Origin: Chlamydiia bacterium
GTDB lineage: Bacteria; Chlamydiota; Chlamydiia; Chlamydiales; Rhabdochlamydiaceae
Length of the DNA stretch: 64,000 bases
Direction: 5' to 3'
Assembly (NCBI GenBank): GCA_963804085.1
Contig: CAWDOQ010000019.1
Location: 224,001-288,000, forward strand
Shown: positions 1-64,000 of the stretch, piece by piece
Position numbering within the stretch: position 1 is the first letter of the stretch
Layout: every line of letters begins with the position of its first letter
Position numbers and translations under genes: made by a program
The notes under the pieces: generated by a model
What the model saw: the letters and a program-made list of their open reading frames with translations, nothing else
Told to the model about the DNA's origin: nothing
Databases searched by the model: none

Positions 1-69
1 AGGCCTGTGAACGGAGGCAAGCGTAAAAATATCCTGCCAAAGAAATTGATCATTCATCATATTTTTCCT

Positions 70-330
70 TTAGCAGTTCTGCGAAATAAGTTTAAGCTTT
101 TCCTGGCGGGTCATCTTTTTGATTGCAATCTCGCGTTTGGTCGCTTTCGAGCGATTGGGGTGCTTCTCGCGGAAGAGGATAGAGCGAGGTTTGGAGAAGC
201 GAAAGAAGCGCGCCCCTTTTTTTCCGTTTAAGTGGGCAGCAAAACGGCGATCCAGGTTGGTCGTAATCCCTGTATAGAGCTTGCCCGACGCTGTCTCAAT
301 GATGTATACTTCCCACACTACTTTTCCCAT
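70..330 (-). CDS. Small GIY-YIG nuclease family protein (YhbQ/UPF0213-like)
   Basis: 86 aa with VYII...LYTGITTNLDRRFAAH..KGARF and A.KRE..IKK, the typical small GIY-YIG pattern. Confidence 0.85.
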   Translation of the reverse strand: MGKVVWEVYIIETASGKLYTGITTNLDRRFAAHLNGKKGARFFRFSKPRSILFREKHPNRSKATKREIAIKKMTRQEKLKLISQNC

Positions 331-349
331 GTTTTAATTAATATCATTT

Positions 350-1363
350 ATGACCCATTCACTTCTCCCAAAAGATCCGAGCGGCTGTCCCTTTCTTATT
401 CTTGCTCCCATGGAGGGGGTCGGGGACCGCTGTTTTCGTAAGGCGATGGCTTCGATCGGCGGATTTGATGAGGCGGTAAGAGACTTTCTGCGAGTCCCGA
501 AAAATGCGCATGTTAAGAGCCTAGCTCTTGTCTATCAAGCCGATGAGCTAGCCCCCATTCCACTTGTAGCACAGCTGATGGGATCGGATCCGGATCTCAT
601 GGCTGATATGGCCAAAGAGATGGTGGCAAGAGGCGCAAATCGAATCGATATCAATTGCGGCTGCCCCTCCAATACGGTGACTGGAAGAGGAGCGGGATCA
701 AGCCTCCTCAAAGAGCCGCGGTTCCTTTATCAGGTGGCTAAAGCGGTTGTGCAGGCTGTCGCTATTCCGGTCACGATAAAGATGCGCTCGGGATATGAGG
801 ATATCTCTTTATTCAAAGAGAATCTGCTGGCAGCAGAAGAGAGCGGCGCACGGTATATCACCCTCCACCCGCGCACAAAAGTCGATGGGTATGGGCCGCC
901 GGCGCGCTGGGATCTAATCGCCGAAGCAAAGTCGGTTCTGAAAATTCCGCTCGTGGGTAATGGAGACATTCTCAATGTGCACGACGCACTTAAGATGCTT
1001 GAGATGACGCGCTGCGATGCGCTTATGATCGGAAGGGGGAGCGTGATCAACCCGTTTATCTTTCACCAGATTCGCGCCCACTTTTCTAAAATAGAGTACA
1101 AGCCGCAATGGGCGGACGTTCTGCGCTATTTTGAGATCTACATGGCAGAAATTCCAGAGCAAGCCTCTTTAAAAGTCAGAGTAAATAAGCTAAAGCAGCT
1201 GATGAGCTTTTTCTTCAAAGCAAATGGAGCGCTCCTAGAGAAGCGCTCGTTAATTCTAACCTCTCAACATCCCGACCCCGACTCATTTTTGGAGTTCGCA
1301 CTTCCTCACTTAAAAGAGGGGTGGGAGCAAAAGGGTCTATCTCTTTTTGCGAATGACCAGTAG
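350..1363 (+). CDS. tRNA-dihydrouridine synthase family protein (DusC-like)
   Basis: LAPMEG, DINCGCP, GAGSSLL, KMRSG, LHPRT, GNGDI and MIGRG Dus motifs. Confidence 0.9.
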   Translation: MTHSLLPKDPSGCPFLILAPMEGVGDRCFRKAMASIGGFDEAVRDFLRVPKNAHVKSLALVYQADELAPIPLVAQLMGSDPDLMADMAKEMVARGANRIDINCGCPSNTVTGRGAGSSLLKEPRFLYQVAKAVVQAVAIPVTIKMRSGYEDISLFKENLLAAEESGARYITLHPRTKVDGYGPPARWDLIAEAKSVLKIPLVGNGDILNVHDALKMLEMTRCDALMIGRGSVINPFIFHQIRAHFSKIEYKPQWADVLRYFEIYMAEIPEQASLKVRVNKLKQLMSFFFKANGALLEKRSLILTSQHPDPDSFLEFALPHLKEGWEQKGLSLFANDQ

Positions 1364-1657
1364 AACGATGCCTAAGATTATTAAAGCGCCGCCACCGATT
1401 TGTAGCCCACCAGCTATTTTTTCATAGCGATCAGCTTCGGCAGATCCTGCTTTGATCTTGTTTTCGGCACTTCCTGCAATCATACCGCCGACATCTTTAG
1501 TGTAGGGGCTTAAAGAAAAGAGGCCTTTACTTTGGTCCACGCTCTTTTGCGCACTTGAAATCTGTTTCCTGCCTTCCAATACCTGTGTTTTGATGTAGAA
1601 TGATCCCAAAAGCATCGCCACACCGATGATAAATACAACAACTCCAAGCTTCTTCAT
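1337..1657 (-). CDS. Small two-TM membrane protein, hypothetical
   Basis: 106 aa with hydrophobic N- and C-terminal helices; GGAGG RBS upstream on the - strand. Confidence 0.7.
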   Translation of the reverse strand: MKKLGVVVFIIGVAMLLGSFYIKTQVLEGRKQISSAQKSVDQSKGLFSLSPYTKDVGGMIAGSAENKIKAGSAEADRYEKIAGGLQIGGGALIILGIVLLVIRKKR

Positions 1658-1771
1658 AGAAAAACCCTCCCCGGGTGATTTTAATTTTTATTTGACACAC
1701 TGCCTTAAAAATGTAAAGCGTTTTGCTGCCTCTTCTGTATACTAGCCGCTCAGATTAACGAAGGATTAAGA

Positions 1772-2797
1772 ATGCAAGACGAGTGGCAATTTTGTGTGAA
1801 GTGTTTGGAGGGGGTCTCGCGCTCCTTTTCGCTTCCGATTTCGATGCTTGAGGGGGACGTGCGCAAAAGTGTCACGTGCGCTTATCTTCTTTGCCGCATT
1901 GTCGATACGATCGAAGATGATCGTGCGCTGTCGCAAGAAAGGCGAGACTCTCTCTTTCGAGCCTTTTTAGCTTTTTTGCATGACAAGATCTCAGAAGTTG
2001 CTTGGGCTCACGAGGTCGCACCCCTGGAAGGAAGCGAGAGCGAAAGAGAGCTAGCACACGGGATGGCGCAGGTTTTATGTGTCCTTAAAGAGCTGCCAAT
2101 AAATATGCAGGAGGCTTGCAAAAGATGGGTGCAAGAGATGTGCATGGGCATGCAGCTATACAGTGTGCGGCCCAAAGGTGTAGACGGTATCCGTGCGCTT
2201 ATCGACTTAAACGATCTTAATCGCTACTGCTACTTTGTTGCAGGAACCGTGGGCCATCTATTGACCGAGCTCTTTCTTTTAGAGCATCCCGATCTTTTAC
2301 AAGAGGCAGCTCCTATTTTAGAGCGCCATGCTGAGGCATTTGGCGTTGCTCTCCAGCTTGTCAACATTTTGAAGGATCTTGCAAAAGACCGTGCAAGCGG
2401 CTACTCCTTTATTCCGCGCTCTTTAGGTGTCTTTAATTGCCAGCCGGAGCTTGCTCACGAAAGACTTCAGCCCCTCTTTCATCTTGCTTACACAAGCTTG
2501 GATGATGCCATGCAGTATGTGTTTGCGGTCTCTTCTGAACTGCGCTCTATTCGGCTCTTTCTTTTGATCCCTCTTCTGATGGCAGTTGCGACTTTGAAGC
2601 TCGCAGAAGGAAATGATGCGATTTTTCAGACCGGGAGCCGCATCGCCATTTCGCGAAATGAGGTGGAGAGCTTGGTCCAAGCTGCGCTTGCCTATGCGCA
2701 AGATGACCATGCGCTCAAAGAGCTTTACGCCGCTCTAATTCAAGGTGTCGATGCCTTGGAAGCAGTCGGCAATGACCTGAACCTCAGCCGGGTCTAA
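1772..2797 (+). CDS. Squalene/phytoene synthase family (head-to-head prenyltransferase)
   Basis: VSRSF, YLLCRIVDTIEDD (Asp-rich motif), YCYFVAGTVG, LQLVNILKD. Confidence 0.9.
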   Translation: MQDEWQFCVKCLEGVSRSFSLPISMLEGDVRKSVTCAYLLCRIVDTIEDDRALSQERRDSLFRAFLAFLHDKISEVAWAHEVAPLEGSESERELAHGMAQVLCVLKELPINMQEACKRWVQEMCMGMQLYSVRPKGVDGIRALIDLNDLNRYCYFVAGTVGHLLTELFLLEHPDLLQEAAPILERHAEAFGVALQLVNILKDLAKDRASGYSFIPRSLGVFNCQPELAHERLQPLFHLAYTSLDDAMQYVFAVSSELRSIRLFLLIPLLMAVATLKLAEGNDAIFQTGSRIAISRNEVESLVQAALAYAQDDHALKELYAALIQGVDALEAVGNDLNLSRV

Positions 2798-5206
2798 TCC
2801 CAACGTCAGTCGTACGGTGGTGTATTTTTCTCCCGGAAGCACGGTGAAATTAGAGTGATAAAAACCGAGGCTTGATCTACAAAAGATCGGGTGTCCTGCT
2901 GCTAAGCATTTCAACAAAAGAGATCCCATCACAAACGCGCATCCGCGCTCATAATGTAAAGGCCCTTCGATCTTAAAGTCGACAAAACCTGCCTGCGCAT
3001 CTGCTTTGATCGGAACGATGTAATAGCACGAGCCATCTCTACGTACGAGTTTATCCGAGAGTTTATCTAAGAGAGCTCGTGTATTGTCGAAGATCTCTTT
3101 GCGGTAGAGATCCAGCTCGGAGCTGGCATGTTGATAAGCGAGACAAAACCAGTTGGCGCTTAACCGATCTGTCTGAAGTAAGGAGTTGTATAAAAGCGAA
3201 TCAAAAGAGTTCCATTTAGAATCTTCATTGTGAATCATAAAAAAGGGGGCGCCGCAGTAGTTGTCCATGCCAAAGAGGTCATATTTCAGGCCGCTTCTGT
3301 AGCAGATGATGTTGAAGAGACCCTTTTCTATCTCGGGTGCAAACTCACTCAGCAGCTTTTTGACGTGAGGGGATTGGATAAAGTCGATCGTGCAATCGAT
3401 CGCGACAGTGAGAGGCTTCTCTCTTTTTGCATTTAAACATCTATGCAAGGTGTCAGCTACCTTTTCCAACTGATAGTTGGTAGGCTCTTTAGTGATTCTT
3501 TTCAGAACAGGGTTGAATTGCACTAAAAGAAGATCGACCTCTTTGTAATCCTCATCCCTTGCCTCTTCGACCGAAGAGCTGTTTCCGATTGCAAGCGAGG
3601 TGTTGATACACTCGTAGTAGGTGTTCTCTCCAAAGAGGATGCGTGGAGTTTTACCCACGCTTTTTTCCACAGCTTTAAAAACTCCTGCAAGACTTGTCAT
3701 GCCGGAGGAGTGGAGCGTGTAAGAGGTAAGTGGTTTTAAACTTGTGGGAATAAAAGTGACAATGCGTTCGTAAATGGAAGCAAAATCTTTGTGCTCAAAC
3801 GGGGAGAAGATCTCTAGCAGGGCCGTTAGGTCTGCGTGTATGAGTTCGATATGCGAGGCAACATCGAAAAAGGAGAGCTTGTTTCCCTGCTTTTGTAAAA
3901 GCTCAAGCTGCTGCTTAATTTTAAAAAAAGAGAGCTGAATGAGGGTCGATTTTGTAAGAGAGCTTGTAATGCCCTTCCACTCTTTTTTCGAAATGAGGTC
4001 TAACAACCCATGCAGCAACTTGATTGTCCCCTTCAACATCAGATGCTTTTGAGGGTGGTGAGCAAAAGCCCTCTCATCGACAGAGTTGAGAAACGAGGCA
4101 AACTCTTTTTTCACTGCATAGGGGAGTGGAGGGAACGCGACATTTCCTGTAGAAGAGGAGGCTTCTATGAGGCCGTGATCGAGCTCTACGCGGTTGACAG
4201 ATAGCCCAAACCGAGAGACCCACTCTAATAGAAATTGTTCTTGGAGATAGCGCTCTTGGGATGAACAAGAGTCCATGGGAAGAAGACGGATCCCCCCAAT
4301 CCCTTCCTGCTCCATGCGTTGCACAAAGAGAAGATCATTTAAGTTGAGAGCGGGGCCTTTCCAAGCTTGGGCAAAAGAGGTTTGAAAGTTTTTCCACGCC
4401 TCTCGCCACTCTGTGCGCTCCGCTCTATCCGGAGGCAAAACAGCAGTTAAATCGACAAACACTTTTGTGTCCGTCTCTTGCAGTTTTGCAAGACATCTTG
4501 CAGCACTCTCTTCACATCTCTCCTCTTTTGCCACCTCAATGCAAGAAGGCAGATAATCTTGTAACTGGTAGGGCCGAGTTAACATCAGGGGAAAGTCGAG
4601 TGGCTGAGGCAGCCTCTCTTTCCACGCTAGCATCCGCTTTTTATAAGTATCAGAGACGTGAGAGGCAGGGATTCTTGCGTAATAGTCGCCCGTCTCCGGA
4701 TGTGCTTGAACAGAGATGCCGAAACTAGGAAAGATCCAGTCGATCAGCCAAGAGTGGATTCCAGAGCTCTTGGCAAGCCAGCGCTTCTCGAGAAAATGGA
4801 GCAGCTCTTTTTCTTCTGGCGAATTTGCACGAATCTGGGAGAGGAGCCTTTTGTTGAGATGCCAAGATTGATAGGGTGCCAGAGCAGAGGCAGAAGTTTT
4901 CAATATCTGGACAAAAGAGTGTTTGGCAATAGCGTCACAAAGCTCGCTCAGCATGAGGCACTCTTTTGCAAACGGGGGGCAAATGGTGCCGGCGACCCTA
5001 GAGAAAATGGATGCCGATTTAAATAGGGTTGCTATGCTGTAAAAGAAGGCTTTTTCCGAGACTTTGGTGCAAATGATGCGCACATTTTCCAAAGGCGAGG
5101 CAGGAGGGGCTAAAGATAGCTCGAAGTGAGAGGGGAGATCGTCTAGTTCCGCTCTGCTACAGACAGGCAGAGCGAAGAGGATGATGAAAAGCAAGATCCT
5201 GTTCAC
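2735..5206 (-). CDS. Large, possibly exported protein with a C-terminal fold-type-I PLP-enzyme-like domain
   Basis: Likely GTG start at 5206 gives a signal-peptide-like N-terminus (VNRILLFIILFALPVCSRA); C-half has SSGM, IDCT and RSGLKY. The ORF-track extension to 5395 runs into the palindromic element. Confidence 0.55.
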   Translation of the reverse strand: MNRILLFIILFALPVCSRAELDDLPSHFELSLAPPASPLENVRIICTKVSEKAFFYSIATLFKSASIFSRVAGTICPPFAKECLMLSELCDAIAKHSFVQILKTSASALAPYQSWHLNKRLLSQIRANSPEEKELLHFLEKRWLAKSSGIHSWLIDWIFPSFGISVQAHPETGDYYARIPASHVSDTYKKRMLAWKERLPQPLDFPLMLTRPYQLQDYLPSCIEVAKEERCEESAARCLAKLQETDTKVFVDLTAVLPPDRAERTEWREAWKNFQTSFAQAWKGPALNLNDLLFVQRMEQEGIGGIRLLPMDSCSSQERYLQEQFLLEWVSRFGLSVNRVELDHGLIEASSSTGNVAFPPLPYAVKKEFASFLNSVDERAFAHHPQKHLMLKGTIKLLHGLLDLISKKEWKGITSSLTKSTLIQLSFFKIKQQLELLQKQGNKLSFFDVASHIELIHADLTALLEIFSPFEHKDFASIYERIVTFIPTSLKPLTSYTLHSSGMTSLAGVFKAVEKSVGKTPRILFGENTYYECINTSLAIGNSSSVEEARDEDYKEVDLLLVQFNPVLKRITKEPTNYQLEKVADTLHRCLNAKREKPLTVAIDCTIDFIQSPHVKKLLSEFAPEIEKGLFNIICYRSGLKYDLFGMDNYCGAPFFMIHNEDSKWNSFDSLLYNSLLQTDRLSANWFCLAYQHASSELDLYRKEIFDNTRALLDKLSDKLVRRDGSCYYIVPIKADAQAGFVDFKIEGPLHYERGCAFVMGSLLLKCLAAGHPIFCRSSLGFYHSNFTVLPGEKYTTVRLTLGLDPAEVQVIADCFQGIDTLN

Positions 5207-5256
5207 AACACACGTATAGCCGGAAAAGAACAGCCTGTCAAGAGTGTTTACCAAAA

Positions 5257-5980
5257 AGAGCCATTCCCAGTGTGGCTGATTTTGATTGTTGTTCAAAACT
5301 AAGACTTTACATAGTGCCTCTAGAGACATGTCGGGAGTACGGGAGAGCACTTCGTGTCCCTTTCCGCACCCCCTGCTGGCCCCTTTGCGACTCACCTCAC
5401 TTTGCCAAATCGTGTCCTCGGAGTCGGGGCGTGTATAACACAGCCCCGAACGTGCTTTGCACTCTCCTGTGGTACGATTTTGCTGTGCGATCTGAGTCGA
5501 TTGGCTGCTCGCGCGTTCGTCTCCCCGCGGACTTACGTCTCGGGCGGGGCCCCTTTCTCACGTCGTGTCGCAGTGCCCATTCTTTTTCAACACCGCGAGA
5601 ATCGCGGTGTTCTTGAAGAGGCGCTGACGAGTTGTTTTACTTCGAACTGCTGTGATTACTCTTCGAGAATAGCTCTGCGACACGACGCGAGAAGGGACCC
5701 GCCCCGAGACGTAAGTCCGGCGGGAAGTGAGCGCACGAGCAGCCAACGGTTTCAAGCTGCACAGAGAAATTGCACCCACAGGAGAGCGCGAAGCGCGTGG
5801 GGGGCCGTGTTATACACGCCCCTCCGACGAGGATGCGATTTATCAAAGCAGATTGAAACTCAAGAGGGGTCGCGGGGGACGCGCACACGAAGTGGCGTGG
5901 AACCCGACATGTCTCTAGAGGCACTAGTAAGGGTTTAGTTTTAAACAAAAATCAAAATCAGCCACAACGGGAAATGCTCT
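5257..5980. repeat. ~720-bp imperfect inverted repeat (giant palindrome; MITE/REPIN-like)
   Basis: Arms ~5257-5582 and ~5667-5980 are reverse complements with perfect blocks (tgtggctgattttgatt, tagtgcctctagagacatgtcggg, ggggcgtgtataacac, cggacttacgtctcggg, cgtcgtgtcgcag); central hairpin aacaccgcga-gaa-tcgcggtgtt. Confidence 0.9.
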
Positions 5981-6035
5981 CATCGGGAATAGTTTACCTA
6001 AAAAGGTAGGCTCTGCTATCTTTTTCACTCAAATT

Positions 6036-7586
6036 ATGGCACATCCAGTAAAAAGACAGAGAACAGAGCCGCATAATGCTGCGAGCACCCCTCCTCCTCA
6101 GGAGAGTGGTAAGCCACAAAACCTTTCCTTTGGCATTCAAGCAACAATTGCCGGATTTCTCGGCGTACAGGAAATTTTAAGTGTAAGGCACGTTTGCCGT
6201 AGCCTCAATCACAATTTAAATTGCGAACATGTCTGGAGACAGTTTATCCAGCAGAACTTTCCCGAAGTCGATCTCACCAAAGTGTCAGACAATAAGGCGA
6301 AATTCAAAGAGCTACATCAAACCGTTCAAGAGAACATCCGGAAGGGTCAGTTTTCAATCCGTGAATTTAATTTGGACAAAGATCGTACCCGCGTTGACAC
6401 CTCCTTGCAATCCATCTATCTGCCAATTAGCACGGCCCACACACATCCTGTTTCTAACTGCTTTGTCACGAATTTTGAGATGTCAAAGCTGCCGGACATC
6501 CCCTTCATGCTGGACGCCCCCTTCACCCAATGTGAAGCATATGATTTCAGCGGCAAGCTGATCTGTAAGCCCGACCTTTCCAAGAGTCCTTTTTCCTCTC
6601 CTCGCACTTTTATCCTATCCTACCTTACAGCTAGCGAGCTCTTTCTTATGGCGCATCCGGCCGGCACCAAGGATGCCACTTGTGCTCGCTTTTCTAGGAC
6701 GGATGGATCCTTTTTAAACAGTTTCACATTCTCCTACGCCAAGACTGCTTTTAACACGCGAGTCGTGAAGGCCATCGACTATTTGGCACAACAGATCATC
6801 TTGCAAGAAGAGCATCGTCCGCAAGGCAATCGTTTTACTGTCGTAAATTTTCAAGGCAAAGAGGTTCAGAAATACACCTTTCCTAAGGGGCAGCTATCCC
6901 AATTTTCACGAGCGACCCACTCCGTTTTTTATCTAGATGACACCACGCTTTGCGAGCAGCCGATAGGTCGTGATAAGAAGGTGCGGTTTAAGCTCCCTCC
7001 ATGGACCTACAACCCCATGGAACTACACAGAAAGCCTGAAATAGAGGGGTTGGAAGCCAATGATCAGCTCATCGCGGCCTATTCTAACTGGGGAGAGATC
7101 CGTCTCTGGGACTACACAACGGGCACGCTTCTACGCGCAATCAAGCCCGCATTTGAAAGAGTGCAGCCAGATTATTTGATGGATGGGAATCCGATCTCTA
7201 TGCTCTCTCTTTTACGCACTAAAGTTGAGGTGACCTTTAACATGCACCTTCTCAATGATAAAGAGGCGGAGCGTTCAAAGCTCGGAAGCAATAGAGTCGT
7301 GCTCTACGATGATAAGGGAAAAGAGCTTCTATCCACTTTGTCGATTTGCAATGCCCCACTTCTCTTTCCCTTGTGGGAACGCTCCGTTCTGGGGGCGCAG
7401 CCCCATCAAGGGGCTCCTAACACCCTTTTTTGGTCGATAAATAACGCATCAGGAAAGAGTGTGGGCACTTTTACGCTTTCGCCCTTGACGTATGGCGTGT
7501 CTTGCCATTCTGCCCGTGGCCGTGAAATCACCCTCGCCTACTCCGACCGCATTCAGATCCTCGACTTCGGCCCTAATCTACATTGA
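6036..7586 (+). CDS. F-box-like protein with a beta-propeller/WD40-like C-terminus (putative effector)
   Basis: LSFGIQATIAGFL..EILSVRHVCRSL...VWRQF resembles an F-box; GEIRLWD and IQILDF are WD-like ends. Confidence 0.65.
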   Translation: MAHPVKRQRTEPHNAASTPPPQESGKPQNLSFGIQATIAGFLGVQEILSVRHVCRSLNHNLNCEHVWRQFIQQNFPEVDLTKVSDNKAKFKELHQTVQENIRKGQFSIREFNLDKDRTRVDTSLQSIYLPISTAHTHPVSNCFVTNFEMSKLPDIPFMLDAPFTQCEAYDFSGKLICKPDLSKSPFSSPRTFILSYLTASELFLMAHPAGTKDATCARFSRTDGSFLNSFTFSYAKTAFNTRVVKAIDYLAQQIILQEEHRPQGNRFTVVNFQGKEVQKYTFPKGQLSQFSRATHSVFYLDDTTLCEQPIGRDKKVRFKLPPWTYNPMELHRKPEIEGLEANDQLIAAYSNWGEIRLWDYTTGTLLRAIKPAFERVQPDYLMDGNPISMLSLLRTKVEVTFNMHLLNDKEAERSKLGSNRVVLYDDKGKELLSTLSICNAPLLFPLWERSVLGAQPHQGAPNTLFWSINNASGKSVGTFTLSPLTYGVSCHSARGREITLAYSDRIQILDFGPNLH

Positions 7587-8784
7587 AATATTTGCTGTAG
7601 CGCATCGGCTGGTCGTTCTTCCAAGGACAGTAGCTATTGCAGAAGTCGATTCGCTCGGCAAGCGGCGGGTGGGAGCTTCTCCAGAACTTATAGACGTTGC
7701 CCGGGCGTGGGTTGGCTAGGTTGCCATGCTGTAAAACTAGGAAGGCTTCTGCCGCGGACTTGTTGTCTTTTGTGATCTCCAGGCCGAAGCGGTCCGCCTC
7801 ATGCTCTATGTGGCGCGAGATGCAGTTCATCAGCGGTGTGAAGAGCAGCGTAAAGAAGCCTATGAAAAAGAGTAGCAGGGGAAGGGAGGCGATATCGTAC
7901 AGCTTTTTAAAGCCAAAACGTTTTTTGTAGCGGTCGAGAAAATAAGTAGAAGCGCAGTAGGTGAGGTAGAAGATCGCAAATGAGATAGCCGAAAGGTAGG
8001 CAAAAGACCACCAGACGTGGTGCAGAACATAGTGGCCCATCTCGTGGCCCATGACGAAGAGGATCTCTTTGGGCGTCATCTTCTCAATCGTCGTGTCCCA
8101 GAGAACGATTCTGTTTGTTTTCCCAAAGCCCGTGACGTATGCGTTGAGCTTTGTGGTGTCTTGGCTCTTATCCACTTCAAAGACGCGTCCATCTTCGATG
8201 CCGGCTTTTGCAGCTAACTTTAAGATCTGCTGTTCGAGCTCCTTGTTTTTCATCGGTCCAAACTTATTAAAGAGGGGATCGATCCATATAGGCTGTATAA
8301 ACATCAGAAGAAACAGGAGAATAGAGCTCACAATGCTGCTATAAAACCACCATCTTTTCGGGCTCTTTTTAAGCAGAAGGTAGAAGATCCAGACGAAGGC
8401 GACAAGACCTACGACATTTACGAGCGTGTCTATCCCATAATTTCCAAGCCATCTGCTGAAAGTTTGTGTAGATAGGTTATACGCGTGCTCGCGGATATAA
8501 TCGGAGTAGAGATCCAGCGGGAAGCTTAGCAATTTATAGATAACGAAAAAGAGGACCAGATAGATTGCGATCGAGAAGAACCACTTTTTGCCCCATTTTT
8601 CAGAAAAACGGGAAAGTTTGCCCGTAAAGCCCCACAACAAGAAAAGTAGAGGCACGATCAGGGCCCAGCCCTGCTGAATAATCCAAAGCAGATTGCCGCT
8701 CTGGTAGTAGCGCATCGCTTCGGCGCTAGCTTCTGGCACCGCAACATGTGCACACTCCGCTGCAAAGAAAATAGTCTCGATCAT
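7573..8784 (-). CDS. M48 family (Ste24-like) membrane metalloprotease
   Basis: Multiple TMs, NAYVTG, HEMGH zinc motif, E.EAD, SHP...ERI. Confidence 0.9.
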   Translation of the reverse strand: MIETIFFAAECAHVAVPEASAEAMRYYQSGNLLWIIQQGWALIVPLLFLLWGFTGKLSRFSEKWGKKWFFSIAIYLVLFFVIYKLLSFPLDLYSDYIREHAYNLSTQTFSRWLGNYGIDTLVNVVGLVAFVWIFYLLLKKSPKRWWFYSSIVSSILLFLLMFIQPIWIDPLFNKFGPMKNKELEQQILKLAAKAGIEDGRVFEVDKSQDTTKLNAYVTGFGKTNRIVLWDTTIEKMTPKEILFVMGHEMGHYVLHHVWWSFAYLSAISFAIFYLTYCASTYFLDRYKKRFGFKKLYDIASLPLLLFFIGFFTLLFTPLMNCISRHIEHEADRFGLEITKDNKSAAEAFLVLQHGNLANPRPGNVYKFWRSSHPPLAERIDFCNSYCPWKNDQPMRYSKYFNVD

Positions 8785-8802
8785 AAAGCCTCCTGATTAA
8801 TT

Positions 8803-8834
8803 CGGGCATGGGCACGGGCACGCACACGGGCACG
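8803..8834. repeat. REP-like (GGGCAC)n tract; related copies at 11120-11155, 11655-11682 and ~14418
   Basis: cgggcatgggcacgggcacgcacacgggcacg matches the reverse complement of the tract at ~11125-11155. Confidence 0.7.
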
Positions 8835-8854
8835 TCAAAAAAGAGCTGCGCAAC

Positions 8855-9580
8855 ATGTGCTTCTTGCCGCATACTACTCAGGTGCGATTTTTAATATATA
8901 TAATTTTTCTCCTTCTCGTTTGTCCTATCAATGCTGCCGGTCCGATGACGCACCTCTATTTTGCAGAATATTTTTGCAAGGTTCATGGGATATGGAATGA
9001 AAAGAGCGTCAGAGAATTTATGGTGGGCACACTTTTTCCCGATATCCGGTACATCGCCCACATTCCGCGAGAAGCGACCCATTTTCCTCTGGAGGAACTA
9101 AAGGATGTCCTACAAGAGAAGAGGCCCTTCTATGCAGGCATGAAATTCCATGCTTGGGTCGATAGCATCCGCGAAGAGATCGTCGTCTTATCCGGCATCT
9201 ATGAGGCGGTCGCTCCCCATGCAGAAGGGCGCGACGCCACATTTTTAAAGTTTATCGAAGAGGAGATCTTGGCCGATTTTTACGATGGCCGCAAATGGTC
9301 CTACTGTTTCGACAAGCCTCATACTGAAGAAAGATTTTTTGTAAGCTCAGATACTCTGATTGCAAAATGGCATGACATACTCCAGTATTCGATGAACTAC
9401 CGCCCTAGCTGGCTCTTTTGGGGCGCTTCCTACTTGCGACCTACGGTCATGAGCATTCCGGCTGCCACGATTTATAATTGGAGCTACTCTTTGCCAAAAC
9501 TCGCAAAGGAGCCCCGTTTTCAAGAGCATGTCAAGCTGATGCATGAAAAAATTCTGGAAGCGATTTGCACTTGTAGGTAA
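8855..9580 (+). CDS. Hypothetical exported protein, possibly zinc-dependent phospholipase C-like
   Basis: Signal-like N-terminus followed by GPMTH...GTLFPDI...THF...FHAWVD, a His/Asp-rich pattern. Confidence 0.45.
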   Translation: MCFLPHTTQVRFLIYIIFLLLVCPINAAGPMTHLYFAEYFCKVHGIWNEKSVREFMVGTLFPDIRYIAHIPREATHFPLEELKDVLQEKRPFYAGMKFHAWVDSIREEIVVLSGIYEAVAPHAEGRDATFLKFIEEEILADFYDGRKWSYCFDKPHTEERFFVSSDTLIAKWHDILQYSMNYRPSWLFWGASYLRPTVMSIPAATIYNWSYSLPKLAKEPRFQEHVKLMHEKILEAICTCR

Positions 9581-9591
9581 AGAGAAGAGGT

Positions 9592-10677
9592 ATGAGATAC
9601 CTTCTAGCTCTACTCGTTATTTTGGTCAGCCCAAAGCTATGCGCATGTACGGGAATCAAGCTGGTCGCAAAAGATGGCTCGATCATCCATGGGCGCACAC
9701 TTGAATTTGGTGTCCCGCTCGACACCTCCATAGCTGTTGTCCCTCGCGGATATCGCTTCATTGGAACGACAACGCAGGGAGTAGGGCTTGCCTATACAAC
9801 GAAATATGCAGCTGTTGGCACTGCTGTTTTTGAGTCGCTTGAGATAACAGATGGGTTAAACGAGAAGGGGCTCTCTGTCGGCACCTTCTATTTTCCCGGA
9901 TATGCAGAGTATGCAGCAGTCAACGAAGAAAATCGGACGATTGCGCTCTCTCCGCTCGAATTTCCTAATTGGGTGGTGACACAGTTTGCAACAGTTGCTG
10001 AGGTAAAAGCCGCTCTATCTAAGGTTGTGATTGCAGAGGTGCCTGTAAAAGGTTGGGGAGAGCGCGCTCCTCCTTTTCATTATATCGTCTACGACAAGAC
10101 GGGAAACTGCATCGTCATCGAACCGATCAAGGGCAAGCTCGTCTCTTACGAGAACAAACTGGGAGTGCTCACCAACTCTCCTACGTTTGATTGGCAGGTG
10201 ACAAACTTACAAAACTACATCAACCTAAAACCAGAAAATGCAGCTCCCCTTCAGTTAAACGGAGTCAAACTCTCCTCGTTTGGACAGGGATCGGGTCTGC
10301 TTGGACTGCCCGGCGATTTTTCACCGCCTTCTCGTTTCGTGCGTGCGGCTCTCTTTTCTTCATACGCTCTTGCTGCAGACAATGCCGAGGCGTGTGTCTT
10401 TCAAGTGTTCCACATACTCAACCAGTTTGATATCCCGTACGGCGCTGTTCGTTCGCAAAAACGCGGTGATGGTTTTGCAGATTACACGATGGCTACATGT
10501 GTGAGAGACTCTCAAGCGCTTAAGTACTACTTTAAAACTTATGACAATCAAGGGATACGAGTGGTCGATCTTATGCAGTTCGATCTCAATGCAAAAATTG
10601 TGAAAACAATCTCGACTGCCGGCAACGAAACAATTCAAGACATCTCCTCTGAATTAGAGAAATCTTCGCAAGATTGA
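9592..10677 (+). CDS. Choloylglycine hydrolase / penicillin V acylase family Ntn hydrolase, exported
   Basis: Signal peptide then CTGI (N-terminal nucleophile Cys), GRTLEF, DGLNEKGL, TNSP, LPGD.SPPSRF. Confidence 0.9.
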   Translation: MRYLLALLVILVSPKLCACTGIKLVAKDGSIIHGRTLEFGVPLDTSIAVVPRGYRFIGTTTQGVGLAYTTKYAAVGTAVFESLEITDGLNEKGLSVGTFYFPGYAEYAAVNEENRTIALSPLEFPNWVVTQFATVAEVKAALSKVVIAEVPVKGWGERAPPFHYIVYDKTGNCIVIEPIKGKLVSYENKLGVLTNSPTFDWQVTNLQNYINLKPENAAPLQLNGVKLSSFGQGSGLLGLPGDFSPPSRFVRAALFSSYALAADNAEACVFQVFHILNQFDIPYGAVRSQKRGDGFADYTMATCVRDSQALKYYFKTYDNQGIRVVDLMQFDLNAKIVKTISTAGNETIQDISSELEKSSQD

Positions 10678-10781
10678 AAAAAAATCTTGCGTGAATTCTA
10701 AAAAGCTCTTACACCTCTTTAATAGAAATACGAGAAATGCAGATCGCGATTTTCTCGATCATGTTTAAAAGAGGAAAATTT

Positions 10782-11081
10782 ATGGCAAAAAAGAAAAAAA
10801 GAGCAAAAGCGAAAGCTAAAAAAAGTTCAAAAAGAGGCGGTGGGGGCTTAACAAAGATTACCTACTCTCTATCTCCTGAACTACAAGAGATTGTCGGTGC
10901 AAAGAAGCTGACACGCCCTCAAGTTGTAAAAAAACTCTGGGTCTATATCAAAGCTAAAAAGTTGCAAGACACAAAAAACAGACGTATGATCGTTCCTGAT
11001 AAAAAAATGGCAGCAGTGATTGGATCTAAACCAGTCGACATGCTTAAATTAGCAGGCAAGCTGAGCAAGCACATCGGCTAG
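10782..11081 (+). CDS. SWIB/MDM2 domain protein with a Lys-rich N-terminus
   Basis: LSPEL.EIVG...LTRPQVVKKLW.YIK...LQD..NRRMI.PD SWIB signature; AGAGG RBS before ATG 10782. Confidence 0.9.
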   Translation: MAKKKKRAKAKAKKSSKRGGGGLTKITYSLSPELQEIVGAKKLTRPQVVKKLWVYIKAKKLQDTKNRRMIVPDKKMAAVIGSKPVDMLKLAGKLSKHIG

Positions 11082-11088
11082 ATCTTTC

Positions 11089-11119
11089 GTTTAGAGTGCG
11101 GCAGAGCCGCACTCTAAAC
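11089..11119. terminator. 14-bp perfect hairpin directly after the SWIB stop
   Basis: gtttagagtgcggc-aga-gccgcactctaaac; no clear U-tract. Confidence 0.5.
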
Positions 11120-11682
11120 CCCGTGCCTGTGCCCGTGTGCGTGCCCGTGCCCGATCTTCTCCCCTCTTACTCTGTGCTCTCTGGACTCGACTTTAGGAAA
11201 TTTTTAAGCAGTAACCATCAGGAGAATCAGCTTTTCTAATTAGCTCAAAAATTTCATAAACGCAGAGAAAAAAACGAGACACTAAAACGCTGAGAAATGC
11301 GAGGGACTTAAACAGAATGCATAGGAGCTCCAATCGTCCCTTTTGAACGAAGTTCAAACAGTAGAAGAACGAAATGTTTTTAAGAAAGCAAGGAAGCTAA
11401 TCACCGGCAAAAACCATTGAACTTCCTTGCTTTCTTAAAAACATTTCGTTCTTCTACTGTTTACTATGTAAAAGGGGCGATCTCAGCGTCTTAGTGTCTC
11501 GGGAGTCTCCTCTGCGTTTATGAAATTCGAAACCATGAATACTTCAGAGATGACAAGATAGGGCTTCGCGTTGCGTTTACTCTTCAATTTCTTAAAAAAA
11601 TCCTAAAGTCGAGGCTGTGCTCTCTAGAGAGCACAGCGTAGGAGAGAAAGAAGATCGGGCACGCACGCGGCACAGGCACGGG
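11120..11682. mobile_element. Three-layer nested palindromic element (REP-like outer arms, TIR-bounded middle layer, inner hairpin element)
   Basis: Outer arms cccgtgcctgtgcc/ggcacaggcacggg; middle TIR ctcgactttagga (11186-11198)/tcctaaagtcgag (11601-11613); inner element 11250-11534 with a perfect 41-bp stem. Confidence 0.8.
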
Positions 11683-11699
11683 CGCGAGGAAGACTGGGA

Positions 11700-12872
11700 T
11701 TACGACACATCCGGTAGTTTATCCACGTATCTTGCAAGAGAGATCCAAAGACGGTATTCGCGGTTGAGCGATTTTTTGACGTCTTTCAGTTGCAGCTTCA
11801 AGTTGTAAAGAGTGTCTTTTTTCTCCTCTTTATTCTTTTTAAGCGTGCTGTACTCTTCGCGCAGATCTTTTACTGCTTCGAGTTTAGCAAGCACGTTATC
11901 GATAACCGTGGTCACTTTTTGCTCCCACTCCTCTTTTTGTGCATGCAAAGAGGTCTGGATTTTTTCTAAGAGGAGAGCTTTGCGATCCAAAAGAAGCTTT
12001 TTCTCGATAAGGAAGGGGTGGACCCTTTTTAGCTGATGCGCAAGCTTGCACTTGTTGAGTACCCAGATGAGCCACTTGGTAGGATCGAAATGGTACCAGC
12101 GGATCCCATTGCGGTAATCGTAGGCAAATTTGTGATGGTAGTTGTGATACCCCTCTCCGAATGTCAGAAGTGAGATCATGTAGTTGTCGACTGCAGAGAG
12201 CTCTTGGCAAAAAGGGCGCGAGCCCCAAGTGTGAGCAAGAGAGTTGATGAACCAGGTGAAGTGGTGCAGAACGAACGTGCGTGCTACCCAAGCAAACAGG
12301 AAAGCGCCTAAGTAGTCATTGAGGCACCAGCCCACTACAAGAAATGCAGCAACGTTGGTCAGAAGCATCAGCAGTCCATAGAAGCGGTGCTGGAAGCGCA
12401 AAAGGGGCTTTCTAATAAGATCTGACACCACGCTATTTTCAATCGGTTTAGGTTTTTCAAAGAGCCAGAGGAAGTGGGCGTACCAGAACCCTTTTTTAAT
12501 CGAGTAGGGATCGCGATCGGTGTCGACAAAGGCGTGGTGGTGGCGATGGTCAAACGACCAGCGAATAGCGCTACCTTGTGTCGCCATCGTAGAAAATAAT
12601 AGCAGGATCGCTTCCACAACTGGATTTATTTTATAGGTCGTGTGGGAGTAGAGGCGGTGATAGCCTGCCGTGACGCTGAGGCCTGTCACGTACATAAGCA
12701 CAGACGAAATAAGAGCCAGTTTCCAAGTCAGGGTATAATGGAGGAAGTACCAGGGGAGTGCGACTAATAACAGTAGATGGTAACCGACGAGAAACGAACC
12801 TGGTCCCCAATTGAATTCTTTAATAAATTTTCTTATATTCAAAATATCCCTGCCTGTTTTAGTTCTGACCAT
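11700..12872 (-). CDS. Membrane fatty-acid (delta-9 acyl-CoA-type) desaturase
   Basis: His boxes HRLYSH, HRHHH and HNYHH; INSLAH; DPTKW. Confidence 0.92.
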   Translation of the reverse strand: MVRTKTGRDILNIRKFIKEFNWGPGSFLVGYHLLLLVALPWYFLHYTLTWKLALISSVLMYVTGLSVTAGYHRLYSHTTYKINPVVEAILLLFSTMATQGSAIRWSFDHRHHHAFVDTDRDPYSIKKGFWYAHFLWLFEKPKPIENSVVSDLIRKPLLRFQHRFYGLLMLLTNVAAFLVVGWCLNDYLGAFLFAWVARTFVLHHFTWFINSLAHTWGSRPFCQELSAVDNYMISLLTFGEGYHNYHHKFAYDYRNGIRWYHFDPTKWLIWVLNKCKLAHQLKRVHPFLIEKKLLLDRKALLLEKIQTSLHAQKEEWEQKVTTVIDNVLAKLEAVKDLREEYSTLKKNKEEKKDTLYNLKLQLKDVKKSLNREYRLWISLARYVDKLPDVS

Positions 12873-13073
12873 AAGTTTAAGGGTTATTGTCCTTTAATGA
12901 CTACCCTGGACTTAGGGGTGCCTTCCTCGTGCTTGCTGCGAAGACAGGCAAATGTGCCCGAATGGCACATTTGCCTGCAAAGCAGTAGAGAATGCCCCTG
13001 CCCGATCCGGATTAATTCGTGTACGTAAAGAATTATCCAATATATTCGCTGCCTTTTCAAGGTAGCGGGACAT

Positions 13074-14264
13074 TTAGGAAATCAGCTTATAGAGCCAGTT
13101 AAAGAGAGTCGTAGCCATTTGCGTGAGCGTCGCAAGCAAAGATGCTGTGTATGCATAGAGCTGCTCGAAAAAAGAGGGAGCAGGTGTAGCTGGCATAGGT
13201 GCTTCGACTGCTAGGGGCTTGGGACACTCCACGGACACAACAGGCGCAGTCGATGTAGCAATGGGGATTGCTTTAGGAGTTGGTGCGAGTACTACAAGAG
13301 GTAAAGCGTTTTGAATTATCTGATGATCTCGAATTGCAGGAATATTGCAGGTCTGTAGCTCTCTTGGAACAGCTTCGACAGACGCACCATAAAACGAGAT
13401 CGTTTTTAGTTTGGTCAATTTGCAAAGTGTGGAGGGGAGGGTGGTCAACTTAAGGTGGGCGAGGTTAAGGTATCCCAACTCGGCCAAGTCTCCTATAGTA
13501 TCAGGAAGAGAGGTAAGACTTGTCCCCCAGAGATCAAGCCTTTTGAGTTGAGTCAGGTTGTGAATAGAACAAGAGAGAGTGGTGAGTTGTCTGTTATTTG
13601 TCAGAAAGAGGTATTGGAGTTTAGGCAATTTGTAGATAAGGGCTGAGACATAGCAGAGTCTATTTTGAGTAAGATCTAATCGTAATAGACCTGAGAAAAA
13701 AGCAATTTCGTCTGGTACGAGGGTTAGTTCACAATTCCAAAAATTTAACTCAGTGATTTGGCTTAACATGTCTTTGTGCTGTTTCATCCAGGTGAGGATG
13801 GCTTCGGCCTTTGCACTGTCGTCACCTGCCAAACTATCCAAAAAGGTTTTAGCTTCGGGAATTTTCTCAGCAATGATCGTAAAGAGAATCACTAAATTCC
13901 TGGCTTTTTCTTTGGCTATCCAGCTGGAAAGTGGCGTAAGTTTTCTGGGATGGAGAGGAGAAGTTGTAGGCAAGTGTAGTGAGTCCAAATATTCGACTCC
14001 TCCACTGATCTCTCTTACATCCTGCATTACTCGGCGGCAAACCGCGTTTACACTTGTGGTAGGAGTGGGCAAAGCTTTAAAGCGCTCCACATAAGGCTTT
14101 AGAGACGGTTCGTGTGCATAAGCATTGAGAAATGCGAAATCAAAGTGGGGAGCGACCGTTTTTTGCCAGGTTTTGGAAACGTGCGCGAGAGACTCAGTTT
14201 CGTCTAAAAATCCTGCGACTACCGCGCTTAAATTTTTGTTTTGCAGTAAATTTGTAGCTGACAT
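13074..14264 (-). CDS. Leucine-rich-repeat protein with an F-box-like N-terminus (putative effector)
   Basis: LxxLxLxxNxL-type repeats (LLRLDLTQNRL, LQYLFLTNN, LKRLDLWGTSL); N-terminal GFLD..SLAHVSKTWQ; amphipathic C-terminus. Confidence 0.8.
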   Translation of the reverse strand: MSATNLLQNKNLSAVVAGFLDETESLAHVSKTWQKTVAPHFDFAFLNAYAHEPSLKPYVERFKALPTPTTSVNAVCRRVMQDVREISGGVEYLDSLHLPTTSPLHPRKLTPLSSWIAKEKARNLVILFTIIAEKIPEAKTFLDSLAGDDSAKAEAILTWMKQHKDMLSQITELNFWNCELTLVPDEIAFFSGLLRLDLTQNRLCYVSALIYKLPKLQYLFLTNNRQLTTLSCSIHNLTQLKRLDLWGTSLTSLPDTIGDLAELGYLNLAHLKLTTLPSTLCKLTKLKTISFYGASVEAVPRELQTCNIPAIRDHQIIQNALPLVVLAPTPKAIPIATSTAPVVSVECPKPLAVEAPMPATPAPSFFEQLYAYTASLLATLTQMATTLFNWLYKLIS

Positions 14265-14516
14265 TTCAATGCCTGGTTAATTAAAAAATGTGATAATTGT
14301 GCGTATTAATTGTTTTTTATTCAACATAAACACTTTTTAATTCGGTGTTTAAAGAAATATTTGTATTGTTGCGCCGACACTGTCGAGCTTAGGCAAATCA
14401 CCACGGGTCAAGATTTTCGGGCACGCGCACGTAAAGAATCGAGCATAGACGCTATTAATTTAAAGCATTGTATCTTGCCCTTTGTTACAGTAATGGACTT
14501 ACAAATTAAGAGGGTT

Positions 14517-15710
14517 ATGCAATTTAAAGATATCATTGACGACGAGAGAATTCTTCGGAATCTGGAAAAACTGGGCTTTTTGGAACCTACACCTATTCAA
14601 AAAGAAGCGATTCAACAAATTATGAAAGGGGGCGATCTGCGCGCTTCTGCACAGACAGGTACGGGTAAATCGGCAGCCTTTCTTCTTCCGGTGCTCATGC
14701 GTCTTGCTAAAGCAAAAGACAGACGCGGCCCGCGCGCTCTCATCTTAGTGCCTACACGCGAGCTGGCTATACAGTTAGCTGCAGAGGCTGCAAAACTCGG
14801 CAACTCTCTCAATTTGATCACTGTTTCTATTTATGGAGGAGTTCCCTATCCACCTCAATTCCGCCAGCTCTCCAAGCCTCATGATATTTTGATCGCAACT
14901 CCCGGACGTCTTATGGACCACATGGAGCAGAAGCGCATACAACTGGGTCAGATCGAGATGTTTGTTCTCGACGAAGCGGATCGCATGCTCGATATGGGCT
15001 TTATCAAGCCGGTTGAAGAGATAGCCTCCAAGATGCCTGCTTCCAAGCAGACGCTGATGTTCTCTGCAACTTTTGACAAAAATGTCCGCAAACTGTCGCT
15101 CACGCTTTTGAAAGATCCCTTTGAGATCACAAGCGAGACCACGCCGGCCAATCAGGCGAGAATTCAGCAAGAGTTCATCCGCACAGACGATTTAGCAGAA
15201 AAACAGCGCCGTTTAGAGGAGCTATTGACTCAACCCAATGTCGATCAAGTGATCGTCTTTTCTTCGACAAAAATCCAATCTGAGAAGATCGCGAAAAAAT
15301 TACGCGACGCGGGACTTCAGGCGGGAGCTCTACACGGCGATATGCACCAGCGCCAGAGAACACGTACCCTCGATGCTCTAAGATCTGGCAGGCTCCGTAT
15401 TCTCGTTGCAACAGATGTCGCAGGACGAGGCATCGACGTTCTAACCATCAGCCACGTGATCAATTTCGATCTTCCACGCAATGTAGAGGATTATATCCAT
15501 CGCATCGGCCGTACGGGCAGAGCGGGGAATACCGGCATGGCCTACTCCTTTTTCTCGAATAGAGATATCGCGGTTAAGAGGGAGATTGAAAAAAAGTTTG
15601 GAATGAAAACCAGCTCTGAACCTGCGCCTGCTGCTCCCCAAAAGAAGCACAAAAAGAAGCAGTTTTGGAAGCAGAAGCGTTCATTCCCACGTACATTCCG
15701 CAGGAATTAA
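14517..15710 (+). CDS. DEAD-box RNA helicase (RhlE-like)
   Basis: AQTGTGKS, PTRELA, TPGRL, DEAD, SAT, HRIGRTGR; start placed at ATG 14517. Confidence 0.95.
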   Translation: MQFKDIIDDERILRNLEKLGFLEPTPIQKEAIQQIMKGGDLRASAQTGTGKSAAFLLPVLMRLAKAKDRRGPRALILVPTRELAIQLAAEAAKLGNSLNLITVSIYGGVPYPPQFRQLSKPHDILIATPGRLMDHMEQKRIQLGQIEMFVLDEADRMLDMGFIKPVEEIASKMPASKQTLMFSATFDKNVRKLSLTLLKDPFEITSETTPANQARIQQEFIRTDDLAEKQRRLEELLTQPNVDQVIVFSSTKIQSEKIAKKLRDAGLQAGALHGDMHQRQRTRTLDALRSGRLRILVATDVAGRGIDVLTISHVINFDLPRNVEDYIHRIGRTGRAGNTGMAYSFFSNRDIAVKREIEKKFGMKTSSEPAPAAPQKKHKKKQFWKQKRSFPRTFRRN

Positions 15711-15803
15711 AAATAAGTTTATAGTTTTAAGGCTGTAGATTTTTAATACTATTTAATTGTATAATTTAACTTTTCTAAATTAACAATTAGCGGAGTGGAC
15801 CGG

Positions 15804-16958
15804 ATGTCTAGTATTAATTTTTTTACTCCTCTCGTCTATGGCGATCTACCTGTCTCTTGTACCCAAGCATTAGCCGAATATGCCGATGAGTACTTCTATT
15901 GGGGTGGGCAGCAAGCTGTTGTTCTAACAATTAGTGAGGGGAGCCAAGGCGTCCTCCTGCGCGAGGAAGAGACATCCTGCTGGCTCACGGCTGTAAAGGT
16001 GGTCACCTATTTCACACTTATTCTTCCCTTGATCGTGCTCATCGCCAAGGTGCTTTTGCGCTGCGGCTCATCATTCCATATCTACCGAGAGGCCTCCTTT
16101 GGAGAAGCTCTCTTAAATGGTCATCCTCAGCTTGCTAGACGCATAAAAAAAGAGGGTATTGTTTTATCAATGGAAGAGCGGCGTCTAGAAAGAGCCTATA
16201 ACAACGATTGCAACTTTGAACCTGCTGACTTTACCCTGCTGCCACAAGATCAGAAAGAGAAGATCTATCAGGTAGCCAACATCTATTTCTGCAAAGAGCT
16301 TGTTTTGAAACTAAACATCTGTGGCATGAGAAGAGCCCCTCTTGCTCCACGCGGACCTGCCATTCTCAGCTGCAACATGAATATGATCGAAGCGGAGAGT
16401 GCACTTCGCAAGCTTTTCACAGATCTACGCACGGCGGGCTGTTTGAATACCGAAGCGGAATTTCACGAAAGAGGCGACTATGCATTTTTTAACCAAAAAG
16501 TGGATATGGGCGCCCTTTTAGGAGCCGAGTATTTAGTGAGCAAAGCGATCGACCTTAACCTAAGATCTGTCAAGATACCCAAAAAGATCGCTGTGATCCT
16601 ACCGGACGAGACCAACACTATCGCGATCAGTGTGGCACGGGACTCTTTGGATATGCGCCTTCACTCGCCCGATCTTCAGATAGTGACAGAGCATATCCAC
16701 CCTCTTGCACGCGAAGAGACCGAGCAAGAGAGAGCGGAGATAGAGGCTCTAAAGAATGCGACTGGATACAGAGGTGCCACCTTCGTAGTAGGCCGCAATT
16801 CCCAAGGCGAAGAAGGGATCTTTTGCATGGACACCGGTTATGAAAACTTTGATCTTCCACCGGCTCCCGCCCACGCAGCTTCCGACTTTGCAAAGAGCGG
16901 CTTCGCAGCAAGAAGCGCACCTTTTCTATTCAAAGTCAGCGACTTCGTAAGCGCGTAA
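15804..16958 (+). CDS. Chlamydial DUF648-type N-terminal domain protein
   Basis: FFTP..Y...L.EYADEYFYWGG..AVV...WLTAVKV.TYFT.ILPLI.LIAK.LLR resembles the chlamydial DUF648 N-terminus. Confidence 0.65.
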   Translation: MSSINFFTPLVYGDLPVSCTQALAEYADEYFYWGGQQAVVLTISEGSQGVLLREEETSCWLTAVKVVTYFTLILPLIVLIAKVLLRCGSSFHIYREASFGEALLNGHPQLARRIKKEGIVLSMEERRLERAYNNDCNFEPADFTLLPQDQKEKIYQVANIYFCKELVLKLNICGMRRAPLAPRGPAILSCNMNMIEAESALRKLFTDLRTAGCLNTEAEFHERGDYAFFNQKVDMGALLGAEYLVSKAIDLNLRSVKIPKKIAVILPDETNTIAISVARDSLDMRLHSPDLQIVTEHIHPLAREETEQERAEIEALKNATGYRGATFVVGRNSQGEEGIFCMDTGYENFDLPPAPAHAASDFAKSGFAARSAPFLFKVSDFVSA

Positions 16959-16992
16959 GTTTTGTTTCTCAAAAAAATCTGAAGAAAGAATA

Positions 16993-17067
16993 TCAACGCA
17001 AAGTCGCGGAGACGCGAGAGGCAAATTTTTGCTTTGCGTCATTTGCGTCCCTGCGACTTTGCGTTGA
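16993..17067. repeat. Intergenic palindrome between convergent genes
   Basis: tcaacgcaaagtcgc (16993-17007) / gcgactttgcgttga (17053-17067), perfect 15 bp, plus inner gacgc/gcgtc units. Confidence 0.75.
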
Positions 17068-17081
17068 AAATCTTCGGAATG

Positions 17082-18104
17082 TCAACATTCAGCGGTAGCT
17101 TCTTGCGTAGCAAGAGCGTAGGCGCTGTCGTCCCAGGGGTGGTTTAAGATCATCTGGCGGATCTCATCTACCGATTTTGTGCGGTTGATCTTCTCGCGCA
17201 GCTCTCTTGCGCCTTTGATGTTACGCAAAAACCAGCATCCCACTCTGCGAAGGTCTAGTGCAGCCTTGTAGGGGTCTTTGTAAGAGGCGATATGTTCGAG
17301 ATGCTCTAAGAAGGTGTTTCTGCAGTCAAGACTAGTGTAGGTTAACGGTGGCTCTTTACCGAGGTGGCGGTAGATATCTTCGATCAGCCAGGGCTGTCCC
17401 ATCGTCCCGCGCGAAAGGAGTATGGCGTCGCATCCCGTGTAGGCAAAGATCCTTTCGGCACTCGCTGCGTCAAAGATATCGCCATTTCCGATGACCAGAA
17501 TCTTCTTTGCTGCCTGTTTGGCATCCCGGATGTAATCCCAGTTGGCAGGGCCGCGATACGCCTGCTCACGCGTTCTTCCATGCACGCAGATCGCGACTGC
17601 GCCAGCCTCTTCTGCAATGCGCGTCACCTCAGCCGCTACAATGCTATCCGTATCCCACCCTGCGCGGATCTTCACCGTGACAGGGATCTTAACGCATGCG
17701 ACCATGTTGGCGATCACTTCGCCTATCAGTTGAGGGTTTTTGAGCATGCCCGAGCCGCTGCCATCTTTGGTCACCTTATCAACAGGACACCCGCAGTTTA
17801 AGTCGAGCACATCAAAGCCCATATCTTCGACGATTTTGGCGCACTGTCCCGCATACTGAGGCTTACTGCCGCAGATCTGCGCGCCGATGGGCCGCATCGA
17901 AGGCTCATAGTCAAGAAGCTGGAAAGTTTTAGGATTGACGTGGAGCATCGCATCCATCTTCACCATCTCGCAATACATCAGCCCCGGACGGTACTTGGAT
18001 AGCATGCGGCGAAACGGAACATCGGAGCAGCCCGCAAGGGGAGCACAAAAGACGTTCGAAGGGAGCTCGCGGCTGCCTAAATAAAAAGGTTTTTTAAGTG
18101 TCAT
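17082..18104 (-). CDS. dusB: tRNA-dihydrouridine synthase B
   Basis: APLAG.SD.PFR, DLNCGCPV.KV, GSGML, VKIRAGWD, VHGRTR, GNGDI. Confidence 0.88.
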   Translation of the reverse strand: MTLKKPFYLGSRELPSNVFCAPLAGCSDVPFRRMLSKYRPGLMYCEMVKMDAMLHVNPKTFQLLDYEPSMRPIGAQICGSKPQYAGQCAKIVEDMGFDVLDLNCGCPVDKVTKDGSGSGMLKNPQLIGEVIANMVACVKIPVTVKIRAGWDTDSIVAAEVTRIAEEAGAVAICVHGRTREQAYRGPANWDYIRDAKQAAKKILVIGNGDIFDAASAERIFAYTGCDAILLSRGTMGQPWLIEDIYRHLGKEPPLTYTSLDCRNTFLEHLEHIASYKDPYKAALDLRRVGCWFLRNIKGARELREKINRTKSVDEIRQMILNHPWDDSAYALATQEATAEC

Positions 18105-18204
18105 GTTTATCTAATCTCTTCGAATAGAGTAACATGATCCCGTGTTCTCAAAAAATGGAAAAAGGTCCATTTATCCAATTCAATGAAATAACGTAAGAGG
18201 TCTT

Positions 18205-18351
18205 ATGGAGATCCATCCCTTAGTTAACCCTGTAGCATCCCTTGTAGCCGGAATCATAGTTCTAATATTTCCAGCGATCTTGAACTATGTTGTGGCCTTC
18301 TATCTCATTTTGGTGGGATTGATCGGGATGTTCGGTACGACTGCGATGTAA
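18205..18351 (+). CDS. Small membrane protein, DUF3096-like (48 aa; absent from the ORF track)
   Basis: Manual translation MEIHPLVNPVASLVAGIIVLIFPAILNYVVAFYLILVGLIGMFGTTAM*; AAGAGG RBS; terminator follows. Confidence 0.8.
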   Translation: MEIHPLVNPVASLVAGIIVLIFPAILNYVVAFYLILVGLIGMFGTTAM

Positions 18352-18355
18352 ACAA

Positions 18356-18383
18356 AAAGAGCGAACCGAATGGTTCGCTCTTT
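18356..18383. terminator. Bidirectional rho-independent terminator
   Basis: aaagagcgaacc-gaat-ggttcgctcttt between convergent genes. Confidence 0.75.
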
Positions 18384-18404
18384 AAAGATAAGATTATCAG
18401 AGGC

Positions 18405-18717
18405 TTAGTAATTGCTAGAGTATCTGAAAACAGCAACATCAGGAGAGAACTGTGTGTTGTCTGCGAAGTCCATAGCTTTCTTTTTCTGCTCTGAAGAGAG
18501 TTGTCCCCACTCATGTAACCCAAAACGGCTAAGATCAGCTTTAAATGTCTCTTCGTTATAATGATCAGTCTTCTTCTTTAGAAAATCAGTTTCGCTTGTG
18601 CTTTTCCAAAGAGGTTGACCATAATCGTTTTTATGAGTCTTCTTGTGCATGGCTCCAGCCCAAAGCCAGTAGGGCCCCGGCGAGCAGATATCCGAACTTT
18701 CCCCGAACGTTTTTCAT
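18405..18717 (-). CDS. Small exported hypothetical protein, split by an apparent frameshift
   Basis: AGGAG RBS then MKNVRGKFGYLLAGALLALGWSHAQEDS* (signal peptide), continuing in another frame as the 18405..18650 ORF. Confidence 0.5.
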
Positions 18718-18818
18718 ACATATCTCCTAGTTTTAAGTGAGTGATCACTTTAAGGCCACCTTATGATTAAAAAAAATATTTGTCAATATCCCACGTTTTT
18801 TTTCTCTGGAGGAAGTTG

Positions 18819-19205
18819 ATGAAACAGTTTAAAATGTCTCGTAAAATGGATGGAAATGAACCTATGTACGGAATGACCTTTTCTACTGCTTTATTAACAG
18901 CTTTTGTTCCTTGTAAGGCTAATGCTGAAATCAGAAAAGCAGAGAAAGAAAACAGACCCGATTTAGTAGAGGACTTGCGCGATTCAGGGCCCTCGCGTGC
19001 TGCTTTTTACAGCTGTGTGGCACTGGCGGTGATTGGGGGTTTAGGTACAGCGTACGCAGGGCCTATAGCTCTACAAGCTTTAGGGCGCTTCTCTTTGACC
19101 TGTGGGTTAGGCTTTGGAGTTATAGCCGCCCGCAGGCTCTATAACTACGCACTTTGTATTCAACTTGAAGCCAACCGCGCCCCTGATCAACAATTCGACG
19201 GTTAG
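18819..19205 (+). CDS. Hypothetical protein with a bilobed hydrophobic segment (Inc-like topology)
   Basis: Two adjacent hydrophobic helices; GGAGG upstream of ATG 18819. Confidence 0.5.
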   Translation: MKQFKMSRKMDGNEPMYGMTFSTALLTAFVPCKANAEIRKAEKENRPDLVEDLRDSGPSRAAFYSCVALAVIGGLGTAYAGPIALQALGRFSLTCGLGFGVIAARRLYNYALCIQLEANRAPDQQFDG

Positions 19206-19978
19206 GATCCCCTAATGTTTTGAAGGAGCACATCATCGGGGTCCAAATTCCGAATGGCACGTCTTTCAATAGGCTGAGCGACGCCTTTTTCCCAGTACTG
19301 GGTTAGCGTTAGAATATTCCAGCAATGAAAGGTGCCCTTGCCCTCAGCGGCCCGATTCGTTGGATCTTCTATGGCACCGCGCATCTGCATTTTCACAACG
19401 TCACCTCGCGAAAAGTCGATATAGTTTTCTGCACCTTCGACGAACTTTTGCTTGGCAATGTCTATGAATATATCAAACGCCGGTTGATAAGTTTCCTCGA
19501 TGGCTTTAGCTTGCTCTCCCTCAAATGTGGCGATTGTCTGCTTTCCGAAGGACTCACAATGGAAAATTTCATCTTGTTCATTCCCTTTAACGTGACACTC
19601 CAAAGTTATCTCTAGGTGAAAACTGGAAAATGAGGCGGTCTTGCGCATCTCCTCGATCATGGTTTTGATAGGACCATTTTCTGAGCGCCAAGAAGGAAAC
19701 TCATCTTTCATCTGCTTAAGCGGGTCTTTGAGCAGTTCAGCATTAACAGGGGTATAGACCCAGCTGAGAACCCAACTGAAAATGCCAGACACACAGCCCC
19801 AGATCGAGCATGCTAAACTTTGCAGGCAGGCGAGAACACCCTCTGATGACTCTTTTGCTGCTGTGTCGATCCTGTCGACGATAGGCTTCGTAGCAGCTGG
19901 CTTTTCCGCATATTTTCCAACAGCTGGCAATCCTGCGTCTGTTGCTTTGGGGCTGGCGGGTGTTAGTGGCGTTGACAT
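19202..19978 (-). CDS. Tandem paralog family, copy 1 (N-type 1, C-type A)
   Basis: MSTPLTPASPKATDAGLP...LACLQSLACSIWGC; YIDFSRGD. Confidence 0.8.
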   Translation of the reverse strand: MSTPLTPASPKATDAGLPAVGKYAEKPAATKPIVDRIDTAAKESSEGVLACLQSLACSIWGCVSGIFSWVLSWVYTPVNAELLKDPLKQMKDEFPSWRSENGPIKTMIEEMRKTASFSSFHLEITLECHVKGNEQDEIFHCESFGKQTIATFEGEQAKAIEETYQPAFDIFIDIAKQKFVEGAENYIDFSRGDVVKMQMRGAIEDPTNRAAEGKGTFHCWNILTLTQYWEKGVAQPIERRAIRNLDPDDVLLQNIRGS

Positions 19979-19987
19979 GATTACTCC

Positions 19988-20771
19988 TTATGAGTTGTAT
20001 AGGTAGGGCTTGCTCTCCTCGGCTGGGAGTCCCTTTTTAAACATTTGAGAGATACAAATTTGCTTGCACGTAGCACGAATTCCATTACCATAAGAATATC
20101 CGGCATCAATAGGTGTGGCCAATATAGCCCTGAGAGTTAGACTTACCGTGTCTTCGCGATCCAGATCTATGTACGCCTTGCCGCTTTTGAGTATTAGCTC
20201 CCCAGATTGTAATCTTTTTTCAATCAGATCAGCTGTAAATGCTTTTAGTTTGACAGGGTCGCTGAGCGCACTGATATCCTGAGTAAGACGCCAGTCTTTG
20301 TAGAAAAACAAGAGAAAGTGTGCTTCAGATGAATCAGAAGATTTCTTTTCCATTACCGTAAAGTCAAACTCAAATGTAACTGTTGTATCCTTCGAACATT
20401 TGCGCACCTCGTCGAGTAGCTGCGTCATGGGGCCTTTAGGATCTTTCCAAACCTCTAGATCGGCTGCGATATGTTTGAAGGGGTTTGCAATGAGCTCTGG
20501 GTTATTGCGTGGAGCCGGACCAAAGAGGGATCCGATCCATGAGAAGAAGCCGGCTAAGCAGCTCCAGATCGAACAGGCAAAGTTCTGCACGCAGGCGAGA
20601 ATGTCGGACGATTCTGCTGTGCTATCTGAGTGGAATGCGTAGGGAATCTGTGTCGTCGATAGTGTTGGCAGCACGTTGACGGGCTGTTCGCGGTACTTCG
20701 TACTCTTTTTCAACGGCGGGCAATCCTGCGTCTGTTGCTTTAGGGCTGGTGGGTGTTAGTGGCGTTGACAT
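19988..20771 (-). CDS. Tandem paralog family, copy 2 (N-type 2, C-type B; frameshifted near the 5' end)
   Basis: ATG 20771 with the shared ggagtaatc RBS; YIDLDRED. Confidence 0.7.
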
Positions 20772-20802
20772 GATTACTCCTCACCTGTTGTGCTATGTGT
20801 TG

Positions 20803-21573
20803 TCATATCGTGGGTAACATATTTTACTTATGTGGGGCGATTCATTCCATTCCGAAGCATCCCAAGCATTTACGAACCTTTGATGGATTGCGATCGTCTT
20901 GATTTTGCGTCCCTCGCCATCCTCAATAGGAATGGACAATTCTGCTCTGATCTCTATGCTTACATCATCATCCCAATCAAGATCTACATACAGCTTCTTG
21001 TTCTTAAGATCGGCTTCTGCATTTTCTAAAGTTTTAACAACCAGCTCATCCGTGAGCTTTTTACTGCGGCGGGGTCAGCCAGGTGGGCGACCCGGTATGA
21101 ATAGGCTCTGGGTGCTGCCTGCAGAAGCTCCCGCTTGAGTAAGAAGACTCTTTTTTAAACGCTGTAAAATGAAACGATAATTTAACTACTGCATCCTGCG
21201 AACCTTTACGCACCTCGTTGACCAGCTTTGTCATAGGGCCCTTCGAGTCTTTCCAGATTGCTAGATCCGCATCGATCTGTTTTAAAGGATTGGCAAGGAG
21301 CTCTGGGTTGTCGCGAGCGGAACTAAACAGGTTAGCAACCCGTCCAAAAAAGTCTGATACGCAGCTCCAGATCGAACAGGCAAAGTTCTGCACACAAGAG
21401 AGAATGCCGGACGATTCTGCTGTGCTATCTGAGTGGAATGCGTAGGGAATTGTATCGTCAATTGTGTCGGCAGCACGTTGACGGGCTGTTCGCGGTACTT
21501 CGTACTCTTTTTGAACGGCGGGCAATCTCGCGTCGGCGGCTTTGGGGCTAGTGGGTGTTACTGGTGTTGACAT
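20803..21573 (-). CDS. Tandem paralog family, copy 3 (N-type 2, C-type B; frameshifted)
   Basis: MSTPVTPTSPKAADARLP...; C-terminal part (LYVDLDWDD) lies in another frame. Confidence 0.65.
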
Positions 21574-21606
21574 AATTATTCCTTCTTAATTTTAGTTGCT
21601 CTACTA

Positions 21607-22335
21607 CTAACCTTTGTATTTGTATAGGGTGGGCTTGCTGTCTGGAGTGTCTTTGTCAAATGTTTGAGAGATCCTAATGCGATCGATCTTGCGCTTAGAT
21701 CCAGGAGACTCGACAACAGGCGTCGCTAATTTCACTGTGAGTTCTACCTCCACCATGTCCTCGCGATCCAGATCTATGTATAATTTCTGGTATTTGAGTA
21801 CTGCTTCTATACCATCACGCAGCAGCTGACCAATGAATTGGTCTGTAAATTTTTTAAGTGCGGCAGAATCGTTCAGTTTGCTGATATCGTAAGAATAAGG
21901 GGGAAAGTTTGTATCAAAGAAGCTTTCGGCTAATTCGTCCCATGCGTGAAAGTAAAATGTGAATTCAACCGTTGTTTCCGTTGAACATCTACGCACCTCG
22001 TCGAGTAGCTGTGTCATCGGGCCCGTTGGATCTTGCCAGGCTTTTAATCCGACTGCGATATGTTTGAGAGGATTGGCTAGGAGCTCAGCATTGTCACGTG
22101 CGCCAGGACCAAAGAAGGATCTGATCCATGTGAAGAGGCCGGTAAAACAGCTCCAAACTGAGCATGCCAAACTTTGGAGGCAGGCGAGAACACCTTCTGA
22201 TGAGCCTTTTGCTCCAGCATCGATCGTATCGACGGCAGGTTTTGTCGCAGCTGGCGTTTCAGCATACTTTCTTTCAGCGCCTGGTAATCCCGCATCGGCG
22301 GCTTTAGGGCTAGTGGGTGCTAGTGGCGTTGACAT
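21607..22335 (-). CDS. Tandem paralog family, copy 4 (N-type 1, C-type B)
   Basis: MSTPLAPTSPKAADAGLPGAERKYAETP...; YIDLDRED. Confidence 0.8.
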   Translation of the reverse strand: MSTPLAPTSPKAADAGLPGAERKYAETPAATKPAVDTIDAGAKGSSEGVLACLQSLACSVWSCFTGLFTWIRSFFGPGARDNAELLANPLKHIAVGLKAWQDPTGPMTQLLDEVRRCSTETTVEFTFYFHAWDELAESFFDTNFPPYSYDISKLNDSAALKKFTDQFIGQLLRDGIEAVLKYQKLYIDLDREDMVEVELTVKLATPVVESPGSKRKIDRIRISQTFDKDTPDSKPTLYKYKG

Positions 22336-22371
22336 GATTACTCCTTAATTTTAGGTGTCTGCGTTTTTCAA

Positions 22372-23070
22372 TCAGGTAGATACATCTATGTCAATAGGCT
22401 GAGCTTTGCCGTCTATCCAATATTGTGTTAGCTCGACACGCTTCTTCTCGGTTGCATCGTTTAATGTTCCTTGCATCTGCATTTTCACAATGTCGCCTCG
22501 CGAAAAGTCGATATAATTTTCTGCTTCTTCGAACTTTTTTTGGACAGCTTTTACGAAACGCTCAAATTCGGGCTTAAAAACATCCCTTACATCCTCCAAT
22601 TGACGCCCCGTGAATGTGCCGATGACCTTTGTTGTGCCGAAAGAGTGGTGATAAGCAATTTGATTCGTCTCATCCCCATGAATATGGCATTCCAAAGAGA
22701 TCTTGAGTCCAAAAGTAGAGAATGGGTTAGCCTTGCGCATCTCTTCTATCATGGTTTTGATAGGACCATTGTGTAAGCTCCAAAAGAAAACCTGATCTAT
22801 CTGTTTAAGAGGATCTTTGAGCAGTTCAGGATTAGGAGGGTTGTACACAAAACTGATTGCCCATGTGAAGAAGCCGGCTAAGCAGCTCCAAACTGAGCAT
22901 GCTAAACTTTGCAGGCAGGCGAGAACGCCTTCTGATGAGCCTTTTGCTCCAGCATCGATCGTATCGACGGCAGGTTTTGTCGCAGCTGGCGTTTCAGCAT
23001 ACTTTCTTTCAGCGCCTGGTAATCCCGCATCGGCGGCTTTAGGGCTAGTGGGTGTTAGTGGCGTTGACAT
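22372..23070 (-). CDS. Tandem paralog family, copy 5 (N-type 1, C-type A)
   Basis: 5' ~200 nt almost identical to copy 4, while the C-terminus resembles copy 1 (NGPIKTMIEEMRK, YIDFSRGD). Confidence 0.8.
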   Translation of the reverse strand: MSTPLTPTSPKAADAGLPGAERKYAETPAATKPAVDTIDAGAKGSSEGVLACLQSLACSVWSCLAGFFTWAISFVYNPPNPELLKDPLKQIDQVFFWSLHNGPIKTMIEEMRKANPFSTFGLKISLECHIHGDETNQIAYHHSFGTTKVIGTFTGRQLEDVRDVFKPEFERFVKAVQKKFEEAENYIDFSRGDIVKMQMQGTLNDATEKKRVELTQYWIDGKAQPIDIDVST

Positions 23071-23072
23071 GA

Positions 23073-23848
23073 TTACTCCTTATCGTTGAAGTTGCCTTGC
23101 AAATACGTGTTTAGGCGGGGCTGACTGCCTGGGTTTTCTATTTCAAATGTTTGATAAATGTCAATTTGGTTGATCTCGCGGGTAGGGTTAAAAGCATAAG
23201 GATCAGAAGGCACGGTAACGGGTGTGGCTAATTTAACACGGAGAAAAATATTTGCCTGGTCTTCGCGATCCAGATCTATGTATAATTTCTCGCTTTTAAG
23301 TTTATGCGCTGCAGATTGCAGTAGTGTGCCAATGAATTCGCCTGTGAATTTCCTTAGCTCCTTTGGGTCGTTCAATGTGCGGATATCCTTAGAAACAGGG
23401 CCGCACACCTCATAAAGAAAATATTGCCAACTTGCAGAGGATACCTTTTCGCTTGCAGAAAAGATAAACTGGAATTCCACCGTTGTTACTGTTGAATATT
23501 TACGCAGCTCGTTAAGTAGCTGTGTCATAGGGCCTTTAGGATTTTCCCAAGCCTCTAGACCGGCAGCGATATGTTTTGTAGGGTTAGCGAGAAGTTCAGC
23601 ATTATCGCGTGGAGCCGGACCAAAAGAGGGATCCGATCCATGAGAAGAAGCCGGCTAAGCAGCTCCAAACTGAGCATGCTAAACTTTGCAGGCAGGCGAG
23701 AACGCCTTCTGATGAGCCTTTTGCTCCAGCATCGATCGTATCGACAGCAGGTTTTGTCCGCAGCTGGCGTTTCAGCATACTTTCTTTCAGCGCCCGGTAA
23801 TTCCGCGTTGGCGGCTTTAGGGCTAATGGGTGTTACGGCTCCTGACAT
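23073..23848 (-). CDS. Tandem paralog family, copy 6 (N-type 1, C-type B; frameshifted)
   Basis: ORF pieces 23555..23848 and 23073..23528 join into a family member. Confidence 0.7.
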
Positions 23849-23936
23849 AATTCCTCCATTTTAAAAAGGACATTATATCCCATTATGTATTAAAATAGGT
23901 TGCATAAAATTATTTTTGATTTAAAGTATTTATTTT

Positions 23937-24614
23937 ATGGAAAAGCTTATCAAAGGAATAGTTGAATTTAGAAAAAGCCTTACCGAAGAGCGCAGAACGC
24001 TCTTTGCGGAGCTTGCGCTTGGACAGAAGCCGGATACGCTTTTTATTGGCTGTTCGGATAGTCGCGTGGTGCCCAATCTTTTTGCCTCTACCGACCCGGG
24101 GGATCTCTTTGTGGTCCGCAATATTGGCAATCTAGTTCCTCCCGTCGCCTCTGCATCGAAGGAGGATTGCGTCCCTGCCGCGCTCGAATTTGCGCTCGTT
24201 TCGTTAAATGTTTCGGACATTGTGGTCTGCGGCCATTCTGAGTGCGGCGCGATGCTTGCGCTCGCACAAGGTATAGACACGCTGGAGTGTCCGCATCTCA
24301 AGTCCTGGTTAAAGTATGCAGAAGAGGCAGCGCGTAAGGTTAAAAAAGGGGTAGTTCTAGATCCTTCGCTTTCCGTGCATAACCAGATCTCGCAGATCAA
24401 CGTGCTGCAGCAGATGCAGCATATCTTAAGTTACCCCTCTGTGCGCGAACGGCTAAGAAAAGGGGAGTTGCGCATACACGGCTGGTGGTTTGACATTGCA
24501 AACGCAGATGTCTACTGCTACGAGGAGAGCGTAAAGAAGTTTGTGCTCATCGATGAGAATGAAGCGAAGCTGATGCTTGAACGTTGTTCAGAACAGACTC
24601 ACCCATGTTGCTAA
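23937..24614 (+). CDS. Beta-class carbonic anhydrase
   Basis: CSDSR, LFVVRNIGN, HSECGA zinc ligands. Confidence 0.93.
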   Translation: MEKLIKGIVEFRKSLTEERRTLFAELALGQKPDTLFIGCSDSRVVPNLFASTDPGDLFVVRNIGNLVPPVASASKEDCVPAALEFALVSLNVSDIVVCGHSECGAMLALAQGIDTLECPHLKSWLKYAEEAARKVKKGVVLDPSLSVHNQISQINVLQQMQHILSYPSVRERLRKGELRIHGWWFDIANADVYCYEESVKKFVLIDENEAKLMLERCSEQTHPCC

Positions 24615-25203
24615 GCCAAAGGCTATGATGATCAAGCCGGCGATCCGGTTGATCCAGGCCATGACATTCTTGCTCACGCTCTTGCGAAAGAAGGTGACGC
24701 CCTCGCTTAAGATAAACCACCAGAATGATGATCCCAAAAAGACCCCAAAAACAAGCCAAGAAGAGTCCCAATAATCGTTGCTGACGTTAGATAAGCCAAC
24801 AGCAGCAAATATAGCGATATAGGAGAGGACGGTCATGGGATTGGTCAGCGTGAGAAAAAATGTCGAGGCGAAGTCTTTAGAAAGAGACAGGTGTGAAACA
24901 TTCGTATCCCTCTGCTTTGGGCTTTCTCAGAAGGGTCTTTATCCCCAAGTAGATCAAAAAGATGCCGCCGAATAGCCTTAGCCAAAATTGGCCGGCGAGT
25001 AGAAGGTCTGATATCAGGGTAAGCCCAAACGCTGCCACAACGCCATAAAGCGTGTCGGCAAGAGCCGCTCCCAGCCCCGATACAAAGCCTGAGAACCTGC
25101 CAAACTCCAGCGTCCTGCGGATGCAGAGGATCCCGATCGGACCCACCGGTGCTGCTACTGCAAAGCCTATGATCAACCCTTTTGCAAGAAAACTCATTTC
25201 CAT
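24588..25203 (-). CDS. LysE/RhtB family translocator (frameshifted)
   Basis: GFAVAAPVGPIG...GLGAALAD in one frame; TLTNPMT..SY...GVFLGS..WW in another. Confidence 0.8.
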
Positions 25204-25288
25204 AGTTATCTACACCTTTTTCTCTAAAAAGCCATTGACGCGCAAGTAAAAAGGCTGTAAGAACCAAAAATAGGACAAGGAGGAATTT

Positions 25289-25798
25289 ATGAAGGACTTT
25301 TACGATCTATTTACTCATGAGCTCAAGGATATCTATAGCGCAGAGACGCAGCTAGAGAGGCTGCTTCCTGAGTTTGCAAGAGCGGCGACTACTCCAAAAC
25401 TCAAAGAGGCGTTCTCTTACTATCACAAAGAGATCCCCCAGCAAATTGCAAGACTAGAAGAGATTGCCCAAGACCTCAATATCGACCTAAAAGGCCATAC
25501 CTGCGAAGCGATGAAGGTCTTTTTAAACGAAGCGCTTAAAATCATGCGCACTGACTATCCTGCAGAGGTGCGCGACGCCGCTCTCATCAGCTCTATGCAA
25601 AGAATCAAGCACTACGAGATCGCTCTCTATGGGACTTTAAAAGCCTTTGCAAGGAATTTAGGTTTTAAAGATGCAGAACGGCTCTTAAGCCTAAACTCCA
25701 AAGAAGAGGGGCAAGCTGATCAGAAATTAACGGCTATTGCAACTGGCGGCACCTTTACCAAGGGCATCAACGTCAAGGCAATGCGCAAATCCGCTTAA
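25289..25798 (+). CDS. Ferritin-like YciE/YciF (DUF892) protein
   Basis: LKDIYSAE.QL, C.AM, RDAALI...Q...HYEIA.YGTL. Confidence 0.88.
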   Translation: MKDFYDLFTHELKDIYSAETQLERLLPEFARAATTPKLKEAFSYYHKEIPQQIARLEEIAQDLNIDLKGHTCEAMKVFLNEALKIMRTDYPAEVRDAALISSMQRIKHYEIALYGTLKAFARNLGFKDAERLLSLNSKEEGQADQKLTAIATGGTFTKGINVKAMRKSA

Positions 25799-25919
25799 TC
25801 TTCCATAAGTCGCTATAAACCAGCGACTTATATTTTAATTGAAATAATATTACATATGTGATACAATTCTTTTTAATTTATCTTAAAAACGTTAATTAAT
25901 AAACAATAAGGAGTTTAAC

Positions 25920-26354
25920 ATGTCTGGTTTAACAATTTTAATAAATGGTAAAGCAGTTCCTGAATTTGATATTGCAAAGGAGCCACAGAACACGCCTTGG
26001 CATGCTCACACACGAATGGGGCGGAACGTCATCCTATCCCGCCCGCCTGCTAAAAATGGTTCCAATCAAAATGCATCACCAGTTGATGCAACAGCAAATG
26101 CTGTGGCGCAAAAGGTGATTAAAGACGAAGACAACAATAACAAACCAAGTATGAAAGTTGAGGCCGATTCAGAAGAACTTCCAGATAACACGTCTTCTGA
26201 AGCACAGCCCACGAGAAAAGGGAAAGCGGGACGGTTCTCTTTTTCTGGTATGCATCTTATAAGATCGCAAGGCATCACAGATGGGCGGATCGCAGTAAAA
26301 CTCAGAAACGCTGAAAAAGCCGAGCTCGATGCGCTGCTCTATGACCCAGACTAA
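25920..26354 (+). CDS. Hypothetical low-complexity protein
   Basis: AAGGAG RBS, 144-aa ORF, terminator follows. Confidence 0.6.
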   Translation: MSGLTILINGKAVPEFDIAKEPQNTPWHAHTRMGRNVILSRPPAKNGSNQNASPVDATANAVAQKVIKDEDNNNKPSMKVEADSEELPDNTSSEAQPTRKGKAGRFSFSGMHLIRSQGITDGRIAVKLRNAEKAELDALLYDPD

Positions 26355-26375
26355 ACCTATCTCAATTGACCCGTA

Positions 26376-26409
26376 AAAAAAGGAGAGGTGCACGCACCTC
26401 TCCTTTTTT
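26376..26409. terminator. Bidirectional rho-independent terminator
   Basis: aaaaaaggagaggtgc-ac-gcacctctcctttttt. Confidence 0.8.
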
Positions 26410-26719
26410 ATTGGACGCGCTCGAATCTAGGGCGCAATTGGCCCTTAATCGTGATCTCTTCTAGAAACATCGCAAGCGGACGCACCCACACATCGCCCTC
26501 TCCATAGAGGGCTTGGTAGATGACGAGCTCTTCGAGTGTCTCGCTATGGCGTCCTACTCCCAAAATCTTGTAGCGCATTCCCTTGTAGTGCTCGTACAGC
26601 GAGCCTACTTCGATCGATTTTGCAAGCGGTGAAAAGGCGGTTAAAACTTCTTGGTTCATGGCTGTTGCCTCCAGATTGAAGCAGATTGCGATAGCAGCTA
26701 TTAAAATTGCTCTGATCAT
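26408..26719 (-). CDS. DUF1653 domain protein
   Basis: YEHYKG..Y..LGVGRHSET.EELVIYQALYG..WVRP..MF. Confidence 0.88.
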   Translation of the reverse strand: MIRAILIAAIAICFNLEATAMNQEVLTAFSPLAKSIEVGSLYEHYKGMRYKILGVGRHSETLEELVIYQALYGEGDVWVRPLAMFLEEITIKGQLRPRFERVQ

Positions 26720-26780
26720 GCAAGCGATTGTAAACAGCCTTCCTTAAATTTGCAAATTTTGCATACTGTTGCATAAATAG

Positions 26781-27035
26781 CTCTGTACGGACAAAAATTT
26801 GGAAGGCAAAGAGTTAAAACAAGATGAGGGAGACAAGTCAAGAGAAGAGCAAGAGTTAAAACAGGATGGGCAGGATAAGCAGGATAAGAAAGAAAAAGAG
26901 TTGAAAACAGGGTTCTTTCTTTATCCTGCTGATCCTGTCTATCCTGTTCTAAATTCTTCTTCTTTCTTTTCTTCATCCTGCTGATCCTGCCCATCCTGTA
27001 AAAATTCTTCTGCATTAATTTTTGTCCACATAGAG
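26781..27035. mobile_element. MITE-like element with imperfect TIRs and a 9-bp target-site duplication
   Basis: TIR ctctgtacggacaaaaatt / aatttttgtccacatagag; direct repeat cataaatag at 26772-26780 and 27036-27044; internal caggat...atcctg 9-nt-period palindromic units. Confidence 0.8.
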
Positions 27036-27063
27036 CATAAATAGCCTGAAAACGGAGAAAAAC

Positions 27064-27687
27064 ATGAAAAAGCTAGTTGCTGCAGCGCTCGCTGCTATAT
27101 TTGCGGTTATGCCGCTTTCTGCTGAGATCAAGGTTTTGGCCTTTTCGGGCAGCACGCGCAAAGATTCTTACAATCAACAGCTGGTCAAGGATGCTGCAGA
27201 AATGGCGCGCCAGATGGGAGCAACTGTTACGGTTGTTAGCTTAAAAGATTATCCAATGCCATTTTATGATGCGGATCTGGAAGCAAAAGAGAAGATGCCC
27301 AAGAATGCGAAAAAATTTCGCATTCTGATGATGCAAAGCGATGCGATCATCATCGCTTCTCCCGAGTATAATGGCTCCCTTCCTGCCGTTCTGAAAAATA
27401 CGCTGGACTGGGCTTCTAGAAGCGAAGAGGGAGGCTCTTCGCTGGATGCATTTAAGGGCAAGCGGTTTGCCATAATGAGCGCCTCTCCCGGCAAAGGCGG
27501 GGGAGCAAGAGCTCTTGTGCATTTGCGCAGCATACTCGAAGGTGTGGGTGGAGTTGTTGTCTCAAAGCAGGTATCGATTCCTCAAGCGCATGAGTATTTT
27601 GCTCAAAAAGAGCGTCCTGAGAATGCACAGCTAAAACAAGAGGTCGCAGAGCTTTTACAAATCAAAGCCGGAAGCGTTAAAAAATGA
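27064..27687 (+). CDS. NAD(P)H-dependent FMN reductase with a signal-like N-terminus
   Basis: GSTRKDSYN, ASPEYNGS.P.VLKN.LDW.SR, SASPG..GG. Confidence 0.9.
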   Translation: MKKLVAAALAAIFAVMPLSAEIKVLAFSGSTRKDSYNQQLVKDAAEMARQMGATVTVVSLKDYPMPFYDADLEAKEKMPKNAKKFRILMMQSDAIIIASPEYNGSLPAVLKNTLDWASRSEEGGSSLDAFKGKRFAIMSASPGKGGGARALVHLRSILEGVGGVVVSKQVSIPQAHEYFAQKERPENAQLKQEVAELLQIKAGSVKK

Positions 27688-28640
27688 AACAACTGGTCAA
27701 GGGGCTTCACCACATCACTGCTTTAGCATCAGATCCGCAAAAGAATTGCGACTTTTACGCAGGTGTTTTGGGTCTGCGTATGGTCAAAAAGACGGTGAAC
27801 TATGATGCGCCGGAGGTCTACCATCTTTATTACGGAAACGAGAGGGGAGAACCTGGAACGATCCTCACTTTTTTTCCCTATCCCGGCATGCCAAAAGGGA
27901 GGAAGGGGAAGGGGCAATTGACTGTGACCTCCTTTTCTGCTCCTGCAAATGCTCTAGATTATTGGATGAAGCGGCTTGCAAAGTTCCGCGTCAAGCACGA
28001 GGCGCCCGAAAAGCGTTTTGAAGATGAGCTCGTACTTTATCTCGAAGATACAGATGGGTTGGGGCTAGAACTTGTGTTTAATAAAAGAGATGCAAGGCCT
28101 GGTTTTTCCTACGGAAACATTCCGCTAGAATTTGCCCTCAAAGGGTTTTATGGGATGGCTCTTTCCGAAGAGGGGTATGAGAAAACAGCAGGGCTATTGA
28201 CAACGCAGATGGACCACAAGCTCATTTTAGAGAAGGGGAATCGCTTTCGTTATTCTGCCAGTGGCAAGCCGGGCGACTTTGTCGACGTTCTATGTTCTCC
28301 CGAGATGCTCCCGGGAAGAGAGGGTGCTGGGACTGTGCACCATGTTGCTTTTGCAACTGCAACTGAAGTTTCACAGATAGAAGCGCGAGAGAAGCTTGTT
28401 AAAATGGGGTTGAATGTGACGCCCATCATCGACAGGCAGTACTTCCACTCGATCTATTTTAGAGAGCCGGGTGGTGTGCTGTTTGAGATTGCGACGCTTC
28501 CGCCGGGTTTTACTATCGACGAGCCTCTTGAGCACCTTGGAGAGACGCTTAAGCTGCCTGCTTGGGAGGAGCCCAATCGAAAGGCGCTAGAAGCAGGGCT
28601 CCTGCCCGTTCGATTGGACACTCGCAAATTCGCAGATTAA
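27684..28640 (+). CDS. Ring-cleaving dioxygenase (MhqO-like, VOC family)
   Basis: GLHHIT, KKTVNYD...YHLYYG, GTVHHVAF, DRQYFHSIYFREPGG.LFEIAT. Confidence 0.92.
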   Translation: MKQLVKGLHHITALASDPQKNCDFYAGVLGLRMVKKTVNYDAPEVYHLYYGNERGEPGTILTFFPYPGMPKGRKGKGQLTVTSFSAPANALDYWMKRLAKFRVKHEAPEKRFEDELVLYLEDTDGLGLELVFNKRDARPGFSYGNIPLEFALKGFYGMALSEEGYEKTAGLLTTQMDHKLILEKGNRFRYSASGKPGDFVDVLCSPEMLPGREGAGTVHHVAFATATEVSQIEAREKLVKMGLNVTPIIDRQYFHSIYFREPGGVLFEIATLPPGFTIDEPLEHLGETLKLPAWEEPNRKALEAGLLPVRLDTRKFAD

Positions 28641-28663
28641 TCCAAACTAAAGCCTATATCTTC

Positions 28664-28959
28664 AAGGTTTCGAATTTCATAAACGCAGAGGAACCGTCTG
28701 AGACACTAAGACGCTGAGATCGTCCCTTTTACATAGTAACCAGCAGAAGAAGGAAATGTTTTCAAGAAAGCAAGGAAGCCAATCACCTCTGCAAACTATT
28801 GAACTTCCTTGCTTTCTTGAAAACATTTCCTTCTTCTGCTGGTTGAACTCCGTTCAAAAGGGACGATTGGGCTTCTACGCACTCTGTTCAACTCCGGCAG
28901 ATTTCTCAGCGTCTTAGTGTCTCGGGTTTTTTCTCGGTGCTTATAAAATTCGAAACCTT
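28664..28959. mobile_element. Palindromic element, second copy of the 11250-11534 family
   Basis: Ends aaggtttcgaattt/aaattcgaaacctt; perfect 41-bp stem 28738-28778/28804-28844 around a 25-nt loop. Confidence 0.88.
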
Positions 28960-29006
28960 TACCTGCGAGACGGATATGCTGATTTTTTTGCGTCTGCGTT
29001 GAATTC

Positions 29007-29327
29007 TTACTTCTTACGTTGGCTGAAAAAGGAGCAGAGCTCTTCGTGGAATTCCGCGCAGCCCTGTTTTTTCTCCATTTTATGCTTCCAACGTTTGTTG
29101 TTTCCTTCGGAAACAATCTTGGCAAGTTTGCTCATGCGATCTTTTTGTGTCGCTAAGATGTGCTTCTTAATCTCATCTTTTAGCACTTCTTCCCAAGCCT
29201 CATCGGCTACTTGCAAGAAGTATTCAGAGATCATCTCTGGCTTATCTCCACATGTGTTTTGGTTGTTGTGGCAGGAGCAAGAACAGTTTTGGCAGGAGCA
29301 GCATGTTTCAGATGAACACTCTTTCAT
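29007..29327 (-). CDS. Small protein with a Cys-rich N-terminus
   Basis: CCSCQNCSCSCH followed by a helical domain; GAGGTG RBS. Confidence 0.7.
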   Translation of the reverse strand: MKECSSETCCSCQNCSCSCHNNQNTCGDKPEMISEYFLQVADEAWEEVLKDEIKKHILATQKDRMSKLAKIVSEGNNKRWKHKMEKKQGCAEFHEELCSFFSQRKK

Positions 29328-29400
29328 ATCTCACCTCATATTTTTTGTGATCTTTCCCAAAATGGGATGAGGTCATGCTATCATGGATTAAATTTTTTGC

Positions 29401-30309
29401 TCATCTATTTTCCTTGTCGGTGCCGGACAAGGCGAACTGCACTGCTTCTTCGTACGTGAGCAATTTTCTGGGAAAGAGCTTTTGTATGCGGTTCTCTTTG
29501 CAAACCGCATTGTTGATGAGGCTTTCGACAAGAAAGCGCGCAAGGGAAAAGCTTGTTCTTGTCACAAAAAAGAGCCAATAGGAGGAGAGGCGCGGTGTTA
29601 GAACGGGCACCGTGAAGATTTTGCGTTTTAGCCCGCGAATTTTTGCGAATTTTAACAAAAGCTCCTTGTAGCTCATCACATCGGGACCACCAATTTCAAA
29701 AGTTTGACCGATACAAGAGGGGTTAGCCAAAACAAGCATTAGATAAGCTAGCACATCGCGTATAGCGATCGGCTGAGTGAGCTGCTTAAGCCATTTTGGA
29801 GCAATCATTACTGGCAGCTTTTCAACTAGGTCTCGAATGATTTCAAACGAAGCGCTTCCAGAGCCGATGATGATTCCAGCCATTAAAATTGTCACAGGAA
29901 TTTGGCCTTCTTTCAGGATCTCTCCTACTCTTTTTCTTGAGGCTAAATGGCGCGAAAGCTCTATTTCATTTGCAAGCCCGCTCAAGTAGATGATCTGCTT
30001 AGCTTTTGTCTCTTTGAGCCGCTCGACAAAATTTTTTGCAGATGCCGCTTCTAGTTCAGCAAACAGTTCCGAACTGCTCATCGAATGGACAAGGTAGTAC
30101 GCAGCATCGATCTCATCGGGGATTTGAGACAAAGATGAAAGATCGAGAAGATCTCCTTCGATGATCTTCACTTGCGACCGAAACTCCTCTGGAACCTCGA
30201 TGCGAGAACGGTTTCTTACCAGCGCATAGATCTCATTTCCATCCTCTGCTAAACGGGGCAGAAGGCGCCTTCCAATGTATCCGCTTGCTCCGGTGAGTAG
30301 AATTTTCAT
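29401..30309 (-). CDS. NAD(P)-binding SDR-like oxidoreductase (YbjT-like, lacking the C-terminal DUF2867 part)
   Basis: TGASGYIG, AAYYLVHSM, GSGSASFEIIRDLVEKLP; paralog of 59437-60872. Confidence 0.85.
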   Translation of the reverse strand: MKILLTGASGYIGRRLLPRLAEDGNEIYALVRNRSRIEVPEEFRSQVKIIEGDLLDLSSLSQIPDEIDAAYYLVHSMSSSELFAELEAASAKNFVERLKETKAKQIIYLSGLANEIELSRHLASRKRVGEILKEGQIPVTILMAGIIIGSGSASFEIIRDLVEKLPVMIAPKWLKQLTQPIAIRDVLAYLMLVLANPSCIGQTFEIGGPDVMSYKELLLKFAKIRGLKRKIFTVPVLTPRLSSYWLFFVTRTSFSLARFLVESLINNAVCKENRIQKLFPRKLLTYEEAVQFALSGTDKENR

Positions 30310-30355
30310 GAAAATACACTTTGAATCAAATTATTTGTTATATAGCATCGGCATT

Positions 30356-31222
30356 ATGAAAAGAATAGGATTCTTCCTGCTGGTCTTGGCAGTAATCGGT
30401 GCAGCCTGCGCCATCTATTTTGTTTTAAAGAGTGAGCATGCTCTGGTCGCGCAACCTAAGGGTGTGATTGCTCGCAGCGAGCTGGATCTGATCATCACGA
30501 ACATTCATCTCATGCTGATCGTCGTTGTTCCGACTTTTATTTTCTTATTTATGACTGTGTGGAGATACCGCGCTAAAAATACAAAAGCAAAGTATGAGCC
30601 GGAAAAATCCCACCGTGCATTTAAAGAGGTAATTTTGTGGGTTATCCCAGCCTGTGTCGTTGTTGTGATGGCAATAATCACCTGGAACAAGACTCACGAG
30701 CTCGACCCTTATAAACCTTTGAATAGCGATGTCAAACCTCTCACGATCCAGGTAATAGCGCTAGATTGGAAGTGGCTCTTTATTTATCCGGAACAGGGGA
30801 TTGCAACATTAAACTACGTGCAATTTCCCGAACGCACGCCGATCCACTTTACTCTATGCGCAGATGGCTCTCCGATGAACTCTTTTTGGATTCCACAGCT
30901 AAGCGGGCAGATTTACGCGATGACGGGGATGATAACGCCGCTGCATATCATGGCAGACGGACAGGGAGTTTATGCAGGAAGAGCTGCCGAGATCAATGGC
31001 GAGGGATATGCAGACATGACTTTTGTCGCAGAATCTACTTCGCAATCTGACTTCGAGGATTGGGTCGAATCTGCAAAGAGATCGAAGTTAAAGCTCACGG
31101 ACCATATGTATGATTCGCTTGCAAAACCCTCTGTTAACCATTCGCCCATTCTCTACTCTTATGTAGAAGAAGATCTGTTCAACAAGATTGTGATGAAGTA
31201 TATGCACCATACAACACATTGA
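30356..31222 (+). CDS. cyoA: Cytochrome bo3 quinol oxidase subunit II
   Basis: TH.LDPY, DWKWLFIYPEQGIAT.N, MNSFWIPQL.GQIYAM.GM; no CuA ligands. Confidence 0.92.
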   Translation: MKRIGFFLLVLAVIGAACAIYFVLKSEHALVAQPKGVIARSELDLIITNIHLMLIVVVPTFIFLFMTVWRYRAKNTKAKYEPEKSHRAFKEVILWVIPACVVVVMAIITWNKTHELDPYKPLNSDVKPLTIQVIALDWKWLFIYPEQGIATLNYVQFPERTPIHFTLCADGSPMNSFWIPQLSGQIYAMTGMITPLHIMADGQGVYAGRAAEINGEGYADMTFVAESTSQSDFEDWVESAKRSKLKLTDHMYDSLAKPSVNHSPILYSYVEEDLFNKIVMKYMHHTTH

Positions 31223-31226
31223 AACT

Positions 31227-33184
31227 ATGGCAAACCCGATCTACGGAATACTGACGCTTCAGGCGCTTCCCCACCACTGGTACACGATAGGAGCGACAGC
31301 TTCTATCGCGCTCATGGGCGTCCTCTGTGCTATCTTCCTCACAAAGACCAAGCGCTGGCTGTGGCTGTGGCAAGAGTGGCTCACCTCGACCGATCCCAAA
31401 AAGATCGGCACGATGTACATGATCTTTGCGACTCTCATGTTCTTTCGCGGCCTCATAGATGTTGCCATGATGTGGCTCCAGCAATCGCTTGCGGCAGATT
31501 CTGCAGGATATCTCACCCCGGACCATTTTCAGCAGATTTTCACTGCGCATGGCGACATCATGGTCTTCTTTGTGACCATGGGTTTTTTCTTCGGCCTCAT
31601 GAACTGGATTTTGCCTCTTCAAATTGGCGCGCGAGATCTTGCTTTCCCGTTTATGAATTCGCTCGGTTTCTGGCTCACTGCCGCGGGTGGGTTGATGATC
31701 AATCTCTTTTTTGTGATTGGGGGCGATTTTGCCAATACCGGCTGGCTTGCCATTGCTCCGCTCTCTGAGATCGAATTTAACCCGGGCGTCGGGGTGGACT
31801 ATTTAATTTGGAGCTTGCAGCTATCCGGGACTGGGAAGTCTGCTTGCAGGGATCAATTTTATCGTGACGATAATAAAAAAGCGGGCGCCGGGCATGACTT
31901 TGATGAAAATGCCCCTTTTTATCTGGACCTCTTTATGTGCGATGGTTCTTATCATCTCTTCATTTCCGGTGCTCACTGCAACAACCCTGCTTCTTTGGCT
32001 GGATCGGTTCTTTGGCATGCACTTCTTCACAACAGGCTTTGGCGGCAATCAGATGATGTATTTTAACCTCATCTGGATGTGGGGCCATCCTGAAGTCTAT
32101 ATTTTGGTGATTCCTGCTTTTGGGATGTTCTCGGAGATCGTCTCCACCTTTTCACAGAAAAAGATCTTCGGCTATGTCTCCATGGTCTTGGCAGCCGTTT
32201 GCATCACTCTTCTCTCCTACATGGTCTGGCTCCACCACTTTTTCACCATGGGTGCAGGTGCCGACGTGAACTCGTTTTTTGGCATTGTTACGATGCTTAT
32301 CGCCATTCCCATCGGGAGTTCAGGTGTTCAACTGGATTCTTACGATGCATAGAGGCAAGATCATTTTCGCTTCGCCCATGTACTGGTTTATTGGCTTCAT
32401 CGTCGTGTTTACGATAGGAGGGATGGCGGGAATCATTCAGGCAGCTCCTCCTGCGGATTTTCAGGTGCACAACAGCCTATTCTTGATCGCCCACTTCCAC
32501 ACGATGATCGTGGGAGTTGCGCTCTTTGGTATTTTCGCGGGGATCACCTACTGGTTCCCTAAGATTTTTGGATTTATGCTCAATGAACGGCTGGGTAAAT
32601 GGGCGTTCTGGTTCTGGCTCGTCGGATTTTTTGTCTCCTTTACGCCACTTTATGTTTTGGGGTTTATGGGAGCGCCGCGCAGGCTCGATCACTATGCGGG
32701 AGCGACTGGCTGGCAGCCGTTATTTATCACCGCAACCATAGGATTTGTCATCATTTCATGCGGGATTCTGATTCAAGTGGTTCAATTTGTCGTAAGCATT
32801 AAACAGAGAAAGAAGAATCTGGATACGACAGGAGATCCTTGGAATGGAAGAACGCTTGAGTGGGCGACCACTTCGCCGCCTCCTTTTTACAATTTTGCCG
32901 TGATTCCAACGGTAAATAGTCCCGATGCATTCTGGGACATGAAAAAAGCAGGAGATAAGCCAAAGAAGAGATACGAAGACATTCTCATGCCGAAGAACAC
33001 AGGCATGGGAATTTATATCTCGGGCTTTGCTTTCTTACTCGGGTTTGCGCTTGTCTGGCACATTCTTTGGCTTGGAATAGTTGGGGTGATAGGGGTAATC
33101 GCATGTCTCATCAAGCTTGCATTTGATGAGAAGACGGAATATCTGCTGACTGCCGAAGAGATTAAACGTATAGAAGGTCGATAA
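31227..33184 (+). CDS. cyoB: Cytochrome bo3 quinol oxidase subunit I (two apparent +1 frameshifts at ~31830 and ~32310)
   Basis: FTAHG, WGHPEVY, VWLHHFF, AHFH and DPW.GRTLEW spread over three frames. Confidence 0.9.
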
Positions 33185-33188
33185 GGTT

Positions 33189-33746
33189 ATGGAAGAGGAC
33201 ACCAAAGTTTTTGGCTTCTGGATTTATCTGATGACCGATCTCATCATCTTTGCTGTGCTTTTTGCTACTTTCATAGTTTTGCATACGAGTACTTTTGGAG
33301 GACCAACCGGGCACGAGCTTTTTCGTTTGCCCTTTGCCCTTGCAGAGACGCTGATACTGCTCACTAGCAGCTTTACTTGCGCCTTAGGCACCTTGTCAGC
33401 TTATCAGAAGAAAAAAAACTGGGCGCTACTCTGGTACGGGATTACCTGTGTGCTCGGCATCTCCTTCCTCTTTCTCGAAATTTCAGAATTTTCCAAATTT
33501 ATACACGAAGGGGCAGGCTGGGAGAAGAGCGCATTCCTCTCCTCGTTTTTTACATTGGTCGGCACGCACGGCTTGCATATCACTATAGGACTTTTGTGGA
33601 TGCTCGTTAGCATGCTCCTCATCGGAACAAGGCCGCTTTCTTCTCACAACCTTTCCAGAATTTTGCGCATGGCCTTTTTCTGGCACTTTTTGGATGTCGT
33701 CTGGATCTTTATATTTACGGTTGTCTATGGAATAGGCTCATTATGA
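33189..33746 (+). CDS. cyoC: Cytochrome bo3 oxidase subunit III
   Basis: FGFWIYLMTD, FFTLVGTHG.H, FWHFLD.VW. Confidence 0.92.
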   Translation: MEEDTKVFGFWIYLMTDLIIFAVLFATFIVLHTSTFGGPTGHELFRLPFALAETLILLTSSFTCALGTLSAYQKKKNWALLWYGITCVLGISFLFLEISEFSKFIHEGAGWEKSAFLSSFFTLVGTHGLHITIGLLWMLVSMLLIGTRPLSSHNLSRILRMAFFWHFLDVVWIFIFTVVYGIGSL

Positions 33747-34048
33747 TGAATCAAAAAGCATTAAAACTACGCATCATAGGATTTGTAGCTTCTCTTCTCC
33801 TGACCCTTTCCGCCTATTGGATTTTGGTAAGTCCTGAATCTTTCTCTGCAAAAACGACCATCGTCACACTCTTAATTCTTGCAGTCTTGCAAGGAGCGGT
33901 TCAGGCAGTCTGCTTTCTCCACCTCTCGATGGAAAAGAAAGCGCGCTGGAATTTCGCCATCTTTGTCTCCACGATCTCGATCATCATCGTCATCATCATC
34001 GGCTCCATCTGGATCATGAACCATCTGAACTACAACATGATGCCTTAA
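33743..34048 (+). CDS. cyoD: Cytochrome bo3 oxidase subunit IV
   Basis: GF..S..LT, FLHL, GS.WIM.HLNYNMM. Confidence 0.9.
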   Translation: MMNQKALKLRIIGFVASLLLTLSAYWILVSPESFSAKTTIVTLLILAVLQGAVQAVCFLHLSMEKKARWNFAIFVSTISIIIVIIIGSIWIMNHLNYNMMP

Positions 34049-34056
34049 TCTAATTC

Positions 34057-34671
34057 TTACTCGTCTTTTGCTAAATCAAGCCGGCTTAAGAACTTGGTTC
34101 CCCAGTGCGTCAAAAAAATCACACCTCCATTTACTAAAGTAAGCAGAGTTAGATAGAGAACAGGAGCCATATTAAAAGCTGCTACTTTCTCGTATGAATA
34201 GACGCCATTGATATTTTTATCGGGACCCCCAACAACCCATGAGATATATCCGAGAAAGGTAGACAAGAGAAATTGTAAAGGCCACGCCCGCCTATCATAG
34301 CCCAACCTGAAGATGAGCCAAACCATTAGAACAGGAAGAGCTATATGAAAAAGCGAAAATGTTCTTAGCCACAGTAGATGATTTGGACCAAGCATGTAGC
34401 CTGTCATCCCTTTGAAAGGGGAGACCAGAGTCGCGTGGAAATCTATATTCCAGATAACTGCATAAACAAAGTCTCCCACAAGCGCCATGCTGGCAAGCAG
34501 CTTCGATTCGAAAATAAGTGCTAAAAAAACAAGAAGCAGAGATGCATTGCAAATCCATAGAAAACTATGCAGCCCATTCCCAACCCAATTGGAAAAGAAC
34601 CACCCCACGATGAAAACAGAGAAAGCACCTTTAGCTATTAGAGGTATTTTTCTATTTGGACTTCCTTCCAT
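34057..34671 (-). CDS. Multi-TM membrane protein, hypothetical
   Basis: About 6 hydrophobic segments; FLWICN, SLFH, NINGV. Confidence 0.7.
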   Translation of the reverse strand: MEGSPNRKIPLIAKGAFSVFIVGWFFSNWVGNGLHSFLWICNASLLLVFLALIFESKLLASMALVGDFVYAVIWNIDFHATLVSPFKGMTGYMLGPNHLLWLRTFSLFHIALPVLMVWLIFRLGYDRRAWPLQFLLSTFLGYISWVVGGPDKNINGVYSYEKVAAFNMAPVLYLTLLTLVNGGVIFLTHWGTKFLSRLDLAKDE

Positions 34672-34765
34672 ATTTTTAGCCTTTTATACGCACTGGAAGG
34701 GAAAAGGCAAGGGTTTTTAATTACTGCATTATACCAGACTCGGTTGTGTAAATTCGAAGGGCCCC

Positions 34766-34892
34766 AATGGACAGAAAGGACAAAGGACTAAAATGGACAG
34801 GAAACGGACAGGAAATGGACGGGGCCCAAGAGAGCTAACTTAAGTTTCCTCTTTGATTGGGCGCGTCCATTTTCGTCCATTTCACGTCCATT
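34766..34892. repeat. Short-period (aaatggac)n / (gtccattt)n palindromic tract
   Basis: About 6 ggac units at ~7-11 nt spacing facing 3 gtccat units. Confidence 0.7.
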
Positions 34893-35484
34893 AAGCGCCT
34901 TTATTACTCTTTTCTCCCATGAAATCCAATAGCCATATGTCGGTAGGGCTTTCGGGCGAAAGGGTGATGTTCTCTATCCAGTAATGGGTGTAGGCATCTT
35001 GAAGCCGGATCGTGATCGTGTTTTGACCTTCTGTTAACAGTTCCTTGGGGAGTTTGAAATGATCGATTCTCCAGGCATCTCTAAACGGCTCAAAATGATC
35101 CGCGATATTGATGCCATTGAGGTCGATGGCGATGGGGGAGTAGTTATCGCCTGCAATAGAGGAGAGCTGCTTGATGTTCATATACCAGTCTTTTCCAGCT
35201 TCTTCACCGTTAAAATTGAAGAGAAGAGAGATGTCGCTCGTGTTGTTTGTCCCCATGAGCCAGCACCAAGGATAGGCGTAGTTGTACCTTGTGCCCGACC
35301 CAGTGACCACTTGCATGCCATGCGTCGGCCTAATGTTTTGATACGAAAACGAGACCAATCGCACGTTTGGATCGATAGGCGCCTTCAAAGTCGAGATCAA
35401 AAAATCATGATCCGCAGTAAATGTTTCTGAAAAAGCCGTCGCAGTAATCACTGATAAAAACAAGCCTAACAATACATTTCTCAT
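34891..35484 (-). CDS. Exported hypothetical protein, possibly with a jelly-roll domain
   Basis: Signal peptide; C-terminal LP.ELL.EG.NTITI pattern. Confidence 0.55.
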   Translation of the reverse strand: MRNVLLGLFLSVITATAFSETFTADHDFLISTLKAPIDPNVRLVSFSYQNIRPTHGMQVVTGSGTRYNYAYPWCWLMGTNNTSDISLLFNFNGEEAGKDWYMNIKQLSSIAGDNYSPIAIDLNGINIADHFEPFRDAWRIDHFKLPKELLTEGQNTITIRLQDAYTHYWIENITLSPESPTDIWLLDFMGEKSNKGA

Positions 35485-35659
35485 GCATTACTCTTTATAT
35501 GGGTTGCGAATCAAAAGAGAGTTAATCAGAAGAACGGTTTCCCATCAAGGCTTTGAACCTGCGTAGCTAAACATTATTTTAATTAGGAAATCAATTAACC
35601 CTGGTTTTATTTGCAAATTTTAAATATAATAGCCGCCTATTTTAACAAAACGGTGAAAA

Positions 35660-36652
35660 ATGTCTAATAATGTACTTCCAGTTCCTCAGGCCACTCAGAC
35701 GATAGAACCCACTTCTCTCTTCTCTAACTACCTCATGGAGGTCGCAAGATCCATAGCTCTACTTGACGCAGGAGTGCAGACTGTCGCACTCAGTTGCATC
35801 GATCAGCTCGTCCAGTTCTTATTCAATTACATTTTTTTTATCTTCTATCCTGCTTACGACACCTTCTACTATGAAATGCAGGTGGAGGCTTTTAAAACAG
35901 CGGGTAAAGAGCTTCCAGTTTATGAGAGCTGTGGCTTTAGAGAAGCGGTTCTATTCATTCACAGATTTATCTGTTCTCCTTCTTGCATCGGATCGATCTT
36001 TCCAAGCTCCAGCGGTCTTGTCGAAGCGATTACCAGGAAAGTCGCAGATGCTGCGAAAAATCCAGCGCCGCAACGCTATCTCGAGATCGGCGCCGGCACA
36101 GGTTCATTTACGCAAGAGATTATCAATCAAATGAAGCCGAGCGACCATCTAGACGTTGTAGAGTATGACGCGGATCTTTGCCGTCATCTTCAAAGAAGAT
36201 TCCACCATCTTAAAAATGTCACCATTCATCAGATCTCAATTTTGGACTACGATGCACCAAAATATGATCTGGTTGTGTCGGGTTTGCCGCTGACGAACTT
36301 TACGCCTGAGTTTGTGCAAGAAGCACACCAGAAATACGTGGATTTGACAAAGACCGGCGGATTTTTCTCCTACTTTGAGTATATCGGTGGATCCACAATC
36401 AAACAGGCCTTTTTATGTTGTGAAGCAGCAGAAAAGTTCGCGCAGGTTGTAGCTCTCAAAAACGCTCTAGTGCAAAGCTATGGCGAAGAGGTGGACAACG
36501 TCTGGTGGAATATCACTCCGGCACGCGCGATCCATTGCCAAGTTAATTCTTTTGCCGGCGCCCATCCTGCGACATTAGGCGATCAGCAATATACCGGTAC
36601 GGACATCCATCCAGCCTGTGTAAGCAACTCTCATCTTTGCCATAAGATTTGA
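35660..36652 (+). CDS. Class I SAM methyltransferase (phospholipid N-methyltransferase-like) with an N-terminal extension
   Basis: IGSIFPSS..L, LEIGAGTG, VVSGLPL.NF, FSYFEY; the 3' end is uncertain because it overlaps glgP. Confidence 0.75.
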   Translation: MSNNVLPVPQATQTIEPTSLFSNYLMEVARSIALLDAGVQTVALSCIDQLVQFLFNYIFFIFYPAYDTFYYEMQVEAFKTAGKELPVYESCGFREAVLFIHRFICSPSCIGSIFPSSSGLVEAITRKVADAAKNPAPQRYLEIGAGTGSFTQEIINQMKPSDHLDVVEYDADLCRHLQRRFHHLKNVTIHQISILDYDAPKYDLVVSGLPLTNFTPEFVQEAHQKYVDLTKTGGFFSYFEYIGGSTIKQAFLCCEAAEKFAQVVALKNALVQSYGEEVDNVWWNITPARAIHCQVNSFAGAHPATLGDQQYTGTDIHPACVSNSHLCHKI

Positions 36653-39118
36653 GTCGATTCGAGTGGAATAGCAACCCCTGGAAAATAGGGTGTGATTCGG
36701 GGGGTGAAGCTGGAGGCAGGATGCGCCGCTGGAACCTCTATCGCGATAAATATGCCCGTCGCGAGTGTTTGGCATCGGCCCTTGGTACTTCATTTCTTTT
36801 GTTAGCTCTGGCGAATAGAGTTCTACTTTTACAGCTAAGTGGTCCAAATTGTTGAGATAGACCTGAACTTCAAATGCACCGTTTTCAATTTTCACCTCGC
36901 CAAATCCCAATTTGCTCCAGTTCTGTTCTATAGAGCCTCGCCAATCGACGATTTTTTTCGCGAGCGCACCATTATTTTCAGTCCGCTTGCGATAGGAATC
37001 TGCTGCCGGAAGATAGAATTTTTCTGTGTATTCGCGCACTGTCCGATTGGAGGAAAAATGGGGGGTCAATAGAGCCATGCTTTCGCGGATTTTTGCTATC
37101 CAGGTTAGAGGCATCATTCTGGCGTCCCATGTGTAAAATTGCGGGATCACCTCTTTTTCGAGAAGATCGTAAAGAGTGTTTGCCTCTGCTCTATCCCAGT
37201 TGGGATCGTCGCCATGTTCCTTGCGGTCTCCGAGAGCCCAACCGACTTCGGGAGTATAAGCTTCCGCCCACCAGCCATCCAATTCTGAGAGATTTAGGCC
37301 TCCATTGACGAGGATCTTCATCCCGCTCGTGCCGCTTGCTTCCCAGGGCCTTCTGGGAGTGTTGATCCACAAATCGACTCCCTGGACCAGATGTTCCGTT
37401 AAAATCATGTCATAGTCGCTGAGAAAGATGACATGAGGGCGCGCTTCGGCTCTGGCAATGAACTTCATCCATCTTTTGATTAGAGCATGTCCTTCGCCAT
37501 CCGCCGGGTGTGCTTTACCGGCAATGATGAGCTGCACGGGTCGATCTTTATTAGTCAAAATCCGGAGAAGGCGATCTTCGTCGGTAAGGAGTAGATCGGG
37601 CCGCTTGTAAGCTGCAAACCGCCTCGCAAAACCGAGAGTTAAAGCGTTTGGATTTAAAAAGGATTTTGCTCTCTCGATCTCATCTGCCGAGGCTCCTCTT
37701 GCTTGCAACTGTCTTGCCAATCGTTTACGTGTGTTGTCAACAAGTAGCGCTCTGGATTCATTGCGCATCTGCCAAATTTTAGTATCTGGCACAGCGCGGA
37801 TTTTTTTCTCTAGATCCTCTGTTTTTCCAAGCCATCGCCCTTTTCCGCAAGCCTCGGTCCAAAGATTATCAGAAGCAGACGAGTCCCAAGTCGGCATGTG
37901 AACTCCATTTGTCACAGATCCGATTGGAATTTCTTCTACAGGTAAACGAGGGAATAAATTTCTAAATAGATGCTGGCTTACCACGCCATGCAATTGACTC
38001 ACGCCATTGACAGCTCCGCTTCCTCGCATAGCTAAATAAGCCATGTTGAAATCATCATTCTGATTTAACTGGCCTAAGGCGAGCAATCTCTCGAACGGCA
38101 CTTTTAAATTTGCCTGTGCATATTTTTCTAGATATTTGGCGATGAGATCGGGCGAAAATCGATCAAATCCGGCGGACACTGCGGTATGCGTTGTGAAGTG
38201 GTTGCCTACGCGCGTAGCAGCTAAAGCCACTTCGAACGGCTGTTTTGTCTTTTGCATGAAGCTAAAAGCCCGTTCCAATACAACAAAGGCCGGGTGCCCC
38301 TCATTCATATGGCAAATTTCGGGTTGTATGCCAAGAGCATCTAGAAGACGCCATCCCCCTATGCCAAGAACGATCTCCTGCTTTAAGCGCAATTCCTGAT
38401 CACCACCATAGAGTTCGCTAGTTATCCCTCTATGAGCAGGAATATTTGCAATGTCATTGCTGTCCAATAGATAGAGAGTTCTTCTACCCACTTTAACTTC
38501 CCATATTCGGAGCCAAAGCGACCATCCGGGCAGTTCAATTTTTAAACGGAGCCACTCTCCGTTGGCCAAGCGCGCGGGTCTAATGGGCAATTGTCCCGGA
38601 TCGTTGTAGGGGTAGAACTCCTGCTGCTCTCCATTTTTGTCGATCAACTGACGGAAATAGCCTTGGCTGTAGAGTAATCCAATGCCGATGACCGGTACCC
38701 CAAGATCGCTTGCAGCCTTGAGTTGATCCCCAGCCACATTACCGAGCCCGCCGGAGTAGATGGGAAGCGCCTCGCTCAACATAAATTCCATGCTGAAATA
38801 AGCGATGCAAGTGAGTGAGGACTTGGAGTGATTTTCCTGAAACCAACTCGGTGCGCCGAGAGCATCTTGTCTTGTTTTTACGAGATTGTTGATAAGGCCG
38901 CTAAATTTTTCATCAGCCAAGAGCGTCGTCAGTTTTTCCCTAGATGCAGTCTGCAAAACAGCCCATGGATTATGGGTCAGTTCCCATAATTCTGAATCGA
39001 GCTTGCTCCATATCGCATCAGCGCTATGGTTCCAAGACGAACGCAGATTCAGTGCGAGATCCTTTAGGGAATCATACCCCTGTATACTGGACCTCTGGTT
39101 CGTGTCGTGTGCATCCAT
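36631..39118 (-). CDS. glgP: Alpha-glucan (glycogen) phosphorylase; apparent frameshift near the 3' end
   Basis: YFSMEF, YSGGLG, HMNEGH, FARRF..YKR, EASGTSGMK (PLP Lys); natural end ILWQR* lies in the shifted frame. Confidence 0.92.
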
Positions 39119-39149
39119 TTTTGCCCTCTAGTTGTTATGCTTATGAAAA

Positions 39150-40469
39150 TCAGTTTTTCAGCTTTGGATTGGATTTAATCGACCACAGAGGAAGCAATAA
39201 GAGGGAAGAGAGGCTTCCGCATAGAATCAATGTGATGAAAAATGCCGACCAGCCCCAGACTTCCGCTATCCTTCCCAGCGGATATCCTGCACAGGCAGCC
39301 CCAATATAAGCGAAAAGGCCAATGAATCCCGTTGCGGCGCCAGCTGTTTTTTTGCTTGAAAGCTCCGCAGCTGCAACCCCTATTAACATTTGCGGGCCAA
39401 ATATCAAAAAGCCAATGAAAAATGCAAAAATGAGTTCGAGGATAGACAACCCAGCGGGAGAAAAGAAAAAGGCGATTAATCCGAAGCTTGCAGCGAAACA
39501 AAACAGGACATTCACAGGTCCTCTTTTTCCGTTAAATAGTCTATCCGATGCAATCCCCGCCGTTAAGCTTCCGATAATTCCCCCTATTTCAAATGAGACA
39601 ACAGAGGTGCTCGCTTTAAGGAGCGAATATCCTTTTGCCTCAACGAGATAGACGATGGTCCAATCCGTGAAGGCTGTTCGAACGACATATACCAAAAAAT
39701 AGGCCGCAGCCAAAATCCAGATGAGCTTATTCTTTAATATATAGTCCAAGAGGATCTCTCTGAATGTAAGCTCGTTCTCTATTACCTTTGATGAGGGATA
39801 ATCGTTTTTATATTTCTCAATCGGGGGCAGTCCAAGCGATTGCGGAGTGTCCCGCAAGCGATTGATCACAAAGAGCCCCATTAGAATACATAGGCCTCCG
39901 GGTATATACATTGCATAACACCATCCCCAGGTTTGAGCGCAGTACGCGGCCAAAAGGGGAATCAAAGCTCCGCCCGTGTTATGTGAAGTATTCCAAAACC
40001 CCCACCAGGTCCCTCTCTCCTTTTGCGAGTACCAGTGCGTTAAAAGGCGCGCGCACGGTGGCCATCCCCAGCCTTGGAACCAGCCATTTAAAGCCCATAA
40101 GATGGAGAAAATAATAATAGAAGACGAGATCCCAAAAAGGATATTGATCAACCCCGTTATAATCAGGCCTATTCCCATAAAGTAACGGGGATTAGACTTG
40201 TCGGATAGAACTCCGCTTAAGAATTTGCTGACTCCATAGGTCAATGATAAGATCGTGGCGAGAAGTCCTACATCAGCTTTTGTTAATCCGAGATCGTGGA
40301 TCATCGATGGCATTGCAAAAGTCAAACTTTTACGGGAGAAATAATAGAAAACATAACCGGCATACATCCCGTAAAAGATTCGAATGCGCCAGTAGGTATA
40401 GCTTTTTTTTATAATTTCCCGGTCTTGAATTTCTGAAACGACCGGGGCAGACTTAAACCACAAGGCCAT
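39150..40469 (-). CDS. uhpC: MFS hexose-phosphate transporter (UhpC/OPA family)
   Basis: YWRIRIF, YFSRKS, QGWGWPPC, WNTSHN.GG, GPQML. Confidence 0.88.
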   Translation of the reverse strand: MALWFKSAPVVSEIQDREIIKKSYTYWRIRIFYGMYAGYVFYYFSRKSLTFAMPSMIHDLGLTKADVGLLATILSLTYGVSKFLSGVLSDKSNPRYFMGIGLIITGLINILFGISSSIIIFSILWALNGWFQGWGWPPCARLLTHWYSQKERGTWWGFWNTSHNTGGALIPLLAAYCAQTWGWCYAMYIPGGLCILMGLFVINRLRDTPQSLGLPPIEKYKNDYPSSKVIENELTFREILLDYILKNKLIWILAAAYFLVYVVRTAFTDWTIVYLVEAKGYSLLKASTSVVSFEIGGIIGSLTAGIASDRLFNGKRGPVNVLFCFAASFGLIAFFFSPAGLSILELIFAFFIGFLIFGPQMLIGVAAAELSSKKTAGAATGFIGLFAYIGAACAGYPLGRIAEVWGWSAFFITLILCGSLSSLLLLPLWSIKSNPKLKN

Positions 40470-40567
40470 GTTGCATACCTATTGCTTAAATTTTGATCTA
40501 GAAGAGCCTATTTGTCTGCTGCTTTTAAGCTGAAGTTGGGGGTTTAAACCTTCGGGGTTTTTCGTTC

Positions 40568-41491
40568 TCACGACTGATTCTCAATCTTATCTTTTTTTGC
40601 ATTGCCGGGTGGCTTTTGGTCCAAGCCCATAGTCAATGCTGTCATCCCGGCAAGACCTCCCAGTTGCATCGTCTCAATGGCCGAGCTAGGGACAATGACG
40701 ATAGTAGAGTTCTCTTTTAATCCCTCGTATAGCATGTTCATTGCCCTTAAATGCAAGGCAACGGGATTGTTGATATAGGTCTTTGCCGCTTCGCCAAATT
40801 TTTCTGCCACTTGCCTTTCTGAGTCTCCGAGAATGACTCGAGCTTGGCGTTCTCTTTCCGCCTGTGCTTGCATTGACATGGCATCTTCCAAAGCAGGTGG
40901 AATCAAGACATCTTTCACTTCAACCGAAATCACATTGATTCCCCAGGGCTCTGTCCGCTCATCGATAATTATTTGCAGCTCATTGCTAATTTTATTTCTT
41001 CCTTCAAGCATGTCAGAAAGCATCGTCTTGCCAATCACATCGCGTAGAGCCGTTTGCGATGCCCAGCCAATAGCACTTTCGTAATCAGCTACTTCCAGTG
41101 CGGCCTTTTTAGGATCAATCACTTTCCAAAAGAGGACTGCATCGACATCAACAGGCACGGTATCTTTGGTCAGAGTTTTTTCCGCTTTGAACGAAGTTGC
41201 AATGACCCGAATGTCGATCCAGAAAGGAACCGTATCGATAACCGGAATAATAAAAAATAATCCCGGCCCCCTCAAGGAATGAAAATGGCCCAGTCGTAAA
41301 ACGATGGCTCTATCCCACTGATTTGCGATTTTAATGGAGGCTGAAATGACGTAGGCGATGAACAAGGTCCCGCCCAAAATATAGAGGCTTTTATAGCTCT
41401 CGGGACCTGTATTTAGAGTATATGCTAGCGCCGCCCCGATCGACATTATTACGAAAAATATTAATAGAGAGAACGAGTTTTTATTTTTCAT
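40568..41491 (-). CDS. SPFH/stomatin (slipin) family protein
   Basis: QWDRAIVLRLG, LTKDTVPVDVDAV, QAQAERERQAR. Confidence 0.92.
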   Translation of the reverse strand: MKNKNSFSLLIFFVIMSIGAALAYTLNTGPESYKSLYILGGTLFIAYVISASIKIANQWDRAIVLRLGHFHSLRGPGLFFIIPVIDTVPFWIDIRVIATSFKAEKTLTKDTVPVDVDAVLFWKVIDPKKAALEVADYESAIGWASQTALRDVIGKTMLSDMLEGRNKISNELQIIIDERTEPWGINVISVEVKDVLIPPALEDAMSMQAQAERERQARVILGDSERQVAEKFGEAAKTYINNPVALHLRAMNMLYEGLKENSTIVIVPSSAIETMQLGGLAGMTALTMGLDQKPPGNAKKDKIENQS

Positions 41492-43985
41492 CTTGATTTC
41501 CTTTGTTTTTTTCTTTTCGAATCTCTTTTTCTGCCTGCTTCCAGTCCTCATCGGTCTTAGATTTCTTAAGAGGATCAAAAATCCGATAGGCGAGCCATTT
41601 CACCTGGTCATTTATGAGGAACCATGCAATTGCATAGGCCCAAACAAAACCAGCCCATTTCCAGCCGAGAGGTGTCATAAGGAGCCCATAAACTGCAATC
41701 AAAGTTGCTAGTATTTGCGTGCCCAGCACTGCTCCCCATAAAATGTTTGCAGGTCGGATGGTCCAGAATGGACCTCGCGTACGAGTCAAAAAGATCGTCA
41801 GGTGCCCTGCCACGGACAACTTTAAATACATCAGTGTTTGGATATGCGGACGGTCGAGATGAAAGACACGCTCGCCAAGATAAAACAAGCCGAAGGCGGA
41901 CACGACACCGATTAGTCCGAGGGCCGTCGCAACCCCAAGCACCATTCGCATATTCCAGCCTTCGGGATGATCCTTGTAATGAACGTTATCATACGCAATG
42001 GATAGAATGGCCCCGTCGTTAAGCAATGCCAGCATCACAATCATCACCGCCGTCAATGGATAAAAGTTAAAGATTAGAATGGCCGCGTCATGAAAGAGCA
42101 GCACGCGCAGCGTCTCGGCGATGCGGTAGATCGCATAGCTATTCATCCGTTGAAAGATTCGCCGACTCTCCTTGATCGCATCGATAATCACAGAGAGGCC
42201 GGGCTTTAGCAGCGCAATGGCCGCTGCCGCGCGCGCCGCGTCCGTTGCGCTTGAAACGGCGATACCGCAGTCGGCTTTTTTCAGCGCAGGAGCGTCATTC
42301 ACCCCGTCGCCCGTCATGCCGACGATGTGGCCCCGTTTTTGCAGGACATCTACAATGTGGAATTTGTGTTCGGGAAACACCTGGGCAAAACCATCCGCCT
42401 TTTCAATCGACTCGGCAACCTGTGCCGTTTCTTCCTTCTTTACATCTCCAAGGCCGGTGGCATCGAGGATGTTTGTGCCCATCCCTAATTTTTTAGCAGT
42501 CTCTTTGGCAATGGCGAGTTGATCTCCCGTAACCATTTTGATCTTCACGCCCATTTGTTCTGCGGTCGCAATGGTTGCCTTGGCGTCTTCTCTTGGCGGA
42601 TCGAAGAGGGGAAGCACACCGAGGAATTGCCACCCGCCATTTCCTTCTGTCCGCGCTACGCCGAGCGAACGAAAACCACGCGCTGCAAATTCGTTAACGG
42701 CTTTTTCAACTGCTGCCTTCACTTGGGCTGCATTAGCCGACAAGGCCAAAATCACTTGCGGCGCTCCTTTTGTCACCTTGAACTCTTTTCCGCCTTGGTC
42801 TTTGATAGTGGCTTCCGTGCGTTTATGCACCGCATCAAACGGCTGGAAATGAACCATTTGATAACCCTTCAATGCATCTTTATTTTTTAAGCCACCCAAA
42901 ACGGCAAGATCAATGGTATCGTTATTTTCCGCGCGCGATGCAAGAGCGGCATAGAGAATCACCTGCTCGGCGGGGATGTTATTCACGCTGAACGGATCGC
43001 CGAGTGTTAGCTTGTTCTGGGTCAAAGTGCCGGTCTTGTCCGCACACAGGATGTCTACGCCTGCCAACTCCTCGATAGCCACGAGCCGGCTTACTATCGC
43101 TTGTTTTTTAGCGAGCAAACGAGCGCCGACCGCCATCGTTACCGACAAGACCGTTGGCATCGCCACCGGAATCGAGGCCACGGTCAAAACTAAGGCGAAC
43201 TGCAGCGTGGTAAGGATCGGATCGCCTCGGAAGATTGCAACGGCAATAATGCCCGCAACCAAAACGGCTGCGAGAATGATCAGGTAATTGCCGATCTTCA
43301 AAACGGCCTTTTGAAAATGGCTGACGGTATGTGCCTCTTCCACCAGCTCTGCCGTCTTGCCAAAGTAGGTGTTCATGCCAGTCCCATAGACTAGTGCACC
43401 GATTTCGCCCTGGCGGACAATCGACCCCGAAAACACGGCCTCGCCGGATTTCTTCTCTACGGGCAATGATTCTCCCGTCAAAGCAGACTGATCGACCTCT
43501 ACCGGATCGCCCTCCATTAGCCTTGCATCTGCAGGTACAATATCGCCCGAGCGCAATCGGATGACGTCTCCCGGGACCAGCTCGCGTGCAGGCGGCGTAC
43601 CCCACTTTCCATCGCGTATCACTCGAGCCTTAACCGCAAGTTGGGCTTTCAAGGCAGCAATGGCGTTGGCTGCTTTATGCTCTTCCCAGAATCCGACAAC
43701 GGCATTGGCAAGAAGTAAAAGAAGAATGATAAAAAAATCTGGCCAGTGGCGAACCACGCCGGACAAGATCACCGCTATTTCAATCATCCAGGGAATGGGA
43801 CCCCAAAAATAGCTGAGGAATTTTAAAAACAGATTCGTTTTCTTTTCTTCGATCTCGTTAGGCCCATATTGAATCAGCCGTTTTGCCGCCTCAGCCTCGC
43901 TAAGTCCACCCTCCGCAAATCCTAATTTTTTCTTCACCTCTTCCAGAGGAAGAGATTTTAGATCTTCGTTCGCATCAGGTTTCAT
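41481..43985 (-). CDS. Plasma-membrane proton-efflux P-type ATPase (type IIIA)
   Basis: [47 protein letters not shown]. Confidence 0.92.
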
Positions 43986-46347
43986 TAATGCCCCATTTCC
44001 AATTTCGGATTTCGGGCATGTCTTCACCGTGTTTGTCGATGTAGCATTTGTGTTCGATGAGCTTGTCCTGCATCATCTGCTTGAGATAGGCCCCCTTGCC
44101 ACCTAACTGCGGCAAGCGATCAATCACATCTTGCACCAGATGAAAGCGGTCGATGTCGTTCTGCACCCGTATGTCAAAGGTTGTCGTGATTGTGCCCTCT
44201 TCCTTGTAGCCGCGGACGTGTAGGTTGCGGTTAGCGCGGCGGTAGGTCAGCTGGTGGATCAGCCATGGATATCCATGGAAGCCGAAGATGATGTGCTTGT
44301 CTGTTGTGAAAAGAGAATCGTAATCCTTGTCGGAGAGTCCGTGTGGGTGCTCGCTTTGGGATTGTATTTTCATCAGATCGACGACATTGACCACGCGGAT
44401 TTTTAAATCGGGGAGATGCTTGCGAAGGATGGAAACAGCTGCCAAGATCTCCAGCGTGGGCGTATCTCCGCAGCAGGCCATCACAACGTCTGGCTCCGCT
44501 TCCTGGTCATTGCTGGCCCATTGCCAGATGCCAACCCCTTCTGTGCAGTGCACAACTGCAGCGTCCATAGTCAGCCATTGAGGGAGAGGGTGTTTGCCTG
44601 CAACTACCACGTTGACGTAGTTCCGGCTGCGTAGGCAGTGGTCAAATACCGACAGGAGGCAGTTGGCATCGGGCGGCAGATAGACGCGCACAATGGTGGC
44701 CTTCTTGTTGATAACGTGGTCGAGAAAGCCGGGATCCTGGTGCGTGAAGCCGTTGTGATCCTGCTGCCAGACATGGGAGGCGAGCAGATAGTTTAACGAT
44801 GAGATCTTCCGGCGCCAGGGGAGTTCTAAGCACACCTTCAGCCACTTAGCGTGCTGGCTAAACATCGAATCGACGATGCGGATGAATGCCTCATAACTGT
44901 TGAACAATCCGTGCCGCCCGGTCAGCAGATATCCTTCCAACCATCCCTGGCACTGGTGCTCGCTGAGCATTGCATCCAGCACTTGTCCTGCGGGCGCAAG
45001 GAACTCATCATTTTGTGCTTCTCTTGCATCCCACTGGCGATTGGTGACTTCAAAGAGTGCGCCTAGAAGATTCGATAGCGTCTCATCCGGTCCAAAGATC
45101 CGAAAATTACGCTGATCCTGATTTAGTTTGGCTACGTCGCGTAAGAATTTGCCCAGCACGAGAGTATCTTGACCCATAACTGCACCGGGCGCCGGCACAG
45201 TTACTGCGTGTTTATGAAAGTCCGGCATTCGCAAATCACGTAGGAGCTGTCCGCCGTTGGCGTGAGGATTTGCGCCCATCCGCCGGTTACCTTTGGGGGC
45301 GAGCTCAGCCAATTCAGGTATTAGCTTCCCATTCTTATCAAAGAGCTCTTCTGCTTTGTAGCTCTTCATCCAGCTTTCAAGTTGCTGGACATGCTCGGGA
45401 TGCTCAGAGTTCACTAGAATCGGCACCTGGTGCGATCGAAATGTGCCCTCAACTTGCAGACCATCCACAACTTTAGGCCCCGTCCAGCCTTTAGGCGATC
45501 TCAGGACGATCATGGGCCATCGGCGCCTTGTGGTGTCACTATTGCTACGGGCATTGTTTTGGATTTGCCGAATGTCTTCGATTGCTTTTTCTACAGAATC
45601 CGCCATGAGTTGATGCATCGCCTTCGGCTCGCTGCCTTCTACAAAATAGGGGGTCCAGCCGCAGCCTCGTAAAAATTGCTCCAACTCCTCATGCTCGATG
45701 CGGGCCAGGACAGTCGGATTGCTAATTTTGAATCCATTCAGGTGGAGGATCGGCAGCACAGCTCCATCAGTAATTGGATTGAGAAACTTGTTAGAATGCC
45801 ATGCTGTTGCCAAGGGACCTGTTTCCGCTTCTCCATCGCCGATGACACAGGCGACAATCAGATCGGGATTGTCAAATGCGGCTCCGAAGGCATGGCTGAG
45901 CGAATAGCCCAGCTCGCCCCCTTCATGAATCGACCCGGGAGTCGTCGGGGCAACATGGCTGGAAATTCCACCCGGAAACGAGAACTGCTTGAACAGCTTT
46001 TGCATCCCGACTTCGTCTTGGCTGATATCCGGATAGATCTCACTATAGGAGCCTTCAAGATAAGTATTTGCCACAAGAGCCGGACCGCCGTGGCCTGGAC
46101 CTGCGATGTAGAACATATTCAGATCAAATTTCTTGATCACCCGGTTCAAATGCACATAGATGAAGTTCTGGCCGGGCGTTGTGCCCCAATGTCCGACCAC
46201 AAGCGGCTTCACATCAGACAGTAAGAGCCGCCGTTTTAGCAGTGGATTGTTATAGAGATAGATCTGGCCGACAGAGAGATAGTTAGCAGCCCGCCAGTAG
46301 GCATCCATTTTATGGAGCAGTTCGGGAGAAAGAATATCTGTTTTCAA
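43975..46347 (-). CDS. xfp: Phosphoketolase (XFP family)
   Basis: [41 protein letters not shown]. Confidence 0.95.
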
Positions 46348-47573
46348 GGCACTACTCCTTTGTTCGCGGTCTCAAGAACGCGAGAGACCGTTTTGGCTAT
46401 CATCCACTCCTCGTCCGTGCGAATGACGCGAACCTCAACTCGGCTCCTGCCAGAAGAGATAACACCCTTATTTGCACTGTTTTGCTCTTCTTCGATTTCG
46501 ATTCCAAGAAATTCCAGCTCTTTGCAAATTCTAGCTCGAACAATAGGCGCATTCTCTCCAATGCCGCCTGAGAAGACTAGCGTATCCAGGCCACCCAAAG
46601 CCGCTGCAAATGATCCAATCCACTTTTTAACTTGGTAACAGAAGAGCGCAATCGCTTCAGCTGCTCGAAAATCTTGCGCTTCGGCTTTCAGCAAGTCCTG
46701 CATGTCGGAACTGGTCTCCGATATGCCGAGCAGTCCAGACTCGGAATTGACCATCTCATTGAAACGTTTTGCATCGAAGCCATGGGTGCGCGCCAGATAC
46801 CAGACAAGACCTGGATCGAGATCGCCGGAACGGGTGCTCATTGGAATGCCGGCTGTCGGAGTAAAACTCATGCTTGTATCTATCGACTTACCCTCTCGCA
46901 CGGCTGCAAGACTTGCGCCATTGCCCAGGTGGGCAAGAATGACCCGGCCATGCGCCGCTTCCAATCCTGCAAGACGGCCTAATTCTTTAATTAAATACTC
47001 ATACGACAACCCGTGAAATCCATACCTCCGTACCCCTTCTGCTTCAAAACGGCGCGGGATCGGCAACATTTTTGCCACCCGAGGCAGGTCATGATGAAAA
47101 GCCGTATCGAAACACGCAAATTGGGGTAGATCAGGAAACCTACGATGAAACGCCTCAATGAGCAGGATCTCCTCAGGCATATGTTCAGGATCAAAAGACT
47201 CGAGGCGGTGCAGCTCTTCAATCAATTTTGCAGTAATGCGTTCCGGTTTCCAATACTTCGGACCGCCATGCACCAGGCGATGCCCTACTGCAGTCAATGC
47301 ATTATGATGCGTGCGCTGCTCGATCCAATCCATTAGCGAGCTCACAGCTTCTGTATGATCCGTAGCCTTTATCCGTCGGGTGAAGTTGTCTTGAGGATCT
47401 TTGCCTTTTACCCGCAAAGCAGCGTCAGGCAACCCAATGCGCTCGATGGCACCCTCCAAAATCCGTTGAAATGAGTCAGCAGATTCGAACAGCGCGAACT
47501 TGATGCTTGATGAACCCCCATTGATCGTCAGAATACGTGGGCTAGATTGTTTAATGGATTGTCCTTTTCTCAT
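46344..47573 (-). CDS. ackA: Acetate kinase
   Basis: [47 protein letters not shown]. Confidence 0.93.
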
Positions 47574-47741
47574 CGTTTTTTTGTAATTCTACGCTAGCGA
47601 TAATGAACCTTCTCCAATTGCTGTATCTAAAAAGACAAATAAAAGATCAATAAGATAAGGAGGCGTCCCTCCAACTTGCAATTTATTCGGAAAGACGGTA
47701 GCTGTAAAAGTATGGTTCTCAATTCCAAAACGGTTACTAAC

Positions 47742-48920
47742 ATGCGCTTTACTCTAAAAGCAATTTTGCTGCTTGCTCTTTTTGGCTTCACGATAAAAGG
47801 GGAGTGTGATCCTAAACATGTCGTGGAGGAGATCTTGGCTCAAGCAGATGTCAAGATCAATGGCGACCGCCCCTGGGATATCCAAGTCAATGATGAGCGC
47901 TTTTACAACAGAATTTTAAAAGAAGGCTCGCTTGGATTGGGCGAATCCTACATGGATGAGTGGTGGGATTGCGAAGCGCTAGACGAGTGCATCTTTCACA
48001 TTCTGCGCGCAGATCTTGAAAAGAAGATAAGACCCTCGTGGGAAGCGCGTTGGGACATTTTGAAAGCCAAGCTTTTCAATATGCAAGCGAGAGGCAATCG
48101 GAGCTCTAAAGTTATCGATGAGCATTACGAGCTGGGAGATGACTTCTACGAGTATATGCTGGGGGATACTTTAGCCTACACTTGCGCCTATTGGAAAAAC
48201 GCTAAGACGGTCGACGAAGCTCAAAGAGCAAAGTTTGACCTGATCGCCAAGAAAATGGGATTAAAACCCGGCATGACCGTCCTCGATATCGGCTGCGGAT
48301 GGGGTGGGTTTGCCAAGCATGTGGCCGAGAAGTATAAAGTGAGTGTCGTAGCGGTCAACCTCTCAGAAAAACAAGTCGCTTACGCAAGAAAACAGTGTGC
48401 AGGCCTTCCCGTAGATGTCCGCGTCCAAGATTATCGCGATGTGGAAGGCACATTTGATCGCATCATCTCGATTGGACTTATGGAACACGTAGGAGTTAAG
48501 AATTACAGGGGCTTTATGCAGCTTGTGAACCGCTGTTTAAAGGATGATGGGTTAGCTCTGATTCATACCATCGGAAGAGATACCTCAGCGATGACTTTAG
48601 ATCCCTGGATTAACCGGTATATCTTCCCCAACGGCCAGCTTCCTTCGATTCCGCAACTCAGCCGAGCGATGGAAGGATTATTTGTAGTCGAGGATTGGCA
48701 TAATTTAAGCGTCAACTACGATGCCACGTTAATGGCCTGGTTTCACAACTTTGACATGCATTGGGACAAGATCAAGTCTGCCTATCCAGAGCCTTTCTAC
48801 AGAATGTGGAAATACTATCTGCTCTCCTGTGCCGGCGGCTTCCGCTCAAGAACCATGCAGCTTTGGCAAATCGTCCTCTCGAAACAGGGAGTTCTCGATG
48901 GTTATAACTCCATCCGCTGA
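47742..48920 (+). CDS. Cfa-family fatty-acyl methyltransferase (TmsB/TmpB candidate)
   Basis: GLGESYMD.WW, HYELG, YTCAYW, LDIGCGWG, EHVG, YIFP.G, RMW.YYL. Confidence 0.88.
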   Translation: MRFTLKAILLLALFGFTIKGECDPKHVVEEILAQADVKINGDRPWDIQVNDERFYNRILKEGSLGLGESYMDEWWDCEALDECIFHILRADLEKKIRPSWEARWDILKAKLFNMQARGNRSSKVIDEHYELGDDFYEYMLGDTLAYTCAYWKNAKTVDEAQRAKFDLIAKKMGLKPGMTVLDIGCGWGGFAKHVAEKYKVSVVAVNLSEKQVAYARKQCAGLPVDVRVQDYRDVEGTFDRIISIGLMEHVGVKNYRGFMQLVNRCLKDDGLALIHTIGRDTSAMTLDPWINRYIFPNGQLPSIPQLSRAMEGLFVVEDWHNLSVNYDATLMAWFHNFDMHWDKIKSAYPEPFYRMWKYYLLSCAGGFRSRTMQLWQIVLSKQGVLDGYNSIR

Positions 48921-50268
48921 TTACGAAAAAAAGAAGCAGATGCTCCTCCAAGAATTTGGGAAGCATATAAGCTCGGCCTCATTATCAAAAAATCCCATCT
49001 CACTCAAAAAACAGTCATCGAATTTATTCCGCAATCGCAAACAAAAAGAGACGAAAAAACTCGATGTGCGTCAGCTCAATCAAGTGATTAGCATCGACCC
49101 CGAAAACAGGATCGCAGAAGTCGAAGCGATGATCACTTTCGAGGAGCTTGTCGATGCCACGTTAAAGCACAACCTGCTTCCGGCAGTAGTTCCCGAGCTT
49201 AAAACCATCACTGTTGGAGGCGCGCTAGTGGGCCTCGGCATAGAATCCTCCTCCTTTCGCTACGGCCTCGTACACGAAACCATCCTCGAAATTGAAGTCT
49301 TGGCAGGGGATGGCAACGTCTACACTTGCCGCCCCGATAATGAGCATCGCGATCTCTTCTTTGCCTTCCCCAACTCTTACGGAACGCTCGGGTATGCGTT
49401 AAAAGTAAAACTCAAACTGATCCCCGCAAAAAAATACGTTAAACTCACCAATCTACGCTTTTCCGATGTAAGCAGCTACTTCGACACCCTCCATACACTC
49501 TGCACCCACAAACGCACCGAAAAAACAGACTCCTACATCGACGGCGTCATTTTTAACGAAAACGAGATGTACATCATCATCGGAGATTTTGTAGATGAAG
49601 TGCCGGACGTCAGCAACTACACCTACATGAGCGCCTACTACAAGTCGATCCCCAAAAAGGAGATCCAGTACCTAACCGCCTACGATTACATCTGGAGGTG
49701 GGATGCAGACTGGTTTTGGTGCTCCAAGCATTTCGGCATGCAGCAGCCCCTCCTTCGCCTACTATTCGGAAAGTTTATGCTCCGCTCGCGCGTCTATTGG
49801 AAGATCAAGCACCTAATGGCGACCAACCCCTTTCTAAAACTGGCCACCCGAATATTAGAAAAACCCTCTGAATCGGTGATCCAAGATATACTTATTCCCA
49901 TCCATAAAGCCTCCGAATTTTTGAGCTTTTTTCACAAAGATATAGGCATCACTCCCATCTGGATCTGCCCTTTTCAGTCCTATCAACCAGATAGTGAGTA
50001 TCCCCTTTGCAAACTCGACCCCAAACAGCTCTACGTCGACTTCGGATTTTGGGACATCGTCCCCACACACCTCCCCAAAGGCACCCTCAATCGAGCCATC
50101 GAGCAGAAGACCCAAGAGCTAGGCGGCTTTAAAAGCCTCTACTCCGACTCCTACTACACCGAGCAGGAGTTTTGGCAGATCTACTCCAAAGAGACCTTCT
50201 CCCAACTCAAGCGCAAATACGACCCCCGCGCCATCTTCAAAGACCTCTACCAAAAATGTGTTAAGTAA
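48898..50268 (+). CDS. FAD-binding oxidoreductase (TmsA/BfaA-like, DHCR24-related)
   Basis: K..SNLFR, VVPELKTITVGG...GLGIESSSFRYGL.HE, FPNSYGTLGY, DY.WRWD.DWFWCS, KSLYSDSYY, KYDP...DLY.KCV. Confidence 0.85.
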   Translation: MVITPSADYEKKKQMLLQEFGKHISSASLSKNPISLKKQSSNLFRNRKQKETKKLDVRQLNQVISIDPENRIAEVEAMITFEELVDATLKHNLLPAVVPELKTITVGGALVGLGIESSSFRYGLVHETILEIEVLAGDGNVYTCRPDNEHRDLFFAFPNSYGTLGYALKVKLKLIPAKKYVKLTNLRFSDVSSYFDTLHTLCTHKRTEKTDSYIDGVIFNENEMYIIIGDFVDEVPDVSNYTYMSAYYKSIPKKEIQYLTAYDYIWRWDADWFWCSKHFGMQQPLLRLLFGKFMLRSRVYWKIKHLMATNPFLKLATRILEKPSESVIQDILIPIHKASEFLSFFHKDIGITPIWICPFQSYQPDSEYPLCKLDPKQLYVDFGFWDIVPTHLPKGTLNRAIEQKTQELGGFKSLYSDSYYTEQEFWQIYSKETFSQLKRKYDPRAIFKDLYQKCVK

Positions 50269-50371
50269 CCCCTCCCGCTTCTAAGCTGGAGATGTCGTAT
50301 GTGTGCAGAATTAGAAAAAATGGTTCAATAATGGCATTGAATAAAATGAAAGAGGAACATACACTTAAAAC

Positions 50372-50437
50372 ATAAGTGGGTTGAGACTACTCGGCCGGCG
50401 CTAAGCCTCAGGGACTACCTTGGGGTTTTTCGCTTTT
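50372..50437 (-). ncRNA. Candidate DUF3800-associated structured RNA overlapping the gene's stop codon
   Basis: - strand AAAAGCGAAAAACCCCAAGGUAGUCCCUGAGGCUUAGCGCCGGCCGAGUAGUCUCAACCCACUUAU: two short hairpins, both with UAGU loops, in a GC-rich patch. Confidence 0.45.
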
Positions 50438-51193
50438 TAGGGGATATAAACTGATACCATGGCCTGCTATTTCCCCCTTATCATTCTTGAATAGCTTTTT
50501 CTCCAGAATCTTGTAGGCGCGATTGGGTTGATTAGGGCGAATGGTGGAAAGACCTATAGGCCTTGCTGCTAAATCTGCAAATTGCAATCCCTCGGAGTTA
50601 ACCTTTTTATCCGCGATGATCAACTCGAAAGGGAGAGAACGCCGCAGAGAGTTGTGCCCTGAACATACGCGAAGAAATTCCAATTCTAACGCAAGGTCTT
50701 CTGTTCGCCCTCTAGCTTCGCATACGATATGAGTAGTGCGATCGTGTTGGTTCTTAGTTTGAAGAAAGCGATATAGCTTTTCCAATCCTAGCTGCATAGA
50801 CAAATGATAAACATGAGTGTCATGAAGATTTTCTGTTCTTAGCCTGTGTTTGTCTATGATTGAAGAAAATAGATGGAAATCAGAATTGCTGATTAAGCGA
50901 TTAAGAGACTCAAGAAAGGTTTCTCTCCGTTCCTTATTCATCAATCGAAAAGCTTTTGTCTTTCTCCGGATGTCCTGTTCATGCAGGATTACCATGTCGT
51001 GTCCAAATGTCTCAAATTTTAGCATTCGAAGAGCAGGTGAAACGTGCTCTGAATAATATGATTTTATAAATACACAAAAGCACAGGACAAATACGGGATA
51101 GGTCTCATCGATGGATGTCAATCCATGATCACCACTTTCATCTACATAAACAATGTAATCGCTATACGCTTCCAAAGTCTTGCAACTTGTCAC
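50408..51193 (-). CDS. DUF3800 domain protein (RNase H-like acidic motifs)
   Basis: VYVDESGD, YPVFVL, ILHE.DIR, CEARG..ED, GLQ.ADL.ARPIG. Confidence 0.85.
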   Translation of the reverse strand: MTSCKTLEAYSDYIVYVDESGDHGLTSIDETYPVFVLCFCVFIKSYYSEHVSPALRMLKFETFGHDMVILHEQDIRRKTKAFRLMNKERRETFLESLNRLISNSDFHLFSSIIDKHRLRTENLHDTHVYHLSMQLGLEKLYRFLQTKNQHDRTTHIVCEARGRTEDLALELEFLRVCSGHNSLRRSLPFELIIADKKVNSEGLQFADLAARPIGLSTIRPNQPNRAYKILEKKLFKNDKGEIAGHGISLYPLKSEKPQGSP

Positions 51194-51259
51194 AAAATTT
51201 CCTTAACGGCATTCAAGAAAATACTCAAGGCTAGAAATTTTTTCCAATCTTAAATCAAG

Positions 51260-51928
51260 GTGTGTGCGGCTTACTCATCAAAAGGAAAACATCCTGCTGT
51301 CATCTTATGTCACGCTTGGAAAGGCCGAGATGACTTTATTCATGAAAAAGCCAGACTGATTGCAGATAAGGGATACGTTGGTTTTGCCCTAGACATGTAC
51401 GGAAAGGGAGTTGTAGGGAAATCCAAAGAAGAAAATTCCGCATTAAAAAAGCCGTTTCTTGACGATCGGAAGTTATTGCAAAGACGGGTATTAAAAGCAT
51501 TTGAGGTCGCTTGCGAGCTCCCTTACGTAGATCCGAGCCGCATCGCTGTTCTGGGCTTTGGCTTTGGAGGTATGTGTGCGCTCGATCTTGCACGCACCGG
51601 AAAGAATTTGTTAGGCGCAATTAGTGTCTACGGTCATTTTGCACCACCTCCTGCTTCCCTCATCAAACCCATCAAAGCGAAAATCCTTGTTCTACATGGC
51701 TATGATGACCCCATTACCCCTCAAAGTGAACTGCTTGCTTTTGAAAAAGAGATGACCAAAGCCAAAGTCGATTGGCAAGCACACCTTTATGGAGGCACCC
51801 TGCACGCCTTCGCTACGCCAGATGCAAACGACGCTGCATCCGGAATACTCTATAACCCCATTGCGGCACAACGCGCCTGGCTTGCCATCGAAAACTTTCT
51901 AGATGAAATTTTCACAAGCGATTCTTAA
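51260..51928 (+). pseudogene. 5'-truncated duplicate of the dienelactone-hydrolase-family gene
   Basis: Near-identical to 54562-55228 (offset 3300) but lacks the first ~17 codons. Confidence 0.75.
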
Positions 51929-51936
51929 TGCGACAA

Positions 51937-52284
51937 TTAAGAAAATAAATCGTGGAAGTACACGATAAGAGAGATTACGACGAGACTCAAGATGGAACAG
52001 AGCAAGGGAAAGAAACAGAAGAAGAACATTTTTCCGTAGCGCTTTTCAACAGATCGAGCATAGATAAAATAAACACTGGCAGGCATAGAAAGAGGAATGG
52101 TAGACAATATGAGAATGCAAAAAAGGACGCCTCCAATAGGGATGTCTGCATCTGCAACAAAAGCCCCTAGAGGGGGAATAAATATCAACGCTGGAATAAA
52201 CAACAATAAATAGATCAAAGCAAACGCGTTTCCAAAAAAATTCGCTGTTCTTTGGGTCAAGTTCAAAGTCTCTTTGATAGCCAT
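51937..52284 (-). CDS. Small three-TM membrane protein
   Basis: 115 aa, three hydrophobic segments. Confidence 0.6.
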   Translation of the reverse strand: MAIKETLNLTQRTANFFGNAFALIYLLLFIPALIFIPPLGAFVADADIPIGGVLFCILILSTIPLSMPASVYFIYARSVEKRYGKMFFFCFFPLLCSILSLVVISLIVYFHDLFS

Positions 52285-52408
52285 GCTTTTGACCTTTGCG
52301 ATAGAAGGATCTCTCTTATCCTAAGAATGTTAAGGTGTAGATTGACTAGTAATTTCTTAAATGATAATAATGCATACAGAATCAAATAAGTGCGAACATT
52401 TCTATCAT

Positions 52409-53017
52409 ATGAAGTCAAAAAAAGTTGATCCCATAGAGGTTTTTCGTAAGCACAACGGTATCCTACGGACCGCTGAAGCTATAAAACTGGGGATACATCC
52501 CACCTATTTGTACAAGCTTCGCGATGAAGGAATTCTTGAGTCATTAGGTCGAGGTGTTTTCAGATTAGCTTCTATGCCGGATTTTTCAGAACCTGATCTG
52601 GTCTTGGCTGCAAAAAGAATTCCTCAAGGGGTTATCTGCCTAATTTCCGCACTATCCTACTATGAACTAACAACTCAAATTCCTCATTTTGTCTATCTAG
52701 CCTTACCTAGAACGTCAAGACTACCTCAAGCTGGCTATCCTCCCTTACGTTGTTTTTGGTATTCTAAGGGCGCTTATGAAGCGGGCGTTGAAACAATTTC
52801 AGTTAATGGATTTCCCGTTAAAATTTATAGCGTCGAAAAAACTTTAGCCGACTGTCTAAAATTTCGGCAAAAAATTGGAATGGATGTCGTTCTAGAAGCA
52901 TTGAAAGAGTATTGGAGAAGAGGTCGAACAGACCTTGATAAGCTTTACGATTATGCAAAAATATGTCGTGTTGAAAAAGTTCTTCAACCCATCATTGAAA
53001 CGATAGTGAGTCAATAG
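52409..53017 (+). CDS. Type IV TA AbiEi-family antitoxin
   Basis: wHTH (GILRT.EA..LGI....L..L...G.L...GRG.FRL), ICLISAL.YY.LTTQIP, Y..EKT..DC. Confidence 0.85.
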   Translation: MKSKKVDPIEVFRKHNGILRTAEAIKLGIHPTYLYKLRDEGILESLGRGVFRLASMPDFSEPDLVLAAKRIPQGVICLISALSYYELTTQIPHFVYLALPRTSRLPQAGYPPLRCFWYSKGAYEAGVETISVNGFPVKIYSVEKTLADCLKFRQKIGMDVVLEALKEYWRRGRTDLDKLYDYAKICRVEKVLQPIIETIVSQ

Positions 53018-53019
53018 CC

Positions 53020-53898
53020 ATGAATATTGAAAAGAAAAATCTACCTGAGTCTGTTTACAGGAGATTAAAAAACATTGCTTTAGCAAAAAATCGTCCTACG
53101 CAGGAAGTTCTTAGATATTATGCGATGGAGAGATTTTTATATCGTCTGAGTGTTTCCCAACATAAAAGGTCTTTTTTTCTGAAGGGAGGTCTAATGTTAA
53201 TGGTTTGGGATCCTGCGACACACCGTGCAACTGTTGATATAGATCTGCTCGCAAAAGCTAATAACTCCATTGAAAACATTTCACAAATTCTCAAAGAAAT
53301 CTGCTCTCATCCTGTTCTACAAGACGGTATCGAATTCAATTCTACAGACCTCATTCTTGCCGAATCCCAAGTTGAAACAGAATACATTGGCCTGTCAGCC
53401 CGTTTTTCAGCACATTTGCATACTGCTAAGCTACCATTGAGAATCGATATTGGGTTCAGCGACAAAATTTTTCCTAAGCCAGCCAATGTGAATTACCCGG
53501 CATTATTAGATTTTCCTTCTCCTGAGCTTCAGGGATATACACCGGAGACAATGATTGCCGAAAAATTAGATGCAATGGTGAAACTTGGCCTTGCAAACAG
53601 CAGGATGAAGGATTTTTATGACATATGGACGATAGTCAATCAGTTTCAGATCAAACCAGAGAAGATGGCTCCTGTTATTATGGAAGTCTTTAAAAATAGG
53701 AAAACTATTGTTCGGGAAATTCCAAAGGCATTTTCTGAGGCTTTCTACAATACGCCAAAAACACTAGAACGATGGGATTCCTTTCTTAAAGGTATTGGAC
53801 ATGATCCGATGCCCCTTGAAAAAGTAATATTCGAAATTAGGGATTTTTTCCTTCCTATTTTGATTGAGAATAATACCCAAGTCGCAGGCATCGGCTAA
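53020..53898 (+). CDS. AbiEii/AbiGii nucleotidyltransferase toxin
   Basis: ERFLYRL, LKGG, R.T.DID, E..IAEKL, NSRMKDFYD. Confidence 0.9.
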   Translation: MNIEKKNLPESVYRRLKNIALAKNRPTQEVLRYYAMERFLYRLSVSQHKRSFFLKGGLMLMVWDPATHRATVDIDLLAKANNSIENISQILKEICSHPVLQDGIEFNSTDLILAESQVETEYIGLSARFSAHLHTAKLPLRIDIGFSDKIFPKPANVNYPALLDFPSPELQGYTPETMIAEKLDAMVKLGLANSRMKDFYDIWTIVNQFQIKPEKMAPVIMEVFKNRKTIVREIPKAFSEAFYNTPKTLERWDSFLKGIGHDPMPLEKVIFEIRDFFLPILIENNTQVAGIG

Positions 53899-53916
53899 TG
53901 ATTGCTGGAGCTAGAA

Positions 53917-54423
53917 ATGAATAGATGGTTCATATCCGATACTCATTTCTCTCACGCCAATGTCATAGGCTATACCGGACGTCCTTTCCAATCTGTAAAC
54001 GAGATGGATGAGCGGCTTATTGAGAACTGGAATGCTCTCATTGAGCAGCAAGACACTGTCTTCTTTCTCGGAGATTTCGGCCTTGGACCCGCAAGCCTCC
54101 TCGCCGATCTCTGCGCACGCCTCCACGGCACCAAAATTTGCATTCGAGGTAACCACGATGGTACACCCGCTAAAATGCATAAGATTGGATTCTCTCTTGT
54201 TCTAGAAGCAGCCTTCATCAAGATTGGCCGGCACCAAGTTGAACTCGTTCACATCCCCACTCAGCCGGCCCCGCCTCATTTTCAGCTCCATGGCCACGTC
54301 CACGAAAAGCGTCCCAACAAACTCATCGACCGCCAACTCAACCTTTCCGTCGAAGTCTGGGATTACAAGCCCGTTTCTGAAAAGACGATCGTTGCTTTGC
54401 TGGATCGCGCTAGTCCTCTTTGA
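53917..54423 (+). CDS. Calcineurin-like metallophosphoesterase
   Basis: SDTHF.H, LGDF, GNHD, LHGHVH. Confidence 0.9.
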   Translation: MNRWFISDTHFSHANVIGYTGRPFQSVNEMDERLIENWNALIEQQDTVFFLGDFGLGPASLLADLCARLHGTKICIRGNHDGTPAKMHKIGFSLVLEAAFIKIGRHQVELVHIPTQPAPPHFQLHGHVHEKRPNKLIDRQLNLSVEVWDYKPVSEKTIVALLDRASPL

Positions 54424-54511
54424 CTCTTTTTGTGGATAGAAAAAAATTCTATCTCTGCAAATTGCGTATTCGTATGCTTGCTGTCAAAACAGGCGATACA
54501 AGAGCGCGAAA

Positions 54512-55228
54512 ATGCAAGAGACCTTTGTACCTTATGCTGACCATGAAACACAACTCGAAGGGTATGCGGCTTACCCATCAAAAGGAAAACATCCTGCTGT
54601 CATTTTATGTCACGCTTGGAAAGGCCGAGATGATTTTATTCATGAAAAAGCCAGGCTAATCGCAAATAAGGGATACGTTGGTTTTGCCCTAGACATGTAC
54701 GGAAAGGGTGTTGTGGGAAAATCCAAAGAAGAAAATTACGCATTGAAAAAGCCGTTTCTTGACGATCGGAAGTTATTGCAAAGACGGGTATTAAAGGCAT
54801 TTGGGGTCGCTTGCGAGCTCCCTTACGTAGATCCGAGTCGCATCGCTGTTCTGGGCTTTGGCTTTGGAGGTATATGTGCGCTCGATCTTGCACGCACCGG
54901 AAAGAACCTGTTAGGCGCAATTAGTGTCTACGGTCATTTTGCACCACCTCCTGCTTCCCTCATCAAACCCATCAAAGCGAAAATCCTTGTTCTACATGGC
55001 TATGATGACCCCATTACCCCTCAAAGTGAACTGCTTGCTTTTGAAAAAGAGATGACCAAAGCCAAAGTCGATTGGCAGGTACACCTCTATGGAGGCACCC
55101 TGCACGCCTTCGCTACGCCAGATGCAAGCGACGCTGCATCCGGAATACTCTATAACCCCATTGCGGCACAACGCGCATGGCTTGCCATCGAAAACTTTCT
55201 AGATGAAATTTTCACAAGCGATTCTTAA
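54512..55228 (+). CDS. Dienelactone hydrolase family protein (nucleophile Cys replaced by Gly)
   Basis: HAW.G, FALDMYG, GFGFGG in place of GxCxGG, HG.DD, HAF. Confidence 0.85.
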   Translation: MQETFVPYADHETQLEGYAAYPSKGKHPAVILCHAWKGRDDFIHEKARLIANKGYVGFALDMYGKGVVGKSKEENYALKKPFLDDRKLLQRRVLKAFGVACELPYVDPSRIAVLGFGFGGICALDLARTGKNLLGAISVYGHFAPPPASLIKPIKAKILVLHGYDDPITPQSELLAFEKEMTKAKVDWQVHLYGGTLHAFATPDASDAASGILYNPIAAQRAWLAIENFLDEIFTSDS

Positions 55229-55318
55229 TGCAAGACGTTTTCGTCCAACCTCAGTTTGATAAAGGAGGAGTTGGCTCTCATTGACTGGGGTTTCTGGAGT
55301 ATCGGCTGCTTTCGTGTA

Positions 55319-56116
55319 CTAGATAAATGTTTTATCTGTTTTTTGTTTCTTTGCGACTATAGGTATTCGCTCGCTTTTGTTTGCGATAAATTTGGAGCCG
55401 TCGATCGCGTATTGATGAACAACTTTAAGGCCAGTTTTTTGGAGCATTTTTTGCAGCTGGTTGGCTGTGTAGACCTGGAGTGTCTGTTGGCATTTAGATA
55501 TTTTTGGTTTGCGAGAGCCGTGCTGCACGTAGGATGTTGTATAGGAAGCTAAAATGCCTGCCTCGTTTATCGTGCTATATTGAATTGCGCGGGTCTTGGT
55601 TTTTCCTAAGGACTTTTGCCAATCAATTGTCAGGTTGGTGATGTGATTGCCGCTTAAGAGGTAGCTCAGATTGAATATGTCAAATATGTAGAAGCCACCA
55701 TCTTGTAGATTGTCGCAAATGTTTCTCATCGCTTTTTCAAAATCTCGTTTTGTAAGGTGGCCTACTGCATTAAAAATAGTGATCACAGCATCAAATTTTC
55801 CTGCTTTTGCGGTGCGCATGTCTCCTTTGAAAAATTGCAGAGCTAATTTCTCTCTTTTCGCCTTGCCTTTTGCGAAGTTTAACATCTTGGAGTTGATATC
55901 TGATCCAACCACTTCGTAGCCCCGTTTTGCGAGCCAAAAAACCTGAGAACCTGTGCCGCACGTAAGATCCAGCACTGTTTTGATCCGGTATTTCTTTAGG
56001 ATGGATTCTATCGTCTGGTTGACGATTTTCGAATTCTCTTCGTTGAGCAGGTCGTAGCTCTCGACTTCTTGGTCGTAATGCGACGGTTTTGCGCTGGTAT
56101 GCAATGTGTTATTCAT
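55319..56116 (-). CDS. Class I SAM-dependent methyltransferase
   Basis: VLDLTCGTG, GSD, GDMR, FDAVI. Confidence 0.88.
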   Translation of the reverse strand: MNNTLHTSAKPSHYDQEVESYDLLNEENSKIVNQTIESILKKYRIKTVLDLTCGTGSQVFWLAKRGYEVVGSDINSKMLNFAKGKAKREKLALQFFKGDMRTAKAGKFDAVITIFNAVGHLTKRDFEKAMRNICDNLQDGGFYIFDIFNLSYLLSGNHITNLTIDWQKSLGKTKTRAIQYSTINEAGILASYTTSYVQHGSRKPKISKCQQTLQVYTANQLQKMLQKTGLKVVHQYAIDGSKFIANKSERIPIVAKKQKTDKTFI

Positions 56117-56231
56117 AAAGATTGGATGTTGGTTTCTGCAAGCTATAGTAACCTTATACGGTTTTATGTTGTAAAGCCCCAATCTGAAGAATCCTTACAC
56201 ATTGTCATAGGGGCATTTTGGGTTCTGAAAT

Positions 56232-57733
56232 CTAAGCTTCTTTTTTCTTGTCGTCTTTTGATTCGGGCTTTGCTTTGCCTGCTTTTTTTGCTGCAGCCGC
56301 TGCAGCGACGGCTTCGGGAGAATAGCGCAGAATGGAAAAGGCAACTCGGTGACTGCCATGCGCGTCAAAAATCACGATCGTTGAGTTTGCTCGATCCCAG
56401 CGGATTCGCGGGTTGTATTTTTCCGAATCGGAAAGTGTGGTGATGCATCTGCCGGACAAATCCCAGAGTCTCACTTTGGTTGCCGCTGTCACCAGAGTGT
56501 TCGTAGTTGGATCAAAGTCGAGCTGCTGGTTTGTAGAGAGATCCGTCTTCCCTAAGTAAATCACATGGAGCAGCTCACCCGTTTTTACACTCCAAACAAC
56601 CACCTTCGTTCTGCTTTCTCTTCCTCCATTTTCTTCTACTTCCCACTCACAGCTTCCAAAGAGCCATTTTTTTACCGGATCGTAATGGACCGCGCAAAAC
56701 GCTGAGTTGGCATGTTCTTCTTCAAAATTCCTAATTGTTTCTCCACTGGAGGGATTCAACTCTCTAATGCAATGAGGCTCTGGCCTGAACAAAAAGCACA
56801 TTATCCTCTCTGTTATAGACCATGGCAATCTGACCTCATGGAAACCTCTTGGGTAAAAAGACAGGTTCTTTGGGAACGATCCCAGATTTTTAACGTAGGT
56901 CGTCCCCGGAGCCCGTCATAAAAGTTACATGCACTGAACACACGATCGATCTGGGGCGCATCACAGAGCCATGTAAACTTGACACCATGCGGATAAGAAA
57001 AGGAGTTCTTTTCTCCCTTCTCATCCAGCATGGCTAGCCGCCCAATATCATCCCCACAAATCACGCTATTGGCAGCAAAATTTGCAGATACGCAAGTCGC
57101 CTCCCACAACGCTTTCTTGCAAACTGGTTTTGCGCTATCTCCATCGAGTGCAAATACTCTCAATAAACCTCTAGGCCCCCCTGATGCAAAAAGCGCTCTC
57201 CCGTGTTGAGTATCGAGATGGACGCTGATAGGAGCCCCCAGTGACATTTTCCTATCATGATAACTGGTCACGCACTGCAGCTGTTTGCTCGATTGTGCAT
57301 CCCAAATCCTCACCCGGCCCGCTGAGATTTTTTCATTATACTCGCCTGTAATCAGGCGTTGCGAATAAGGGTCGTAGTGCCAGCAGGAGAATCGATTTAC
57401 ATGCTGTCCGTTTAGACGCTCTCCCTGGCCGAACCGACGACCTTCGACGGAATTCTCAATCTGAACTTCTTGCCGCGAGCCATTAATCAGAGGAAGCAGT
57501 TTTTCAAAAGCTTTGTAGGCAGGAGTGTTGCGTACCACCTTCTGAAACGGACTACCGACTTTATTTACGCCCAAGCAGTTCGCGCGATCGGCATTCGTCA
57601 AGTAGGCATCACAGATCATCAGTTGTAAGCGGGGATAGAGTTTCTGGAATCGCTCAAACTTTTCCTCCTTTTTGGCTTGCGTTGCGCCACATAGACAGTT
57701 TGCTACTCGTCTCAAAGCGGATACCATGAACAT
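56232..57733 (-). CDS. F-box-like/WD40-like protein, split by an apparent frameshift at ~56820
   Basis: RVRIWD, LKIWD, VRLWD repeats across two abutting ORFs; Ala/Lys-rich tail. Confidence 0.6.
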
Positions 57734-57884
57734 AAAAACCTCATATTTGGAACGAAGATTTTAACAAAAATAGGCATTTAATTTCACGATTATTTGCAAT
57801 CGACATCAATTGCGATAAATAGCTGAGCGCAAGAAAGATATTAGCAGGAGGTGGAACGATTACCTAAGCGACTGAGAAAGAAAG

Positions 57885-57931
57885 TGGGGCAACCTGGACT
57901 TGAACCAGAGACCGGCGGGTTATGAGTCCGC
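57885..57931 (-). mobile_element. att site: 3' half of a tRNA with CAT anticodon (Met/Ile2)
   Basis: - strand gcggactCATaacccgccggtctctggTTCAAgtccaggttgcccca; no D-arm or 5' acceptor strand. Confidence 0.85.
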
Positions 57932-58062
57932 AGCACCCGCGCCACTTCCCAGCAGCTAACTTCCCGAAATCACAGCGGAAAGCTGGCCTTTCGAGCTACT
58001 GCGAACTGTCGCAATTTATCGCACTTTTTTGTATGCCAGTGGTCTACAAATGGTCCACGGAA

Positions 58063-59434
58063 TCAGATCGATCTATAGGCATGAAGGGCTTCTTTTGCTG
58101 CCTTTTCATGATTGGTCATCGGAGCTGGATATTTTTTGCATCCAGCACGATACTTTTCCTCATACCACGCATGAATAGCTTTAGGCGGGAAATCGCGAAG
58201 TTCAGGAATCCATTTTTTAATATAAGTACATTCAGGATCGAATTTTTTCTGCTGGTTCCAAGGATTGAAAATACGAAAATAAGGTTGGGCATCGCATCCA
58301 GTACTTGCTACCCATTGCCAATTTCCATTATTTACAGCAGGGTCGTAATCAACCAAGCTTTGCGCAAAGTATTTTTCACCCCATCTCCAATCGATGTGTA
58401 AGTCTTTGATGAGAAATGAGGCTGCAATCATTCGAACGCGATTATGCATAAAACCTGTTTCGTTCATCTCTCTCATTCCTGCATCCACAATCGGAAAACC
58501 GGTAGAGCCTTCGCACCATCGTTGATAAGCTTTTTTGTTATAGGACCATTTGAGCTTATCAAATTTGGGATGGAAAGCACCCTTAAAGACGTGAGGAAAG
58601 AAAAATGCAATCGATGTAAAAAAGTCTCTCCAGTAGAGAGAGCGGATCAGCTCGTGGTGCGGACTTAAATTACGGCAGATTGCCGCATAAACTTCGCGAG
58701 GGGAGCAGACGGTGAATTTCAGATAAGGGGAGAGATGTGTAGAGTATTCTTCTGCTGGAAAATCTCTCAGGCTTCCATATTTACCAAAAGAACCTAATTT
58801 TTTGAGAATTTTGAGAGCCTCCGACCTTCCTCCGATCAACCCATTCTCTACAGTTGGCTTGGGAAAGGATCGACTTGTCTTCTGCAAAAGGGATCGATCC
58901 GCGGAAGTAGTTGGTCCCTTTGGTTTGCGCGGGAGGCAATACTTTCTGTTTTGAAGCATTGCGAAAATAGGGTGTGAAAATCGTGTAAGGCTTTCCATCT
59001 TTTTTCAGAGTCTCTTCAGGCGGATGAAGGAGAGCATCATCGAAAGAATAAAATGGAATCTGGCCTGTTTTGCAGACTTTTTCGAGCTTTTTGTCTCTTT
59101 GCAGGCTATAGGGAGTATAGTCTCGATTTACGATCAAAGCCTCGATATTGAGTTCACGGATACATTTGTTCACAACTTCTTCGGGTTTTCCCTTAAAAAA
59201 GAAGAGCTTACCTCCTTTTTTCTTCAGCTGGTTTTCGAGATCTTTGAGAGATTCAATCATAAATTTCAGGCAATGATCGCTTCTAAAAGGATTTCTCTCG
59301 ATTTGTTCTGGCGTAAAAATGAAGGCAGGAATGACAACTTCCGAAGACTTCAACGCAAAAATAAGCCCTGTATTATCCTCAAGTCGCAAATCGCGCCTGA
59401 ATAAAAAGAGGGATTTTCGAAACTTCTTTTCCAT
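58063..59434 (-). CDS. phrB: Deoxyribodipyrimidine photolyase (frameshifted at ~58.85-58.9 kb)
   Basis: FRRDLRL.DN, T.LSPYL.F, L.WRDF, TGFP.VDAGMR, MHNRVRM, DYD.A.N.GNWQW, RIFNP..Q..KFDP. Confidence 0.9.
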
Positions 59435-59436
59435 TT

Positions 59437-60872
59437 TTATCCTTTTGCGATGTGCTTTGCCAATTGGCTGAAAATAAGAGCATGAAACGGGTAAAGACTA
59501 TACCAATAAAATCTACCCCAGACTCCATTGGGACGAAATGATGCCGTTTGTTTCAGAATTCCCCCTGTTTCATGAGGGATGATCTCAAATTCAAGCCACG
59601 CTTCACCTGGCAATTTCATTTCAGCATAGAGAAGTAAGCGTCGATTTTTTTCATCTGCTAACAAAACGCGCCAGAAATCGAGAGCATCTCCTACTTTCAG
59701 CCGCGTCGGATGAGTTCTGCCTCGGCGCAGCCCAATTCCTCCCACCAATTTATCCAGAAAACCCCTGAATTTCCAAGCCCAATTCATCGCAAGCCAACCT
59801 CGATCTCCGCCTAGAGACCAAATCCGTTTTTGCACTTGTTCTATAGGACAAGAAAAAGGAATGGTCCGTCTATCGCTCAAGATGCCGAATCTAGGAACGT
59901 GGACATAAATGGAAAGATCTGGATTTAAAGTGGAGCCGCTTAAGGTATCTTTCCAGCTTGAAGGCACCCAATCTTCTTCGATACGGGTAAAAGCGAGTTG
60001 CAGCGCCTCTTCATAAGAGAGTAGTTTTCTGGGAAAAAGCTTTTGAATTCGATTTTCTTTGCAAACTGCATTATTAATGAGACTTTCGACTAGGAAACGG
60101 GCAAGTGAAAAGCTTGTGCTAGTCACAAAAAATAGCCAATAGGAGGAGAGGCGTGGCGTAAGAACGGGAACCGTAAAAATTTTCCGTTTCAACCCCCGCA
60201 TTTTAGCGAAATTTAATAGAAGGTCTTTGTAGCTCATGACATCGGGTCCTCCGATCTCAAAAGATTGACCAAAGCAGGCAGGATTGCCCAAAACGAGCGT
60301 TAGATAAGCTAGAGACATCGCTTATGGCGATCGGTTGAGTGAGCTGCTTAAGCCATTTTGGGGCAATCATAATGGGCAGCTTTTCAACTAGATCTCGGAT
60401 AATTTCAAATGAAGCGCTTCCCGAACCGATGATGATTCCAGCCATTAAAATAGTCACAGGAACTTTTCCCATCTCGGAGGATTTCTCCTACCCTTTTTCT
60501 CGAGGTTAAATGGCGGGAAAGATGAGCTTCATTTGAGAGACCGCTCAAGTAGATGATTTGTTTCGCTTGTGTATTTTCCAACCGATTCGCAAAATTTTTT
60601 GCTGAAGCAGCTTCCAATTCGGAAAATTTTTGCGAATAACTCATTGAATGGACTAGATAGTAAGCTGCATCGATATCATCGGGAATCTTTAGCAAAGAGG
60701 AAGGATTAAGGAGATCAGCTTCAATGACATGAAGTTGAGATTGAAATTTCTCGGGAATTTCAATTCGAGAACGGCTTCTTACCAGGGCATAGATCTCATG
60801 CCCCTCCTCTACCAAACGAGGAAGAAGACGAGTTCCAATATACCCATTAGCTCCAGTAAGTAAGATTTTCAT
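59437..60872 (-). CDS. YbjT-like SDR oxidoreductase with C-terminal DUF2867 (two apparent frameshifts)
   Basis: TGANGYIG; GG.RGW, LDFWRV, LYAEMKLPGEAWLEF, G..GR.YWY. Confidence 0.85.
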
Positions 60873-60997
60873 AGTCCTCTCTTTAAAATATCTATAAGCT
60901 AATAGTCCACAAGTAATCTATGAAAATTGCCGGAGTGTCGTTGCAAATGGCCTTCCCATCAATTCCGGAAAAACTGAGAGTTTCTGAAAAGAAAAGA

Positions 60998-61042
60998 TGG
61001 GGCAACCTGGACTTGAACCAGAGACCGGCGGGTTATGAGTCC
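60998..61042 (-). mobile_element. Second att site: identical 45-bp tRNA(CAT) 3' fragment
   Basis: tggggcaacctggacttgaaccagagaccggcgggttatgagtcc, identical to 57885-57929. Confidence 0.88.
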
Positions 61043-61249
61043 AATTTTCACTATAACTCCGCTTGAAAGTGAATTAATCAGAATAGTATTTTCTCCCAAG
61101 AATATTGGGATTTTCTTCGGAATGGTTCTTAAAGTTCCTTTGGGCTCCAGTCTGTTGGGGAAAAATATGGGAATTTTCATGAAAAAACAGAGAAAATCTT
61201 TTAAGATAGGGGGCGTTTCCTGTACTCATTAGAAAAATGGAGGAAAATC

Positions 61250-61489
61250 ATGGCACTAAGTGAGAAGGCATTGGATTATTTGGAACAGCATATTCCAGAG
61301 CTTGCCGAAGCGGCGTTCAAACAAGCTTACTGGGCAGCACTTGCATCTGGCAGTTCTTTGCTTGTAACTGAAAATGGAAAACTTGTAGAGGTCTTTCCGG
61401 ACGGCACACGCAAGTTCATAAAAAAACTCCCGCGCTGGACTCCCGTGAAGCGCGGACAGAAGCTGAAAATTAGGTTAGCCTCTGTCTAA
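61250..61489 (+). CDS. Small hypothetical protein (possible orphan antitoxin-like partner)
   Basis: GGAGG RBS, 79 aa. Confidence 0.65.
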   Translation: MALSEKALDYLEQHIPELAEAAFKQAYWAALASGSSLLVTENGKLVEVFPDGTRKFIKKLPRWTPVKRGQKLKIRLASV

Positions 61490-62410
61490 AAAGGCAACAG
61501 CTTTCTGCCAGCATCTTGTAGATAACAAGCTATCTTGTAATTCACCTGATGCAATACCTCTCAAGCGAGTAAAGGCAGATTTGGCAGATTCACCCTGAGG
61601 TGTAGTCTCAAATTGAGCTGGGTTTGCAATCAGGTGCTGGAGTTGTTGTAATGTTTCTGCATCGTTTAATTCTTGACGCAAAGTTAAGATAAGAGCTTTG
61701 CTTTCAGGTTTAAAAAAATCAGGAATTTCATCTTTTTTCTTGGTGCCAGCTGTGTAGATATAAACGGCTTTAGTCAATATGAACATGAAAATGGATGGAT
61801 CCATCTCTTTGAAAAGGGTGATGGTTTCAGGGCTGGCTCCGGATAATACATCCGTCGCGAGAAAATAAGCTCCCTGATCTATCTGTACTTGGGTAGCATG
61901 TCCTGCTGCAAGAATAGGCCCAAGCATTCCATCGTTGACATTTTCCTGACCGTGCTGCTGTCTCCAATCAGCTATATACAACCTATCGTCTAATCGGAAT
62001 AATTTAATAAATGTAGGATTGAACATTTGCGCCCAGTAACGAGCAAAGCTTTCGTGGGTCATCACGTTTATAAAGCATGGGTTGTATAGGAGTGCGTCAG
62101 CCACCCCCCAAATTATTGTAAAAGAGCTGCTTTGCAGAAGTTTTACAAAAAATGTACATGGTCTATCAGTAATTGGATACAACGCGAGCGATATAAGGCC
62201 AAGGGCAGCATAGGCAACTGTTTCTACAATCGATGTAACCGTTAGAAGAAGCAGACCAATTTCAGTAGAAACAACTTTTACTAAATGTTCCCAGTTATTG
62301 TCTATGCCTTGTCGTCCACCTATCCACCAACTCTGTTCGCTGCCTTGAGGATTTCTCCATGCAAGCAATTCAGTCATCACGTGACTGGAAACACATCTTG
62401 ATACTGCCAT
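61475..62410 (-). CDS. Hypothetical protein with an N-proximal hydrophobic segment
   Basis: 311-aa ORF, AAGGAG RBS, AT-rich upstream region. Confidence 0.7.
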   Translation of the reverse strand: MAVSRCVSSHVMTELLAWRNPQGSEQSWWIGGRQGIDNNWEHLVKVVSTEIGLLLLTVTSIVETVAYAALGLISLALYPITDRPCTFFVKLLQSSSFTIIWGVADALLYNPCFINVMTHESFARYWAQMFNPTFIKLFRLDDRLYIADWRQQHGQENVNDGMLGPILAAGHATQVQIDQGAYFLATDVLSGASPETITLFKEMDPSIFMFILTKAVYIYTAGTKKKDEIPDFFKPESKALILTLRQELNDAETLQQLQHLIANPAQFETTPQGESAKSAFTRLRGIASGELQDSLLSTRCWQKAVAFLDRG

Positions 62411-62602
62411 ACTAAATCTCCTTAGGTCTCTAAATTTATGGAGTAGTATAGCAAAGAAAAATTAAAAAATCTATTAAAGCCTGTTTTTTATTAAATATTA
62501 AATAAATCATATAATTTAAACTTTATTTATATGTATTCCTAATATATAAATCTTATAAACAAATTATTGATTAGAATTAAAGTTGATTGGTAAAGGCAAA
62601 GG

Positions 62603-62810
62603 CTAGGCTTCTTCGGGGGTGCGCTCGGTGCGGGCGAGGGCTTTGGTGATGATCTTTTCGAGCTCTTTGTCTGAGCGGGCTTTTTCTTCGATTCGTTGCG
62701 TGGCTTCGAACTTGGTGAATTCGGAGTGAGCGAGCTCTTTGGCGAGGTCGGCGGAGATCTTGCCGGCGTGGGTGAGGATTTGTTCGTCGTTGAGCTGGAG
62801 GAAGGTGTTG
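62603..62810 (-). pseudogene. C-terminal remnant of a RhuM-like protein
   Basis: FLQLNDEQILTHAGKISADLAKELAHSEF.KF resembles the RhuM C-terminus; no N-terminal part. Confidence 0.55.
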
Positions 62811-62831
62811 CTAGGTTTTTTCTGCTTTGTT

Positions 62832-63887
62832 TCAGTCCTCATCCTCAAGGCGGTTGTGGGCGCGTTCAATAGCCTTAAGCAATTTTTCGCGAAGAACTGC
62901 TTTGGATGGCAGGGCGGTGAGGTATTCAGCGACGTGGATGCCAGAAAGCCCTAATTCAAGCAGTTCTATCTGCTCTTGATTTTTTCCTGCGCAGAGGATG
63001 AGACCCATTGGAGCCTCTTCTCCAGGTCGGCGTTCGTGCTTATTTAGCCATCGAAGATATAGCTCCATTTGTCCTTTGTGCGCGGGTTCGAAGTCTCCAA
63101 GTTTCAGCTCAATAACTACGAGCCTCTTCAAATCTCGATGGAAAAAGAGGAGGTCTATTCTGAAATCTATATCGTCCACAACGATGCGCTTTTGGCGAGC
63201 GACGAAGGTGAAGCCGGTGCCGAGTTCGAGGAGGAATTGCTCGAGTTCTCTCATGATGGCGTCTTCAAGCCCCTTTTCAAAATAACGGTCATTGAGGTTT
63301 AAGAACTCGAGGAAATAGGGGTCGCGGAAGACAAGATCTGGCGTCAGGCGATCTTCTTTGCGGAGAAGGTCTATTTCTGCTTCCACGAGTGCCTCTGGTT
63401 TTTTGGAAAGAGCAGTGCGCTCATAGAGCATGGATTGAATTTTTTTCTGGAGGGTCCGGTAATTCCACCGTTCAATGCGGCACATCTCGGTGTAAAAATC
63501 TCTTTTGATAGGGTCCTTAATGGGCAGAAGGATCGTAAAATGGGTCCAGCTCAATTGTCGCAGCAATGCTGCGAGAATCTGTTCATCAGGAAAAAGGTCT
63601 GCGAATTGTAGCATGCGATGTAAGCTTTTTTCGGAGAATCCTTTGCCATATTCCGACGTGAGTTGTCTTGATACTGAGGCGATGACTGCCAGTCCATATT
63701 CAGCTCGGGCTTCTTTTAAAATTTCTTTATCAATCCTCTTTCCTATTTGCCAGTAAAGCATTGTAAGACTTGCATTCACAGTAGAGGCGACAGTTTGCCG
63801 GGTCTTGTCGATCATTTGTCGCAAGTCTGAGATAAGTTGGGGGGCGGTTAGGGTTGTTGTGCTAGAATCTTGAGATTGAACGGCCAT
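62832..63887 (-). CDS. YhcG/DUF1016 family PD-(D/E)XK nuclease
   Basis: YWQIG, LSW.HF, FY...C....W, RDPY.LEFL, LLELG.GF.FVARQ.R, IDLLF.HR, IELK, GQM..YL. Confidence 0.92.
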   Translation of the reverse strand: MAVQSQDSSTTTLTAPQLISDLRQMIDKTRQTVASTVNASLTMLYWQIGKRIDKEILKEARAEYGLAVIASVSRQLTSEYGKGFSEKSLHRMLQFADLFPDEQILAALLRQLSWTHFTILLPIKDPIKRDFYTEMCRIERWNYRTLQKKIQSMLYERTALSKKPEALVEAEIDLLRKEDRLTPDLVFRDPYFLEFLNLNDRYFEKGLEDAIMRELEQFLLELGTGFTFVARQKRIVVDDIDFRIDLLFFHRDLKRLVVIELKLGDFEPAHKGQMELYLRWLNKHERRPGEEAPMGLILCAGKNQEQIELLELGLSGIHVAEYLTALPSKAVLREKLLKAIERAHNRLEDED

Positions 63888-64000
63888 GAATTAACTCCTT
63901 CCAGAATTTGGTCTGAAATTTGGGTTACGCGCAAAAATAACTTTTCAAACTAAATTTTAGCAAGTGGATTGTGGCAAGACTGGCGTGAGTTAAACCTGAA

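Follow-up and report, generated by a model that had tools for sequence, protein, structure and literature searches.

A MITE-like repeat family in a Chlamydiia-type genome with an internal palindrome that probably evolves by copying between its arms and inverts its loop as a by-product

How can two copies of a hairpin element both have a flawless stem, differ from one another within that stem, and carry loops that point in opposite directions relative to the element? The question is raised by a 64-kb window (the whole stretch of DNA analysed here, 64,000 nucleotides) from a 2.13-Mb genome, 91% complete as assembled and probably of the class Chlamydiia. The preliminary description of the window had reported two such copies with perfect stems, mirrored stem differences, opposite orientations on the chromosome and a loop inverted in one of them, and all four observations were reproduced. 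At both loci the 41-nt arms are 100% complementary and lie 25 nt apart, and comparison of the arm sequences places each of the four differences between the copies on both arms. A full-length alignment, which includes a segment of ~36 nt present in the left arm only, identifies copy 2 as the reverse complement of copy 1; the loop of copy 2 aligns only when read on the plus strand and is thus inverted relative to its element. The features of the two copies are as follows.

11250..11534, plus strand: copy 1, a hairpin element of ~285 bp, loop orientation 'A'
11250..11295, plus strand: left terminal inverted repeat of copy 1, in two helices (11250-11267 and 11275-11295)
11296..11332, plus strand: left-arm-only segment of copy 1, with no counterpart in the right arm
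11356..11396, plus strand: 5' arm of the inner stem of copy 1, perfect over 41 bp
11397..11421, plus strand: loop of copy 1, 25 nt
11422..11462, plus strand: 3' arm of the inner stem of copy 1, perfect over 41 bp
11481..11527, plus strand: right terminal inverted repeat of copy 1, from an inverted-repeat search
28664..28959, minus strand: copy 2, in reverse orientation, with its loop in state 'B' (inverted with respect to the element)
28738..28778, no strand assigned: one arm of the inner stem of copy 2, perfect over 41 bp
28779..28803, no strand assigned: loop of copy 2, 25 nt
28804..28844, no strand assigned: other arm of the inner stem of copy 2, perfect over 41 bp

The termini of copy 1 pair through two helices, the first joining 11250-11267 to 11510-11527 (18 nt, 100% complementary) and the second joining 11275-11295 to 11481-11501 (21 nt, 95% complementary), while the terminal inverted repeat of copy 2 extends over 56 nt with 82% complementarity. 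The asymmetry created by the left-arm-only segment sets the orientation of the element. A perfect 41-bp inverted repeat in 64 kb is no chance event, and the predicted fold of the whole element is exceptionally stable compared with shuffled sequences, both as DNA (-92.8 kcal/mol, z = -17.9) and as RNA (-163 kcal/mol, z = -18.4). Neither window copy wholly contains an open reading frame of at least 60 amino acids, as expected of a small element without coding capacity.

A genome-wide search located the element at 12 loci on 6 contigs, with 11 full-length copies and 1 decayed copy. The suggestion that the two window copies belong to a dispersed, non-autonomous hairpin family therefore holds, with 10 further members. 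Element size ranges from 276 to 296 bp across the family (~480 bp for the composite form described below), and the terminal inverted repeats are kept in 11/11 full copies. All 12 copies are intergenic, five of them between convergent genes, six between co-directional genes and one between divergent genes, with 11 of the 12 lying downstream of at least one gene; the six copies between co-directional genes are split three and three in their orientation relative to transcription. A tendency of copies to lie in pairs 10-17 kb apart was considered and discarded, three such pairs being seen against ~1.25 expected by chance on our own estimate, a difference that is not significant.

The inner stem and the outer arms of the element have diverged in different ways. 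Perfect stems of 39-43 bp are found in 10/12 copies. Both sides have changed in 12 of the 15 varying pairs of the inner helix, compared with 2 of the 17 varying pairs of outer helices 1-3 (Fisher p = 2e-4), in agreement with the earlier proposal that the arms of the inner stem are being homogenised. The same contrast is seen in a young subfamily of six copies, with two compensated and no uncompensated changes in the inner stem, and no compensated and six uncompensated changes in the outer arms. Since pairs vary about as often in the inner stem (15/41) as in the outer arms (17/50), it is complementarity that is kept in the inner stem and not sequence. Pairing there is almost complete, with 99.1% of the inner-helix cells paired and a G.T in 1 of 449. 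Many of the double changes are transversions, for example from C-G to G-C or from T-A to A-T, and a wobble pair cannot serve as their intermediate.

The orientation of the loop was scored in each copy relative to the asymmetric outer arms, as assembled. Eight copies carry state 'A' and four carry state 'B'. With the loop left out of the tree, about three changes are required to account for 'B', which supports the idea of more than one loop flip. Of the four B copies, three have diverged into unique sequences, and two of these group as sisters. The clearest case is the copy at C16:30452, which belongs to the same 93-98% identical subfamily as copy 1, yet its loop reads as the reverse complement at every position (25/25). 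No copy has flipped outer arms or flipped asymmetries at the stem junctions. Forward and reverse scores are similar when loops are compared across genera, and flips are claimed within the genome only; the loop of one relative, G005, resembles a mosaic of both orientations.

Taken together, these results indicate that the family is probably a MITE-like element with terminal inverted repeats, the internal palindrome of which evolves by arm-to-arm copying, with loop inversion as a by-product. It would be a non-autonomous repeat bounded by terminal inverted repeats of ~46 bp, with an asymmetry in its left arm and a perfect 41-bp palindrome around a spacer of ~25 nt. The inner palindrome would evolve in concert, a mutated arm being recopied into its partner during replication, either by template switching inside the hairpin or by an equivalent conversion between the arms, and by this recopying the DNA stem would remain perfect. 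A polymerase that switched strand in one arm and back again in the other would read the spacer off the complementary strand and thereby invert it, giving 'flip' and 'flop' copies. Flips would thus arise in place, and the element itself would be mobilised in trans by a putative transposase. The footprint expected of template switching is present, as compensatory changes in the inner stem and as a loop that is the exact reverse complement of another. Conversion could equally produce the flip, should two copies pair by their palindromic arms in inverted register, and selection for the hairpin may contribute, whether at the RNA level or through a role in cis in transposition.

Template-switch mutations were reportedly treated by Loytynoja and Goldman in 2017. 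In hairpins of rRNA and microRNA genes they generate compensatory changes at several bases and invert loops that are 'typically four-nucleotides long' (Monttinen and Loytynoja 2022, PMC8794818). Simultaneous compensatory changes, preservation of perfect stems and complete inversion of loops are common to those cases and to the present family, which differs from those hairpins in its 25-nt loop, its 41-bp arms and its being a mobile repeat. It further offers replicates, in the form of paralogous copies, and an internal control, in the form of outer arms whose changes are uncompensated. Of what the preliminary description had put forward, template switching stands as the best explanation of the homogenised arms and the flips, whereas the idea of an undescribed system gives way to the anatomy of a MITE and a known type of mutation: the element is most likely a MITE by anatomy, with a flip of known mutational type, and not a new genetic system.

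Alternative readings place the flip in the movement of the element, in its RNA, in a dedicated enzyme or in the assembly. Those concerned with movement depend on how the copies are inserted, for which the surroundings of copy 1 and the corresponding sites in a related strain are informative.

11165..11646, plus strand: composite repeat of ~480 bp enclosing copy 1, forming an outer shell whose own inverted ends measure ~45 bp
11120..11163, no strand assigned: left arm of the GC-rich host hairpin that carries the inserted composite in its top
11649..11690, no strand assigned: right arm of the GC-rich host hairpin, pairing with 11120..11163
28650..28994, no strand assigned: empty site of copy 2 (run X1 contig joint 28649 to 28995, side 255 nt)

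From the outside inwards, copy 1 is nested in the order host hairpin, outer shell, 285-bp element and inner palindrome. The composite recurs, whole or in part, at four more loci (C16:30372-30819, C16:106486-106913, C16:42328-42690 and C10:192259-192629). It is missing from the related strain, which is represented by k=31 contigs of run X1 that are ~93-95% identical and leave the exact junctions uncertain: a contig there skips 11154-11646 (joint 11153 to 11647, side 24 nt), and only 18 nt lie between the arms of the host hairpin. Because the related strain lacks both window copies, these copies are insertions. No direct repeat indicative of a target-site duplication is seen at either run X1 junction, the junctions being uncertain and the ends blurred by nested repeats. 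A search for target duplications and exact ends in G000, G005 and G086 gave no firm call, since the flanks are themselves repeated palindromes.

On a 'Russian-doll' reading, which we regard as unlikely, elements would insert specifically into the single-stranded tops of hairpins and move as folded single strands, perhaps mobilised in trans by a Y1 transposase flanked by TIRs, and both the perfect inner stem and the flip would result from resynthesis on the hairpin during movement and not from ordinary slippage in replication. There is also little probability that the flip is coupled to transposition through a single-stranded fold-back intermediate, with the second arm resynthesised at each move and the loop left in random orientation. 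Stem differences that are mirrored and private to single copies would suit such a process, as would palindromes nested in palindromes and insertions at hairpin tops, but the outer arms and the asymmetries at the stem junctions are neither flipped nor homogenised, which excludes copying of the whole element by fold-back, and the G005 copies are 5/5 in one orientation. Moreover, we know of no fold-back resynthesis mechanism by which elements with terminal inverted repeats move.

Compensatory changes in a hairpin are the classical signature of a selected RNA structure, which here would be a small RNA, a site for RNase III or a 3' element resembling a terminator. Such a reading accommodates the position of 11/12 copies downstream of a gene, the very stable fold and a stem architecture kept across genera. 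We consider it very unlikely, however, given that G.U would account for a single inner-stem cell in 449, that double transversions are many, that a loop flip alters the RNA loop sequence, and that the co-directional copies show no preferred orientation relative to transcription (3 versus 3). Consistent with this, Rfam 15 gave 0 families at gathering score in the whole window, and a search for terminator-like and promoter-like sites found none.

The preliminary description had noted the absence of a transposase from the window, and a comparison of its 59 ORFs with Pfam matched no transposase or recombinase family. An invertase-type site-specific switch was likewise rejected, with no recombinase among these 59 ORFs and a spacer of merely 25 nt. 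A parent IS with the same ends was sought in the 91%-complete assembly, and the terminal repeats matched nothing beyond the 12 copies; the ends of the two IS families of the genome are unrelated to the element, and no DDE_3/IS630-type transposase was matched in the five genomes searched. The genome does encode a single, intact Y1_Tnp (RAYT-like) gene (G000:C17:57812-58260, a 167-aa frame with an HUH-like motif). This gene would be central to a REPIN/RAYT-type origin, in which hairpin repeats are single-stranded DNA substrates of an HUH Y1 tyrosine transposase and the flip occurs during hairpin processing. The presence of Y1 in the element carriers G005 and G024, together with a composite at copy 1 that occupies the tip of a host hairpin with no detectable duplication, would fit this origin, and palindromic extragenic repeats alongside a TIR-flanked Y1 tyrosine transposase do recall REP/REPIN-RAYT and TIRtron systems. 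The link suggested earlier to REPIN/HUH elements is nevertheless unsupported, because the sole Y1 gene is flanked (C17:57640-58420) by ~100-bp inverted repeats of another family, with copies on C19, C2 and C16, that share only 10-nt chance matches with the element. In addition, Y1 genes are found in 45/129 genomes of the same family versus six for the element, and G010 has the element without a Y1 match. REPs, as defined in PMC3733652, are short palindromes (20-40 bp) of high copy number with a conserved terminal GTAG/CGTC tag. The present element is ~285 bp long with long terminal inverted repeats, occurs in 12 copies and has no such tag conserved at its ends, a GTAG inside the stem varying among copies. 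A REPIN/RAYT-type origin is accordingly highly improbable.

The least probable of these readings, in which assembly across a perfect palindrome gave rise to the flipped loops as artefacts, acknowledges that k-mers of up to 41 nt cannot orient a 41-bp perfect inverted repeat, that public k=31 contigs break at the stem and that indel errors are possible in the assembly, but it is contradicted by the ability of k-mers of at least 43 nt, or of a read across flank, stem and first loop base, to orient the loop, by 100% identical IS copies of 1,187 bp and 1,473 bp that are resolved inside contigs without Ns, which argues for long reads and against a short-k-mer artefact, and by the divergence and uniqueness of 3/4 B copies, two being sisters. 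As to indels, the two 'compensated' 1-nt indels sit in T/A runs and could reflect homopolymer errors made symmetrically in a long-read assembly; the frameshift in a cytochrome oxidase gene of the window is in line with errors of this kind.

The preferred reading, a MITE-like element with arm-to-arm copying, finds its closest parallel in prokaryotic MITEs such as the Correia repeat-enclosed elements of Neisseria. These too are small, non-coding and intergenic, have terminal inverted repeats and a long hairpin fold, and occur as dispersed copies with subfamilies and strain insertion polymorphism; the sequence between their repeats is invertible, inversion of the Correia element being attributed to Elbeyioglu et al. 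2017 in a review (PMC10969869). Unlike in those elements, it is only the 25-nt spacer of an internal perfect palindrome that inverts here and not the whole element, neither a target duplication nor a parent IS was found for this element, and the host has a Chlamydiia-type genome. In chloroplast non-coding DNA, small hairpin-loop 'flip-flop' inversions arise recurrently and independently (homoplasy). There, as here, a short spacer between inverted repeats inverts, although at single-copy organelle loci rather than in a bacterial transposable repeat. The flip/flop of parvoviruses and AAV, which likewise sets a palindrome-enclosed sequence in two orientations, is produced when hairpins are transferred at the termini of a linear single-stranded replicon that has a Rep nickase, whereas the element described here is internal to a chromosome and its innermost spacer alone flips.

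The family offers a natural experiment on the evolution of long palindromes in a bacterial chromosome, and the exact inversion of a 25-nt loop between near-identical copies is an unusually clean template-switch footprint. It also suggests that perfect hairpin covariation, usually taken as proof of a functional RNA, can stem from DNA-level arm copying alone. Environmental chlamydiae gain a mobile repeat family; a literature search found no description of MITEs in this group.

Similar sequences were sought more widely. Metagenomes scanned with two element motifs gave 0 matches, and annotated plasmid and phage collections held no sequence similar to the element. With a loose palindromic pattern in the genome collection, the matches listed included chance palindromes, and no fetched locus resembled the element by BLAST; a Chlamydiales hit (L113) and a hit in G054 (L116) were set aside as short unrelated hairpins. 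Diverged relatives with the same architecture are present in five other genomes (G005, G086, G010, G024 and G140). In G005 the 5/5 full copies share one loop orientation and 3/5 stems are imperfect, which indicates that the process is occasional rather than universal. Short forms of 119-160 bp in G005 and G086 consist of the terminal repeats alone, and in G024 and G086 the same terminal repeats enclose different palindromic cargos.

Two copies of the hairpin element lie in the window on opposite strands, each centred on a long inner stem delimited with a repeat finder:

11250-11534, plus strand: copy 1
11356-11396/11422-11462: inner stem of copy 1, 41-nt arms, 100% complementary, 25-nt spacer
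28664-28959, minus strand: copy 2
28738-28778/28804-28844: inner stem of copy 2, 41-nt arms, 100% complementary, 25-nt spacer

The same program found outer inverted repeats of 18 nt at 100% and 21 nt at 95% around the copy 1 stem, and of 56 nt at 82% around that of copy 2. The two stems differ at four positions, each mirrored in the opposite arm. In a three-way alignment, copy 1 is matched along its length by reverse-complemented copy 2, including a ~36-nt segment unique to the left arm, with the exception of the loop, which aligns to the copy 1 loop only when read on the plus strand. Since the loop alone matches on the plus strand and the rest as reverse complement, copy 2 carries its loop turned round with respect to the rest of the element. 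The preliminary description of the copies, stems and mirrored differences was thus exact to the base, as judged by region reading and the repeat finder, and the inverted loop it reported is borne out by the alignment. The whole element is predicted to fold as one long rod in DNA (-92.8 kcal/mol, z = -17.9); the RNA fold gives -163 kcal/mol (z = -18.4). Genes beside copy 1 encode a SWIB-domain protein and LRR proteins; the host is probably a chlamydia of the class Chlamydiia living in the environment.

The preliminary description had proposed a genome-wide BLAST scoring loop and arms in every copy; this gave a wider finding than the window itself. The studied genome (2.13 Mb, 24 contigs, 91% complete, ~47% G+C), in which the window corresponds to C19:224001-288000, contains 12 element loci, 11 full-length and one decayed (contig C10:226867), all intergenic, between 5 convergent, 6 co-directional and 1 divergent gene pairs. 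Six copies, 93-98% identical, form a young subfamily. Because five of these share sequence past the element ends, copy 1 is part of a larger composite, itself enclosed by a GC-rich hairpin:

11165-11646: composite around copy 1, ~480 bp, with its own ~45-bp inverted ends
11120-11163/11649-11690: arms of the enclosing GC-rich hairpin (repeat finder)
11113-11163 and 11645-11690: GC-rich hairpin motif in the window
C19:326808, C19:335440, C19:343628, C2:15051, C2:209483 and C7:7174: the same motif elsewhere

This dispersed short motif consists of repeated 6-8-nt GC-rich units; it is the insertion site of the composite, and a similar motif flanks the genome's Y1 transposase unit. We compared contigs of four soil-metagenome runs with window positions 10600-29400. 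One run, X1, contains a collinear strain, 90-99% alike for the most part, whose contigs skip both copies: position 11153 is followed by 11647 after just 18 other nucleotides (side 24 nt), and 28649 by 28995 (side 255 nt). It follows that the two copies are insertions absent from that strain. Deleting 11165-11646 gives back a hairpin as long as that in X1; no target duplication was seen at copy 1 relative to X1, on thin junction evidence. Adjoining copy 1, the two strains also differ in the presence of an LRR-protein gene (13074-14264), with 46 other letters in X1 in place of 12913-14450.

To score loop orientation, all copies were aligned by their asymmetric outer parts, the direction in copy 1 being called A and the opposite B. 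Eight copies are A and four are B (C19:252666, which is window copy 2, C19:158773, C16:30452 and C23:105474). The decisive case is C16:30452, a young-subfamily member: its loop matches the reverse-complemented copy 1 loop exactly (25/25), and the central 51-mers of the two are identical on the plus strand while the elements lie on opposite strands. When the loop is left out of the tree, B requires about three changes, one nested within the A-only subfamily; all five full copies in G005, another genome compared, share one orientation, A and B being compared within genomes and not between genera. Together these counts show that loop flipping is recurrent yet occasional, rather than a 50:50 switch.

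Perfect stems of 39-43 bp are present in 10 of the 12 copies. Pairs were counted in an 11-copy alignment with a nested-helix structure.

Pair counts, inner 41-bp helix versus the three outer helices
Varying pairs: 15 versus 17
Varying pairs changed on both sides: 12 versus 2
Cells paired: 99.1% versus 93.5-99.2% per helix
G.T cells: 1/449 versus 16/548
Other mismatches: 4/449 versus 21/548

The excess of both-sided changes in the inner helix is significant (Fisher p = 2e-4), and many of them are transversion swaps (C-G to G-C, T-A to A-T) that have no wobble intermediate. The young subfamily repeats the pattern, with 2 private compensated and 0 uncompensated changes in the inner stem against 0 compensated and 6 uncompensated in the outer arms. 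Since the inner stem is as variable as the outer arms (15/41 and 17/50 pairs), complementarity alone is conserved, not sequence. Two 1-nt indels mirrored between arms lie in T/A runs; they could be symmetric homopolymer errors and are given no weight.

Perfect complementarity confined to the innermost stem, double transversions and exact spacer inversion are the pattern that template switching during replication of an inverted repeat predicts. Reciprocal recombination of the ordinary kind, between DNA duplexes, needs a spacer longer than 25 nt. In an inverted repeat, the two strands have identical arms and opposite spacers, so that a nascent strand switching template in one arm and returning in the other would invert the spacer; a shorter excursion would use one arm as the template for recopying its partner. 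For RNA hairpins, Monttinen and Loytynoja describe multiple compensatory mutations and inverted loops as template-switch footprints (PMC8794818). The template-switching part of the original interpretation is well supported, and the family offers an unusually clean case of a mutational process already known. A possible variant is conversion between two copies that pair in inverted register.

Selection for an RNA structure may contribute to keeping the stem, but the window has no Rfam match, promoter-like or terminator-like sites were not found, element orientation is unbiased relative to transcription and G.U pairs are almost absent from the inner stem. Flipped loops might instead be an assembly artefact of the palindrome, as k-mers of <=41 cannot orient the loop; however, two pairs of 100% identical IS copies are resolved inside contigs with no Ns, implying long reads that would read loop orientation directly:

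C14:2840-4026 and C19:209439-210625: IS family 1, 1,187 bp, DDE_Tnp_1
C2:235731-237203 and C2:297867-299339: IS family 2, 1,473 bp, rve

These pairs point to recent IS activity as well as long-read assembly. Both families have ends unlike the hairpin element. Among the 59 window ORFs no transposase or recombinase family was found; for transposases this agrees with the first description.

The proposal of an undescribed REPIN/HUH-like system, linking the element to a Y1 transposase, is not supported: the sole Y1_Tnp gene of the genome (C17:57812-58260, a RAYT-like 167-aa frame outside the window) lies between ~100-bp inverted repeats of a different family (also at C19:164317-166500, C2:164211-164494 and C16:88771-90428) that have nothing in common with the hairpin element. 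Of the 129 same-family genomes, 45 carry Y1 genes, so their co-occurrence with the element is uninformative. The Y1 unit (C17:57640-58420), which an apparent tRNA gene adjoins, resembles the 'TIRtron' of PMC3733652.

The anatomy of the element is that of a MITE family, a new MITE-like one in a Chlamydiia-type genome. It is present in 6 of the 129 genomes searched, and no match was found in plasmid or phage collections or, with two motifs, in JGI metagenome contigs. Diverged relatives of the same architecture (terminal repeats, left-only segment, small side hairpin, long stem and ~26-30-nt loop) occur in G005, G010, G024 and G140, while G005 and G086 carry many short forms of 119-160 bp with terminal repeats alone. 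The same ends also surround different palindromic cargo at L175:1500-1905 (G024:C17) and at L174, L177 and L180 (G086). At L174, L177 and L182 of G086, several copies have flanks that form inverted repeats with one another, so these elements seem centred in another palindromic repeat, an arrangement that agrees with the nesting at copy 1. A limited literature search found no description of MITEs in Chlamydiae or of loop flips in bacterial MITEs; a MITE review (PMC10969869) does not mention Chlamyd-, hairpin or template switch.

Elsewhere in the window, six consecutive minus-strand ORFs (19202-23528; 151-258 aa) gave no Pfam match at E <= 1e-5. At 31227-33184 the frame for cytochrome oxidase subunit I is broken, its COX1-like translation moving to another frame around 31800 with the next stop near 32350, which reflects either a pseudogene or assembly indel errors. 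An AbiEi antitoxin/AbiEii nucleotidyltransferase toxin pair lies at 52361-53898.
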